DNA of 64,000 nt, from NCBI RefSeq assembly GCF_018977255.1, contig NW_024704836.1, positions 62,001 through 126,000 of the forward strand, given 5' to 3'. Under the pieces are notes generated by a model that was given only the letters and a program-made list of their open reading frames with translations, made no database searches and was not told the DNA's origin. This document shows, one piece after another, positions 1-64,000 of this stretch. Position 1 is the first letter of the stretch. Every line of letters starts with the position of its first letter. A program made the translations under genes and the position numbers. Source of the DNA: Callorhinchus milii. Lineage: Eukaryota.

Positions 1-525
1 GGTTGGGTTGATGTTGGTGATCTCCAGGGTGGAGTTCATGTTGTCCGGTGTCTTGGTAATGTTGTAGCCGGATTTAAACTTGTCCTCATATTCGGTTGAG
101 TATCGGTTATATCCGATCAATGTGAGGCCTCCCTGATGGGGTTGGATGTACCAGAGCATTGTATTGTCAGTACTGGCAGTATTGTCCTGGTGACAATTCA
201 AACTCACTGTCTCCCCCTCTCTGGCTGTGACTGTCCGCGGCCTCTGAGTCACAAAAACTCCCAGTGACAGACCTGCAAAGACAATATAACAATGAGATCC
301 CTCCAACAGGGAATCTGGGCTGAATGTCCTGGGGGGTGTTCAATGGATTACGCACACACCAACAGGGGAATCATCATGGACAGCAATGGAGGCCGGGGCA
401 GTGGGGAGGGGAGGTTATGAAATCCCTGTGGATTTGAGCGTTTACGGGGATGAGAGAGATGTTGAGAGATACTCACAGGGCCAGAGGATGGAGATCAGAG
501 AGACAGTGAGAAAGGACAGACTCAT
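1..525 (-). CDS. V1, TCR-like V segment, 3' end cut by window edge (leader 477-525, V exon 272->1); CDR1 CHQDNTASTDNTM, CDR2 YNRYSTEY
   Basis: Leader ATG at 525, GTGAGT donor, TTTGCAG acceptor at 273, open V frame with Cys and WY motif. Confidence 0.88.
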
Positions 526-1143
526 TGTTGGCAGAAACTTGGATTAACATTGGAAACCTCACACCTCAGTTCTCTCTTCCTCCCTCTTTATCCTCACACG
601 CGGTCACACACTGTATCTCACACTCTTTTTATGTCTCACATCGACTCTCTCTCTCTCTCTGACTTTTTTTTGTGGACTGACGCTCTGACGGATTGAAGGC
701 ACCAATGACACCAAAGTATTCAAAAGATATCACAACCCCCAACTCCCCCCCCACCCCCACACCCCCCACCCTGTGGGACAGGAGAGTGAATCAGTGACGC
801 TGCAGCCTCCCCTCGGGCATAGACTTGTAACTACAGAGTGCAAAATTGTTCCCAGGTTTAGATATGGAGATACACAGAAGATACGGTGGAGGAAGTTGGC
901 TCAATGGAGGCAGGAAGATGGTTAGTATTGTGTGTTTGTGTGTGTTCAACATGAGGCAGTTACTTGTGTGTTTGTGTGCGTGTGTTGGGGGTTGGGATGA
1001 GACAGAAACGAATCAGGGAAAGTTAAGCACTCGTGTTGGTGACTATGGAAGAGAAGTGTGAATGATAATTATCTGTGGAAGGCGATAGGCAGTGAGGAGC
1101 TTAATTCAATGTGATGTTGTAGATGCGGTCGGGGACCGTCTTA

Positions 1144-1473
1144 CAATATTAATAACAATAATAATCCTTGCATTTGATAAAGTGTTTTTCACGTCTTCCA
1201 GACATCTCAAAGCGCTTCACAGAAGAGACTATCAAATGAATTGACCGTATATTTGTGGGTGGAATGTGGCAGCCAATTGCGCACAGCAGCGTCCCACAAA
1301 CAAACAGTCGCGGATTGAAACGACTAATTTATCATTGTTGTTTTATTTTCAGGGATTATTATCAGGTTTGTGGAGTAGGGAAACTTGCCCGAGGTTTCAC
1401 ATCGCTGGGAATCGAACCCAGGTCTCTCGCTCGCAAAGCGAGTGCTCTAACCACTGAGCTCCAGGACTCCACA
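1144..1473 (-). mobile_element. tRNA-derived SINE with Deu-domain-like core and L2-type tail
   Basis: Minus strand: A box TGGAGCTCAGTGG, B box GGTTCGATTCCC (1407-1418), core GCTGTGCGCAATTGGCTGCC, tail ..ATCAAATGCAAGGATTATTATT; absent from paralogous spacers at ~28822 and ~33254. Confidence 0.8.
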
Positions 1474-1951
1474 TCCTTTATTGTCCGTGTCTCAGAAGGT
1501 GTGAGAGACAGACCCACCCCATGTTTGCCGGCCATGAAGACCCATGAAGGCGCTGAGTAAACCCCAGTCCTTGTTGGCTTTGAGTTGGAGAGTCAGTGAG
1601 TTTGGGAGTCAGTGTGTGTGAGTGTGAGAGTGTCAGTGAGGCAGTGAGTGTGTGAGTGAGTCGGTGGGTGTGTGTGTTCCCTGCACTGACTGCTTTAATC
1701 GGGGACAGAGACAGAGACACAGAGGGAACAGTGTGGAGAGTGGGCGACATGGAGCCGTGGCTACTCCGGCCCTGAACCTCGATTTCTCTCTGTCTCTCAA
1801 TCGTCTGTGTTGATGGGTTTTATTTCTGCAGAGACTGAGGGCAGGTGTTGGCGGGGGAGGGGCTGGTGTGTGTGTGTGTGTATAGAATCGAGTGGTTGTG
1901 TATCCTGTGTGAGGTTTATGTACGAGAGATCTGTCTCTCTCTCACGCTGTG

Positions 1952-2479
1952 CCCTTCTCTCGCAGCGCAGTAATACACCCCCTCCTGGGTTGGGTTCATG
2001 TTGGCGATCTCCAGGGTGGAGTTCATGTTGTCCGGTGTCTTGGTCATGTTGTAGCCGGATTTAAACTTGTCCTCATATACTGTTGAGGCTTGGTTATATC
2101 CGATCAATGTGAGGCCTCCCTGATGGGGTTGGATGTACCAGAGCATTATAAAATAGTCTTTGTTATTCTGGTGACAATTCAAACTCACTGTGTCCCCCTC
2201 TCTGGCTGTGACTGTCCGCGGTCCCTGAGTCACCAAACCTCCCAGTGACAGACCTGCAAAGACAATATAACAGTGAGATCCGCCGACAGGGAATCTGGGC
2301 TGAATGTCCTGGGGAGTGTTCAATGGATTACGCACACACACAAAGCGCAATCATCGCGGACAGAGAGAGGTGTGATATGAAATCCCTGTGGATTTGAGAG
2401 TTTACGGGGATGAGAGAGATGTTGAGAGATACTCACAGGGCCAGAGGATGGAGATCAGAGAGACAGTGAGAAAGGACAT
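1952..2479 (-). CDS. V2, intact V segment (43-bp leader 2437-2479, V exon 1952-2253, 23-RSS 1913-1951); CHQNNKDYFIM / YNQASTVY
   Basis: Splice sites, Cys-Trp-YYC Ig V motifs, CACAGCG-23bp-ACATAAACC read directly. Confidence 0.92.
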
Positions 2480-3351
2480 TGTTGGCAGAGACTTGGATTA
2501 ACATTGGGAACCTCACACCAGAGCTCAGGTTCCTCTCTCTATCTGTATCTCTCTGTCTCTCCCTCTCTCTATGTCTCTGGACTGAAGCTCTGACAGAGTA
2601 AAGTCTGAACCATATCGGAAGTGGGGCCTCACCTCCCCCCAGTGATGGGAGGTGGAGCTGGGGAGGAGGGGAGGTGTCTTAGTGAAGCTACAGCCTCCCC
2701 CGGGGTATGAACTGGGTACAGCGGGTCCCAAAATTGGTTCCAAATTCAGAGATAGGGACACAGATGCATCTGGAATGCGTTGCCTGAAAGGCTGGTGGAA
2801 GCCCATTCGATAACAGCTTTCATGAGACAAGTAGATACCTATTTGGGGAGGACAAGTTTGCAGGTTATGGGGAGAGAGCGGGGGAGTGGGGTTGAATTGG
2901 AAGCTCTTTTCAAAGACCGGCACAGACACGATGAGCCGAATGGCCTCCATCTGCGCTGTATAATTCTGTGATTCTACATCGGTCTCGTGCCCCACCCACC
3001 AGTGGGGCATTGGTGGGAGGTTTGAGATGTGGGGAAAGGGAAGCCTTTTAGTGAAGTTACAGCCTCCCCCGGGGTATTGGTCAGGAACACGAGATCACAA
3101 AATTGGTCCCAGATTCAGAGACACAGAGGGAACAGTGTGGAGAGTGGGCGACATGGAGCCGTGGCTACTCCGGCCCTGAACCTCGATTTCTCTCTGTCTC
3201 TCAATCGTCTGTGTTGATGGGTTTTATTTCTGCAGAGACTGAGGGCAGGTGTTGGTGGGGGAGGGGCTGGTGTGTGTGTGTATAGAATCGAGTGGTTGTG
3301 TATCCTGTGTGAGGTTTATGTACGAGAGATCTGTCTCTCTCTCACGCTGTG

Positions 3352-3896
3352 CCCTTCTCTCGCAGCGCAGTAATACACCCCCTCCTGGGTTGGGTTCATG
3401 TTGGCGATCTCCAGGGTGGAGTTCATGTTGTCCGGTGTCTTGGTAATGTTGTAGCCGGATTTAAACTTGTCCTCATATGTGGTTGAATATTGGTTATATC
3501 CGATCAATGTGAGGCCTCCCTGATGGGGTTGGATGTACCAGAGCATCGTATAAAGGGAGCTGTCGTCCTGGTGACAATTCAAACTCACTGTCTCCCCCTC
3601 TCTGGCTGTGACTGTCCGCGGCCCCTGAGTCACCAAAGCTCCCAGTGACAGACCTGCAAAGGCAATATAACATCAGGTCATCCTGCCCACAGGGAATGTC
3701 CTGGTCTGATTCCTGTAATTACACACAAATACAAACTCACATTCACACAAACACATCCCTCATCTCAAACACAGAGAGGATTTGGATATGAAATCGCAGT
3801 GAATTTGGGAGCCTGAGGGGGATTGGGAGATGTTGAGACATACTCACGGGGCCAGAGGATGGAGATCAGAGAGACAGTGAGAAAGGACAGACTCAT
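3352..3896 (-). CDS. V3, intact V segment (leader 3848-3896, V exon 3352-3653, RSS 3313-3351); CHQDDSSLYTM / YNQYSTTY
   Basis: ORF 3316..3636, leader, alternative intron type, RSS. Confidence 0.92.
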
Positions 3897-4761
3897 TGTT
3901 GGCAGAGACTTGGATTAACATTGGGAACTTCACACCAGAGCTCAGGTTCCTCTCTCTGTCACTGTCTCTCTGTCTCTCCCTCTCTCTATGTCTCTGGAAT
4001 GAAGCTCTGGCAGAGTAAAGTCTGTACCACATCGGAAGTGGGCCTCACCTCCCCCCAGTGATGGGAGGTGGAGCTGGGGAGGAGGGGAGGTGTCTTAGTG
4101 AAGCTACAGCCTCCCCCGGGGTATGAACTGGGTACAGCGGGTCCCAAAATAGGTTCCAAATTCAGAGATAGAGACACAGATGCATCTGGAATGCGTTACC
4201 TGAAAGGCTGGTGGAAGCCCATTCGATAACAGCTTTTATGAAAGAAACAGATACCTATTTGGGGAGGACAAATTTGCAGGTTATGGGGAGAGAGCGGGGG
4301 AGTGGGGTTGAATTGGAAGCACTTTTCAAAGACCGGCACAGACACAATGAGCTGAATGGCCTCCATCTGCGCTATATGATTCTACGAATCTACATCGGAA
4401 GTGGGTCTCATGCCCCACCCACCAGTGGGGCATTGGTGGGAAGTTTGAGATGAAGCCTTTTAGTGAAGTTGCAGCCTCCCCCGGGGTATTGGTCAGGAAC
4501 ACGAGATCACTAAATTGGTCTCAGAGTCAGAGACACAGAGGGAACAGTGTGGAGAGTGGGCGACATGGAGCCGTGGCTACTCCGGCCCTGAACCTCGATT
4601 TCTCTGTCTCTCAATCGTCTGTGTTGATGGGTTTTATTTCTGCAGAGACTGAGGGCAGGTGTTGGTGGGGGAGGGGCTGGTGTGTGTGTGTATAGAATCG
4701 AGTCGTTGTGTATCCTGTGTGAGGTTTATGTACGAGAGATCTGTCTCTCTCTCACGCTGTG

Positions 4762-5293
4762 CCCTTCTCTCGCAGCGCAGTAATACACCCCCTCCTGGGT
4801 TGGGTTCATGCTGGAGATCTCCAGGGATGATTTCTTCTTGTCATTACTCTGTGTAATGTTGTAACCAGATTCAAAGCCTTTTTCATACGTTGGGTTTGAC
4901 ATAAAGGCATATCCGATCAATGTGAGGCCTCCCTGATGGGGTTGGATGTACCAGAGCATCATATCAAGGGATTTGTCGTTGTGGCTGCATCTCAAAGTCA
5001 CTGTCTCCCCCTCTCTGGCTGTGACTGTCCGCGGCCTCTGAGTCACCAAAGCTCCCAGTGACAGACCTGCAAAGACAATATAACAATGAGATCCGCCGAC
5101 AGGGAATCTGGGCTGAATGTCCTGGGGGGTGTTCAATGGATTACGCACACACACAAAGCGCAATCATCGCGGACAGAGAGAGGGTGTGATATGAAATCTC
5201 TGTGGATTTGAGAGTTTACGGGGAATTGAGAGATGTTGAGAGATACTCACAGGGCCAGAGGATGGAGATCAGGGACACAGTGAGAAAGGACAT
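4762..5293 (-). CDS. V4, intact V segment (leader 5251-5293, V exon 4762-5066, RSS 4723-4761); CSHNDKSLDMM / YAFMSNPTYEKGF
   Basis: ORF 4726..5163, leader, RSS. Confidence 0.92.
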
Positions 5294-5918
5294 TGTTGGC
5301 AGAGACTTGGATTAACATTGGGAACCTCACACCAGAGCTCAGGTTCCTCTCTCTCTCTCATATACACTCTTTCTTTAACTCTTTCTTTAACTCTTTCTTT
5401 AACACTCACACTCCCTTTCTCAGTAACTCTCCCCCTCTATCCTAAACGTTGTCTCTCTCACTTTATCTCTGTGAAGCTCTGGAAAAGGAAAGGCTCCAAT
5501 GACACCAAAGTGTCGGCACCACATCGGAAGTGACCTCTACTCCCCCCCCCCCCACCCACCTTGTGGGACATTGGTTGGAGAGGAGATGTGGGTGGGTGGG
5601 GATGTCTTAGTGAAGCTACAGCCTCCCCCAAAGTATGGCCTGGGAACAGTTGCTCATAAAATTAGTCGTTGGTTCGGAGACGTAGAGTGAACAGTGAGGA
5701 GAGTGGGTGACATGGAGCCGTGGCTACTCCGGCCCTGAACCTCTATTTCTCTCTGTCTCTCAATCGTCTGTGTTGATGGGTTTTATTTCTGCAGAGACTG
5801 AGGGCAGGTGTTGGCGGGGGAGGGGTTGGTGTGTGTGTGTGTGTGTGTATAGAATCGAGTGGTTGTGTATCCTGTGTGAGGTTTATGTACGAGAGATCTG
5901 TCTCTCTCTCACGCTGTG

Positions 5919-6467
5919 CCCTTCTCTCGCAGCGCAGTAATACACCCCCTCCTGGGTTGGGTTCATGTTGGTGATCTCCAGGGTGGAGTTCATGTTGTCA
6001 GGTGTCTTGGTAATGTTGTAGCCGGATTTAAACTTGTCCTCATATTCGGTTGAGTATCGGTTATATCCGACCAATGTGAGGCCTCCCTGATGGGGTTGGA
6101 GGTACCAGAGCATCGTAATGTCAGTACTGGCAGTATCGTCCTGGTGACAATTCAAAGTCACTGTCTCCCCCTCTCTGGCTGTGACTGTCCGCGGCCTCTG
6201 AGTCACCAAAGCTCCCAGTGACAGACCTGCAAAGACAATATAACAATGAGATCGCTCCAACAGGGAATCTGAGCTGAATGTCCTGGGGGGTGTTCAATGG
6301 ATTACGCACACACCAACAGGGACAGCAATGGAGGCCGGGGCGGTCGGGATGGGAGGATATGAAATCCCTGTGGATTTGAGAGTTTACGGGGATGAGAGAG
6401 ATGTTGAGAGATACTCACAGGGCCACAGGATGGAGATCAGAGAGACGGTGAGAAAGGACAGACTCAT
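5919..6467 (-). CDS. V5, intact V segment (leader 6419-6467, V exon 5919-6226, RSS 5880-5918); CHQDDTASTDITM / YNRYSTEY
   Basis: ORF 5883..6260, leader, RSS; same protein as V30. Confidence 0.92.
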
Positions 6468-7134
6468 TGTTGGCAGAGACTTGGATTAACATTGGGAACC
6501 TCACCCCTTAGTTCTCTCTCTCTCTTCATCCTAACACATTTGCGCACACACTGCTTTTCTCTCTCATATCAACGCCCTCTCTCACTCTGACTCTCTCTCT
6601 CTGTCTGTGGACTGCAGCTCTGGCAGATTGAAGGTACCAATGACACCAAAGTATTCGAACTACAGCACAAGAACTCCTCCGCCCCCCCCCCCCCCCCCCC
6701 GTTCCCTGGGGTATTGGTGAGTGAATCAATGAGGCTATAGCCTCCCCTAGAGCACGGACTGGTAACTGCAATCTATCGCTGAGATTTCCTTGTGTAGTTG
6801 AGATGAATGGAAATCCCAGCTTCATTTGCATACTCTTAAACATGATGGTTAGTTTCCACATGTGTCAAGACACACGGCCGACCAAAATTTATACCCCTGG
6901 ATGTTTCTGTTTGAAACTCCCTGAAGATCCAAAGATATAGTTTTCAGTGCATTATCAGACACTTCATGTTGCCTTTGCCGAGGAACTAATTCAGTATCAA
7001 ATTGAAAAATAACATTCAAATCTTAGCCGTGCTGCACATAATCCACCTAAACCGGACTGATATCACTGAGGAAGAACAAAGCTGGTTATTGCTTGAGCAT
7101 TTGCCTCACCAGCAAATCAACAATTCATACAACA

Positions 7135-7575
7135 ACAAGATTTCATTTATAGAGCGCCTTTCACGTCGAGAGGACGTCCCAAGGCGCTGGACAGTTGGGT
7201 CAGGACCCGAGCATTGGGGGGAAATGGTCAGGGTGAGGGGAGGGAAGGGAGGGAGCGAGGAGGGGGAAGAGAGTCGAGAGGGGAGCTGAAGGCTCGGTCA
7301 AAGAGAGAGGTCTTGAGACCGGCCTTCAAGGAGGAAAGGGAGGAGGCGGCGAAGGCACTGGGGGATAGAGTTCCAGAGCTTCGGGGCTGAGAGCCTGAAG
7401 GCCCGGCCCCGATGGTAGGGCGGTTGGGGCGGGGGATGTGGAGCAGACCGGAGCCAGAGGAACGGAGGGTACGGGCAGGTAGGTAGGGGGATAGTAATTC
7501 GGAGAGGTAGGAGGGAGCGAGGCCGTGAATGGCCTTGTAGGTGAGGACGAGGATCTTGAATTCAAGACGATGTTC
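7135..7575 (-). mobile_element. L2 LINE 3' fragment (duplicate ~45086-45526)
   Basis: FKILVLTYKAIHGLAPSYLSELL..YLPARTLRS is the typical L2 ORF2 C-terminus, followed by a GGCGCTCTATAAATGAAAT tail. Confidence 0.85.
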
Positions 7576-8105
7576 ATTCAAACCTATATTCATGGAATAA
7601 ATGATCGCCTCATTTTAGAAGCAATTCTGGAAACAACATCAAGAGGTAAGAGAGCAATATTCAACTCAAACTACTTAGCTTCCCTTTATTCAATCTTTGC
7701 AAGTTTTGACCCCATGAGGGAGCCAAGGATATTACACCACTAATACCCCGGGCTGCAGAGGTGATTCTGCCGTAATATAGGGGTAAACAAAGACATAGAG
7801 CAAATCTATCAGCAGTTAAGTTTTATGCTGAACCATGCAGAGGGTTGCCTGGCGCGCACAGATAGTTTGTGTACAGCAAGTTCTAATACCCAAACTGACC
7901 TCTTCCCGAGGATATTCCCATCCTGATATTCTCTGTGCAGCACGGGGTACGAGAACCCTTGGATCTGACTGTCCCGATCCATGCTGGTCTGCAGCTCGAT
8001 CAGTAAATACTGTCTTACATTCATTCCAGTCGTTTGTCCTGATCCGATACAAAGCTTCTCCCTCTGCCCTGGTGGAGATTTGGTCTCTGGTGTAAGAGAT
8101 GATCC

Positions 8106-8443
8106 TAATAATAACATGCCTTGCATTTGATATAGCGCTTTGATGTAACATCTTCTCGACCTCTCAAAGCGCTTCACAGAGTATACTGTAAAGTGAATTG
8201 ACTGTATGTTTGTGGGTATACAGCAGCCGATTGAGCACAGCAACATCTCACAAACATTCGTGGGTTCAGTTACCAAATTATTATTCTTTTAAGGATTATT
8301 ATCACCGCTAAAGCAATCCGTTAATCAACTGGCAACCGGGTGCCTAGTTACTGCTCGGTAAACAGAGGCGCGTGGAGAAAAGAAACTTGCCCAATATTTC
8401 GCCCTTCAGAGGCGAGTGCTCTAACCCACTGAGCTACAGACTC
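8106..8443 (-). mobile_element. Diverged copy of the same Deu-type SINE (duplicate ~46057-46394)
   Basis: Similar head (GAGTCTGTAGCTCAGTGG..AGAGCACTCGCC), core and tail to 1144-1473. Confidence 0.75.
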
Positions 8444-9279
8444 ACAATAGCTTCTTGGGAGGTGGTTAAACACCCCAGGTGTCTGAGTGAGGGGGGGAGG
8501 TGAAATAGGGGGAGAGGGGGGAGAGGTGAATGAGGTGAGGGAGGAGGACAAGTTCAATGATGAAGGGGACAAGATCTGAAGGTAGAAGACAGATGTTTGG
8601 TCAGCCAGGGCGAAGAAACACACACCCACACACACACTGACCAACTCACTCACCTATTTACTGACTCACTTGCACTCTCAGACTCAAACTCACTGACTCA
8701 CACACATTCACCGACTCTCACGTTCGTTGACTGGAAGTCAACAAGGCCTCAGAGCCTCCATGGCTGGGTCGTATCTCGGAGCTTCTGTCCAACGGTGGGC
8801 AACAATGGCGGAAACAGAAAGTGACCAGCCAGATATAGGAAGTGAGCACCGGGAAACAGGTGTTTGCAGCCAGGAAACGGGAAGCGAGACTGGAAAACAG
8901 GACGTAAATAGCCAGCAACCAGAAGAGCACAGACAGGAAACTAGAATTGAGGCTGGGAGACAGGAAGTTGGTACTAATTTTGCTGTCTGTAGTTACCAGT
9001 CCGTCCCCTAGTGGAGGCTATGGCCTCATTGACTCACTCTCCCATTCCCACAGGGGGTGGGTTCTTTTGCTGTAGTTCGAATACTTTGGTGTCATTGGTG
9101 TCTTCAAACTGCCAGAGCTTCAGTCCACAGACAGAGAGAGAGTCAGACTGAGAGAGGCCATTGATCTGAGAAATAAAAGGAGTGTGTGTGAGACACAGTG
9201 TGTGCATACATACATACAGAGACAGAGAAGGACAACTGAGGTGTGAAGTTCCCATTGTTAATCCAAGTCTCTGCCAACA

Positions 9280-10027
9280 ATGAGTCTGTCCTTTTACACT
9301 GTCTCTCTGATCTCCATCCTCTGGCCCTGTGAGTATAACTCAACATTAATAATAATAATCCCTCCAAAAAACCAAAAACAATAATTAAATTGGTCATTTT
9401 CAATCTACGACTGTTTGTGGGACATTGCTGTGCGCAATTGGCTGCCGCGTTCGCCCACAAATATACAGTCAATTCACTTTACAGTGTGTTCTGTGAAGCG
9501 CTTTGGGACGTCCTCCCGACGTGAAAAGCACTATATCAAATGCAAGGATTATTATTATTATATTATTATCTCTCACTTCCCCTCAGGCTCTAAGTACACT
9601 GGGATTACATGCGCGCTCTCCCTATCCGCGATGATCGCGCTTTGTGTGCGTAATTCATTGAACACCCCCCAGGACATTCAGCCCAGATTCCCTGTCGGCG
9701 GATCTCACTGTTATATTGTCTTTGCAGGTCTGTCACTGGGAGCTTTGGTGACTCAGTGGCCGCGGACAGTCACAGCCAGAGAGGGGAGACAGTGAGTTTG
9801 AATTGTCACCAGGACGACAGCTCCCTTTATACGATGCTCTGGTACATCCAACCCCATCAGGGAGGCCTCACATTGATCGGGTACAATGAACACTCAACCA
9901 TATATGAGGACAAGTTTAAATCCGGCTACAACATTACCAAGACAACTAATAGAATGAACTCCACCCTGGAGATCTCCAGCATGAACCCAACCCAGGAGGG
10001 GTGTATTACTGCGCTGCGAGAGAAGGG
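9280..10027 (+). pseudogene. V6, V segment with two 1-G deletions in G runs (leader 9280-9328, V exon 9728-10027, RSS 10028-10066); probably sequencing error
   Basis: Duplicate V31 is intact and differs in the exon by homopolymer length. Confidence 0.7.
9345..9568 (+). mobile_element. 5'-truncated Deu-type SINE inside the V6 intron (duplicate ~47296-47519)
   Basis: TTGCTGTGCGCAATTGGCTGCCGCG..AAGCGCTTTGGGACGTCC..GTGAAAAGCACTATATCAAATGCAAG(ATT)n. Confidence 0.8.
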
Positions 10028-10407
10028 CACAGCGTGAGAGAGAGACAGATCTCTCGTACATAAACCTCACACAGGATACACAACGACTCGATTCTATACA
10101 CACACACACCAGCCCCTCCCCCGCCAACACCTGCCCTCAGTCTCTGCAGAAATAAAACCCATCAACACAGACGATTGAGAGTCAGAGAGAAATCGAGGTT
10201 CAGGGCCGGAGTAGCCACGGCTCCATGTCGCCCACTCTCCACACTGTTCCCTCTGTGTCTCTGAATCTGGGACAATTTAGTGATCTCGTGTTCCTGACCA
10301 ATACCCCGGGGGAGGCTGTAACTTCACTAAAAGGCTTCTCTTTCCCCACATCTCAAACCTCCCACCGATGCCCCACTGGTGGGTGGGGCACGAGACCCAC
10401 TTCCGAT

Positions 10408-11635
10408 GTAGAATCATAGATTATACAGCGCAGGTGGAGGCCATTCGGCTCATCGTGTCTGTGCCGGTCTTTGAAAAGAGCTTCCAATTCAACCCCACTC
10501 CCCGCCTCTGCAAACCTGCAAACTTGTCCCCCCCAAATTTGCTTCTCCCTTAAAAGTTGTTATCGAATGGGCTTCCACCATCCTCTGTGGCAATCCATTC
10601 CGGAGCCCAACAACTCGCTGTGTAAAAACATGTCTCTTCATTTCCCCTCTGTTTCTTTTAACAACTATTTTAAATTGGTGTCCTCCGGTTACCGACCCAC
10701 CCGCCAGTGCAATAGTTTCTCCTTGTTCACCCCATCAAATACCTTCATAATTTGGAAAACCTCTATTCAGTCTCTTCTTCACCTTCTCTATTCAAATTAG
10801 AATAATCCTCGCTTCTCCGGCTTCTTCTGATATCCGAAGTCCCTCATTCCTTGTATTTTCCTGGTAAATCTCCTTTGCACTCTCTCCGATGCCTTAACAT
10901 GATTTCTAAAGTGTGGTGCCCAGAACTGAACACAGTCTCTGGCTGACCCTAACCAGTGACTTTACAAAGGTTAATCATAACGTCCCTACTTGTATTCTAT
11001 GCCACTATTTTTAAAGCCGAGTTTCCCTTATGTTTTCTATAAAATAGCTTTATCTACCTGTCCTGCCACCTTCAAACATTTACTTATATGAACACTGATG
11101 TCTCTCTATTCCTTCACCTCCTTTAAAATTCTACCATGAGCTTATATTACCATTAATCTTTCTTCCTCCAAAATCCATCACTTGGGATTTATCCACATGA
11201 AACTTCATCTGCCCCGTGTCTGCCCATATTACCAGGCTGCCAATGTCCATTTGCAGTCGGCTACTATCCTCCTCACGGTTTACTGCTATTACTAACTTAG
11301 TATCATCTGCAAACTTGGAAATTATACTCTCTATAGCCAAGTCCTGGTCATTTATACAGATCAGAAACAGCAGTGGTCCCAATACTGAGCCCTGGGGGAC
11401 ACCACTGCACACTTCCCTCCAGTCAGGATAGAACTGTTCACCACCCACCACTCTCTGCTTTCTGTCTCCCAACCAGTTCTGTATCCGCTGCCCCTGTCCC
11501 TTTAATACCGAGGGCTTCTATGTTGATTACTTGTCTCTTATATGGAATTTTATCAAACGCCTTTTGAAAATACATATAAACTACATCAACTGCACTAAGT
11601 TCATCCACACTCTCCGTCACTTCATCAAAATTACA
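10408..11635 (-). mobile_element. CR1 LINE fragment with decayed reverse transcriptase (duplicate ~48360-49587)
   Basis: RT motifs GVPQGSVLGPLLF, KFADDTKL, FQKAFDKIP; 3' UTR ends in an ATTCTA-type CR1 tail. Confidence 0.9.
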
Positions 11636-11912
11636 TACATAAACCTGACACTGGATACACGACTCAATTTACCAGACACACAAAGAAACCAACACCTCCC
11701 CAACATCTCCACCTCCCACTAATGTCCCACTGGGGGGAGGGGGTGGGGGGGAGGCAGAGAGACGCGCTTCCGCTTTGGGGTCATTAATGTTTTTACGCTG
11801 CCGAGTGTGAGAGATAGAGACAGAGCCAATGTGTGAGAGACATTTAGAAAGACAGAGAGGAACCTGAGCTCTGGTGTGAGGTTCCCAATGTTAATCCAAG
11901 TCTCTGCCAACA

Positions 11913-12448
11913 ATGAGTCTGTCCTTTCTCACTGTCTCTCTGATCTCCATCCTCTGGCCCTGTGAGTATCTCTCAACATCTCCCTCATCCCGTAAACTCT
12001 CAAATCCACAGGGATTTCATATCACACCTCACTCTGTCCGCGATGATCGCGCTTTGTGTGTGTGCGTAATCCATTGAACACCCCCCAGGACATTCAGCCC
12101 AGATTCCCTGTCGGCGGATATCATTGTTATATTGTCTTTGCAGGTCTGTCACTGGGAGCTTTGGTGACTCAGTTGCCGCGGACAGTCACAGCCAGAGAGG
12201 GGGAGACAGTGAGTTTTACATGTAACCAGAATGACAGTGCCCTTAATACAATGCTCTGGTACCTCCAACCCCATCAGGGAGGCCTCACATTGATCGGATA
12301 TGCTGTTCTGTCAAACCCAACGTATGAGAAAGGCTTTGAATCTGGTTACAACATTACACAGAGTAATGACAAGAAGAAATCATCCCTGGAGATCTCCAGC
12401 ATAAACCCAACCCAGGAGGGGGTGTATTACTGCGCTGCGAGAGAAGGG
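11913..12448 (+). CDS. V7, intact V segment (leader 11913-11961, V exon 12144-12448, RSS 12449-12487); CNQNDSALNTM / YAVLSNPTYEKGF
   Basis: ORF 12056..12484, leader, RSS. Confidence 0.92.
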
Positions 12449-12487
12449 CACAGCGTGAGAGAGAGACAGATCTCTCGTACATAAACC
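12449..12487 (+). other. Representative 23-bp-spacer recombination signal sequence (one follows every complete V)
   Basis: CACAGCG + TGAGAGAGAGACAGATCTCTCGT (23 nt counted) + ACATAAACC; matches RAG RSS consensus CACAGTG/ACAAAAACC. Confidence 0.95.
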
Positions 12488-12554
12488 TCACACAGGATAC
12501 ACAACGACTCGATTCTATACACACACACACACACACCAGCCCCTCCCCCACCAA

Positions 12555-12583
12555 CACCTGCCCTCAGTCTCTGCAGAAATAAA
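12555..12583 (+). promoter_or_regulatory. Representative E-box CACCTG (12555-12560) and sense-strand AATAAA (12578-12583) downstream of nearly every RSS
   Basis: Motifs read directly; function not shown. Confidence 0.45.
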
Positions 12584-13101
12584 ACCCATCAACACAGACG
12601 ATTGAGGACAGAGAGAAATAGAGGTTCAGGGCCGGAGTAGCCACGGCTCCATGTCGCCCACTCTCCACACTGTTCCCTCTGTGTCTCTGAATCTGGGACC
12701 AATTTAGTGATCTTGTGTTCCTGACCGATACCCCGGGGGAGGCTGTAACTTCACTAAAAGGCTTCCCTTTCCTCTCACCTCAAACCTCCCGCCTCACTTT
12801 CAGGTAACGCATTCCAGATGCATCTGTCTCTATCTCTGAATTTGGAACCAATTTTGGGACCCGCTGTACCCAGTTCATACCCCGGGGGAGGCTGTAGCTA
12901 CACTAAGACACCTCCCCTCCTCCCCAGCTCCACCTCCCATCACTGGGGGGAGGTGAGGCCCACTTCCGATGTGCAGACTTTACTCTGTCAGAGCTTCATT
13001 CCAGAGACATAGAGAGAGGGAGAGACAGAGAGACAGTGACAGAGAGAGGAACCTGAGCTCTGGTGTGAAGTTCCCAATGTTAATCCAAGTCTCTGCCAAC
13101 A

Positions 13102-13658
13102 ATGAGTCTGTCCTTTCTCACTGTCTATCTGATCTCCATCCTCTGGCCCTGTGAGTATCTCTCAACATCTCTCAATTCCCTTCAGGCTCCCAAATACACT
13201 GGGATTTCATATCATCCTCCACTCAACATCACCCCTTCGCCTCTATTGATGGATGTCCGCGATGATCCCGCTTTGTGTGTGTGTGTGTAATCCATTGATC
13301 ACCTCCTTTCAGCCCAGATTCCCTGTCGGAGCGATCTCACTGTTATATTGTCTTTGCAGGTCTGTCACTGGGAGCTTTGGTGACTCAGAGGCCGCGGACA
13401 GTCACAGCCAGAGAGGGGGAGACAGTGAGTTTGAATTGTCACCAGAAGGACACAGCCTATCAAACAATGCTGTGGTACCTCCAACCCCATCAGGGAGGCC
13501 TCACATTGATTGGATACGGTTATGCGTCAAACCCAACGATGGAGGATGCTTACAAACTTGAGTACGAAGTTAAACAGACAGACGATTATAAGAACTGTTC
13601 CCTGGAGATCAAGAAGGCAACCCAGGAGGGGGTGTATTACTGCGCTGCGAGAGAAGGG
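13102..13658 (+). CDS. V8, intact V segment (leader 13102-13150, V exon 13360-13658, RSS 13659-13697); CHQKDTAYQTM / YGYASNPTMEDAYK, extra FR3 Cys
   Basis: ORF 13377..13694, leader, RSS. Confidence 0.92.
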
Positions 13659-14530
13659 CACAGCGTGAGAGAGAGACAGATCTCTCGTACATAAACCTCA
13701 CACAGGATACACAACGACTCGATTCTATACACACACACACCAGCCCCTCCCGCGCCAACACCTGCCCTCAGTCTCTGCAGAAATAAAACCCATCAACACA
13801 GACGATTGAGAGACAGAGAGAAATCGAGGTTCAGGGCCGGAGTAGCCACGGCTCCATGTCGCCCACTCTCCACACTGTTCCCTCTGTGTCTCTGAATCTG
13901 GGACCAATTTAGTGATCTCGTGTTCCTGACCAATACCCCGGGGGAGGCTGTAACTTCACTAAAAGGCTTCCCTTTCCCCACATCTCAAACCTCCCACCAA
14001 TGTCCCACTGGTGGGTGGGGCACGAGACCGATGTAGAATCACAGAATTATACAGCGCAGATGGAGGCCATTCAGCTCATTGTGTCTGTGCCGGTCTTTGA
14101 AAAGAGCTTCCAATTCAACCCCACTCCCCCCCCTCTCACCCCATAACCTGCAAACTTGTCCTCCACAAATAGGTATCTACTTGTCTCATAAAAGCTGTTA
14201 TCGAATGGGTTTCCACCAGCCTTTCAGGCAACGCATTACAGATGCATCTGTGTCCCTATCTCTGAATTTGGAACCAATTTTGGGACCCGCTGTACCCAGT
14301 TCATACCCTGGGGTAGGCTGTAGCTTCACTAAGACACCTCCCCTCCTCCCCAGCTCCACCTCCCATCACTGGGGGGAGGTGAGGTCCACTTCCGATGTGG
14401 TACAGACTTTATTCTGCCAGAGCTTCATTCCAGAGACATAGAGAGAGGGAGAGACAGAGAGACACAGATAGAGAGAGGAACCTGTGCTCTGGTGTGAGGT
14501 TCCCAAAGTTAATCCAAGTCTCTGCCAACA

Positions 14531-15100
14531 ATGAGTCTGTCCTTTCTCACTGTCTCTCTGATCTCCAACCTCTGGCCCTGTGAGTATCTCTCAACATCTC
14601 TCAATTCCCCTCAGGCTCCCAAATACACTGGGATTTCATATCATCCTCCCCTCTCTATGTCTGAGAAGATCCGGCTCTGTGTATGTGTGTGTATGTGTAT
14701 GTGTGAGTGTGTGCGCCCGTATGTGTATGTAATTCCGGGGATCAGACCAGGACATTCCCTGTGGGCAGGATGATGGATGTTATATTGTCTTTGCAGGTCT
14801 GTCACTGGGAGCTTTGGTGACTCAGGAGCCCCGGACAGTCACAGCCAGAGAGGGGGAGACAGTGACTTTGAGATGTTCCCAGCATGACAGTGCCCTTAAT
14901 ACAATGCTCTGGTACGTCCAACCCCATCAGGGAGGCCTCACATTGATCGGATATAACCGAGCCTCAACCACCTATGAGGACAAGTTTAAATCCGGCTACA
15001 ACATTAACCAGAGACACCTGACAGAATGAACTCCACCCTGGAGATCTCCAACATCAACCCAACCCAGGAGGGGGTGTATTACTGCGCTGCGAGAGAAGGG
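14531..15100 (+). pseudogene. V9, frameshifted in FR3 (V exon 14797-15100, RSS 15101-15139); probable error copy of V34
   Basis: acattaaccagagac here versus acattaccaagac in V34. Confidence 0.7.
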
Positions 15101-15702
15101 CACAGCGTGAGAGAGAGACAGATCTCTCGTACATAAACCTCACACAGGATACACAACCACTCGATTCTATACACACACACCAGCCCCTCCCGCGCCAACA
15201 CCTGCCCTCAGTCTCTGCAGAAATAAAATCCATCAACACAGACGATTGAGAGACAGAGAGAAATAAGGTTCAGGGCCGGAGTAGCCACGGCTCCATGTCG
15301 CCCACTCTCCACACTGTTCCCTCTACGTCTCCGAGCCAACGACTAATTTTATGAGCAACTGTTCCCAGGCCATACTTTGGTGGAGGCTGTAGCTTCACTA
15401 AGACAAACCCACTCCCCCACATCTCCTCTCCAACCAATGTCCCACAAGGGGGTGGGTGGGGGGAGAGGCCACTTCCGATTTGGTGCCGACACTTTGGTGT
15501 CATTGGAGCTTTCCTTATCCAGAGCTTCATTCCACAGAGATAGAGTGAGAGAGACAATGTTTAGGATTGAGGTGGCGAGTTATTGGGAAAGTTAACCCAA
15601 AAGTGAGAGTGTGAATGTTAAAGAGTGAGTGTATGTGAGAGAGAGAGAGGAACCTGAGCTCTGGTGTGAGGTTCCCAATGTTAATCCAAGTCTCTGCCAA
15701 CA

Positions 15703-16240
15703 ATGAGTCTGTCCTTTCTCACTGTCTCTCTGATCTCCATCCTCTGGCCCTGTGAGTATCTCTCAACATCTCTCTCATCCCCGTAAACTCTCAAATCCAC
15801 AAGGAATTCATATCACATCCTCTCTCTGTCCGCGATGATCGCGCTTTGTGTGTGTGCGTAATCCATTGAACACCCCCCAGGACATTCAGCCCAGATTCCG
15901 TGTCGGCGGATCTCACTGTTATATTGTCTTTGCAGGTCTGTCACTGGGAGCTTTTGTGACTCAGAGGCCGCGGACAGTCACAGCCAGAGAGGGGGAGACA
16001 GTGACTTTGAGATGTTACCAGAATAACACTAAATATGAAACAATGCTCTGGTACCTCCAACCCGATCAGGGAGGCCTCACATTGATCGGATATGCTGTTC
16101 TGTCAAACCCAACGTATGAGAAAGGCTTTGAATCTGGTTACAACATTACACAGAGTAATGACAAGAAGAAATCATCCCTGGAAATCTCCAGCATGAACCC
16201 AACCCAGGAGGGGGTGTATTACTGCGCTGCGAGAGAAGGG
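15703..16240 (+). CDS. V10, intact V segment (V exon 15936-16240, RSS 16241-16279); CYQNNTKYETM / YAVLSNPTYEKGF
   Basis: ORF 15848..16276, leader at 15703, RSS. Confidence 0.92.
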
Positions 16241-16892
16241 CACAGCGTGAGAGAGAGACAGATCTCTCGTACATAAACCTCACACAGGATACACGACTCG
16301 ATTCTATACACACACACACCAGCCCCTCCCCCGCCAACACTGCCCCAGTCTCTGCAGAAATAAAACCCATCAACACAGACGATTGCGAGACAGAGAGAAA
16401 TCGAGGTTCAGGGCCGGAGTAGCCACGGCTCCATGTCGCCACTCTCCACACTGTTCCCTTCTGTGTCTCTGAATCTGGGACCAATTTTAGTGATCTCGTG
16501 TTCCTGACCAATACCCGGGGGAGGCTGTAACTTCACTAAAAGGCTTCCCTTTCCCCTCATCTCAAACCTCCCACCAATGCCTCACTTTCAGGCAACGCAT
16601 TACAGATGCATCTGTGTCTCTATCTCTGAATTTGGAACCAATTTTGGGACCCGCTGTACCCAGTTCATACCCCGGGGGAGGCTGTAGCTTCACTAAGACA
16701 CCTCCCTCCTCCCCAGCTCCACCTCCCATCACTGGGGGAGGTGAGGCCCACTTCCGATGTGGTGCAGACTTTACTCTGTCTGAGCTTCATTCCAGAGACA
16801 TAGAGAGAGGGAGAGACAGAGAGACAGTGACAGAGAGAGGAACCTGAGCTCTGGTGTGAGGTTCCCAATGTTAATCCAAGTCTCTGCCAACA

Positions 16893-17426
16893 ATGAGTCT
16901 GTCCTTTCTCACTGTCTCTCTGATCTCCATCCTCTGGCCCTGTGAGTATCTCTCAACATCTCTCTCATCCCCGTAAACTCTCAAATCCACAGGGATTTCA
17001 TATCACACCCTCGCTCTATCGGTGATGATCGCTTTGTGTTTGTGCGTAATCCATTGGAACACCCCCCAGGACATTCAGCCCAGATTCCCTGTCGGAGGGA
17101 TCTCATTGTTATATTGTCTTTGCAGGTCTGTCACTGGGAGTTTGGTGACTCAGGGGCCGCGGACAGTCACAGCCACAGAGGGGGAGACAGTGAGTTTTAC
17201 AGTTATCAGAATGACAGTGCCCTTGATACAATGCTCTGGTACATCCAACCCCACCAGGGAGGCCTCACATTGATCGCATATATCTATATGTCCCCAACGT
17301 ATGAGAAAGGCTTTTGAATCCGGCACAACATGAACAAAGACAACTAATGACAAGGAATCCACCCTGGAGATCTCCAGCTTGAACCCAACCCAGGAGGGGG
17401 TGTATTACTGCGCTGCGAGAGAAGGG
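16893..17426 (+). pseudogene. V11, several 1-bp indels (V exon 17126-17426, RSS 17427-17465); probable error copy of V36
   Basis: Collinear with intact V36. Confidence 0.7.
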
Positions 17427-18041
17427 CACAGCGTGAGAGAGAGACAGATCTCTCGTACATAAACCTCACACAGGATACACAACCACTCGATTCTATACAC
17501 ACACACACACACCAGCCCTCTCCCCGCCAACACCTGCCCTCAGTCTCTGCAGAAATAAAACCCATCAACACAGACGATTGAGAGACAGAGAGAAATCGAG
17601 GTTCAGGGCCGGAGTAGCCACGGCTCCATGTCGCCCACTCTCCACACTGTTCCCTCTACGTCTCCGAACCAACGACTAATTTTATGACCAACTGTTCCCA
17701 GGCCATACTTTGGGGGAGGCTGTAGCTTCACTAAGACACCCCCACTCCCCCACATCTCCTCTCCAACCAATGTCCCACAAGGTGGGTGGGGGTGGGTGGG
17801 GGGAGAGGTCACTTCCGATTTGGTGCCGACACTTTGGTGTCATTGGAGACTTTCCTTTTCCAGAGCTTCATTCCACAGAGATAGAGTGAGAGAGACAATG
17901 TTTAGGATTGAGGGGGAGAGTTATTGAGAAAGTTAACCCAAAAGCGAGAGTGTGAATGTTAAAGAGTGAGTGTATGTGAGAGAGAGAGAGAACCTGAGCT
18001 CTGGTGTGAGGTTCCAATGTTAATCCAAGTCTCTGCCAACA

Positions 18042-18567
18042 ATGTCCTTTCTCACTGTCTCTCTGATCTCCATCCCTGGCCCTGTGAGTATCTCTCAACA
18101 TCTCTCTCATCCCGGTAACTCTCAAATCCAACTGGGAATTCATATCACACCCTCTCTCTGTCCGCCGGATGATCGCGCTTTGTGTGTGTGCGTAATCCAT
18201 TGAACACCCCCAGGACATTCAGCACAGATTCCCTGTCGGCGGATCTCATTGTTATATTGTCTTTGCAGGTCTGTCACTGGAGCTTTGGTGACTCAGTGGC
18301 CGCGGACAGTCACAGCCAGAGAGGGGGAGACAGTGACTTTGAATTGTCACCAGGACGACAGCCTCTTACTGTGATGCTCTGGTACATCCAACCCCATCAG
18401 GGAGGCCTCACATTGATCGGATATAACCAATATTCAACCACATATGAGGACAAGTTTAAATCCGGCTACAACATTACAAGACACCGGACAGAATGAACTC
18501 CACCCTGGAGATCTCCAGCGTGAACCCAACCCAGGAGGGGGTGTATTACTGCGCTGCGAGAGAAGGG
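18042..18567 (+). pseudogene. V12, several 1-2 bp deletions (V exon 18269-18567, RSS 18568-18606); probable error copy of V37
   Basis: Collinear with intact V37. Confidence 0.7.
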
Positions 18568-18870
18568 CACAGCGTGAGAGAGAGACAGATCTCTCGTACA
18601 TAAACCTCACACAGGATACACAACCACTCGATCTATACACACACACACACACCAGCCGCTCCCCCGCCAACACCTGCCTCAGTCTCTGCAGAAATAAAAC
18701 CATCAACACAGACGATTGAGAGACAGAGAGAAATCGAGGTTCAGGGCCGGAGTAGCCACGGCTCCATGTCGCCCACTCTCCACACTGTTCACTCTACGTC
18801 TCTGAATCTGGGACCAATTTTGTGATCTCGTGTTCCTGACCAATACCCCGGGGGAGGCTGTAACTTCACT

Positions 18871-19342
18871 CGGTTAGTTCCTGGGATGAGTGGACTGACC
18901 TATGAGGAGAGACTGAATAAACTGGGACTGTATTTTCTGGAGTACAGAAGAATTAGGGGATCTTATTAAAACATATAAGATTATTAAAGGGCTGATAAAG
19001 TAGACACTGAGGGTCTGTTTCCCCGGTGGGAGAATCTATAACCGGGGGTCACAGTCTTAACATTAAGGGTCAGCCTTTTAGAACAGAGTTGAGGAAACAT
19101 TTCTTCACTCAGAGGGCAGTGACTTTATGGAATCCACTCCCCCAGAAGGCTGTAGATGTCAGTCCTTGAACATCTTCAAGGCTGAGACTGAGAGATGTTT
19201 AAAAAATAGAGGGATTAGCGGATATGGGGATAGAGCAGGTAATTAGAGTTAGGTCTGAAGATCAGCTGTGATCTTATCAAATGGCGGTGCAGCTCGAGGG
19301 GCCGAATGGCCGACTCCTGCTCCTAATTCTTATGTTCTTATG
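18871..19342 (+). mobile_element. CR1 3' fragment flanked by TTCACT direct repeats (copies 24615-25085, 56838-57310, 62594-63067)
   Basis: LVPGM..LTYEERLNKLGLYFLEYRRIRGDLIKTYKI C-terminal motif, (TTCTTATG)n tail, TTCACT at 18865-18870 and 19343-19348. Confidence 0.88.
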
Positions 19343-19792
19343 TTCACTCACAGGCTTCCCTTTCCCCACAAAAGAGCTTCCAATTCAACCCCACTCCCCC
19401 GCTCTCTCCCCATAACCTGCAAACTTGTCCTCCCCAAATAGTTATCTACTTCGCCCTTAGAAGCTGTTATCGAATGGGCTTCCACCAGCCTTTCAGGTAA
19501 TGCATTCCAGATGCATCTCTATCTCTGAATTTGGCACCAATTTTGGGACTCGCTGTACCCAGTTCATACCCTGGGGGAGGCTGTAGCTTCACTAAGACAC
19601 GTCCCTCCTCCCCAGCTCCACCTCCCATCACTGGGGGGAGGTGAGGCCCACTTCCGATGTGGTGCTGACTTTACTCTGTCAGAGCTTCATTCCAGAGACA
19701 TAGAGAGAGGGAGAGACAGAGAGACAGTGACAGAGAGAGGAACCTGAGCTCTGGTGTGAGGTTCCCAATGTTAATCCAAGTCTCTGCCAACA

Positions 19793-20321
19793 ATGAGTCT
19801 GTCCTTTCTCACTGTCTCTCTGATCTCCATCCTTTGGCCCTGTGAGTATCTCTCAACATCTCTCTCATCCCCATAAACTCTCAAATCCACAGGGAATTCA
19901 TATCACACCCTCTCTCTGTCCGCGATGATCGCACTTTGTGTGTGTGCGTAATCCATTGAACACCCCCCAGGACATTCAGCCAGATTCCCTGTCGGCGGAT
20001 CTCATTGTTATATTGTCTTTGCAGGTCTGTCACTGGGAGCTTTGGTGACTCAGAGGCCGCGGACAGTCACAGCCAGAGAGGGGGAGACAGTGACTTTGAG
20101 ATGTAGCCACAACGACAAATCCCTTGATACGATGCTTTGGTACATCCAACCCCATCAGGAGGCCTCACATTGATTGGATATAATGAATACTCAACCGTAT
20201 ATGAGGAGTTTAAATCCGGCTACAACATTACCAAAACACCAACAACATGAACTCCACCCTGGAGATCACCAACATCAACCCAACCCAGGAGGGGGTGTAT
20301 TACTGCGCTGCGAGAGAAGGG
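19793..20321 (+). pseudogene. V13, frameshifted (V exon 20025-20321, RSS 20322-20360); probable error copy of V38
   Basis: Collinear with intact V38. Confidence 0.7.
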
Positions 20322-21207
20322 CACAGCGTGAGAGAGAGACAGATCTCTCGTACATAAACCTCACACAGGATACACAACGACTCGATTCTATACACACACA
20401 CACACACCAGCCCCTCCCCGCCAACACCTGCCCTCAGTCTCTGCAGAAATAAAACCCATCAACACAGACGATTAATAGACAGAGAGAAATCGAGGTTCAG
20501 GGCCGGAGTAGCCACGGCTCCATGTCGCCCACTCTCCACACTGTTCCCTCTGTGTCTCTGTCTCTGAATCTGGGACCAATTTTGTGATCTCGTGTTCCTG
20601 CCCAATACCCCGGGGGAGGCTGTAACTTCACTGAAAGTCTTCCCTTTCCCCACAACTCAAACCTCCCACCAATGCCCCACTGTGGGTGGGGCACGAGAGC
20701 CACTTCCAATGTAGAATGATAGAATTATACAGCGCAGATGGAGGCCATTCGCTCATCGTGTCTGTGTCGGTCTTTGAAAAGAGCTTCCAATTCAACCCCA
20801 CTCCCCCACTCTCTCCCCATAACCAGCAAACTTGTCCTCCCCAAATAGGTATCTACTTGTCTCATAAAAGCTGTTATCGAATGGGCTTCCACCAGCCTTT
20901 CAGGCAACGCATTACAGATGCATCTGTGTCCCTATCTCTGAATTTGGAACCAATTTTTGGGACCCGCTGTACCCAGTTCATACCCCGGGGGAGGTTGTAG
21001 CTACACTAAGACACGTCCCCTCCTCCCCAGCTCCACCTCCCATCACTGGGGGGAGGTGTGGCCCACTTCCGATGTGGTGCAGATTTTACTCTGTCAGAGC
21101 TTCATTCCAGAGACATAGAGAGAGGGAGAGACAGAGAGACACAAACAGAGAGAGGAACCTGAGCTCTGGTGTGAGGATCCCAATGTTAATCCAAGTCTCT
21201 GCCAACA

Positions 21208-21736
21208 ATGAGTCTGTCCTTTCTCACTGTCTCTCTGATCTCCATCCTCTGGCACTGTGAGTATCTCTCAACATCTCTCTCATCCCCGTAAACTCTCAAA
21301 TCCACAGGGATTTCATATCACACCTCTCTCTGTACGCGATGATCGCGCATTGTGTGTGTGCGTAATCCATTGAACACCCCCCAGGACATTCAGCCCAGAT
21401 TCCCTGTCGGCGGATCTCATTGTTATATTGTCTTTGCAGGTCTGTCACTGGGAGCTTTGGTGACTCAGTTGCCGCGGACAGTCACAGCCAGAGAGGGGAG
21501 ACAGTGACTTTGAGATGTTACCAGAAGGACAGTGCCCTTAATACAATGCTGTGGTACCTCCAACCCCATCAGGGAGGCCTCACATTGATTGGATACGGTT
21601 ATGCGTCAAACCCAACGATGGAGGATGCTTACAAACTTGACTACGAAGTTAAACAGACAGACGACTATAAGAACTGTTCCCTGGAGATCAAGAAGGCAAC
21701 CCAGGAGGGGTGTATTACTGCGCTGCGAGAGAAGGG
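21208..21736 (+). pseudogene. V14, 1-G deletions in G runs (V exon 21440-21736, RSS 21737-21775); probable error copy of V39
   Basis: Collinear with intact V39. Confidence 0.7.
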
Positions 21737-22619
21737 CACAGCGTGAGAGAGAGACAGATCTCTCGTACATAAACCTCACACAGGATACACAACGACTCGA
21801 TTCTATACACACACACACCAGCCCCTCCCGCGCCAACACCTGCCCTCAGTCTCTGCAGAAAAAATAAAAAACATCAACACGAGAACGATTGAGAGACAGA
21901 GAGAAATCGAGGTTCAGGGCCGGAGTAGCCACGGCTTCCATGTCGCCCACTCTCCACACTGTTCCCTCTGTGCCTCTGTCTCTGAATCTGGGACCAATTT
22001 TGTGATCTCGTGTTCCTGACCATACCCCGGGGGGAGGCTGTAACTTCACTAAAAGGCTTCCCTTTCCCAATCTCAAACCTCCCACCAATGCCCCACTGGT
22101 GGGTGGGGCACGAGACCGATGTAGAATCACAGAATTATACAGCGCAGATGGAGGCCATTCGGCTCATTGTGTCTGTGCCGGTCTTTGAAAAGAGCTTCCA
22201 ATTCAACCCCACTCCCCCGCTCTCTCCCCATAAACCTGCAAACTTGTCCTCCACAAATAGGTATCTACTTGTCTCATAAAAGCTGTTATCGAATGGGCTT
22301 CCACCAGCCTTTCAGGCAACGCATTACAGATGCATCTGTGTCCCTATCTCTGAATTTGGAACCAATTTTGGGACCCGCTGTACCCAGTTCATACCCTGGG
22401 GAGGCTGTAGCTACACTAAGACACCTCCCCTCGTCCCCAGCTCCACCTCCCATCACAGTGGGGAGGGTGAGGTTCCACTTCCGATGTGGTACAGACTTTA
22501 CTCTGCCAGAGCTTCATTCCAGAGACATAGAGAGAGGGAGAGACAGAGAGACACAGATAGAGAGAGGAACCTGTGCTCTGGTGTGAGGTTCCCAAAGTTA
22601 ATCCAAGTCTCTGCCAACA

Positions 22620-23181
22620 ATGAGTCTGTCCTTTCTCTTCTCTCTGTCTCTCTGATCTATCCGGCCCTGTGAGTATCTCTCAACATCTCTCAATTCCCCT
22701 CAGGCTCCCAAATACACTGGGATTTCATATCATCCTCCCCTCTCTATGTCTGAGAAGATCCGGCTCTGTGTATGTGTGTATGTGTATGTGTGAGGGTGTG
22801 CGCCCGTATGTGTATGTAATTCCGGGGATCAGACCAGGACATTCCCTGTGGTCAGGATGACGGATGTTATATTGTCTTTGCACGTCAGTCACTGGGAGCT
22901 TTGGTACTCAGGAGCCGCGGACAGTCACAGCCAGAGAGGGGGAGACAGTGACTTTGAGATGTAGCCACAACGACAAATCCTTAACATGATGCTTTGGTAC
23001 ATCCAACCCATCAGGGAGGCCTCACATTGATCGGATATAACCAAGCCTCAACCACCTATGAGGACAAGTTTAAATCCGGCTACAACATTACCAAGACACC
23101 AGACAGAATGAATCCACCCTGGAGATCTCCAACATCAACCCAACCCAGGAGGGGGTGTATTACTGCGCTGCGAGAGAAGGA
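22620..23181 (+). pseudogene. V15, shifted acceptor as in V40 plus extra indels (RSS 23182-23220); noisy copy of V40
   Basis: tttgcacgtcag acceptor at 22881-22888 shared with V40; additional indels in leader and FR3. Confidence 0.7.
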
Positions 23182-23792
23182 CACAGCGTGAGAGAGAGAC
23201 AGATCTCTCGTACATAAACCTCACACAGGATACACAACGACTCGATTCTATACACACACACACCAACCCCTCCCCGCCAACACCTGCCCTCAGTCTCTGC
23301 AGAAATAAAACCCATCAACACAGACGATTGAGAGACAGAGAGAAATAGAGGTTCAGGGCCGGAGTAGCCACGGGTCCATGTCGCCCACTCTCCACACTGT
23401 TCCCTCTACGTCTCCGAGCCAACGACTAATTTTATGAGCAACTGTTTCCCAGGCCATACTTTGGTGGAGGCTGTAGCTTCACTAAGACAAACCCACTCCC
23501 CCACATCTCCTCTCCAACCAATGTCCCACAAGGTGGGTGGGGGGTGGGTGGGGGAGAGGCCACTTCCGATTTGGTGCCGACACTTGGTGTCATTGGAGCT
23601 TTCCTTATCCAGAGCTTCATTCCACAGAGATAGAGTGAGAGAGACAATGTTTAGGATTGAGGGGCAAGTTATTGAGAAAGTTAACCACCAAAATGAGAGT
23701 GTGAATGTTAAAGAGTGAGTGTATGTGAGAGAGAGAGAGGAACCTGAGCTCTGGTGTGAGGTTCCCAATGTTAATCCAAGTCTCTGCCAACA

Positions 23793-24318
23793 ATGAGTCT
23801 GTCCTTTCTCACTGTCTCTCTGATCTCCATCCTCTGGCCCTGTGAGTATCTCTCAACATCTCTCTCATCCCCGTAAACTCTCAAATCCACAAGGAATTCA
23901 TATCACATCCTCTCTCTGTCCGCGATGATCGCGCTTTGTGTGTGTGCGTAATCCATTGAACACCCCCAGGACATTCAGCCAGATTCCCTGTCGGCGGATC
24001 TCACTGTTATATTGTCTTTGCAGGTCTGTCACTGGGAGCTTTGGTGACTCAGAGGCCGCGACAGTCACAGCCAGAGAGGGGGAGACAGTGACTTTGAATT
24101 GTCACCAGGACGACAGCTCTCTTACTGTGATGCTCTGGTACATCCAACCCCATCAGGGAGGCCTCACATTGATCGGGTATGTCGTTAACTCAGCGATAAC
24201 GTATGAGAAATCTGGCCACAACATTACCAAGACACCTGACAACATGAACTCCACCCTGGAGATCTCCAGCATAAACCCAACCCAGGACGGGGTGTATTAC
24301 TGCGCTGCAAGAGAAGGG
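23793..24318 (+). pseudogene. V16, defective RSS (CAAAGCG 24319-24325, 21-bp spacer, nonamer 24347-24355) plus a 1-bp FR1 deletion absent from V41
   Basis: The RSS defects are shared with V41, so they are genuine. Confidence 0.8.
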
Positions 24319-25539
24319 CAAAGCGTGAGAGAGACAGATCTCTCGTACATAAACCTTACACAGGATACCCAACCACTCGATTCTATACACACACACACCA
24401 GCCCCTCCCACGCTAACACCTGCCCTCAGTCTCTGCAGAAATAAAACGCATCAACACAGACGATTGAGAGACAGAGAGAAATAGAGGTTCAGGGCCGAGT
24501 AGCCACGGCTCCATGTCGCCCACTCCACACTGTTCCCTCTGTGTCTCTGAATCTGGGACCAATTTTGTGATCTGTGTTCCTGACCAATACCCCGGGGGAG
24601 GCTGTAACTTCACTCGGTTAGTTCCTGGATGAGGAACTGACCTATGAGGAGAGGCTGAATAAACTGGGACTGTATTTTCTGGAGTACAGAAGAATTAGGG
24701 GGGATCTTATTAAAACATATAAGATTATTAAAGGGCTGATAAAGTAGACACTGAGGGTCTGTTTCCCCGGTGGGAGAATCTATAACCGGGGGTCACAGTC
24801 TTAACATTAAGGGTCAGCCTTTTAGAACAGAGTTGAGGAAACATTTCTTCATTCAGAGGGCAGTGACTTTATGGAATCCACTCCCCAGAAGGCTGTAGAT
24901 GTCAGTCCTTGAACATCTTCAAGGCTGAGACTGATAGATGTTTAAAAAATAGAGGGATTAGTGGATATGGGGATAGAGCAGGTAATTAGAGTTAGGTCAG
25001 AAGATCAGCCATGATCTTATCAAATGGCGGGGCAGCTCGAGGGGCCAAATGACCGACTTCTGCTCCTAATTCTTATGTTCTTATGTTCACTCACAGGCTT
25101 CCCTTTCCCCACAAAAGAGCTTCCAATTCAACCCCAATCCCCCGCTCTCTCTCCATAACCTGCAAACTTGTCCTCCCCAAATAGTTATCTGCTTCTCCCT
25201 GAGAAGCTGTTATCGAATGGGCTTCCACCAGCCTTTCAGGCAACGCATTCCAGATGCATCTGTGTCTCTCTCTGAATTTGGCACCAATTTTGGGACCCGC
25301 TGTACCCAGTTCATACCCCGGGGGAGGCTGTAGCTTCACTAAGACACCTCCCCTCCTCCCCAGCTCCACCTCCCATCACTGGGGGGAGGTGAGGCCCACT
25401 TCCGATGTGGTGCAGACTTTACTCTGTCAGAGCTTCATTCCAGAGACATAGAGAGAGGGAGAGACAGAGAGACAGTGACAGAGAGAGGAACCTGAGCTCT
25501 GGTGTGAGGTTCCCAATGTTAATCCAAGTCTCTGCCTCA

Positions 25540-26072
25540 ATGAGTCTGTCCTTTCTCACCGTCTCTCTGATCTCCATCCTCTGGCCCTGTGAGTATCTCT
25601 CAACATCTCTCTCATCCCCGTAAACTCTCAAATCCACAGGGATTACATATCACACCCTCTCTGTCCGCATGATTGCGCTTTGTGTGTGTGCGTAATCCAT
25701 TGAACACCCCCCAGGACATTCAGCCACAGATTCCCTGTCGGCGGATCTCATTGTTATATTGTCTTTGCAGGTCTGTCACTGGGAGCTTTGGTGACTCAGA
25801 GGCCGCGGACAGTCACAGCCAGAGAGGGGGAGACAGTGAGTTTGAGATGTAGCCACAACGACAAATCCCTTGATATGATGCTTTGGTACATCCAACCCCA
25901 TCAGGGAGGCCTCACATTGATTGGATATAATGAATACTCAACTGTATATGAGGACAAGTTTAAATCCGGCTACAACATTACCAAGACACCTGACAACATG
26001 AACTCCACCCTGGAGATCACCAACATCAACCCAACCCAGGAGGGGGTGTATTACTGCGCTGCGAGAGAAGGG
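25540..26072 (+). CDS. V17, intact V segment (V exon 25771-26072, RSS 26073-26111); CSHNDKSLDMM / YNEYSTVY
   Basis: ORF 25788..26108, leader, RSS. Confidence 0.9.
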
Positions 26073-26819
26073 CACAGCGTGAGAGAGAGACAGATCTCTC
26101 GTACATAAACCTCACACAGGATACACAACGACTCGATTCTATACACACACACACACCAGCCCCTCCCCCAACACCTGCCCTCAGTCTCTGCAGAAATAAA
26201 ACCCATCAACACAGACGATTGAGAGACAGGAGAAATCGAGGTTCAGGGCCGGAGTAGCCACGGCTCCATGTCGCCCACTCTCCACACTGTTCCTCTGTGT
26301 CTCTGTCTCTGAATCTGGGACCAATTTTGTGATCTCGTGTTCCTGCCAATACCCCGGGGGAGGCTGTAACTTCACTAAAAGTCTTCCCTTTCCCCACAAC
26401 TCAAACCTCCCACCAATGCCCCACTGGTGGGTGGGGCACGAGAGCCACTTCATGTAGAATGATAGAATTATACAGCGCAGATGGAGGCCATTCGGCTCAT
26501 CGTGTCTGTGCCGGTCTTTGAAAAGAGCTTCCAATTCAACCCCACTCCCCCACTCTCTCCCCATAACCTGCAAACTTGTCCTCCCCAAATAGTTATCTGC
26601 TCTCCCTTAAAAGCTGTTATCGAATGGCTTCCACCAGCCTTTCAGGCAACGCATTCCAGATGCATCTGTGTCTCTATCTCTGAATTTGGAACCAATTTTG
26701 GGACCCGCTGTACCCAGTTCATACCCCGGGGGAGGCTGTAGCTTCACTAAGACACCTCCCCTCCTCCCCAGCTCCACCTCCCATCACTGGGGGGAGGTGA
26801 GGCCCACTTCCGATGTGGT

Positions 26820-26849
26820 NNNNNNNNNNNNNNNNNNNNNNNNNNNNNN
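26820..26849. other. Assembly gap (30 N) at which array orientation flips
   Basis: N run; both flanks end in the same promoter repeat in opposite orientation, with noisy sequence just right of the gap. Confidence 0.98.
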
Positions 26850-27686
26850 TCGTCTCAACGCCTAACACTAAAACCACGTTGGGGGGTCAGAGAGATTGCT
26901 GACTCTAACCAGTGCGACACTCTGACAGAGTAAAGGTCTGCACCACATCGCGAAGTGGGCCTCACCTCCCCCAGTGATGGGAGGTGAGCTGGGGAGGAGG
27001 GCAGGTGTCTTAGTGAAGCTTACAGCCTCCCCAGGGTATGAACTGGGTACAGCGGGTCCCAAAATTGGCTCCAAATTCAGAGATAGGAATACAGATGCAT
27101 CTGTAATGCGTTGCCTGAAAGGCTGGTGGAAGCCCATTCGATAACAGCTTTTATGAGACAAGTAGATACCTATTTGGGAGGACAAGTTTGCAGGTTATGG
27201 GTGAGGGGGAAGTGGGGTCGAATTGGAAGCTCTTTTCAAAGACCGGCACAGACACGATGAGCCGAATGGCCTCCATCTGCGCTGTATAATTCTGTGATTC
27301 TACATCGGTCTCGTGCCCCACCCACCAGTGGGGCATTGGTGGGAGGTTTGAGATGAGGGAAAGGGAAGCCTTTTAGTGAAGTTACAGCCTCCCCCGGGGT
27401 ATTGGTCAGGAACACGAGATCACTAAATTGGTCCCAGATTCAGAGACAGAGGCACAGAGGGAACAGTGTGGAGAGTGGGCGACATGGAGCCGTGGCTACT
27501 CCGGCCCTGAACCTCGATTTCTCTCTGTCTCTCAATCGTCTGTGTTGATGGGTTTTATTTCTGCAGAGACTGAGGGCAGGTGTTGGCGGGGGAGGGGCTG
27601 GTGTGTGTGTGTGTGTATAGAATCGAGTGGTTGTGTATCCTGTGTGAGGTTTATGTACGAGAGATCTGTCTCTCTCTCACGCTGTG

Positions 27687-28223
27687 CCCTTCTCTCGCAG
27701 TGCAGTAATACACCCCCTCCTCGGTTGGGTTCAAGCTGGAGATCTCCAGGAAGGACTCCTTCCTGTTACTGGTCTGGTTAACTTTGTAGTCAGATTCAAA
27801 ACCCTTCTCATGGGTTACGGTTGTGTAGAGACATAAGTGATCAATGTGAGGCCTCCCTGATGGGGTTGGAGGTACCAGAGCATTGTTTGATGGGCTGTGT
27901 TATTCTGGTAACATCTCAAAGTCACTGTCTCCCCCTCTCTGGCTGTGACTGTCCGCGGCCTCTGAGTCACCAAAGTTCCCAGTGACAGACCTGCAAAAGC
28001 AATATAACAGTGAGATCCGCCGACAGGGAATCTGGGCTGAATGTCCTGGGGGGTGTTCAATGGATTACACACACACACAAAGTGCGATCATCGCAGACAG
28101 AGAGAGGATGTGATATGAAATCCCTGTGGATTTGAGAGTTTACGGGGATGAGAGAGATCTTGAGAGATACTCACAGGGCCAGAGGATGGAGATCAGAGAG
28201 ACAGTGAGAAAGGACAGACTCAT
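27687..28223 (-). pseudogene. V18, apparent 1-bp deletion giving a stop in CDR2 (V exon 27687-27990, RSS 27648-27686); CYQNNTAHQTM / D-type FR3, ends CTARE
   Basis: ORF 27815..28078 stops after YVSTQP; downstream frame resembles V24; near contig end, so could be error. Confidence 0.7.
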
Positions 28224-29298
28224 TGTTGGCAGAGACTTGGATTAACATTGGGAACCTCACACCTCAGTTCTCTCTTCCTCCCTCTTTATCCTCACACGCG
28301 GTCACACACTGTATCTCACACTCTTTTTGTCTCTCACATCGACTCTCTCTCTCTGGCTTTTTTTTGTGGACTGAAGCTCTGACGGATTGAAGGCACCAAT
28401 GACACCAAAGTATTCGAAAGATATCACAAGCCCCAACCCCCCCCCCCCCCCCCCCCCCACCACCCACCTGTGGGACAGGAGAGTGAATCAGTGACGCTAC
28501 AGCCTCCCCTCGGGGATAGACTTGTAACTACAGGGTGCAAAATTGTTCCCAGTTTTAGATTTGGAAATATAGAGAAGATACAGTGGAGGAAGTTGGCTCA
28601 AAGGAGGCAGGGAGATGGTTATTATTGTGTGTTGCGTGTGTTCGACATGAGGCAGTTAATACTGTGTGTGTGTTGGGGGTTGGGATGAGACAGAGAAGTG
28701 TCAGGGAAAGTTGAGCACTGGTGTTGGTGACTATGGAAGAGAAGTGTGAAGGATAATTATCCATGTGGCAGTGAGGGGGTTAATTCAAGGTGACGTTGTA
28801 GATGCAGTCGGGGACCGTCTTATCTTTTTGTGTCGGTGTCTCAGAAGGTGTGAGAGACAGACCCACCCCATGTTTGCCGGCCATGAAGACTCATGAAGAC
28901 GCTGAGTAAACCCCAGTCCTTGTTGGCTTTGAGTTGGAGAGTCAGTGAGTTTGGGAGTCAGTGTGTGTGAGTGTGAAAGTGTCAGTGAAGCAGTGAGTGT
29001 GTGAGTGAGTCGGTGGGTGTGTGTGTTCCCCGCACTGACGGCTTTAATCGGGGACAGAGACAGAGACACAGAGTGAACAGTGTGGAGAGTGGGCGACATG
29101 GAGCCGTGGCTACTCCGGCCCTGAACCTCGATTTCTCTCTGTCTCTCAATCGTCTGTGTTGATGGGTTTTATTTCTGCAGAGACTGAGGGCAGGTGTTGG
29201 CACGGGAGGGGCTGGTGTGTGTGTGTGTACAGAATCGAGTCGTTGTGTATCCTGTGTGAGGTTTATGTACGAGAGATCTGTCTCTCTCTCACACTGTG

Positions 29299-29832
29299 CC
29301 CTTCTCTCACAGCGCAGTAATACACCCCCTCCTGGGTTGGGTTCATGTTGGTGATCTCCAGGGTGGAGTTCATTCTGTCCGGTGTCTTGGTCATGTTGTA
29401 GCCGGATTTAAACTTGTCCTCATATACTGTTGAGGCTTGGTTATACCCGATCAATGTGAGGCCTCCCTGATGGGGTTGGAGGTACCAGAGCATTATAAAA
29501 TAGTCTTTGTTATTCTGGTGACAATTCAAACTCACTGTCTCCCCCTCTCTGGCTGTGACTGTCCGCGGTCCCTGAGTCACCAAACCTCCCAGTGACAGAC
29601 CTGCAAAGACAATATAACAGTGAGATCCGCCGACAGGGAATCTGGGCTGAATGTCCTGGGGGTGTTCAATGGATTACGCACACACACAAAGCGCAATCAT
29701 CGCGGACAGAGAGAGGGTGTGATATGAAATCCCTGTGGATTTGAGAGTTTACGGGGATGAGAGAGATGTTGAGAGATACTCACAGGGCCAGAGGATGGAG
29801 ATCAGAGAGACAGTGAGAAAGGACAGACTCAT
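29299..29832 (-). CDS. V19, intact (V exon 29299-29600, RSS 29260-29298 with consensus CACAGTG); CHQNNKDYFIM / YNQASTVY, ends CAVRE
   Basis: ORF 29263..29583, leader 29784-29832. Confidence 0.92.
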
Positions 29833-30707
29833 TGTTGGCAGAGACTTGGATTAACATTGGGAACCTCACACCAGAGCTCAGGTTCCTCTCTCTATCTGTG
29901 TCTCTCTGTCTCTCCCTCTCTCTATGTCTCTGGAATGAAGCTCTGACAGAGTAAAGTCTGAACCACATCGGAAGTGGGCCTCACCTCCCCCCAGTGATGG
30001 GAGGTGGAGCTGGGGAGGAGGGGAGGTGTCTTAGTGAAGCTACAGCCTCCCCCGGGGTATGAACTGGGTACAGCGGGTCCCAAAATTGGTTCCAAATTCA
30101 GAGATAGAGACACAGATGCATCGGGAATGCGTTGCCTGAAAGGCTGGTGGAAGCCCATTCGATAGCAGCTTTTATGAGAGAAGCAGAGGATTTGGGGAGG
30201 ACAAGTTTGCAGGTTATGGGGTGAGAGTGGTGGATTGGGGTTGAATTGGAAGCTCTTTTCAAAGACCGGCACAGACACGATGACCCGAATGGCCTCCATG
30301 TGCGCTGTATAATTCTACGATTCTACATCGGAAGTGGGTCTCGTGTCCCACCCACCAGTGGGGCATTGGTGGGAGGTTTGAGATGTGGGGAAAGGGAAGC
30401 CTTTTAGTGAAGTTACAGCCTCCCCCGGGGTATTGGTCAGGAACACGAGATCACAAAATTGGTCCCAGATTCAGAGACACAGAGGGAACAGTGTGGAGAG
30501 TGGGCGACATGGAGCCGTGGCTACTCCGGCCCTGAACCTCGATTTCTCTCTGTCTCTCAATCGTCTGTGTTGATGGGTTTTATTTCTGCAGAGACTGAGG
30601 GCAGGTGTTGGCGGGGGAGGGGCTGGTGTGTGTGTGTATAGAATCGAGTCGTTGTGTATCCTGTGTGAGGTTTATGTACGAGAGATCTGTCTCTCTCTCA
30701 CGCTGTG

Positions 30708-31239
30708 CCCTTCTCTCGCAGCGCAGTAATACACCCCCTCCTGGGTTGGGTTCATGTTGGAGATCTCCAGGGTGGAGTTCATTCTGTCCGGTGTCTTGGT
30801 AATGTTGTAGCCGGATTTAAACTTGTCCTCATATATGGTTGAGGCTTGGTTATACCCGATCAATGTGAGGCCTCCCTGATGGGGTTGGATGTACCAGAGC
30901 ATCACAGTAAAGGAGCTGTCGTCCTGGTGACAATTCAAAGTCACTGTCTCCCCCTCTCTGGCTGTGACTATCCGCGGCCTCTGAGTCACCAAAGCTCCCA
31001 GTGACAGACCTGCAAAGACAATATAATGAGATCCGCCGACAGGGAATCTGGGCTGAATGTCCTGGGGGGTGTTCAATGGATTACGCACACACACAAAGCG
31101 CGATCATCGCGGACAGAGAGAGGGTGTGATATGAAATCCCTGTGGATTTGAGAGTTTACGGGGATGAGAGAGATGTTGAGAGATACTCACAGGGCCAGAG
31201 AATGGAGATCAGAGAGACAGTGAGAAAGGATAGACTCAT
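30708..31239 (-). CDS. V20, intact (V exon 30708-31009, RSS 30669-30707); CHQDDSSFTVM / YNQASTIY
   Basis: ORF 30672..31094, leader 31191-31239. Confidence 0.92.
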
Positions 31240-32110
31240 TGTTGGCAGAGACTTGGATTAACATTGGGAACCTCACACCAGAGCTCAGGTTCCTCTCTCT
31301 GTCACTGTCTCTCTGTCTCTCCCTCTCTCTATGTCTCTGGAATGAAGCTCTGACAGAGTAAAGTCTGCACCACATCGGAAGTGGGCCTCACCTCCCCCCA
31401 GTGATGGGAGGTGGAGCTGGGGAGGAGGGGAGGTGTCTTAGTGTAGCTACAGCCTCCCCCCGGGGTATGAACTGGGTACAGCGGGTCCCAAAATTGGTGC
31501 CAAATTCAGAGATAGGGATACAGATGCATCTGGAATTCGTTGCCTGAAAGGCTGGTGGAAGCCCATTCGATAACAGCTTTTGTGAGACAAGTAGATACCT
31601 ATTTGGGGAGGACAAGTTTGCAGGTTATGGGGTGAGAGTGGGGGAGTGGGGTTGAATTGGAAGCTCTTTTCAAAGACCGGCACAGACACGATGAGCCGAA
31701 TGGCCTCCATCTGCGCTGTATAATTCTGTGATTCTACATCGGTCTCGTGCCCCACCCACCAGTGGGGCATTGGTAGGAGGTTTGAGATGTGGGGAAAGGG
31801 AAATCTTTTAGTGAAGTTACAGCCTCCCCCGGGGTATTGGTCAGGAACACGAGATCACAAAATTGGTCCCAGGTTCAGAGACACAGAGGGAGAGTGTGGA
31901 GAGTGGGCGACATGGAGCCGTGGCTACTCCGGCCCTGAACCTCGATTTCTCTCTGTCTCTCAATCGTCTGTGTTGATGGGTTTTATTTCTGCAGAGACTG
32001 AGGGCAGGTGTTGGTGGGGGAGGGGCTGGTGTGTGTGTGTATAGAATCGAGTGGTTGTGTATCCTGTGTGAGGTTTATGTACGAGAGATCTGTCTCTCTC
32101 TCACGCTGTG

Positions 32111-32643
32111 TCCTTCTCGCAGCGCAGTAATACACCCCCTCCTGGGTTGGGTTCATGTTGGTGATCTCCAGGGTGGAGTTCATGTTGTCAGGTGTCTTGG
32201 TAATGTTGTAACCAGATTTAAACTTGTCCTCATATACGGTTGAGTATCGGTTATATCCAATCAATGTGAGGCCTCCCTGATGGGGTTGGATGTACCAGAG
32301 CATCGTATCAAGGGATTTGTCGTTATGGCTACATCTCAAAGTCACTGTCTCCCCCTCTCTGGCTGTGACTGTCCGCGGCCTCTGAGTCACCAAAGCTCCC
32401 AGTGACAGACCTGCAAAGACAATATAACAATGAGATCCGCCGACAGGGAATCTGGGCTGAATGTCCTGGGGGGTGTTCAATGGATTACGCACACACACAA
32501 AGCGCGATCATCGCGGACAGAGAGAGGATGTGATGTGAAATCCCTGTGGATTTGAGAGTTTACGGGGATGAGAGAGATGTTGAGAGATACTCACAGGGCC
32601 AGAGGATGGAGATCAGAGAGACAGTGAGAAAGGACAGACTCAT
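32111..32643 (-). CDS. V21, intact V with 2-bp shorter coding end (CAARR; RSS 32072-32110); CSHNDKSLDTM / YNRYSTVY
   Basis: ORF 31983..32498, leader 32595-32643; the deletion is after the second Cys, so it should be tolerated after junctional trimming. Confidence 0.88.
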
Positions 32644-33729
32644 TGTTGGCAGAAACTTGGATTAACATTGGGAACCTCACACCTCAGTTCTCTCTTCCTC
32701 CCTCTTTATCCTCACACGCGGTCACACACTGTATCTCACACTCTTTTTATGTCTCACATCGACTCTCTCTCTCTCTCTGACTTTTTTTTGTGGACTGAAG
32801 CTCTGACGGATTGAAGGCACCAATGACACCAAAGTATTCGAAAGATATCACAACCCCCACCCCCCCCCCCAACCCCACACACCCCACCCTGTGGGACAGG
32901 AGAGTGAATCAGTGACGCTGCAGCCTCCCCTCGCGGATAGACTTGTAACTACAGAGTGCAAAATTGTTCCCAGGTTTAGATATGGAGATACAGAGAAGAT
33001 ACGCTGTAGGAAGTTGGCTCAATGGAGGCAGGGAGATGGTTAGTATTGTGTGTTTGTGTGCGTTCGACATGAGGCAGTTACTACTGTGTGTGTGTTCGGG
33101 GGTGCGATTAGACAGAGAAGAGTCAGGGAAAGTTAAGCACTCGTGTTGGTGACTATGGAAGGGAAGTGTGAATGATAATTATCTGTGTGGCAGGCGATAG
33201 GCAGTGAGGGGGTTAATTCAATGTGATTTTGTAGATGCAGTCGGGGACCGTCTTATCTTTTTGTGTCGGTGTCTCAGAAGGTGTGAGAGACAGACCCACC
33301 CCATGTTTGCCGGCCATGAAGACCCATGAAGGCGCTGAGTAAACCCCAGTCCTTGTTGGCTTTGAGTTGGAGAGTCAGTGAGTTTGGGAGTCAGTGTGTG
33401 TGAGTGTGAGAGTGTCAGTGAGGCAGTGAGAGTGTGAGTGAGTCGGTGGGTGTGTGTGTTCCCCGCCCTGACGGCTTTAATCGGGGACAGAGACAGAGAC
33501 ACAGAGGGAACAGTGTGGAGAGTGGGCGACATGGAGCCGTGGCTACTCCGGCCCTGAACCTCTATTTCTCTCTGTCTCTCAATGGTCTGTGTTGTTGGGT
33601 TTTATTTCTGCAGAGACTGAGGGCAGGTGTTGGTGGGGGAGGGGCTGGTGTGTGTGTGTATAGAATCGAGTCGTTGTTTGTCCTGTGTGAGGTTTATGTA
33701 CGAGAGATCTGTCTCTATCTCACGCTGTG

Positions 33730-34286
33730 TCCTTCTCTCGCAGCGCAGTAATACACCCCCTCCTGGGTTGGGTTCAAGTTGGAGATCTTCAGGGAGGATT
33801 CCTTGTCATCAGTTGTCTTTGTCATATTGTAGCCGGATTCAAAGCCTTTCTCATACGTTGGAGTTGTCACCACGGCGTATGCGATCAATGTGAGGCCTCC
33901 ATGATGGGGTTGGAAGTACCAGAGCATTACTTGATAGTCTGTGTCATTCTGATAACAATTCAAACTCACTGTCTCCCCCTCTCTGGCTGTGACTGTCCGC
34001 GGCCACTGAGTCACCAAAGCTCCCAGTGACAGACCTGCAAAGACAATATAACATCCATCATCCTGCCCACAGGGAATGTCCTGGTCTGATCCCCGGAATT
34101 ACATACGTATATGTATATACACATACACACACATACACAGAGCCGGATCTTCTCAGACAGACAGAGTGGAGGATGATATGAAATCCCATTGGAATTGGGA
34201 GCCTGAGAGGAATTGGGAGACTTTGGGAGATACTCACAGGGCCAGAGGATGGAGACCAGAGAGACAGTGAGAAAGGACAGACTCAT
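33730..34286 (-). CDS. V22, intact (V exon 33730-34034, RSS 33691-33729); CYQNDTDYQVM / YAVVTTPTYEKGF
   Basis: ORF 33715..34017, leader 34238-34286. Confidence 0.92.
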
Positions 34287-34898
34287 TGTTGGCAGAGACT
34301 TGGATTAACATTGGGAACCTCACACCAGAGCTCAGGTTCCTTTCTCTCTCTCATATACACTCTTTCTTTAACTCTTTCTTTAACTCTTTCTTTAACACTC
34401 ACACTCTCTCTTTCTCAGTAACTCTCCCCCTCTATCCTAAACGTTGTCTCTCTCACTGTATCTCCGTGAAGCTCTGGAAAAGGAAAGGCTCCAATGACAC
34501 CAAAGTGTCGGCACCATATCGGAAGTGACCTCTCCCCCCCCCCCCCCACTCCCCACCCACCTAGTGGGACATTGGTTGGAGAGGAGATGTGGGGGAGTCT
34601 TAGTGAAGCTACAGCCTCCCCCAAAGTATGGCCTGGGAGATCATAAAATTAGTCGTTGGTTCGGAGACGTAGAGGGAACAGTGTGGAGAGTGGGCGACAT
34701 GGAGCCGTGGCTACTCCGGCCCTGAACCTCTATTTCTCTCTGTCTCTCAGTCATGTGTTGTTGAGTTTTATTTCTGCAGAGACTGAGGGCAGGTGTTGGC
34801 GGGGAGGGGCTGGTGTGTGTGTGTGTGTATAGAATCGAGTCGTTGGGTATCCCGTGTGAGGTTTATGTACGAGAGATCTGTCTCTCTCTCACACTGTG

Positions 34899-35469
34899 CC
34901 CTTCTCTCGCAGCGCAGTAATACACCCCCTCCTGGGCTACGTTCTTGATCTCCAAGGAGCAGTTCTTATAGTCATCAGTCTGTGTAATTTTGTAGTCAGG
35001 TTTGTCATCCTCAATCGTTGGAGTTGACATAAAACCGTATCCAATCAATGTGAGGCCTCCCTGATGGGGTTGGATGTACCAGAGCATCGTATCAAGGGCA
35101 CTGTCATCCTGGTGACATCTCAAAGTCACTGTCTCCCCCTCTCTGGCTGTGACTGTCTCCGGCCACTGAGTCACCAAAGCTCCCAGTGACAGACCTGCAA
35201 AGACAATATAACATCCATCATCCTGCCCACAGGGAATGTCCTGGTCTGATCCCCGGAATGACATACACATACGGGCGCACACACTCACACATACACACAT
35301 GCACATACACACACATACACAGAGCCAGATATTCTCAGACAGAGAGAGTGGAGGATGATATCAAAATCCCATTGGAATTGGGAGCCTGAGGGGAATTGAG
35401 AGACTTTGGGAGATACTCACAGGGCCATAGGATGGAGATCAGAGAGATAGTGAGAAAGGACAGACTCAT
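34899..35469 (-). CDS. V23, intact (V exon 34899-35194, RSS 34860-34898 with CACAGTG); CHQDDSALDTM / YGFMSTPTIEDDKPDY, extra FR3 Cys
   Basis: ORF 34863..35312, leader 35421-35469. Confidence 0.92.
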
Positions 35470-36076
35470 TGTTGGCAGAGACTTGGATTAACATTGGGAA
35501 CCTCACACCAGAGCTCAGGTTCCTCTCTCTCTCTCCCCCCCCACTGTCACACGCCCTCTTTCTGTTTACCTTTCTCAACAACACTCCCCCTCTCTCCTAA
35601 TGGTTGTCTCCCTCTCTCTCTCTCTCTCTCTCCTCTGTATTTGTGGAATTAAGCTCCAGCAGAGTAAAGGCACCAATGACCCCAAGGTGTCGGTACCACA
35701 TCGGAAGTGGGTGTCACTCCCGCCCCCCACCGAGGGACATTGGTGGGAGGTGGAGATGTCTTAGTGAAGCCACAGCCTCCCCCAGGGTCTGGTCCAGGAA
35801 CTGCAAGTCACAAAATTGGTCCCAGATTCAGAGACAGAGGCACAGAGGGAACAGTGTGGAGAGTGGGCGACATGGAGCCGTGGCTACTCCGGCCCTGAAC
35901 CTCGATTTCTCTCTGTCTCTCAATCATCTGTGTTGATGGGTTTTATTTCTGCAGAGACTGAGGGCAGGTGTTGGTGGGGGAGGGGCTGGTGTGTGTGTGT
36001 GTGTGTATAGAATCTAGTGGTTGTGTATCCTGTGTGAGGTTTATGTACGAGAGATCTGTCTCTCTCTCACGCTGTG

Positions 36077-36606
36077 CCCTTCTCTCGCAGCACAGTAATA
36101 CACCCCCTCCTGGGTTGGGGTCAATCTGGAGATCTCCAAGAAGGACTCCTTCCTGTTACTGGTCTGGTTAACTTTGTAGTCAGATTCAAAACCCTTCTCA
36201 TAGTTTGGGGTTGATGCAGAGACATAAGCGATCAATGTGAGGCCTCCCTGATGGGGTTGGATGTACCAGAGCATCGTATAAACGGAGCTATCGTCCTGGC
36301 GACATCTCAAAGTCACTGTCTCCCCCTCTCTGGCTATGACTGTCCGCGGCCTCTGAGTCACCAAAGCTCCCAGTGACAGACCTGCAAAGACAATATAACA
36401 GTGAGATCCGCCGACAGGGAATCTGGGCTGAATGTCCTGGGGGGTGTTCAATGGATTACGCACACACACAAAGCGCAATCATCGCGGACAGAGAGAGGGT
36501 GTGATATGAAATCCCTGTGGATTTGAGAGTTTACGGGGAAGAGAAATGTTGGGAGATACTCACAGGGCCAGAGGATGGAGATCAGAGAGACAGTGAGAAA
36601 GGACAT
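36077..36606 (-). CDS. V24, intact (V exon 36077-36381, RSS 36038-36076); CRQDDSSVYTM / YVSASTPNYEKGFESDYKV
   Basis: ORF 36041..36478, 43-bp leader 36564-36606. Confidence 0.92.
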
Positions 36607-37484
36607 TGTTGGCAGAGACTTGGATTAACATTGGGAACCTCACACCAGAGCTCAGGTTCCTCTCTCTGTCACTGTCTCTCTGTCTCTCCCTCTCTCTATG
36701 TCTCTGGAATGAAGCTCTGACAGAGTAAAGTCTGCACCACATCGGAAGTGGGCCTCACCTCCCCCCAGTGATGGGAGGTGGAGCTGGGGAGGAGGGGAGG
36801 TGTCCTAGTGAAGCTACAGCCTCCCCAGGGTATGAACTGGGTACAGCGGGTCCCAAAATTGGTTCCAAATTCAGAGATAGAAATACAGATGCATCTGGAA
36901 TGCGTTGCCTGAAAGGCTGGTGGAAGCCCATTCGATAACAGCTTTTATGAGAGAAGCAGAGGATTTGGGGAGGACAAGTTTGCAGGTTATGGGGTGAGAG
37001 GGGGGAGTGGGGTTGAATTGGAAGCTCTTTTCAAAGACCGGCACAGACACAATGAGCCGAATGGCCTCCATCTGCGCTGTATAATTCTACGATTCTACAT
37101 CGGAAGTGGGTCTCGTGCCCCACCCACCAGTGGGGCATTGGTGGGAGGTTTGAGATGTGGGGAAAGGGAAGCCTTTTAGTGAAGTTACAGCCTCCCCCGG
37201 GGTATTGGTCAGGAACACGAGATCACAAAATTGGTCCCAGATTCAGACTCAGAGACACAGAGGGAACAGTGGGCGACATGGAGCCGTGGCGACTCCGGCC
37301 CTGAACCTTTATTTCTCTCTGTCTCTCAATCGGCTGTGTTGATGGATTTTATTTCCACAGAGACTGAGGGCAGGTGTTGGTGGGGGAGGGACTGGTGTGT
37401 GTGTGTGTGTGTGTATAGAATCGAGTCGTTGTGTATCCTGTGTGAGGTTTATGTATGACAGATCTGTCTCTCTCTCACGCTGTG

Positions 37485-38022
37485 CCCTTCTCTCGTAGCG
37501 CAGTAATACACCCCTCCTGGGTTGGGTTGATGTTGGAGATCTCCAGGGTGGAGTTCATGTTGTCAGGTGTCTTGGTAATGTTGTAGCCGGATTTAAACTT
37601 GTCCTCATATTCGGTTGAGAATCGGTTATATCCGATCAATGTGAGGCCTCCCTGATGGGGTTGGATGTACCAGAGCATTGTAATGTCAGTACTGGCAGTA
37701 TTGTCCTGGTGACAATTCAAACTCACAGTCTCCCCCTCTCTGGCTGTGACTGTCCGCGGCCACTGAGTCACCAAAGCTCCCAGTGACAGACCTGCAAAGA
37801 CAATATAACAATGAGATCCTCCAACAGGGAATCTGAGCTGAATGTCCTGGGGGGTGTTCAATGGATTATGCACACACACAAAGCGCAATCATCGCGGAGA
37901 GAGAGAGGGTGTGATATGAAATCCCTGTGGATTTGAGAGTTTACGGGGATGAGAGACGTTGGGAGATACTCACAGGGCCAGAGGATGGGGATCAGAGAGA
38001 CAGTGAGAAAGGACAGACACAT
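37485..38022 (-). pseudogene. V25, 1-G deletion just before YYC (RSS 37446-37484); CHQDNTASTDITM / YNRFSTEY
   Basis: GAGGGGTGT instead of GAGGGGGTGT; real or homopolymer error. Confidence 0.65.
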
Positions 38023-38661
38023 TGTTGGCAGAGACTTGGATTAACGTTGGGAACCTCACACCAGAGCTCAGGTTCCTCTCACTATCTGTGTCTCTCTTCT
38101 AAGGCTTAAAAGCTTCTAAGGGAGAAGCAAATAACTATTTGGGGAGGACAAGTTTGCAGGTTATGGGAGAGAGTGGGGGAGTGGGGTCGAATTGGAAGCT
38201 CTTTTCAAAGACCGGCACAGACACGATGAGCCGAATGGTCTCCATCTGCGCTGTATAATTCTATTCGATTCTACATCGGAAGTGGGTCTTGTGCCCCACC
38301 CACCAGTGGGGCATTGGTGGGAGGTTTGAGATGAGGGGAAAGGGAAGCCTTTTAGTGAAGTTACAGCCTCCCCCGGGGTATTGGTCAGGAACACGAGATC
38401 ACAAAATTGGTCCCAGATTCAGATTCAGAGACACAGAGGGAACAGTGAGGAGAGTGGGTGACATGGAGCCGTGGCTACTCCGGCCCTGAACCTCGATTTC
38501 TCTCTGTCTCTCAATCGTCCATGTCGATGGGTTTTATTTCCGCAGAGACTGAGGGCAGGTGTTGGCGGGGGAGGGGCTGGTGTGTGTGTGTATAGAATCG
38601 AGTCGTTGTGTATCCTGTGTGAGGTTTATGTACGAGAGGTCTGTCTCTCTCTCACGCTGTG

Positions 38662-39197
38662 CCCTTCTCTCGCAGCGCAGTAATACACCCCCTCCTGGGT
38701 TGCCTTCTTGATCTCCAGGGAACAGTTCTTATAGTCGTCTGTCTGTTTAACTTCGTAGTCAAGTTTGTAAGCATCCTCCATCGTTGGGTTTGACGCAAAA
38801 CCGTATCCAATCAATGTGAGGCCTCCCTGATGGGGTTGGAGGTACCACAGCATTGTTTGATAGGCTGTGTCCTTCTGGTGACAATTCAAAGTCACTGTCT
38901 CCCCTCTCTGGCTGTGACTGTCCGCGGCAACTGAGTCACCAAAGCTCCCAGTGACAGACCTGCAAAGACAATATAACATCAGGTCATCCTGCCCACAGGG
39001 AATGTTCTGGTCTGATTCCCGGAATGACACACACACACAAACTCACATTCACACAAACACATCCCTCAAACAGAAAGAGGGTTTGGATATGAAATCCCAA
39101 TGGCTTTGGGACCCTGAAGGGAATTGAGAGATGTTGAGAGATACTCACAGGGCCAGAGGATGGAGATCAGAGAGACAGTGAGAAAGGACAGACTCAT
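38662..39197 (-). pseudogene. V26, 1-G deletion in FR1 G run (RSS 38623-38661); CHQKDTAYQTM / YGFASNPTMEDAYK
   Basis: ORF 38626..39036 is out of frame with the leader; real or homopolymer error. Confidence 0.65.
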
Positions 39198-40074
39198 TGT
39201 TGGCAGAGACTTGGATTAACAATGGGAACCTCACACCAGAGCTCAGGTTCCTCTCTCTATCTGCGTCTCTCTGTCTCTCCCTCTCTCTATGTCTCTGGAA
39301 TGAGGCTCTGACAGAGTAAAGTCTGCACCACATCGGAAGTGGGCCTCACCTCCCCCCAGTGATGGGAGGTGGAGCTGGGGAGGAGGGGAGGTGTCTTAGT
39401 GAAGCTACAGCCTCCCCCAGGGTATGAACTGGGTACAGCGGGTCCCAAGATTGGCTCCAAATTCAGAGATAGGAATACAGATGCATCTGGAATGCGTTGC
39501 CTGAAAGGCTGGTGGAAGCCCATTCGATAACAGCTTTTATGAGACCAGTAGATACCTATTTGGGGAGGACAAGTTTGCAGGTTATGGGGAGAGAGCGGGG
39601 GAGTGGGGTCGAATTGGAAGCTCTTTTCAAAGACCGGCACAGACACGATGAGCCGAATGGCCTCCATCTGCGCTGTATAATTCTGTGATTCTACATCGGT
39701 CTCGTGCCCCACCCACCAGTGGGGCATTGGTGGGAGGTTTGAGATGTGGGGAAAGGGAAGCCTTTTAGTGAAGTTACAGCCTCCCCCGGGGTATTGGTCA
39801 GGAACACGAGATCACAAAATTGGTCCCAGATTCAGACTCTAGAGACACAGAGGGAACAGTGTGGAGAGTGGGCGACATGGAGCCGTGGCTACTCCGGCCC
39901 TGAACCTCGATTTCTCTCTGTCCTCAATCGTCTGTGTTGATGGGTTTTATTTCTGCGGAGACTGAGGGCAGGTGTTGGTGGGGGAGGGGCTGGTGTGTGT
40001 GTGTACAGAATCGAGTCGTTGTGTATCCTGTGTGAGGTTTATGTACGAGAGATCTGTCTCTCTCTCACGCTGTG

Positions 40075-40609
40075 CCCTTCTCTCGCAGCGCAGTAATACA
40101 CCCCCTCCTGGGTTGGGTTCATGTTGGTGATCTCCAGGGTGGAGTTCATGTTGTCAGGTGTCTTGGTAATGTTGTAACCAGATTTAAACTTGTCCTCATA
40201 TGCGGTTGAGAATCGGTTATATCCAATCAATGTGAGGCCTCCCTGATGGGGTTGGAGGTACCAGAGCATCGTATCAAGGGATTTGTCGTTATGGCTACAT
40301 CTCAAAGTCACTGTCTCCCCCTCTCTGGCTGTGACTGTCCGCGGCCACTGAGTCAGCAAAGCTCCCAGTGACAGACCTGCAAAGACAATATAACAATGAG
40401 ATCCGCCGACAGGGAATCTGGGCTGAATGTCCTGGGGGGTGTTCAATGGATTACGCACACACACAAAGCGCAATCATCGCGGAGAGAGAGAGGGTGTGAT
40501 ATGAAATCCCTGTGGATTTGAGAGTTTACGGGGATGAGAGAGATGTTGGGAGATACTCACAGGGCCAGAGGATGGAGATCAGAGAGACAGTGAGAAAGGA
40601 CAGACTCAT
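40075..40609 (-). CDS. V27, intact (V exon 40075-40376, RSS 40036-40074); CSHNDKSLDTM / YNRFSTAY
   Basis: ORF 40039..40473, leader 40561-40609. Confidence 0.92.
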
Positions 40610-41482
40610 TGTTGGCAGAGACTTGGATTAACATTGGGAACCTCACACCAGAGCTCAGGTTCCTCTCTCTATCTGCGTCTCTCTGTCTCTCCCTCTCTCT
40701 GTGTCTCTGGAATGAAGCTCTGACAGAGTAAAGTCTACACCACGTCAGAAGTGGGCTTCACCTCCCCCCAGTGATGGGAGGTGGAGCTGGGGAGGAGGGG
40801 AGGTGTCTTAGTGAAGCTACAGCCTCCCCCGGGGTATGAACTGGGTACAGCGGGTCCCAAAATTGGTTCCAAATTCAGAGATAGAGACACAGATGCATCT
40901 GGAATGCGTTGCCTGAAAGGCTGGTGGAAGCCCATTCGATAGCAGCTTTTATGAAAGAAACAGATAACTATTTGGGGAGGACAAGTTTGCAGGTTATGGG
41001 GAGAGAGTGGGGGAGTGGGGTTGAATTGGAAGCTCATTTCAAAGACCGGCACAGACACAATGAGCTGAATGGCCTCCATCTGCGCTGTATGATTCTACGA
41101 ATCTACATCGGAAGTGGGTCTCGTGCCCCACCCACCAGTGGGGCATTGGTGGGAGGTTTGAGATGAAGCCTTTTAGTGAAGTTACAGCCTCCCCCGGGGT
41201 ATTGGTCAGGAACACGAGATCACAAAATTGGTCTCAGAGTCAGAGACACAGAGCGAACAGTGTGGAGAGTGGGCGACATGGAGCCGTGGCTACTCCGGCC
41301 CTGAACCTCGATTTCTCTCTGTCTCTCAATCGTCTGTGTTGATGGGTTTTATTTCTGCAGAGACTGAGGGCAGGTGTTGGCGGGGGAGGGGCTGGTGTGT
41401 GTGTGTGTGTGTATAGAATCGAGTCGTTGTGTATCCTGTGTGAGGTTTATGTACGAGAGATCTGTCTCTCTCTCACGCTGTG

Positions 41483-42004
41483 TCCTTCTCTCGCAGCGCA
41501 GTAATACACCCCCTCCTGGGTTGCCTTCTTGATCTCCAGGGAACAGTTCTTATAATCGTCTGTCTGTTTAACTTCGTAGTCAAGTTTGTAAGCATCCTCC
41601 ATCGTTGGTGTTGAATAAGAACCGTATCCAATCAATGTGAGGCCTCCCTGATGGGGTTGGAGGTACCAGAGCATTGCTTCATATTTAGTGTTATTCTGGT
41701 AACATCTCAAAGTCACTGTCTCCCCCTCTCTGGCTGTGACTGTCCGCGGCCTCTGAGTCACCAAAGCTCCCAGTGACAGACCTGCAAAGACAATATTGCA
41801 ATGAGATCCGCCGACAGGGAATCTGGGCTGAATGTCCTGGGGGGTGTTCAATGGATTACGCGCACACACAAAGCGCGATCATCGCGGACAGAGAGAGGGT
41901 GTGATATGAAATCCCTGTGGATTTGAGAGTTTACGGGGATGGGAGAGATACTCACAGGGCCAGAGGATGGAGATCAGAGAGACAGTGAGAAAGGACAGAC
42001 TCAT
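41483..42004 (-). CDS. V28, intact (V exon 41483-41781, RSS 41444-41482); CYQNNTKYEAM / YGSYSTPTMEDAYK, extra FR3 Cys
   Basis: ORF 41447..41869, leader 41956-42004. Confidence 0.92.
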
Positions 42005-42715
42005 TGTTGGCAGAGACTTGGATTAACATTGGGAACCTCACTCCTCAGTTCTCTCTTCCTCCCTCTTTATCCTCACACAAGGTCACACACTGTATCTCAC
42101 ACTCTTTTTATCGCTCACATCGACTCTGACTTTTTTCTTGTGGACTGAAGCTCTGACGGATTGAATGCACCAATGACACCAAAGTCTTCGAAAGATATCA
42201 CAAGACCCAACCCCCCCCCCCCCACACACCCCACCCTGTGGACCGGGAGAGTGTATCAGTGACGCTGCAGCCTCCCCTCGGGGATAAACTTGTAACTACA
42301 CGATGCAAAATTGTTCCCAGGTTTAGATATGGAGATAGAGAGAAGATACGATGTAGGAAGTTGGCACAATGGAGGCAGGAAGATGGTTAATATTGTGTGT
42401 TTGTGTGTGTTTGACATGAGGCAGTTACTACTGTATGTGTGTTGGGGGGTTGGGATGAGACAGAGAAGAGTCAGAGACAGAGACACAGAGGGAACAGTGT
42501 GGAGAGTGGGCGACATGGAGCCGTGGCTACTCCGGTCCTGAACCTCTATTTCTCTCTGTCTCTCAATCGTCTGTGTTGATGGGTTTTATTTCTGCAGAGA
42601 CTGAGGGCAGGTGTTGGCGCGGGAGGGGCTGGTGTGTGTGTGTGTACAGAATCGAGTGGTTGTGTATCCTGTGTGAGGTTTATGTACGAGAGATCTGTCT
42701 CTCTCTCACGCTGTG

Positions 42716-43244
42716 CCCTTCTCTCGCAGCGCAGTAATACACCCCCTCCTGGGTTGGGTTCATGCTGGAGATCTCCAGGGTGGAGTTCATTTTGTCCGGT
42801 GTCTTGGTAATGTTGTAGCCGGATTTAAACTTGTCCTCATATGTGGTTGAATATTGGTTATATCCGATCAATGTGAGGCCTCCCTGATGGGGTTGGATGT
42901 ACCAGAGCATCATATCAAGGGATTTGTCGTTGTGGCTGCATCTCAAACTCACTGTCTCCCCCTCTCTGGCTGTGACTGTCCGCGGCCTCTGAGTCACCAA
43001 AGCTCCCAGTGACAGACCTGCAAAGACAATATAACAGTGAGATCCGCCGACAGGGAATCTGGGCTGAATGTCCTGGGGGGTGTTCAATGGATTACGCACA
43101 CACACAAAGCGCAATCATCGCGGACAGAGAGAGGGTGTGATATGAAATCTCTGTAGATTTGAGAGTTTACGGGGAATTGAGAGATGTTGAGAGATACTCA
43201 CAGGGCCAGAGGATGGAGATCAGGGACACAGTGAGAAAGGACAT
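42716..43244 (-). CDS. V29, intact (V exon 42716-43017, RSS 42677-42715); CSHNDKSLDMM / YNQYSTTY
   Basis: ORF 42680..43114, 43-bp leader 43202-43244. Confidence 0.92.
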
Positions 43245-43869
43245 TGTTGGCAGAGACTTGGATTAACATTGGGAACCTCACACCAGAGCTCAGGTTCCTC
43301 TCTCTCTCTCATATACACTCTTTCTTTATCTCTTTCTTTAACTCTTTCTTTAACACTCACACTCCCTTTCTCAGTAACTCTCCCCCTCTATCCTCAACGT
43401 TGTCTCTCTCACTTTATCTCTGTGAAGCTCTGGAAAAGGAAAGGCTCCAATGACACCAAAGTGTCGGCACCACATCGGAAGTGACCTCTACTCCCCCCCC
43501 CCCCACCCACCTTGTGGGACATTGGTTGGAGAGGAGATGTGGGTGGGTGGGGATGTCTTAGTGAAGCTACAGCCTCCCCCAAAGTATGGCCTGGGAACAG
43601 TTGCTCATAAAATTAGTCGTTGGTTCGGAGACGTAGAGTGAACAGTGAGGAGAGTGGGTGACATGGAGCCGTGGCTACTCCGGCCCTGAACCTCTATTTC
43701 TCTCTGTCTCTCAATCGTCTGTGTTGATGGGTTTTATTTCTGCAGAGACTGAGGGCAGGTGTTGGCGGGGGAGGGGCTGGTGTGTGTGTGTGTGTGTGTA
43801 TAGAATCGAGTGGTTGTGTATCCTGTGTGAGGTTTATGTACGAGAGATCTGTCTCTCTCTCACGCTGTG

Positions 43870-44418
43870 CCCTTCTCTCGCAGCGCAGTAATACACCCCC
43901 TCCTGGGTTGGGTTCATGTTGGTGATCTCCAGGGTGGAGTTCATGTTGTCAGGTGTCTTGGTAATGTTGTAGCCGGATTTAAACTTGTCCTCATATTCGG
44001 TTGAGTATCGGTTATATCCGACCAATGTGAGGCCTCCCTGATGGGGTTGGAGGTACCAGAGCATCGTAATGTCAGTACTGGCAGTATCGTCCTGGTGACA
44101 ATTCAAAGTCACTGTCTCCCCCTCTCTGGCTGTGACTGTCCGCGGCCTCTGAGTCACCAAAGCTCCCAGTGACAGACCTGCAAAGACAATATAACAATGA
44201 GATCGCTCCAACAGGGAATCTGAGCTGAATGTCCTGGGGGGTGTTCAATGGATTACGCACACACCAACAGGGACAGCAATGGAGGCCGGGGCGGTCGGGA
44301 TGGGAGGATATGAAATCCCTGTGGATTTGAGAGTTTACGGGGATGAGAGAGATGTTGAGAGATACTCACAGGGCCACAGGATGGAGATCAGAGAGACGGT
44401 GAGAAAGGACAGACTCAT
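43870..44418 (-). CDS. V30, intact duplicate of V5 (RSS 43831-43869)
   Basis: ORF 43834..44211 has the same protein as 5883..6260. Confidence 0.92.
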
Positions 44419-47230
44419 TGTTGGCAGAGACTTGGATTAACATTGGGAACCTCACCCCTTAGTTCTCTCTCTCTCTTCATCCTAACACATTTGCGCACAC
44501 ACTGCTTTTCTCTCTCATATCAACGCCCTCTCTCACTCTGACTCTCTCTCTCTGTCTGTGGACTGCAGCTCTGGCAGATTGAAGGTACCAATGACACCAA
44601 AGTATTCGAACTACAGCACAAGAACTCCTCCGCCCCCCCCCCCCCCCCCCCGTTCCCTGGGGTATTGGTGAGTGAATCAATGAGGCTATAGCCTCCCCTA
44701 GAGCACGGACTGGTAACTGCAATCTATCGCTGAGATTTCCTTGTGTAGTTGAGATGAATGGAAATCCCAGCTTCATTTGCATACTCTTAAACATGATGGT
44801 TAGTTTCCACATGTGTCAAGACACACGGCCGACCAAAATTTATACCCCTGGATGTTTCTGTTTGAAACTCCCTGAAGATCCAAAGATATAGTTTTCAGTG
44901 CATTATCAGACACTTCATGTTGCCTTTGCCGAGGAACTAATTCAGTATCAAATTGAAAAATAACATTCAAATCTTAGCCGTGCTGCACATAATCCACCTA
45001 AACCGGACTGATATCACTGAGGAAGAACAAAGCTGGTTATTGCTTGAGCATTTGCCTCACCAGCAAATCAACAATTCATACAACAACAAGATTTCATTTA
45101 TAGAGCGCCTTTCACGTCGAGAGGACGTCCCAAGGCGCTGGACAGTTGGGTCAGGACCCGAGCATTGGGGGGAAATGGTCAGGGTGAGGGGAGGGAAGGG
45201 AGGGAGCGAGGAGGGGGAAGAGAGTCGAGAGGGGAGCTGAAGGCTCGGTCAAAGAGAGAGGTCTTGAGACCGGCCTTCAAGGAGGAAAGGGAGGAGGCGG
45301 CGAAGGCACTGGGGGATAGAGTTCCAGAGCTTCGGGGCTGAGAGCCTGAAGGCCCGGCCCCGATGGTAGGGCGGTTGGGGCGGGGGATGTGGAGCAGACC
45401 GGAGCCAGAGGAACGGAGGGTACGGGCAGGTAGGTAGGGGGATAGTAATTCGGAGAGGTAGGAGGGAGCGAGGCCGTGAATGGCCTTGTAGGTGAGGACG
45501 AGGATCTTGAATTCAAGACGATGTTCATTCAAACCTATATTCATGGAATAAATGATCGCCTCATTTTAGAAGCAATTCTGGAAACAACATCAAGAGGTAA
45601 GAGAGCAATATTCAACTCAAACTACTTAGCTTCCCTTTATTCAATCTTTGCAAGTTTTGACCCCATGAGGGAGCCAAGGATATTACACCACTAATACCCC
45701 GGGCTGCAGAGGTGATTCTGCCGTAATATAGGGGTAAACAAAGACATAGAGCAAATCTATCAGCAGTTAAGTTTTATGCTGAACCATGCAGAGGGTTGCC
45801 TGGCGCGCACAGATAGTTTGTGTACAGCAAGTTCTAATACCCAAACTGACCTCTTCCCGAGGATATTCCCATCCTGATATTCTCTGTGCAGCACGGGGTA
45901 CGAGAACCCTTGGATCTGACTGTCCCGATCCATGCTGGTCTGCAGCTCGATCAGTAAATACTGTCTTACATTCATTCCAGTCGTTTGTCCTGATCCGATA
46001 CAAAGCTTCTCCCTCTGCCCTGGTGGAGATTTGGTCTCTGGTGTAAGAGATGATCCTAATAATAACATGCCTTGCATTTGATATAGCGCTTTGATGTAAC
46101 ATCTTCTCGACCTCTCAAAGCGCTTCACAGAGTATACTGTAAAGTGAATTGACTGTATGTTTGTGGGTATACAGCAGCCGATTGAGCACAGCAACATCTC
46201 ACAAACATTCGTGGGTTCAGTTACCAAATTATTATTCTTTTAAGGATTATTATCACCGCTAAAGCAATCCGTTAATCAACTGGCAACCGGGTGCCTAGTT
46301 ACTGCTCGGTAAACAGAGGCGCGTGGAGAAAAGAAACTTGCCCAATATTTCGCCCTTCAGAGGCGAGTGCTCTAACCCACTGAGCTACAGACTCACAATA
46401 GCTTCTTGGGAGGTGGTTAAACACCCCAGGTGTCTGAGTGAGGGGGGGAGGTGAAATAGGGGGAGAGGGGGGAGAGGTGAATGAGGTGAGGGAGGAGGAC
46501 AAGTTCAATGATGAAGGGGACAAGATCTGAAGGTAGAAGACAGATGTTTGGTCAGCCAGGGCGAAGAAACACACACCCACACACACACTGACCAACTCAC
46601 TCACCTATTTACTGACTCACTTGCACTCTCAGACTCAAACTCACTGACTCACACACATTCACCGACTCTCACGTTCGTTGACTGGAAGTCAACAAGGCCT
46701 CAGAGCCTCCATGGCTGGGTCGTATCTCGGAGCTTCTGTCCAACGGTGGGCAACAATGGCGGAAACAGAAAGTGACCAGCCAGATATAGGAAGTGAGCAC
46801 CGGGAAACAGGTGTTTGCAGCCAGGAAACGGGAAGCGAGACTGGAAAACAGGACGTAAATAGCCAGCAACCAGAAGAGCACAGACAGGAAACTAGAATTG
46901 AGGCTGGGAGACAGGAAGTTGGTACTAATTTTGCTGTCTGTAGTTACCAGTCCGTCCCCTAGTGGAGGCTATGGCCTCATTGACTCACTCTCCCATTCCC
47001 ACAGGGGGTGGGTTCTTTTGCTGTAGTTCGAATACTTTGGTGTCATTGGTGTCTTCAAACTGCCAGAGCTTCAGTCCACAGACAGAGAGAGAGTCAGACT
47101 GAGAGAGGCCATTGATCTGAGAAATAAAAGGAGTGTGTGTGAGACACAGTGTGTGCATACATACATACAGAGACAGAGAAGGACAACTGAGGTGTGAAGT
47201 TCCCATTGTTAATCCAAGTCTCTGCCAACA

Positions 47231-47980
47231 ATGAGTCTGTCCTTTTACACTGTCTCTCTGATCTCCATCCTCTGGCCCTGTGAGTATAACTCAACATTAA
47301 TAATAATAATCCCTCCAAAAAACCAAAAACAATAATTAAATTGGTCATTTTCAATCTACGACTGTTTGTGGGACATTGCTGTGCGCAATTGGCTGCCGCG
47401 TTCGCCCACAAATATACAGTCAATTCACTTTACAGTGTGTTCTGTGAAGCGCTTTGGGACGTCCTCCCGACGTGAAAAGCACTATATCAAATGCAAGGAT
47501 TATTATTATTATATTATTATCTCTCACTTCCCCTCAGGCTCTAAGTACACTGGGATTACATGCGCGCTCTCCCTATCCGCGATGATCGCGCTTTGTGTGC
47601 GTAATTCATTGAACACCCCCCAGGACATTCAGCCCAGATTCCCTGTCGGCGGATCTCACTGTTATATTGTCTTTGCAGGTCTGTCACTGGGAGCTTTGGT
47701 GACTCAGTGGCCGCGGACAGTCACAGCCAGAGAGGGGGAGACAGTGAGTTTGAATTGTCACCAGGACGACAGCTCCCTTTATACGATGCTCTGGTACATC
47801 CAACCCCATCAGGGAGGCCTCACATTGATCGGGTACAATGAACACTCAACCATATATGAGGACAAGTTTAAATCCGGCTACAACATTACCAAGACAACTA
47901 ATAGAATGAACTCCACCCTGGAGATCTCCAGCATGAACCCAACCCAGGAGGGGGTGTATTACTGCGCTGCGAGAGAAGGG
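47231..47980 (+). CDS. V31, intact (V exon 47679-47980, RSS 47981-48019; SINE in intron); CHQDDSSLYTM / YNEHSTIY
   Basis: ORF 47366..48016, leader 47231-47279. Confidence 0.92.
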
Positions 47981-49861
47981 CACAGCGTGAGAGAGAGACA
48001 GATCTCTCGTACATAAACCTCACACAGGATACACAACGACTCGATTCTATACACACACACACCAGCCCCTCCCCCGCCAACACCTGCCCTCAGTCTCTGC
48101 AGAAATAAAACCCATCAACACAGACGATTGAGAGTCAGAGAGAAATCGAGGTTCAGGGCCGGAGTAGCCACGGCTCCATGTCGCCCACTCTCCACACTGT
48201 TCCCTCTGTGTCTCTGAATCTGGGACAATTTAGTGATCTCGTGTTCCTGACCAATACCCCGGGGGAGGCTGTAACTTCACTAAAAGGCTTCTCTTTCCCC
48301 ACATCTCAAACCTCCCACCGATGCCCCACTGGTGGGTGGGGCACGAGACCCACTTCCGATGTAGAATCATAGATTATACAGCGCAGGTGGAGGCCATTCG
48401 GCTCATCGTGTCTGTGCCGGTCTTTGAAAAGAGCTTCCAATTCAACCCCACTCCCCGCCTCTGCAAACCTGCAAACTTGTCCCCCCCAAATTTGCTTCTC
48501 CCTTAAAAGTTGTTATCGAATGGGCTTCCACCATCCTCTGTGGCAATCCATTCCGGAGCCCAACAACTCGCTGTGTAAAAACATGTCTCTTCATTTCCCC
48601 TCTGTTTCTTTTAACAACTATTTTAAATTGGTGTCCTCCGGTTACCGACCCACCCGCCAGTGCAATAGTTTCTCCTTGTTCACCCCATCAAATACCTTCA
48701 TAATTTGGAAAACCTCTATTCAGTCTCTTCTTCACCTTCTCTATTCAAATTAGAATAATCCTCGCTTCTCCGGCTTCTTCTGATATCCGAAGTCCCTCAT
48801 TCCTTGTATTTTCCTGGTAAATCTCCTTTGCACTCTCTCCGATGCCTTAACATGATTTCTAAAGTGTGGTGCCCAGAACTGAACACAGTCTCTGGCTGAC
48901 CCTAACCAGTGACTTTACAAAGGTTAATCATAACGTCCCTACTTGTATTCTATGCCACTATTTTTAAAGCCGAGTTTCCCTTATGTTTTCTATAAAATAG
49001 CTTTATCTACCTGTCCTGCCACCTTCAAACATTTACTTATATGAACACTGATGTCTCTCTATTCCTTCACCTCCTTTAAAATTCTACCATGAGCTTATAT
49101 TACCATTAATCTTTCTTCCTCCAAAATCCATCACTTGGGATTTATCCACATGAAACTTCATCTGCCCCGTGTCTGCCCATATTACCAGGCTGCCAATGTC
49201 CATTTGCAGTCGGCTACTATCCTCCTCACGGTTTACTGCTATTACTAACTTAGTATCATCTGCAAACTTGGAAATTATACTCTCTATAGCCAAGTCCTGG
49301 TCATTTATACAGATCAGAAACAGCAGTGGTCCCAATACTGAGCCCTGGGGACACCACTGCACACTTCCCTCCAGTCAGGATAGAACTGTTCACCACCCAC
49401 CACTCTCTGCTTTCTGTCTCCCAACCAGTTCTGTATCCGCTGCCCCTGTCCCTTTAATACCGAGGGCTTCTATGTTGATTACTTGTCTCTTATATGGAAT
49501 TTTATCAAACGCCTTTTGAAAATACATATAAACTACATCAACTGCACTAAGTTCATCCACACTCTCCGTCACTTCATCAAAATTACATACATAAACCTGA
49601 CACTGGATACACGACTCAATTTACCAGACACACAAAGAAACCAACACCTCCCCAACATCTCCACCTCCCACTAATGTCCCACTGGGGGAGGGGTGGGGGG
49701 AGGCAGAGAGACGCGCTTCCGCTTTGGGGTCATTAATGTTTTTACGCTGCCGAGTGTGAGAGATAGAGACAGAGCCAATGTGTGAGAGACATTTAGAAAG
49801 ACAGAGAGGAACCTGAGCTCTGGTGTGAGGTTCCCAATGTTAATCCAAGTCTCTGCCAACA

Positions 49862-50398
49862 ATGAGTCTGTCCTTTCTCACTGTCTCTCTGATCTCCATC
49901 CTCTGGCCCTGTGAGTATCTCTCAACATCTCCCTCATCCCCGTAAACTCTCAAATCCACAGGGATTTCATATCACACCTCACTCTGTCCGCGATGATCGC
50001 GCTTTGTGTGTGTGCGTAATCCATTGAACACCCCCCAGGACATTCAGCCCAGATTCCCTGTCGGCGGATATCATTGTTATATTGTCTTTGCAGGTCTGTC
50101 ACTGGGAGCTTTGGTGACTCAGTTGCCGCGGACAGTCACAGCCAGAGAGGGGGAGACAGTGAGTTTTACATGTAACCAGAATGACAGTGCCCTTAATACA
50201 ATGCTCTGGTACCTCCAACCCCATCAGGGAGGCCTCACATTGATCGGATATGCTGTTCTGTCAAACCCAACGTATGAGAAAGGCTTTGAATCTGGTTACA
50301 ACATTACACAGAGTAATGACAAGAAGAAATCATCCCTGGAGATCTCCAGCATAAACCCAACCCAGGAGGGGGTGTATTACTGCGCTGCGAGAGAAGGG
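49862..50398 (+). CDS. V32, intact duplicate of V7 (RSS 50399-50437)
   Basis: ORF 50006..50434. Confidence 0.92.
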
Positions 50399-51051
50399 CA
50401 CAGCGTGAGAGAGAGACAGATCTCTCGTACATAAACCTCACACAGGATACACAACGACTCGATTCTATACACACACACACACACACCAGCCCCTCCCCCA
50501 CCAACACCTGCCCTCAGTCTCTGCAGAAATAAAACCCATCAACACAGACGATTGAGGACAGAGAGAAATAGAGGTTCAGGGCCGGAGTAGCCACGGCTCC
50601 ATGTCGCCCACTCTCCACACTGTTCCCTCTGTGTCTCTGAATCTGGGACCAATTTAGTGATCTTGTGTTCCTGACCGATACCCCGGGGGAGGCTGTAACT
50701 TCACTAAAAGGCTTCCCTTTCCTCTCACCTCAAACCTCCCGCCTCACTTTCAGGTAACGCATTCCAGATGCATCTGTCTCTATCTCTGAATTTGGAACCA
50801 ATTTTGGGACCCGCTGTACCCAGTTCATACCCCGGGGGAGGCTGTAGCTACACTAAGACACCTCCCCTCCTCCCCAGCTCCACCTCCCATCACTGGGGGG
50901 AGGTGAGGCCCACTTCCGATGTGCAGACTTTACTCTGTCAGAGCTTCATTCCAGAGACATAGAGAGAGGGAGAGACAGAGAGACAGTGACAGAGAGAGGA
51001 ACCTGAGCTCTGGTGTGAAGTTCCCAATGTTAATCCAAGTCTCTGCCAACA

Positions 51052-51608
51052 ATGAGTCTGTCCTTTCTCACTGTCTATCTGATCTCCATCCTCTGGCCCT
51101 GTGAGTATCTCTCAACATCTCTCAATTCCCTTCAGGCTCCCAAATACACTGGGATTTCATATCATCCTCCACTCAACATCACCCCTTCGCCTCTATTGAT
51201 GGATGTCCGCGATGATCCCGCTTTGTGTGTGTGTGTGTAATCCATTGATCACCTCCTTTCAGCCCAGATTCCCTGTCGGAGCGATCTCACTGTTATATTG
51301 TCTTTGCAGGTCTGTCACTGGGAGCTTTGGTGACTCAGAGGCCGCGGACAGTCACAGCCAGAGAGGGGGAGACAGTGAGTTTGAATTGTCACCAGAAGGA
51401 CACAGCCTATCAAACAATGCTGTGGTACCTCCAACCCCATCAGGGAGGCCTCACATTGATTGGATACGGTTATGCGTCAAACCCAACGATGGAGGATGCT
51501 TACAAACTTGAGTACGAAGTTAAACAGACAGACGATTATAAGAACTGTTCCCTGGAGATCAAGAAGGCAACCCAGGAGGGGGTGTATTACTGCGCTGCGA
51601 GAGAAGGG
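51052..51608 (+). CDS. V33, intact duplicate of V8 (RSS 51609-51647)
   Basis: ORF 51327..51644. Confidence 0.92.
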
Positions 51609-52478
51609 CACAGCGTGAGAGAGAGACAGATCTCTCGTACATAAACCTCACACAGGATACACAACGACTCGATTCTATACACACACACACCAGCCCCTCC
51701 CGCGCCAACACCTGCCCTCAGTCTCTGCAGAAATAAAACCCATCAACACAGACGATTGAGAGACAGAGAGAAATCGAGGTTCAGGGCCGGAGTAGCCACG
51801 GCTCCATGTCGCCCACTCTCCACACTGTTCCCTCTGTGTCTCTGAATCTGGGACCAATTTAGTGATCTCGTGTTCCTGACCAATACCCCGGGGGAGGCTG
51901 TAACTTCACTAAAAGGCTTCCCTTTCCCCACATCTCAAACCTCCCACCAATGTCCCACTGGTGGGTGGGGCACGAGACCGATGTAGAATCACAGAATTAT
52001 ACAGCGCAGATGGAGGCCATTCAGCTCATTGTGTCTGTGCCGGTCTTTGAAAAGAGCTTCCAATTCAACCCCACTCCCCCCTCTCACCCCATAACCTGCA
52101 AACTTGTCCTCCACAAATAGGTATCTACTTGTCTCATAAAAGCTGTTATCGAATGGGTTTCCACCAGCCTTTCAGGCAACGCATTACAGATGCATCTGTG
52201 TCCCTATCTCTGAATTTGGAACCAATTTTGGGACCCGCTGTACCCAGTTCATACCCTGGGGTAGGCTGTAGCTTCACTAAGACACCTCCCCTCCTCCCCA
52301 GCTCCACCTCCCATCACTGGGGGGAGGTGAGGTCCACTTCCGATGTGGTACAGACTTTATTCTGCCAGAGCTTCATTCCAGAGACATAGAGAGAGGGAGA
52401 GACAGAGAGACACAGATAGAGAGAGGAACCTGTGCTCTGGTGTGAGGTTCCCAAAGTTAATCCAAGTCTCTGCCAACA

Positions 52479-53046
52479 ATGAGTCTGTCCTTTCTCACTG
52501 TCTCTCTGATCTCCAACCTCTGGCCCTGTGAGTATCTCTCAACATCTCTCAATTCCCCTCAGGCTCCCAAATACACTGGGATTTCATATCATCCTCCCCT
52601 CTCTATGTCTGAGAAGATCCGGCTCTGTGTATGTGTGTGTATGTGTATGTGTGAGTGTGTGCGCCCGTATGTGTATGTAATTCCGGGGATCAGACCAGGA
52701 CATTCCCTGTGGGCAGGATGATGGATGTTATATTGTCTTTGCAGGTCTGTCACTGGGAGCTTTGGTGACTCAGGAGCCCCGGACAGTCACAGCCAGAGAG
52801 GGGGAGACAGTGACTTTGAGATGTTCCCAGCATGACAGTGCCCTTAATACAATGCTCTGGTACGTCCAACCCCATCAGGGAGGCCTCACATTGATCGGAT
52901 ATAACCGAGCCTCAACCACCTATGAGGACAAGTTTAAATCCGGCTACAACATTACCAAGACACCTGACAGAATGAACTCCACCCTGGAGATCTCCAACAT
53001 CAACCCAACCCAGGAGGGGGTGTATTACTGCGCTGCGAGAGAAGGG
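52479..53046 (+). CDS. V34, intact (RSS 53047-53085); CSQHDSALNTM / YNRASTTY
   Basis: ORF 52762..53082, leader 52479-52527. Confidence 0.92.
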
Positions 53047-53657
53047 CACAGCGTGAGAGAGAGACAGATCTCTCGTACATAAACCTCACACAGGATACAC
53101 AACCACTCGATTCTATACACACACACCAGCCCCTCCCGCGCCAACACCTGCCCTCAGTCTCTGCAGAAATAAAATCCATCAACACAGACGATTGAGAGAC
53201 AGAGAGAAATAGAGGTTCAGGGCCGGAGTAGCCACGGCTCCATGTCGCCCACTCTCCACACTGTTCCCTCTACGTCTCCGAGCCAACGACTAATTTTATG
53301 AGCAACTGTTCCCAGGCCATACTTTGGTGGAGGCTGTAGCTTCACTAAGACAAACCCACTCCCCCACATCTCCTCTCCAACCAATGTCCCACAAGGTGGG
53401 TGGGGGGTGGGTGGGGGGAGAGGCCACTTCCGATTTGGTGCCGACACTTTGGTGTCATTGGAGCTTTCCTTATCCAGAGCTTCATTCCACAGAGATAGAG
53501 TGAGAGAGACAATGTTTAGGATTGAGGTGGCGAGTTATTGGGAAAGTTAACCCAAAAGTGAGAGTGTGAATGTTAAAGAGTGAGTGTATGTGAGAGAGAG
53601 AGAGGAACCTGAGCTCTGGTGTGAGGTTCCCAATGTTAATCCAAGTCTCTGCCAACA

Positions 53658-54195
53658 ATGAGTCTGTCCTTTCTCACTGTCTCTCTGATCTCCATCCTCT
53701 GGCCCTGTGAGTATCTCTCAACATCTCTCTCATCCCCGTAAACTCTCAAATCCACAAGGAATTCATATCACATCCTCTCTCTGTCCGCGATGATCGCGCT
53801 TTGTGTGTGTGCGTAATCCATTGAACACCCCCCAGGACATTCAGCCCAGATTCCGTGTCGGCGGATCTCACTGTTATATTGTCTTTGCAGGTCTGTCACT
53901 GGGAGCTTTTGTGACTCAGAGGCCGCGGACAGTCACAGCCAGAGAGGGGGAGACAGTGACTTTGAGATGTTACCAGAATAACACTAAATATGAAACAATG
54001 CTCTGGTACCTCCAACCCGATCAGGGAGGCCTCACATTGATCGGATATGCTGTTCTGTCAAACCCAACGTATGAGAAAGGCTTTGAATCTGGTTACAACA
54101 TTACACAGAGTAATGACAAGAAGAAATCATCCCTGGAAATCTCCAGCATGAACCCAACCCAGGAGGGGGTGTATTACTGCGCTGCGAGAGAAGGG
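53658..54195 (+). CDS. V35, intact duplicate of V10 (RSS 54196-54234)
   Basis: ORF 53803..54231. Confidence 0.92.
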
Positions 54196-54629
54196 CACAG
54201 CGTGAGAGAGAGACAGATCTCTCGTACATAAACCTCACACAGGATACACGACTCGATTCTATACACACACACACCAGCCCCTCCCCCGCCAACACCTGCC
54301 CTCAGTCTCTGCAGAAATAAAACCCATCAACACAGACGATTGCGAGACAGAGAGAAATCGAGGTTCAGGGCCGGAGTAGCCACGGCTCCATGTCGCCCAC
54401 TCTCCACACTGTTCCCTCTGTGTCTCTGAATCTGGGACCAATTTAGTGATCTCGTGTTCCTGACCAATACCCCGGGGGAGGCTGTAACTTCACTAAAAGG
54501 CTTCCCTTTCCCCTCATCTCAAACCTCCCACCAATGCCTCACTTTCAGGCAACGCATTACAGATGCATCTGTGTCTCTATCTCTGAATTTGGAACCAATT
54601 TTGGGACCCGCTGTACCCAGTTCATACCC

Positions 54630-54725
54630 CGGGGGAGGCTGTAGCTTCACTAAGACACCTCCCCTCCTCCCCAGCTCCACCTCCCATCACTGGGGGGAGG
54701 TGAGGCCCACTTCCGATGTGGTGCA
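54630..54725 (+). promoter_or_regulatory. Representative V promoter module: GGAGGCTGTAGCTTCACTAA plus ETS/RUNX-like CACTTCCGATGTGGT (54708-54722), ~130 bp 5' of the ATG
   Basis: Recurs upstream of most leaders; CGGAAGT is an ETS core and TGTGGT the RUNX consensus; function inferred. Confidence 0.5.
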
Positions 54726-54851
54726 GACTTTACTCTGTCTGAGCTTCATTCCAGAGACATAGAGAGAGGGAGAGACAGAGAGACAGTGACAGAGAGAGGA
54801 ACCTGAGCTCTGGTGTGAGGTTCCCAATGTTAATCCAAGTCTCTGCCAACA

Positions 54852-55385
54852 ATGAGTCTGTCCTTTCTCACTGTCTCTCTGATCTCCATCCTCTGGCCCT
54901 GTGAGTATCTCTCAACATCTCTCTCATCCCCGTAAACTCTCAAATCCACAGGGATTTCATATCACACCCTCGCTCTATCGGTGATGATCGCTTTGTGTTT
55001 GTGCGTAATCCATTGAACACCCCCCAGGACATTCAGCCCAGATTCCCTGTCGGAGGGATCTCATTGTTATATTGTCTTTGCAGGTCTGTCACTGGGAGTT
55101 TTGGTGACTCAGGGGCCGCGGACAGTCACAGCCACAGAGGGGGAGACAGTGAGTTTTACATGTTATCAGAATGACAGTGCCCTTGATACAATGCTCTGGT
55201 ACATCCAACCCCACCAGGGAGGCCTCACATTGATCGCATATATCTATATGTCCCCAACGTATGAGAAAGGCTTTGAATCCGGCTACAACATGACAAAGAC
55301 AACTAATGACAAGGAATCCACCCTGGAGATCTCCAGCTTGAACCCAACCCAGGAGGGGGTGTATTACTGCGCTGCGAGAGAAGGG
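54852..55385 (+). CDS. V36, intact (RSS 55386-55424); CYQNDSALDTM / YIYMSPTYEKGF
   Basis: ORF 55101..55421, leader 54852-54900. Confidence 0.92.
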
Positions 55386-56002
55386 CACAGCGTGAGAGAG
55401 AGACAGATCTCTCGTACATAAACCTCACACAGGATACACAACCACTCGATTCTATACACACACACACACACCAGCCCCTCCCCCGCCAACACCTGCCCTC
55501 AGTCTCTGCAGAAATAAAACCCATCAACACAGACGATTGAGAGACAGAGAGAAATCGAGGTTCAGGGCCGGAGTAGCCACGGCTCCATGTCGCCCACTCT
55601 CCACACTGTTCCCTCTACGTCTCCGAACCAACGACTAATTTTATGACCAACTGTTCCCAGGCCATACTTTGGGGGAGGCTGTAGCTTCACTAAGACACCC
55701 CCACTCCCCCACATCTCCTCTCCAACCAATGTCCCACAAGGTGGGTGGGGGTGGGTGGGGGGAGAGGTCACTTCCGATTTGGTGCCGACACTTTGGTGTC
55801 ATTGGAGACTTTCCTTTTCCAGAGCTTCATTCCACAGAGATAGAGTGAGAGAGACAATGTTTAGGATTGAGGGGGAGAGTTATTGAGAAAGTTAACCCAA
55901 AAGCGAGAGTGTGAATGTTAAAGAGTGAGTGTATGTGAGAGAGAGAGAGGAACCTGAGCTCTGGTGTGAGGTTCCCAATGTTAATCCAAGTCTCTGCCAA
56001 CA

Positions 56003-56531
56003 ATGTCCTTTCTCACTGTCTCTCTGATCTCCATCCTCTGGCCCTGTGAGTATCTCTCAACATCTCTCTCATCCCCGTAAACTCTCAAATCCACTGGGAA
56101 TTCATATCACACCCTCTCTCTGTCCGCGATGATCGCGCTTTGTGTGTGTGCGTAATCCATTGAACACCCCCCAGGACATTCAGCCCAGATTCCCTGTCGG
56201 CGGATCTCATTGTTATATTGTCTTTGCAGGTCTGTCACTGGGAGCTTTGGTGACTCAGTGGCCGCGGACAGTCACAGCCAGAGAGGGGGAGACAGTGACT
56301 TTGAATTGTCACCAGGACGACAGCTCTCTTACTGTGATGCTCTGGTACATCCAACCCCATCAGGGAGGCCTCACATTGATCGGATATAACCAATATTCAA
56401 CCACATATGAGGACAAGTTTAAATCCGGCTACAACATTACCAAGACACCGGACAGAATGAACTCCACCCTGGAGATCTCCAGCGTGAACCCAACCCAGGA
56501 GGGGGTGTATTACTGCGCTGCGAGAGAAGGG
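56003..56531 (+). CDS. V37, intact (43-bp leader; RSS 56532-56570); CHQDDSSLTVM / YNQYSTTY
   Basis: ORF 56142..56567. Confidence 0.92.
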
Positions 56532-57761
56532 CACAGCGTGAGAGAGAGACAGATCTCTCGTACATAAACCTCACACAGGATACACAACCACTCGATTCTA
56601 TACACACACACACACACCAGCCGCTCCCCCGCCAACACCTGCCCTCAGTCTCTGCAGAAATAAAACCCATCAACACAGACGATTGAGAGACAGAGAGAAA
56701 TCGAGGTTCAGGGCCGGAGTAGCCACGGCTCCATGTCGCCCACTCTCCACACTGTTCACTCTACGTCTCTGAATCTGGGACCAATTTTGTGATCTCGTGT
56801 TCCTGACCAATACCCCGGGGGAGGCTGTAACTTCACTCGGTTAGTTCCTGGGATGAGTGGACTGACCTATGAGGAGAGACTGAATAAACTGGGACTGTAT
56901 TTTCTGGAGTACAGAAGAATTAGGGGGATCTTATTAAAACATATAAGATTATTAAAGGGCTGATAAAGTAGACACTGAGGGTCTGTTTCCCCGGTGGGAG
57001 AATCTATAACCGGGGGTCACAGTCTTAACATTAAGGGTCAGCCTTTTAGAACAGAGTTGAGGAAACATTTCTTCACTCAGAGGGCAGTGACTTTATGGAA
57101 TCCACTCCCCCAGAAGGCTGTAGATGTCAGTCCTTGAACATCTTCAAGGCTGAGACTGAGAGATGTTTAAAAAATAGAGGGATTAGCGGATATGGGGATA
57201 GAGCAGGTAATTAGAGTTAGGTCTGAAGATCAGCTGTGATCTTATCAAATGGCGGTGCAGCTCGAGGGGCCGAATGGCCGACTCCTGCTCCTAATTCTTA
57301 TGTTCTTATGTTCACTCACAGGCTTCCCTTTCCCCACAAAAGAGCTTCCAATTCAACCCCACTCCCCCGCTCTCTCCCCATAACCTGCAAACTTGTCCTC
57401 CCCAAATAGTTATCTACTTCGCCCTTAGAAGCTGTTATCGAATGGGCTTCCACCAGCCTTTCAGGTAATGCATTCCAGATGCATCTCTATCTCTGAATTT
57501 GGCACCAATTTTGGGACTCGCTGTACCCAGTTCATACCCTGGGGGAGGCTGTAGCTTCACTAAGACACGTCCCCTCCTCCCCAGCTCCACCTCCCATCAC
57601 TGGGGGGAGGTGAGGCCCACTTCCGATGTGGTGCTGACTTTACTCTGTCAGAGCTTCATTCCAGAGACATAGAGAGAGGGAGAGACAGAGAGACAGTGAC
57701 AGAGAGAGGAACCTGAGCTCTGGTGTGAGGTTCCCAATGTTAATCCAAGTCTCTGCCAACA

Positions 57762-58296
57762 ATGAGTCTGTCCTTTCTCACTGTCTCTCTGATCTCCATC
57801 CTTTGGCCCTGTGAGTATCTCTCAACATCTCTCTCATCCCCATAAACTCTCAAATCCACAGGGAATTCATATCACACCCTCTCTCTGTCCGCGATGATCG
57901 CACTTTGTGTGTGTGCGTAATCCATTGAACACCCCCCAGGACATTCAGCCCAGATTCCCTGTCGGCGGATCTCATTGTTATATTGTCTTTGCAGGTCTGT
58001 CACTGGGAGCTTTGGTGACTCAGAGGCCGCGGACAGTCACAGCCAGAGAGGGGGAGACAGTGACTTTGAGATGTAGCCACAACGACAAATCCCTTGATAC
58101 GATGCTTTGGTACATCCAACCCCATCAGGGAGGCCTCACATTGATTGGATATAATGAATACTCAACCGTATATGAGGATAGGTTTAAATCCGGCTACAAC
58201 ATTACCAAAACACCCAACAACATGAACTCCACCCTGGAGATCACCAACATCAACCCAACCCAGGAGGGGGTGTATTACTGCGCTGCGAGAGAAGGG
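57762..58296 (+). CDS. V38, intact (RSS 58297-58335); CSHNDKSLDTM / YNEYSTVYEDRF
   Basis: ORF 57907..58332. Confidence 0.92.
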
Positions 58297-59184
58297 CACA
58301 GCGTGAGAGAGAGACAGATCTCTCGTACATAAACCTCACACAGGATACACAACGACTCGATTCTATACACACACACACACACCAGCCCCTCCCCCGCCAA
58401 CACCTGCCCTCAGTCTCTGCAGAAATAAAACCCATCAACACAGACGATTAATAGACAGAGAGAAATCGAGGTTCAGGGCCGGAGTAGCCACGGCTCCATG
58501 TCGCCCACTCTCCACACTGTTCCCTCTGTGTCTCTGTCTCTGAATCTGGGACCAATTTTGTGATCTCGTGTTCCTGCCCAATACCCCGGGGGAGGCTGTA
58601 ACTTCACTGAAAGTCTTCCCTTTCCCCACAACTCAAACCTCCCACCAATGCCCCACTGTTGGGTGGGGCACGAGAGCCACTTCCAATGTAGAATGATAGA
58701 ATTATACAGCGCAGATGGAGGCCATTCGCCTCATCGTGTCTGTGTCGGTCTTTGAAAAGAGCTTCCAATTCAACCCCACTCCCCCACTCTCTCCCCATAA
58801 CCAGCAAACTTGTCCTCCCCAAATAGGTATCTACTTGTCTCATAAAAGCTGTTATCGAATGGGCTTCCACCAGCCTTTCAGGCAACGCATTACAGATGCA
58901 TCTGTGTCCCTATCTCTGAATTTGGAACCAATTTTGGGACCCGCTGTACCCAGTTCATACCCCGGGGGAGGTTGTAGCTACACTAAGACACGTCCCCTCC
59001 TCCCCAGCTCCACCTCCCATCACTGGGGGGAGGTGTGGCCCACTTCCGATGTGGTGCAGATTTTACTCTGTCAGAGCTTCATTCCAGAGACATAGAGAGA
59101 GGGAGAGACAGAGAGACACAAACAGAGAGAGGAACCTGAGCTCTGGTGTGAGGATCCCAATGTTAATCCAAGTCTCTGCCAACA

Positions 59185-59714
59185 ATGAGTCTGTCCTTTC
59201 TCACTGTCTCTCTGATCTCCATCCTCTGGCACTGTGAGTATCTCTCAACATCTCTCTCATCCCCGTAAACTCTCAAATCCACAGGGATTTCATATCACAC
59301 CTCTCTCTGTACGCGATGATCGCGCATTGTGTGTGTGCGTAATCCATTGAACACCCCCAGGACATTCAGCCCAGATTCCCTGTCGGCGGATCTCATTGTT
59401 ATATTGTCTTTGCAGGTCTGTCACTGGGAGCTTTGGTGACTCAGTTGCCGCGGACAGTCACAGCCAGAGAGGGGGAGACAGTGACTTTGAGATGTTACCA
59501 GAAGGACAGTGCCCTTAATACAATGCTGTGGTACCTCCAACCCCATCAGGGAGGCCTCACATTGATTGGATACGGTTATGCGTCAAACCCAACGATGGAG
59601 GATGCTTACAAACTTGACTACGAAGTTAAACAGACAGACGACTATAAGAACTGTTCCCTGGAGATCAAGAAGGCAACCCAGGAGGGGGTGTATTACTGCG
59701 CTGCGAGAGAAGGG
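59185..59714 (+). CDS. V39, intact (RSS 59715-59753); CYQKDSALNTM / YGYASNPTMEDAYK, extra FR3 Cys
   Basis: ORF 59433..59750. Confidence 0.92.
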
Positions 59715-60094
59715 CACAGCGTGAGAGAGAGACAGATCTCTCGTACATAAACCTCACACAGGATACACAACGACTCGATTCTATACACACACACACCAGC
59801 CCCTCCCGCGCCAACACCTGCCCTCAGTCTCTGCAGAAATAAAACCCATCAACACAGACGATTGAGAGACAGAGAGAAATCGAGGTTCAGGGCCGGAGTA
59901 GCCACGGCTCCATGTCGCCCACTCTCCACACTGTTCCCTCTGTGCCTCTGTCTCTGAATCTGGGACCAATTTTGTGATCTCGTGTTCCTGACCAATACCC
60001 CGGGGGAGGCTGTAACTTCACTAAAAGGCTTCCCTTTCCCCACATCTCAAACCTCCCACCAATGCCCCACTGGTGGGTGGGGCACGAGACCGAT

Positions 60095-60305
60095 GTAGAA
60101 TCACAGAATTATACAGCGCAGATGGAGGCCATTCGGCTCATTGTGTCTGTGCCGGTCTTTGAAAAGAGCTTCCAATTCAACCCCACTCCCCCGCTCTCTC
60201 CCCATAACCTGCAAACTTGTCCTCCACAAATAGGTATCTACTTGTCTCATAAAAGCTGTTATCGAATGGGCTTCCACCAGCCTTTCAGGCAACGCATTAC
60301 AGATG
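60095..60305 (-). mobile_element. Representative ~210-bp CR1 3' end co-amplified in many spacers (also ~2770, 4180, 14030, 20710, 22120, 26450, 27100, 30115, 31520, 36890, 39480, 40895, 51980, 58690)
   Basis: WNALPERLVEAHSITAF..VDTYL CR1 ORF2 end plus ATTCTGTGATTCTA tail. Confidence 0.85.
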
Positions 60306-60591
60306 CATCTGTGTCCCTATCTCTGAATTTGGAACCAATTTTGGGACCCGCTGTACCCAGTTCATACCCTGGGGGAGGCTGTAGCTACACTAAGACACCT
60401 CCCCTCGTCCCCAGCTCCACCTCCCATCACAGTGGGGAGGTGAGGTCCACTTCCGATGTGGTACAGACTTTACTCTGCCAGAGCTTCATTCCAGAGACAT
60501 AGAGAGAGGGAGAGACAGAGAGACACAGATAGAGAGAGGAACCTGTGCTCTGGTGTGAGGTTCCCAAAGTTAATCCAAGTCTCTGCCAACA

Positions 60592-61156
60592 ATGAGTCTG
60601 TCCTTTCTCACTGTCTCTCTGATCTCCATCCTATGGCCCTGTGAGTATCTCTCAACATCTCTCAATTCCCCTCAGGCTCCCAAATACACTGGGATTTCAT
60701 ATCATCCTCCCCTCTCTATGTCTGAGAAGATCCGGCTCTGTGTATGTGTGTATGTGTATGTGTGAGGGTGTGCGCCCGTATGTGTATGTAATTCCGGGAA
60801 TCAGACCAGAACATTCCCTGTGGTCAGGATGACGGATGTTATATTGTCTTTGCACGTCAGTCACTGGGAGCTTTGGTACTCAGGAGCCGCGGACAGTCAC
60901 AGCCAGAGAGGGGGAGACAGTGACTTTGAGATGTAGCCACAACGACAAATCCCTTAACATGATGCTTTGGTACATCCAACCCCATCAGGGAGGCCTCACA
61001 TTGATCGGATATAACCAAGCCTCAACCACCTATGAGGACAAGTTTAAATCCGGCTACAACATTACCAAGACACCAGACAGAATGAACTCCACCCTGGAGA
61101 TCTCCAACATCAACCCAACCCAGGAGGGGGTGTATTACTGCGCTGCGAGAGAAGGA
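60592..61156 (+). CDS. V40, canonical acceptor lost but predicted in frame via a new AG at 60859-60860 (RSS 61157-61195); CSHNDKSLNMM / YNQASTTY
   Basis: Leader 60592-60640 is phase 1; an exon starting at 60861 falls in the 60836..61192 frame. Confidence 0.65.
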
Positions 61157-61767
61157 CACAGCGTGAGAGAGAGACAGATCTCTCGTACATAAACCTCACA
61201 CAGGATACACAACGACTCGATTCTATACACACACACACCAACCCCTCCCCCGCCAACACCTGCCCTCAGTCTCTGCAGAAATAAAACCCATCAACACAGA
61301 CGATTGAGAGACAGAGAGAAATAGAGGTTCAGGGCCGGAGTAGCCACGGGTCCATGTCGCCCACTCTCCACACTGTTCCCTCTACGTCTCCGAGCCAACG
61401 ACTAATTTTATGAGCAACTGTTCCCAGGCCATACTTTGGTGGAGGCTGTAGCTTCACTAAGACAAACCCACTCCCCCACATCTCCTCTCCAACCAATGTC
61501 CCACAAGGTGGGTGGGGGTGGGTGGGGGAGAGGCCACTTCCGATTTGGTGCCGACACTTTGGTGTCATTGGAGCTTTCCTTATCCAGAGCTTCATTCCAC
61601 AGAGATAGAGTGAGAGAGACAATGTTTAGGATTGAGGTGGCAAGTTATTGAGAAAGTTAACCCAAAAGTGAGAGTGTGAATGTTAAAGAGTGAGTGTATG
61701 TGAGAGAGAGAGAGGAACCTGAGCTCTGGTGTGAGGTTCCCAATGTTAATCCAAGTCTCTGCCAACA

Positions 61768-62296
61768 ATGAGTCTGTCCTTTCTCACTGTCTCTCTGATC
61801 TCCATCCTCTGGCCCTGTGAGTATCTCTCAACATCTCTCTCATCCCCGTAAACTCTCAAATCCACAAGGAATTCATATCACATCCTCTCTCTGTCCGCGA
61901 TGATCGCGCTTTGTGTGTGTGCGTAATCCATTGAACACCCCCCAGGACATTCAGCCCAGATTCCCTGTCGGCGGATCTCACTGTTATATTGTCTTTGCAG
62001 GTCTGTCACTGGGAGCTTTGGTGACTCAGAGGCCGCGGACAGTCACAGCCAGAGAGGGGGAGACAGTGACTTTGAATTGTCACCAGGACGACAGCTCTCT
62101 TACTGTGATGCTCTGGTACATCCAACCCCATCAGGGAGGCCTCACATTGATCGGGTATGTCGTTAACTCAGCGATAACGTATGAGAAATCTGGCCACAAC
62201 ATTACCAAGACACCTGACAACATGAACTCCACCCTGGAGATCTCCAGCATAAACCCAACCCAGGACGGGGTGTATTACTGCGCTGCAAGAGAAGGG
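61768..62296 (+). pseudogene. V41, intact ORF with non-functional RSS (CAAAGCG, 21-bp spacer; 62297-62333); CHQDDSSLTVM / YVVNSAITYEKSGH
   Basis: The invariant CAC of the heptamer is broken and the spacer is 2 bp short. Confidence 0.8.
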
Positions 62297-63523
62297 CAAA
62301 GCGTGAGAGAGACAGATCTCTCGTACATAAACCTTACACAGGATACCCAACCACTCGATTCTATACACACACACACCAGCCCCTCCCACGCTAACACCTG
62401 CCCTCAGTCTCTGCAGAAATAAAACGCATCAACACAGACGATTGAGAGACAGAGAGAAATAGAGGTTCAGGGCCGGAGTAGCCACGGCTCCATGTCGCCC
62501 ACTCCACACTGTTCCCTCTGTGTCTCTGAATCTGGGACCAATTTTGTGATCTGTGTTCCTGACCAATACCCCGGGGGAGGCTGTAACTTCACTCGGTTAG
62601 TTCCTGGGATGAGGGAACTGACCTATGAGGAGAGGCTGAATAAACTGGGACTGTATTTTCTGGAGTACAGAAGAATTAGGGGGGATCTTATTAAAACATA
62701 TAAGATTATTAAAGGGCTGATAAAGTAGACACTGAGGGTCTGTTTCCCCGGTGGGAGAATCTATAACCGGGGGTCACAGTCTTAACATTAAGGGTCAGCC
62801 TTTTAGAACAGAGTTGAGGAAACATTTCTTCATTCAGAGGGCAGTGACTTTATGGAATCCACTCCCCCAGAAGGCTGTAGATGTCAGTCCTTGAACATCT
62901 TCAAGGCTGAGACTGATAGATGTTTAAAAAATAGAGGGATTAGTGGATATGGGGATAGAGCAGGTAATTAGAGTTAGGTCAGAAGATCAGCCATGATCTT
63001 ATCAAATGGCGGGGCAGCTCGAGGGGCCAAATGACCGACTTCTGCTCCTAATTCTTATGTTCTTATGTTCACTCACAGGCTTCCCTTTCCCCACAAAAGA
63101 GCTTCCAATTCAACCCCAATCCCCCGCTCTCTCTCCATAACCTGCAAACTTGTCCTCCCCAAATAGTTATCTGCTTCTCCCTGAGAAGCTGTTATCGAAT
63201 GGGCTTCCACCAGCCTTTCAGGCAACGCATTCCAGATGCATCTGTGTCTCTATCTCTGAATTTGGCACCAATTTTGGGACCCGCTGTACCCAGTTCATAC
63301 CCCGGGGGAGGCTGTAGCTTCACTAAGACACCTCCCCTCCTCCCCAGCTCCACCTCCCATCACTGGGGGGAGGTGAGGCCCACTTCCGATGTGGTGCAGA
63401 CTTTACTCTGTCAGAGCTTCATTCCAGAGACATAGAGAGAGGGAGAGACAGAGAGACAGTGACAGAGAGAGGAACCTGAGCTCTGGTGTGAGGTTCCCAA
63501 TGTTAATCCAAGTCTCTGCCTCA

Positions 63524-64000
63524 ATGAGTCTGTCCTTTCTCACCGTCTCTCTGATCTCCATCCTCTGGCCCTGTGAGTATCTCTCAACATCTCTCTCATC
63601 CCCGTAAACTCTCAAATCCACAGGGATTACATATCACACCCTCTCTCTGTCCGCCATGATTGCGCTTTGTGTGTGTGCGTAATCCATTGAACACCCCCCA
63701 GGACATTCAGCACAGATTCCCTGTCGGCGGATCTCATTGTTATATTGCCTTTGCAGGTCTGTCACTGGGAGCTTTGGTGACTCAGAGGCCGCGGACAGTC
63801 ACAGCCAGAGAGGGGGAGACAGTGAGTTTGAGATGTAGCCACAACGACAAATCCCTTGATATGATGCTTTGGTACATCCAACCCCATCAGGGAGGCCTCA
63901 CATTGATTGGATATAATGAATACTCAACTGTATATGAGGACAAGTTTAAATCCGGCTACAACATTACCAAGACACCTGACAACATGAACTCCACCCTGGA
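63524..64000 (+). CDS. V42, duplicate of V17, truncated by window edge (V exon from 63757)
   Basis: Leader 63524-63572, acceptor, open V frame. Confidence 0.88.

Follow-up and report, generated by a model that had tools for sequence, protein, structure and literature searches.

That V paralogues undergo gene conversion in the germline is an established finding for immunoglobulin genes (PMC2187977, PMC2189069), and the independent assortment of FRs and CDRs was described in 1979-80 (PMC2184887, PMC2185892). The stretch of elephant shark (Callorhinchus milii) DNA analysed here, a window of 64,000 nucleotides, covers part of a tandem array whose members, TCR-beta-like V gene segments of a single subfamily, are mosaics of recurrent sequence blocks that were probably exchanged by the same process.

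Results

The window holds 40 complete and two truncated V segments, each with a leader, an intron, a V exon and an RSS with a 23-nt spacer, arranged in tandem with a period of 1.2-1.4 kb in both orientations and with several orientation switches. Their homologues are all Ig-like predictions of C. milii and their domain is a V-set. Their closest resemblance is to TCR beta V domains (the top 60 PDB matches are 44 TCR beta chains and three single-chain alpha/beta TCR constructs, the remainder being antibodies), and on this similarity the beta-chain assignment is putative. The 64,000-nt window contains no D, J or C segment. Leader, splice sites and consensus RSS are kept in nearly all copies, and this possession of their own leader and RSS marks them as ordinary rearranging V segments. 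The head-to-head spacer between the minus- and plus-strand sub-arrays (44200-47650) contains transposon-like ORF debris only; a duplicate of this spacer lies at approximately 6250-9700.

The array begins on the minus strand with V01 (1-273, truncated by the window start and represented by the first 270 nt of its V exon), V02 (V exon plus RSS at 1913-2254; CDR1 HQNNKDYFI, cassette A, a 6-nt in-frame deletion in the leader), V03 (3313-3654; HQDDSSLYT, cassette A, divergent intron type), V04 (4723-5067; SHNDKSLDM, cassette B) and V05 (5880-6227), a duplicate of V30. On the plus strand V07 (12143-12487), V08 (13359-13697) and V10 (15935-16279) duplicate V32, V33 and V35, while V06 (9727-10066), V09 (14796-15139), V11 (17125-17465), V12 (18268-18606), V13 (20024-20360), V14 (21439-21775) and V16 (24023-24363; heptamer CAAAGCG) duplicate V31, V34, V36, V37, V38, V39 and V41, respectively, with frameshift errors; V15 (22883-23220) duplicates V40, with which it has an AG-to-AC acceptor in common, and carries extra frameshifts, and V17 (25770-26111; SHNDKSLDM, cassette A) is the counterpart of the truncated V42. 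The next minus-strand run comprises V18 (27648-27991; YQNNTAHQT, D-like cassette, frameshift in CDR2), V19 (29260-29601; HQNNKDYFI, A), V20 (30669-31010; HQDDSSFTV, A), V21 (32072-32411; SHNDKSLDT, A), V22 (33691-34035; YQNDTDYQV, B-like, own cluster), V23 (34860-35195; HQDDSALDT, C-like, own cluster), V24 (36038-36382; RQDDSSVYT, D), V25 (37446-37792; HQDNTASTDIT, A, frameshift near the 3' end), V26 (38623-38960; HQKDTAYQT, C, FR1 frameshift, divergent intron type), V27 (40036-40377; SHNDKSLDT, A), V28 (41444-41782; YQNNTKYEA, C), V29 (42677-43018; SHNDKSLDM, A) and V30 (43831-44178; HQDDTASTDIT, A, with two additional CDR1 codons). The remainder lie on the plus strand: V31 (47678-48019; HQDDSSLYT, A, with unrelated upstream sequence and without a leader exon), V32 (50093-50437; NQNDSALNT, B), V33 (51309-51647; HQKDTAYQT, C), V34 (52744-53085; SQHDSALNT, A), V35 (53890-54234; YQNNTKYET, B), V36 (55083-55424; YQNDSALDT, B-like, own cluster), V37 (56229-56570; HQDDSSLTV, A), V38 (57994-58335; SHNDKSLDT, A), V39 (59415-59753; YQKDSALNT, C), V40 (60855-61195; SHNDKSLNM, A), V41 (62000-62341; HQDDSSLTV, the unique cassette F, with a CAAAGCG heptamer that has lost the invariant CAC) and V42 (63756-64000), truncated by the window end.

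The region 4521-26014 (V05-V17) is copy 1 of a 21.5-kb duplicate, of which copy 2 occupies 42471-64000. Between 5830 and 26014 the copies differ by nearly only 1-bp homopolymer indels, with approximately eight substitutions in 20 kb, copy 1 most plausibly being a redundant, low-quality second assembly of the locus represented by copy 2. As V5-V17 duplicate V30-V42, only about 28 genes are independent; copy 1 was left out of the tests, which were run on this 28-gene set. Eight of the V5-V17 genes are frameshifted in copy 1 and seven of these eight are in frame in copy 2, so that most of the frameshifts are sequence errors and not pseudogenes; the exception is V15/V40, with its reading frame broken in both copies, and as the acceptor change (AG to AC) and the FR1 frameshift of V40 are common to V15 this is likely a real pseudogene. 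An assembly gap (26820-26849) is intergenic, approximately 700 nt beyond the RSSs of V17 (+) and V18 (-), in the middle of a tail-to-tail inverted repeat whose arms, 25501-26819 and the reverse complement of 26942-28263, are 90.4% identical. Every frame at the gap is stopped within 212 nt on the plus strand and 40 nt on the minus strand, and among the frames of both strands no V exon or ORF spans it; the recombination tests do not depend on continuity or relative orientation across this gap.

Five variable modules make up each unit (upstream spacer, leader intron, CDR1, CDR2 with FR3/HV4, and distal 3' spacer), with four nearly invariant linkers between them (promoter with leader; FR1; FR2; and the FR3 end with RSS and a flank of approximately 220 nt). 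In the exemplar V32 unit, on the plus strand, the promoter/5'UTR and leader exon (49823-49919, ATG at 49862) are invariant and are followed by the intron (49920-50091; pi 0.12-0.26, in discrete types), invariant FR1 (50093-50167), CDR1 (50168-50207; pN/pS 1.0), invariant FR2 with the motif MLWYxQPHQGGLTLIGY (50208-50248), CDR2 with FR3/HV4 (50249-50364; pN/pS 0.8), the linker QEGVYYCAARE, RSS, (CA)n and approximately 220 nt of non-coding flank (50365-50622; pi 0.004-0.08) and the variable distal 3' spacer (50623-50742). The RSS of this unit is CACAGCG-23-ACATAAACC, and the RSS including its 23-nt spacer is identical in almost all copies. A preliminary description had noted the near-invariance of leader, FR1, FR2, YYCAARE and RSS, which is borne out (pi 0.007-0.07); FR1, FR2, YYCAARE, the RSS and the 220-nt non-coding 3' flank lie at pi 0.01-0.04, and intron, CDR1 and CDR2-FR3 at 0.12-0.37. 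Protein-level selection does not explain the uniform frameworks, as pS is just 0.019 in FR1 and 0.037 at the FR3 end as compared to 0.353 in CDR1, 0.307 in CDR2-FR3 and an intron pi of approximately 0.17; the low framework pS relative to the CDR blocks indicates that frameworks were homogenised around old cassettes.

The preliminary description had further held that CDR1 and CDR2/FR3 cassettes were recombined in the germline on a near-invariant scaffold, and that a single duplication tree is insufficient for the array. Every pairing that it named was recovered at the nucleotide level, giving four-gamete cassette combinations, and all persist in the 28-gene independent set: YQNNTKYE occurs with B in V10 (identical to V35) and with C in V28; DSALNT with A in V34, B in V7 (identical to V32) and C in V39; SHNDKSLD with A in V17, V21, V27 and V29 and with B in V4; and QDDSS with A, with D (V24, whose CDR1 is 12% from the rest) and with F (V41). 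One and the same cassette turns up, 96-100% identical in nucleotides and also at synonymous sites, in genes with non-sister flanks. Both claims were upheld, with reassortment beyond chance, by the PHI test (0/1000, z = -10.5), by AU tests in which each partition rejected the trees of all the others (dlnL 220-680, p <= 8e-4 for each cross-partition tree), and by a Mantel r of 0.06 between CDR1 and CDR2-FR3 across FR2. Mantel r between the halves of a single module is 0.79 (CDR2-FR3), 0.76 and 0.40, and across linkers -0.08 to 0.08, namely 0.08 for upstream spacer and intron across promoter and leader, -0.04 for intron and CDR1 across FR1, and -0.08 for CDR2-FR3 and distal flank across the FR3-end/RSS/3'-flank block, this last being the least secure result because reads of approximately 400 nt might be wrongly joined by an assembler across an invariant linker of 260 nt.

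Block paralogues are 96-97% identical, with a background divergence of 3-4% interrupted by patches 25-80% divergent in CDR1, CDR2-FR3 and intron, and near-identical copies of these patches are found in other array genes, some on the opposite strand. V35 has flanks and intron close to V41 (1-2%), a CDR1 close to V28 (3%) and a CDR2-FR3 close to V32 (2%). V04 is approximately 99% identical to V29 on either side of 82 replaced nucleotides (4827-4908), and these, compared over the CDR2-FR3 block, are 96% identical to V32/V35. V37 and V41 differ by a CDR2 patch only, and V33 and V39 by a CDR1 patch only, V39 being a positional paralogue of V33 with a V32/V34-type CDR1 micro-patch. Such double-breakpoint patches indicate gene conversion and not single crossovers. 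Significant shared fragments were detected in 167 of 378 pairs, and painting under a copying model divided the genes into a median of six segments each, with internal tracts whose median length was approximately 100 nt, the direction, timing and tract lengths of conversions being model-dependent. Already at distances of 1-5 nt, 30% of informative site pairs are incompatible, and recurrent mutation or very short tracts therefore contribute too.

Discussion

Modules that are internally coherent, mutually unlinked and shared as patches are, with good probability, explained by repeated germline interlocus gene conversion. Such conversion may have been meiotic or premeiotic, with tracts of about 50-200 nt whose ends would be resolved within the invariant linkers, uninterrupted identity being a requirement of recombination and heteroduplex over modules of approximately 30% divergence being presumably rejected. 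Conversion traffic together with purifying selection on fold and RSS would keep the linkers homogeneous (concerted evolution), while old cassette lineages would persist and be recombined; selection for CDR1/CDR2 diversity probably helps them to persist, although the CDR modules reach a pN/pS of no more than 0.8-1.0. The combinatorial germline V repertoire arising in this way would be used by ordinary V(D)J recombination, and the multi-gene block duplications probably originated by unequal crossing-over.

Unequal crossing-over is expected in tandem arrays, and as the probable source of the block duplications it could also have acted reciprocally with a preferred breakpoint in FR2, joining the 5' half of one parent to the 3' half of another. 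The CDR1-to-CDR2 interval does have the top density of donor switches (0.85 per 100 nt, 19/28 genes), significantly above the switches inside CDR2-FR3 (9/28, p = 0.015), but these are the only ones exceeded, the counts in FR1 (14/28, p = 0.28) and at the FR3 end (15/28, p = 0.41) being not significantly different; moreover, informative sites are most numerous on both sides of FR2, and a breakpoint between CDR1 and CDR2 has nowhere to map but FR2, the only sequence between the two. Single crossovers predict CDR1 to be linked to intron and upstream spacer, and CDR2-FR3 to the downstream spacer, neither of which was observed; the clearest events (V04/V29, V33/V39, V37/V41) have two breakpoints and identical flanks, and in several cases donor and acceptor are on different strands (V28-/V35+, V04-/V32+), an arrangement that rules out unequal crossing-over. 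Reciprocal exchange at FR2 is accordingly very improbable, and the proposal that FR2 is a special exchange hotspot did not hold, as the other linkers unlink modules equally: blocks are unlinked across any invariant stretch, and thus all four linkers act as exchange junctions. A rather greater chance, though still a small one, attaches to an artefact in which the mosaics are chimeric consensus or polishing transplants from collapsed or mis-overlapped near-identical 1.2-kb repeats, since our basis is a single assembly, the published C. milii assembly was built from 454 and Sanger reads (PMC3964593) and the 260-nt linker is near 454 read length, and the window includes the redundant copy with its homopolymer indels, a gap at a palindromic junction, several orientation switches and the sole discordance between copies (V04 versus V29), which sits at the margin of the duplication. 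Nevertheless, indel errors differ between the copies, which therefore derive from separate consensus computations, and these agree for every cassette in 12 of 12 gene pairs (V05-V16 versus V30-V41). Of the two exons of the database gene model P0014, one matches only copy 1 and the other only copy 2; P0014 therefore derives from a further, third consensus, in which V39 is the same mosaic gene. In addition, CDR1, FR2 and CDR2-FR3 span only approximately 200 nt, inside one read on any platform, the patches are sharp-edged, clean replacements that leave reading frames intact, and not a blended consensus, and random chimerism would erode the linkage that is intact within modules (r 0.76-0.79).

Two further readings invoke somatic or mutational processes. 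In the first, thymocytes would modify their rearranged TCR genes by templated conversion, with the array serving also as a donor and acceptor pool. This is suggested by the array's dense packing in both orientations and its near-identical frameworks, which resemble chicken pseudo-V donor arrays, by AID-dependent hypermutation of TCR genes in sharks (PMC5931798) and by V41, in which the heptamer is crippled and the unique cassette intact. Against this somatic extension, which went unsupported and is highly improbable, nearly all copies retain leader, splice sites and consensus RSS and are not donor-only pseudogenes, and the source DNA, if that of the published genome, came from testis, which would make the mosaics germline. 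WRC/GYW (AID) hotspots showed no CDR enrichment in the array V segments, and this also counts against the remaining reading, that the array was recently amplified and, in the absence of any transfer, its CDRs diverged in place, through local germline hypermutation and/or diversifying selection, into convergent motifs. The heavy substitution of CDR modules at synonymous and non-synonymous sites alike, the homoplasy likely to underlie short-range incompatibility and the precedent for RAG activity in shark germ cells (PMC2193156) would suit divergence in place, which is nonetheless scarcely credible given shared cassettes that match at synonymous sites between genes with non-sister flanks, differing there less than unrelated cassettes do, and discrete, reassorting types that extend to the non-coding intron and spacers.

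Germline interlocus conversion thus remains our preferred reading. Germline gene conversion is known for Ig V genes, and in this TCR-beta-like array the same process would operate on whole blocks that here are antigen-contacting loops, introns and spacers, which would make the array a striking case of a mechanism familiar from antibodies.

Results

The window contains 42 V gene segments, 40 of them complete and two cut by the window ends. Numbered V01 to V42 along its length, they lie on the minus strand (V01-V05), the plus strand (V06-V17) and, beyond a gap, again on the minus (V18-V30) and plus (V31-V42) strands with a unit period of 1.2-1.4 kb. A typical unit comprises a leader exon (ATGAGTCTGTCC...), a GTGAGT donor, an intron of 170-200 nt, a V exon ending in YYCAARE and the RSS. 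The succession of ATG leader exon, GTGAGT donor, intron and cag acceptor was found in 26 of 28 non-redundant units, the exceptions being V31 and V40, and the V exon is directly followed by the RSS, which reads CACAGCG-23-ACATAAACC in 38 of 40 copies and has a 23-nt spacer of the same sequence in nearly every copy. The V exon matches the V-set Ig domain (Pfam V-set, E = 1e-13), and the conserved Cys23, Trp41 and Cys104 are represented by LNC/LRC, MLWY and YYC in all intact copies. Homologues identified by sequence were exclusively unnamed 'Ig-like domain' predictions from Callorhinchus milii, while the best 60 PDB matches comprised 44 TCR beta chains, three single-chain alpha/beta TCR constructs and 13 antibodies, the latter with single-domain E-values similar to those of the TCR matches, and included no separate alpha, gamma or delta TCR chain. 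As no D, J or C segment is present within the 64-kb window, the segments are assigned as putatively TCR-beta-like by similarity only.

A small number of copies depart from this structure. V31 (47228-47677) and V06 (9277-9726) are preceded by unrelated sequence, lack the leader exon and adjoin a 3.5 kb head-to-head spacer (44.2-47.7 kb; duplicate at 6.3-9.7 kb) that contains only transposon-like ORF debris. V41 (62318-62341) and V16 (24340-24363) carry the RSS heptamer CAAAGCG in place of CACAGCG, with loss of the invariant CAC; V41, which is in frame and carries a unique CDR2-FR3 type (cassette F), would probably rearrange inefficiently through this loss. V40 (60845-60900) and V15 (22873-22930) have a splice acceptor changed from AG to AC plus a frameshift in FR1, and because both defects occur in both duplicate copies, V40/V15 is likely to be a genuine pseudogene rather than a sequencing error.

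Comparison of 4521-26014 (copy 1, V05-V17) with 42471-64000 (copy 2, V30-V42) established 99.2% identity over 21.5 kb, the match being truncated by the window end. From 5830 onwards, over 20 kb, about 100 homopolymer indels of 1 bp and about 8 substitutions separate the two copies. Copy 1 has 13 V exons, eight of them frameshifted; seven of these eight are in frame in copy 2, where V40 alone is broken, and wherever the reading frame decides between the copies, the errors sit in copy 1. Pseudogene status was ruled out for the genes frameshifted only in copy 1, since copy 2 is substitution-identical and in frame. Homopolymer indels are a well-known error of 454 sequencing. The published C. milii genome was obtained with 454 and Sanger reads from testis DNA (PMC3964593). 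Copy 1 is probably the same locus (or haplotype) assembled a second time at low quality, a very recent duplication being less likely, and one third of the apparent genes are probably redundant. All tests were conducted on 28 non-redundant genes, namely V02-V04, V17 and V18-V41.

The gap (26820-26849) is intergenic and lies approximately 700 nt beyond the RSSs of V17 (plus strand) and V18 (minus strand), which face each other. The sequence at 25501-26819 is the reverse complement of 26942-28263 with 90.4% identity over 1.3 kb, and the gap marks the middle of a junction at which two different paralogous units meet tail to tail. The plus- and minus-strand sub-arrays meet at 26820-26941, forming an apparent large palindrome; a fold-back artefact was ruled out, as the two arms differ in the V genes they carry and reach no more than 90.4% identity. 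Stops close all frames within 212 nt (plus strand) and within 40 nt (minus strand) of the gap, so that no exon or ORF spans it, and no recombination test relies on continuity or relative orientation across it.

Nucleotide diversity (pi) along the aligned unit of the 28 genes is sharply mosaic, being 0.05-0.07 in the promoter and leader, 0.12-0.26 in the intron, 0.01-0.07 in FR1, 0.23-0.35 in CDR1, 0.007-0.05 in FR2, 0.15-0.37 in CDR2-FR3, 0.004-0.08 in the FR3 end, the RSS and about 220 nt of non-coding 3' flank, and 0.2-0.45 in the distal spacers. Pooled synonymous divergence (pS) is 0.019 in FR1 and 0.037 in the FR3 end, as compared to 0.353 in CDR1 and 0.307 in CDR2-FR3, with pN/pS ratios of 1.0 for CDR1, 0.8 for CDR2-FR3 and 0.18 for FR2. 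At silent framework sites and in the non-coding 3' flank, divergence is several-fold below that of the intron, and for this reason the uniformity of the linkers, as we term the nearly invariant stretches between divergent modules, is not explicable by protein-level selection; concerted evolution can account for it. The FR1 ratio of 3.2 is driven by a single variable codon, codon 11 (V32: 50123-50125), which encodes R, W, G, L or E (CGG/TGG/GGG/TTG/GAG) on an otherwise invariant FR1 and could be hypervariable either through CpG effects or through selection. At unit offsets 723-980 (V32: 50365-50622) the RSS spacer and the ~220-nt flank, in which a (CA)n run comes right behind the nonamer, vary less between genes than the intron does, and less than synonymous sites of the CDRs. 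A CTCF-like motif was considered as the cause of this invariant flank and gave just two hits, no more than chance would produce and both located in the spacer, while a search of five units for Rfam RNA families returned a single sub-threshold miRNA-like hit; the uniform flank is read as homogenised sequence.

The preliminary description had sorted CDR2-FR3 into cassettes A-F that pair with several CDR1 types, and clustering of CDR1 and CDR2-FR3 nucleotides reproduced these types and recovered all of the pairings it listed, true four-gamete configurations included. In addition, the absence of recombination was rejected by PHI (0/1000 permutations; z = -10.5 for the core unit and z = -7.0 for CDR1 through CDR2-FR3), and the ML trees of leader plus intron, CDR1, CDR2-FR3 and 3' flank each reject the other three (dlnL 220-680, AU p from 8e-4 down to 1e-31). 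PHI within CDR1 alone was not significant, probably owing to its few sites, and micro-patches within it are therefore individual observations and not statistically established; an example is V39, whose CDR1 resembles that of V33 with a ~16-nt patch of V32/V34 type. Cassette C (V26, V28, V33 and V39, also V23) has an additional cysteine (KNCSLEI) and a deletion of two codons ahead of QEGVYYC.

Block duplications within the array (V33-35 and V39-41, V36-38 and V40-42, V19-21 and V02-04) provided an internal control: against a background difference of 3-4%, the paralogues hold discrete patches of 25-80% divergence, which coincide with CDR1, with CDR2-FR3 and, in addition, with the intron. V35 combines the upstream region (2%) and intron (1%) of V41 with the CDR1 of V28 (3%) and the CDR2-FR3 of V32 (2%), while V04 and V29 are 0-2% apart in upstream region, intron and CDR1, the CDR2-FR3 of V04 being of the V32/V35 type (4%) as an 82-nt patch with near-identity on both sides. 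Such double-breakpoint patches with a donor in the same genome were observed for V04/V29, V35/V41, V33/V39 and V37/V41. In several cases donor and acceptor are oppositely oriented within one gap-free contig, an arrangement in which unequal crossing-over is inapplicable. Painting under a copying model represented each gene as a median of 6 segments from other genes, with a median internal tract of ~100 nt. In a Sawyer-style test the fragments shared by 167/378 gene pairs exceed in length all those obtained by permuting columns, a result taken as supporting evidence only, as it is partly inflated by singleton-polymorphism stretches of a few divergent genes. Four-gamete incompatibility, 0.30 for sites 1-5 nt apart, climbs smoothly with distance and reaches 0.66 at 320-640 nt; inside CDR1 it stands at 0.56. 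The substantial short-range incompatibility indicates that very short tracts or recurrent mutation contribute too. A 6-nt in-frame deletion at the leader start (ATGAGTCTGTCC to ATGTCC, MSLSFL to MSFL) is common to V02, V04, V24, V29 and V37 (V29: about 43240); it is distributed independently of the flanks, being present in V02 and absent from its block paralogue V19, and represents another reassorting marker.

Mantel correlations were strong within modules (r = 0.79 for CDR2 versus the variable part of FR3, 0.76 for the intron halves and 0.40 for the CDR1 halves; all p = 0.0002), and non-significant across every linker: r = 0.08 for upstream versus intron (across promoter and leader), -0.04 for intron versus CDR1 (across FR1), 0.06 for CDR1 versus CDR2-FR3 (across FR2) and -0.08 for CDR2-FR3 versus distal spacer (across the FR3 end, RSS and flank). 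The unit therefore consists of five variable modules and four linkers, each linker behaving as an exchange junction, and to say that the cassettes reassort freely, as had been put forward, is a fair description. The proposal that FR2 is the exchange hotspot proved too narrow, as all four linkers act as junctions: donor switches occur across FR2 in 19/28 genes compared to 9/28 inside CDR2-FR3 (p = 0.015), but are not significantly above the counts for FR1 (14/28, p = 0.28) and the FR3 end (15/28, p = 0.41). FR2 is also the linker with the most informative sites on either side.

Discussion

We consider it likely that the mosaicism of the array arose by germline interlocus gene conversion. The PHI and AU results and the patches with donors in the same genome uphold the germline cassette exchange originally suggested, without the FR2-specific hotspot, against which the Mantel correlations and switch counts speak. 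Conversion tracts would begin and finish inside the identical linkers, because recombination requires unbroken identity and mismatch repair rejects heteroduplex in modules of ~30% divergence; tracts bounded in this way would both hold the linkers uniform and shift the modules as entire units, giving what may be a homogenised scaffold carrying old cassettes. Selection for varied CDR1 and CDR2/HV4 surfaces plausibly helps to preserve the cassette lineages, but is unnecessary to explain these data, as pN/pS looks neutral and the intron is equally modular.

The main rival explanation, that the mosaics are products of chimeric assembly, appears unlikely. The 260-nt linker could mislead a short-read assembler, which makes the unlinking of the distal spacer the least secure result, and the V04/V29 discordance sits at the edge of the duplicated block. 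CDR1 through CDR2-FR3, however, spans only ~200 nt and fits one read of any platform, linkage within modules is intact, and copies 1 and 2 contain different indel errors and yet agree in all cassettes. Database protein predictions, compared by exact-peptide mapping to the window, bear on the same question: exon 1 of P0014 is encoded exactly in copy 1 alone (20949-21071) and exon 2 in copy 2 alone (59469-59747), so that this prediction represents a third consensus carrying the same gene with DSALNT and cassette C. P0002 and P0016 likewise match the window exactly. Predictions from outside the window (P0001, P0005 and P0009-P0012) add family members, cassette types and hybrids, such as P0001, in which a V37-like FR1 and CDR1 start (HQDD) is joined to KSLDM and the CDR2-FR3 of V29; either the family and its mosaicism reach beyond the window, or that assembly holds chimeras of its own.

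It had also been suggested that the near-identical flanks could serve somatic conversion, for which no support was obtained from the window sequence. A donor pool of V pseudogenes devoid of leader or RSS, as in chicken and rabbit, was not found in the window, where leader and consensus RSS are retained almost throughout and just V41 (heptamer) and V31 (leader) are crippled. Similarly, the CDRs are not enriched in AGY serines or in AID hotspots (WRC/GYW per 100 nt of 9.9 in CDR1 and 14.4 in CDR2, as compared to 10.9 in FR2 and 15.2 in the FR3 end). That the linkers are kept as homology anchors of a cassette exchange which, beyond its action over evolutionary time, also occurs frequently in each generation or in the somatic cells of the thymocyte lineage, is very improbable; if it were true, a holocephalan would possess templated combinatorial diversification of TCR CDR1 and CDR2 on top of V(D)J joining.

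Each TCR V gene is usually taken to have a CDR1 and a CDR2 that are fixed in the germline. In the array described here CDR1 and CDR2/HV4 behave as independently assorting germline cassettes on a homogenised scaffold, an arrangement which multiplies germline MHC- and ligand-contacting surfaces without the evolution of new frameworks, in an animal belonging to the oldest jawed-vertebrate lineage with TCRs. It is also a clean natural example of homology tracts channelling gene-conversion endpoints. V-gene trees and V counts can mislead for such arrays: whole-gene trees are meaningless here, and the V count is inflated in that about a third of the apparent genes probably represent assembly redundancy. 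Searches of the literature brought up no account of the C. milii array, nor any of conversion among V segments in the TCR loci of chimaeras or sharks, which is no proof of absence.

Germline (meiotic) gene conversion among Ig V paralogues is known from the mouse T15 VH family (PMC2187977, PMC2189069). In both systems patches are transferred non-reciprocally in the germline between closely related, linked V segments, and conversion is recognised as the differences between two genes recur in other family members. The T15 family has four members, whereas the TCR-beta-like family of C. milii has at least 28 distinct members in 64 kb, and exchange brings CDR1, CDR2-FR3, intron and spacers, non-coding modules included, to linkage equilibrium. 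Independent assortment of FRs and CDRs in Ig proteins led Kabat, Wu and Bilofsky in 1979-80 to the 'minigene' hypothesis (PMC2184887, PMC2185892). Identical framework sets paired with different CDRs, and vice versa, are common to both cases; they inferred somatic assembly from proteins, while in C. milii contiguous germline genes, each an intact V segment, display the assortment directly. In chicken and rabbit, somatic Ig conversion is AID-dependent and acts on a single rearranged acceptor, most of the donors being pseudogenes that lack leader or RSS (see also the reviews cited in PMC5931798). C. milii shares with these species densely packed V genes in both orientations, common frameworks and templated patches of tens to hundreds of nt, but its mosaics are germline and, to judge from their sequence, nearly all copies would keep a rearrangement-competent structure.

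Region-restricted conversion has also been described for the variable exons of the clustered protocadherins (Noonan et al. 2004, PMC353213, as cited in PMC12227049), where, according to that citation, conversion within a tandem array homogenises some segments while specificity-determining ones stay diverse, as in C. milii. The protocadherins are another gene family, without RSS or rearrangement, and free reassortment is not the feature reported in the work as cited. The TCR C-beta genes are homogenised by conversion in a form of concerted evolution (PMC2188480, as summarised in PMC5278385), and here too germline conversion in a TCR beta locus homogenises coding sequence; as summarised, that case concerns two C genes and homogenisation only, whereas the C. 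milii V array combines homogenised linkers with shuffled modules. TCR V segments are usually portrayed as evolving by birth-and-death (bioRxiv 10.1101/2024.09.05.611428), and in agreement with that model the array has block duplications and a few pseudogenes. Birth-and-death nevertheless predicts tree-like divergence of whole genes, a prediction that the C. milii array breaks segment by segment, and the array is an unusually clean and extensive case of the known process of germline V-gene conversion.
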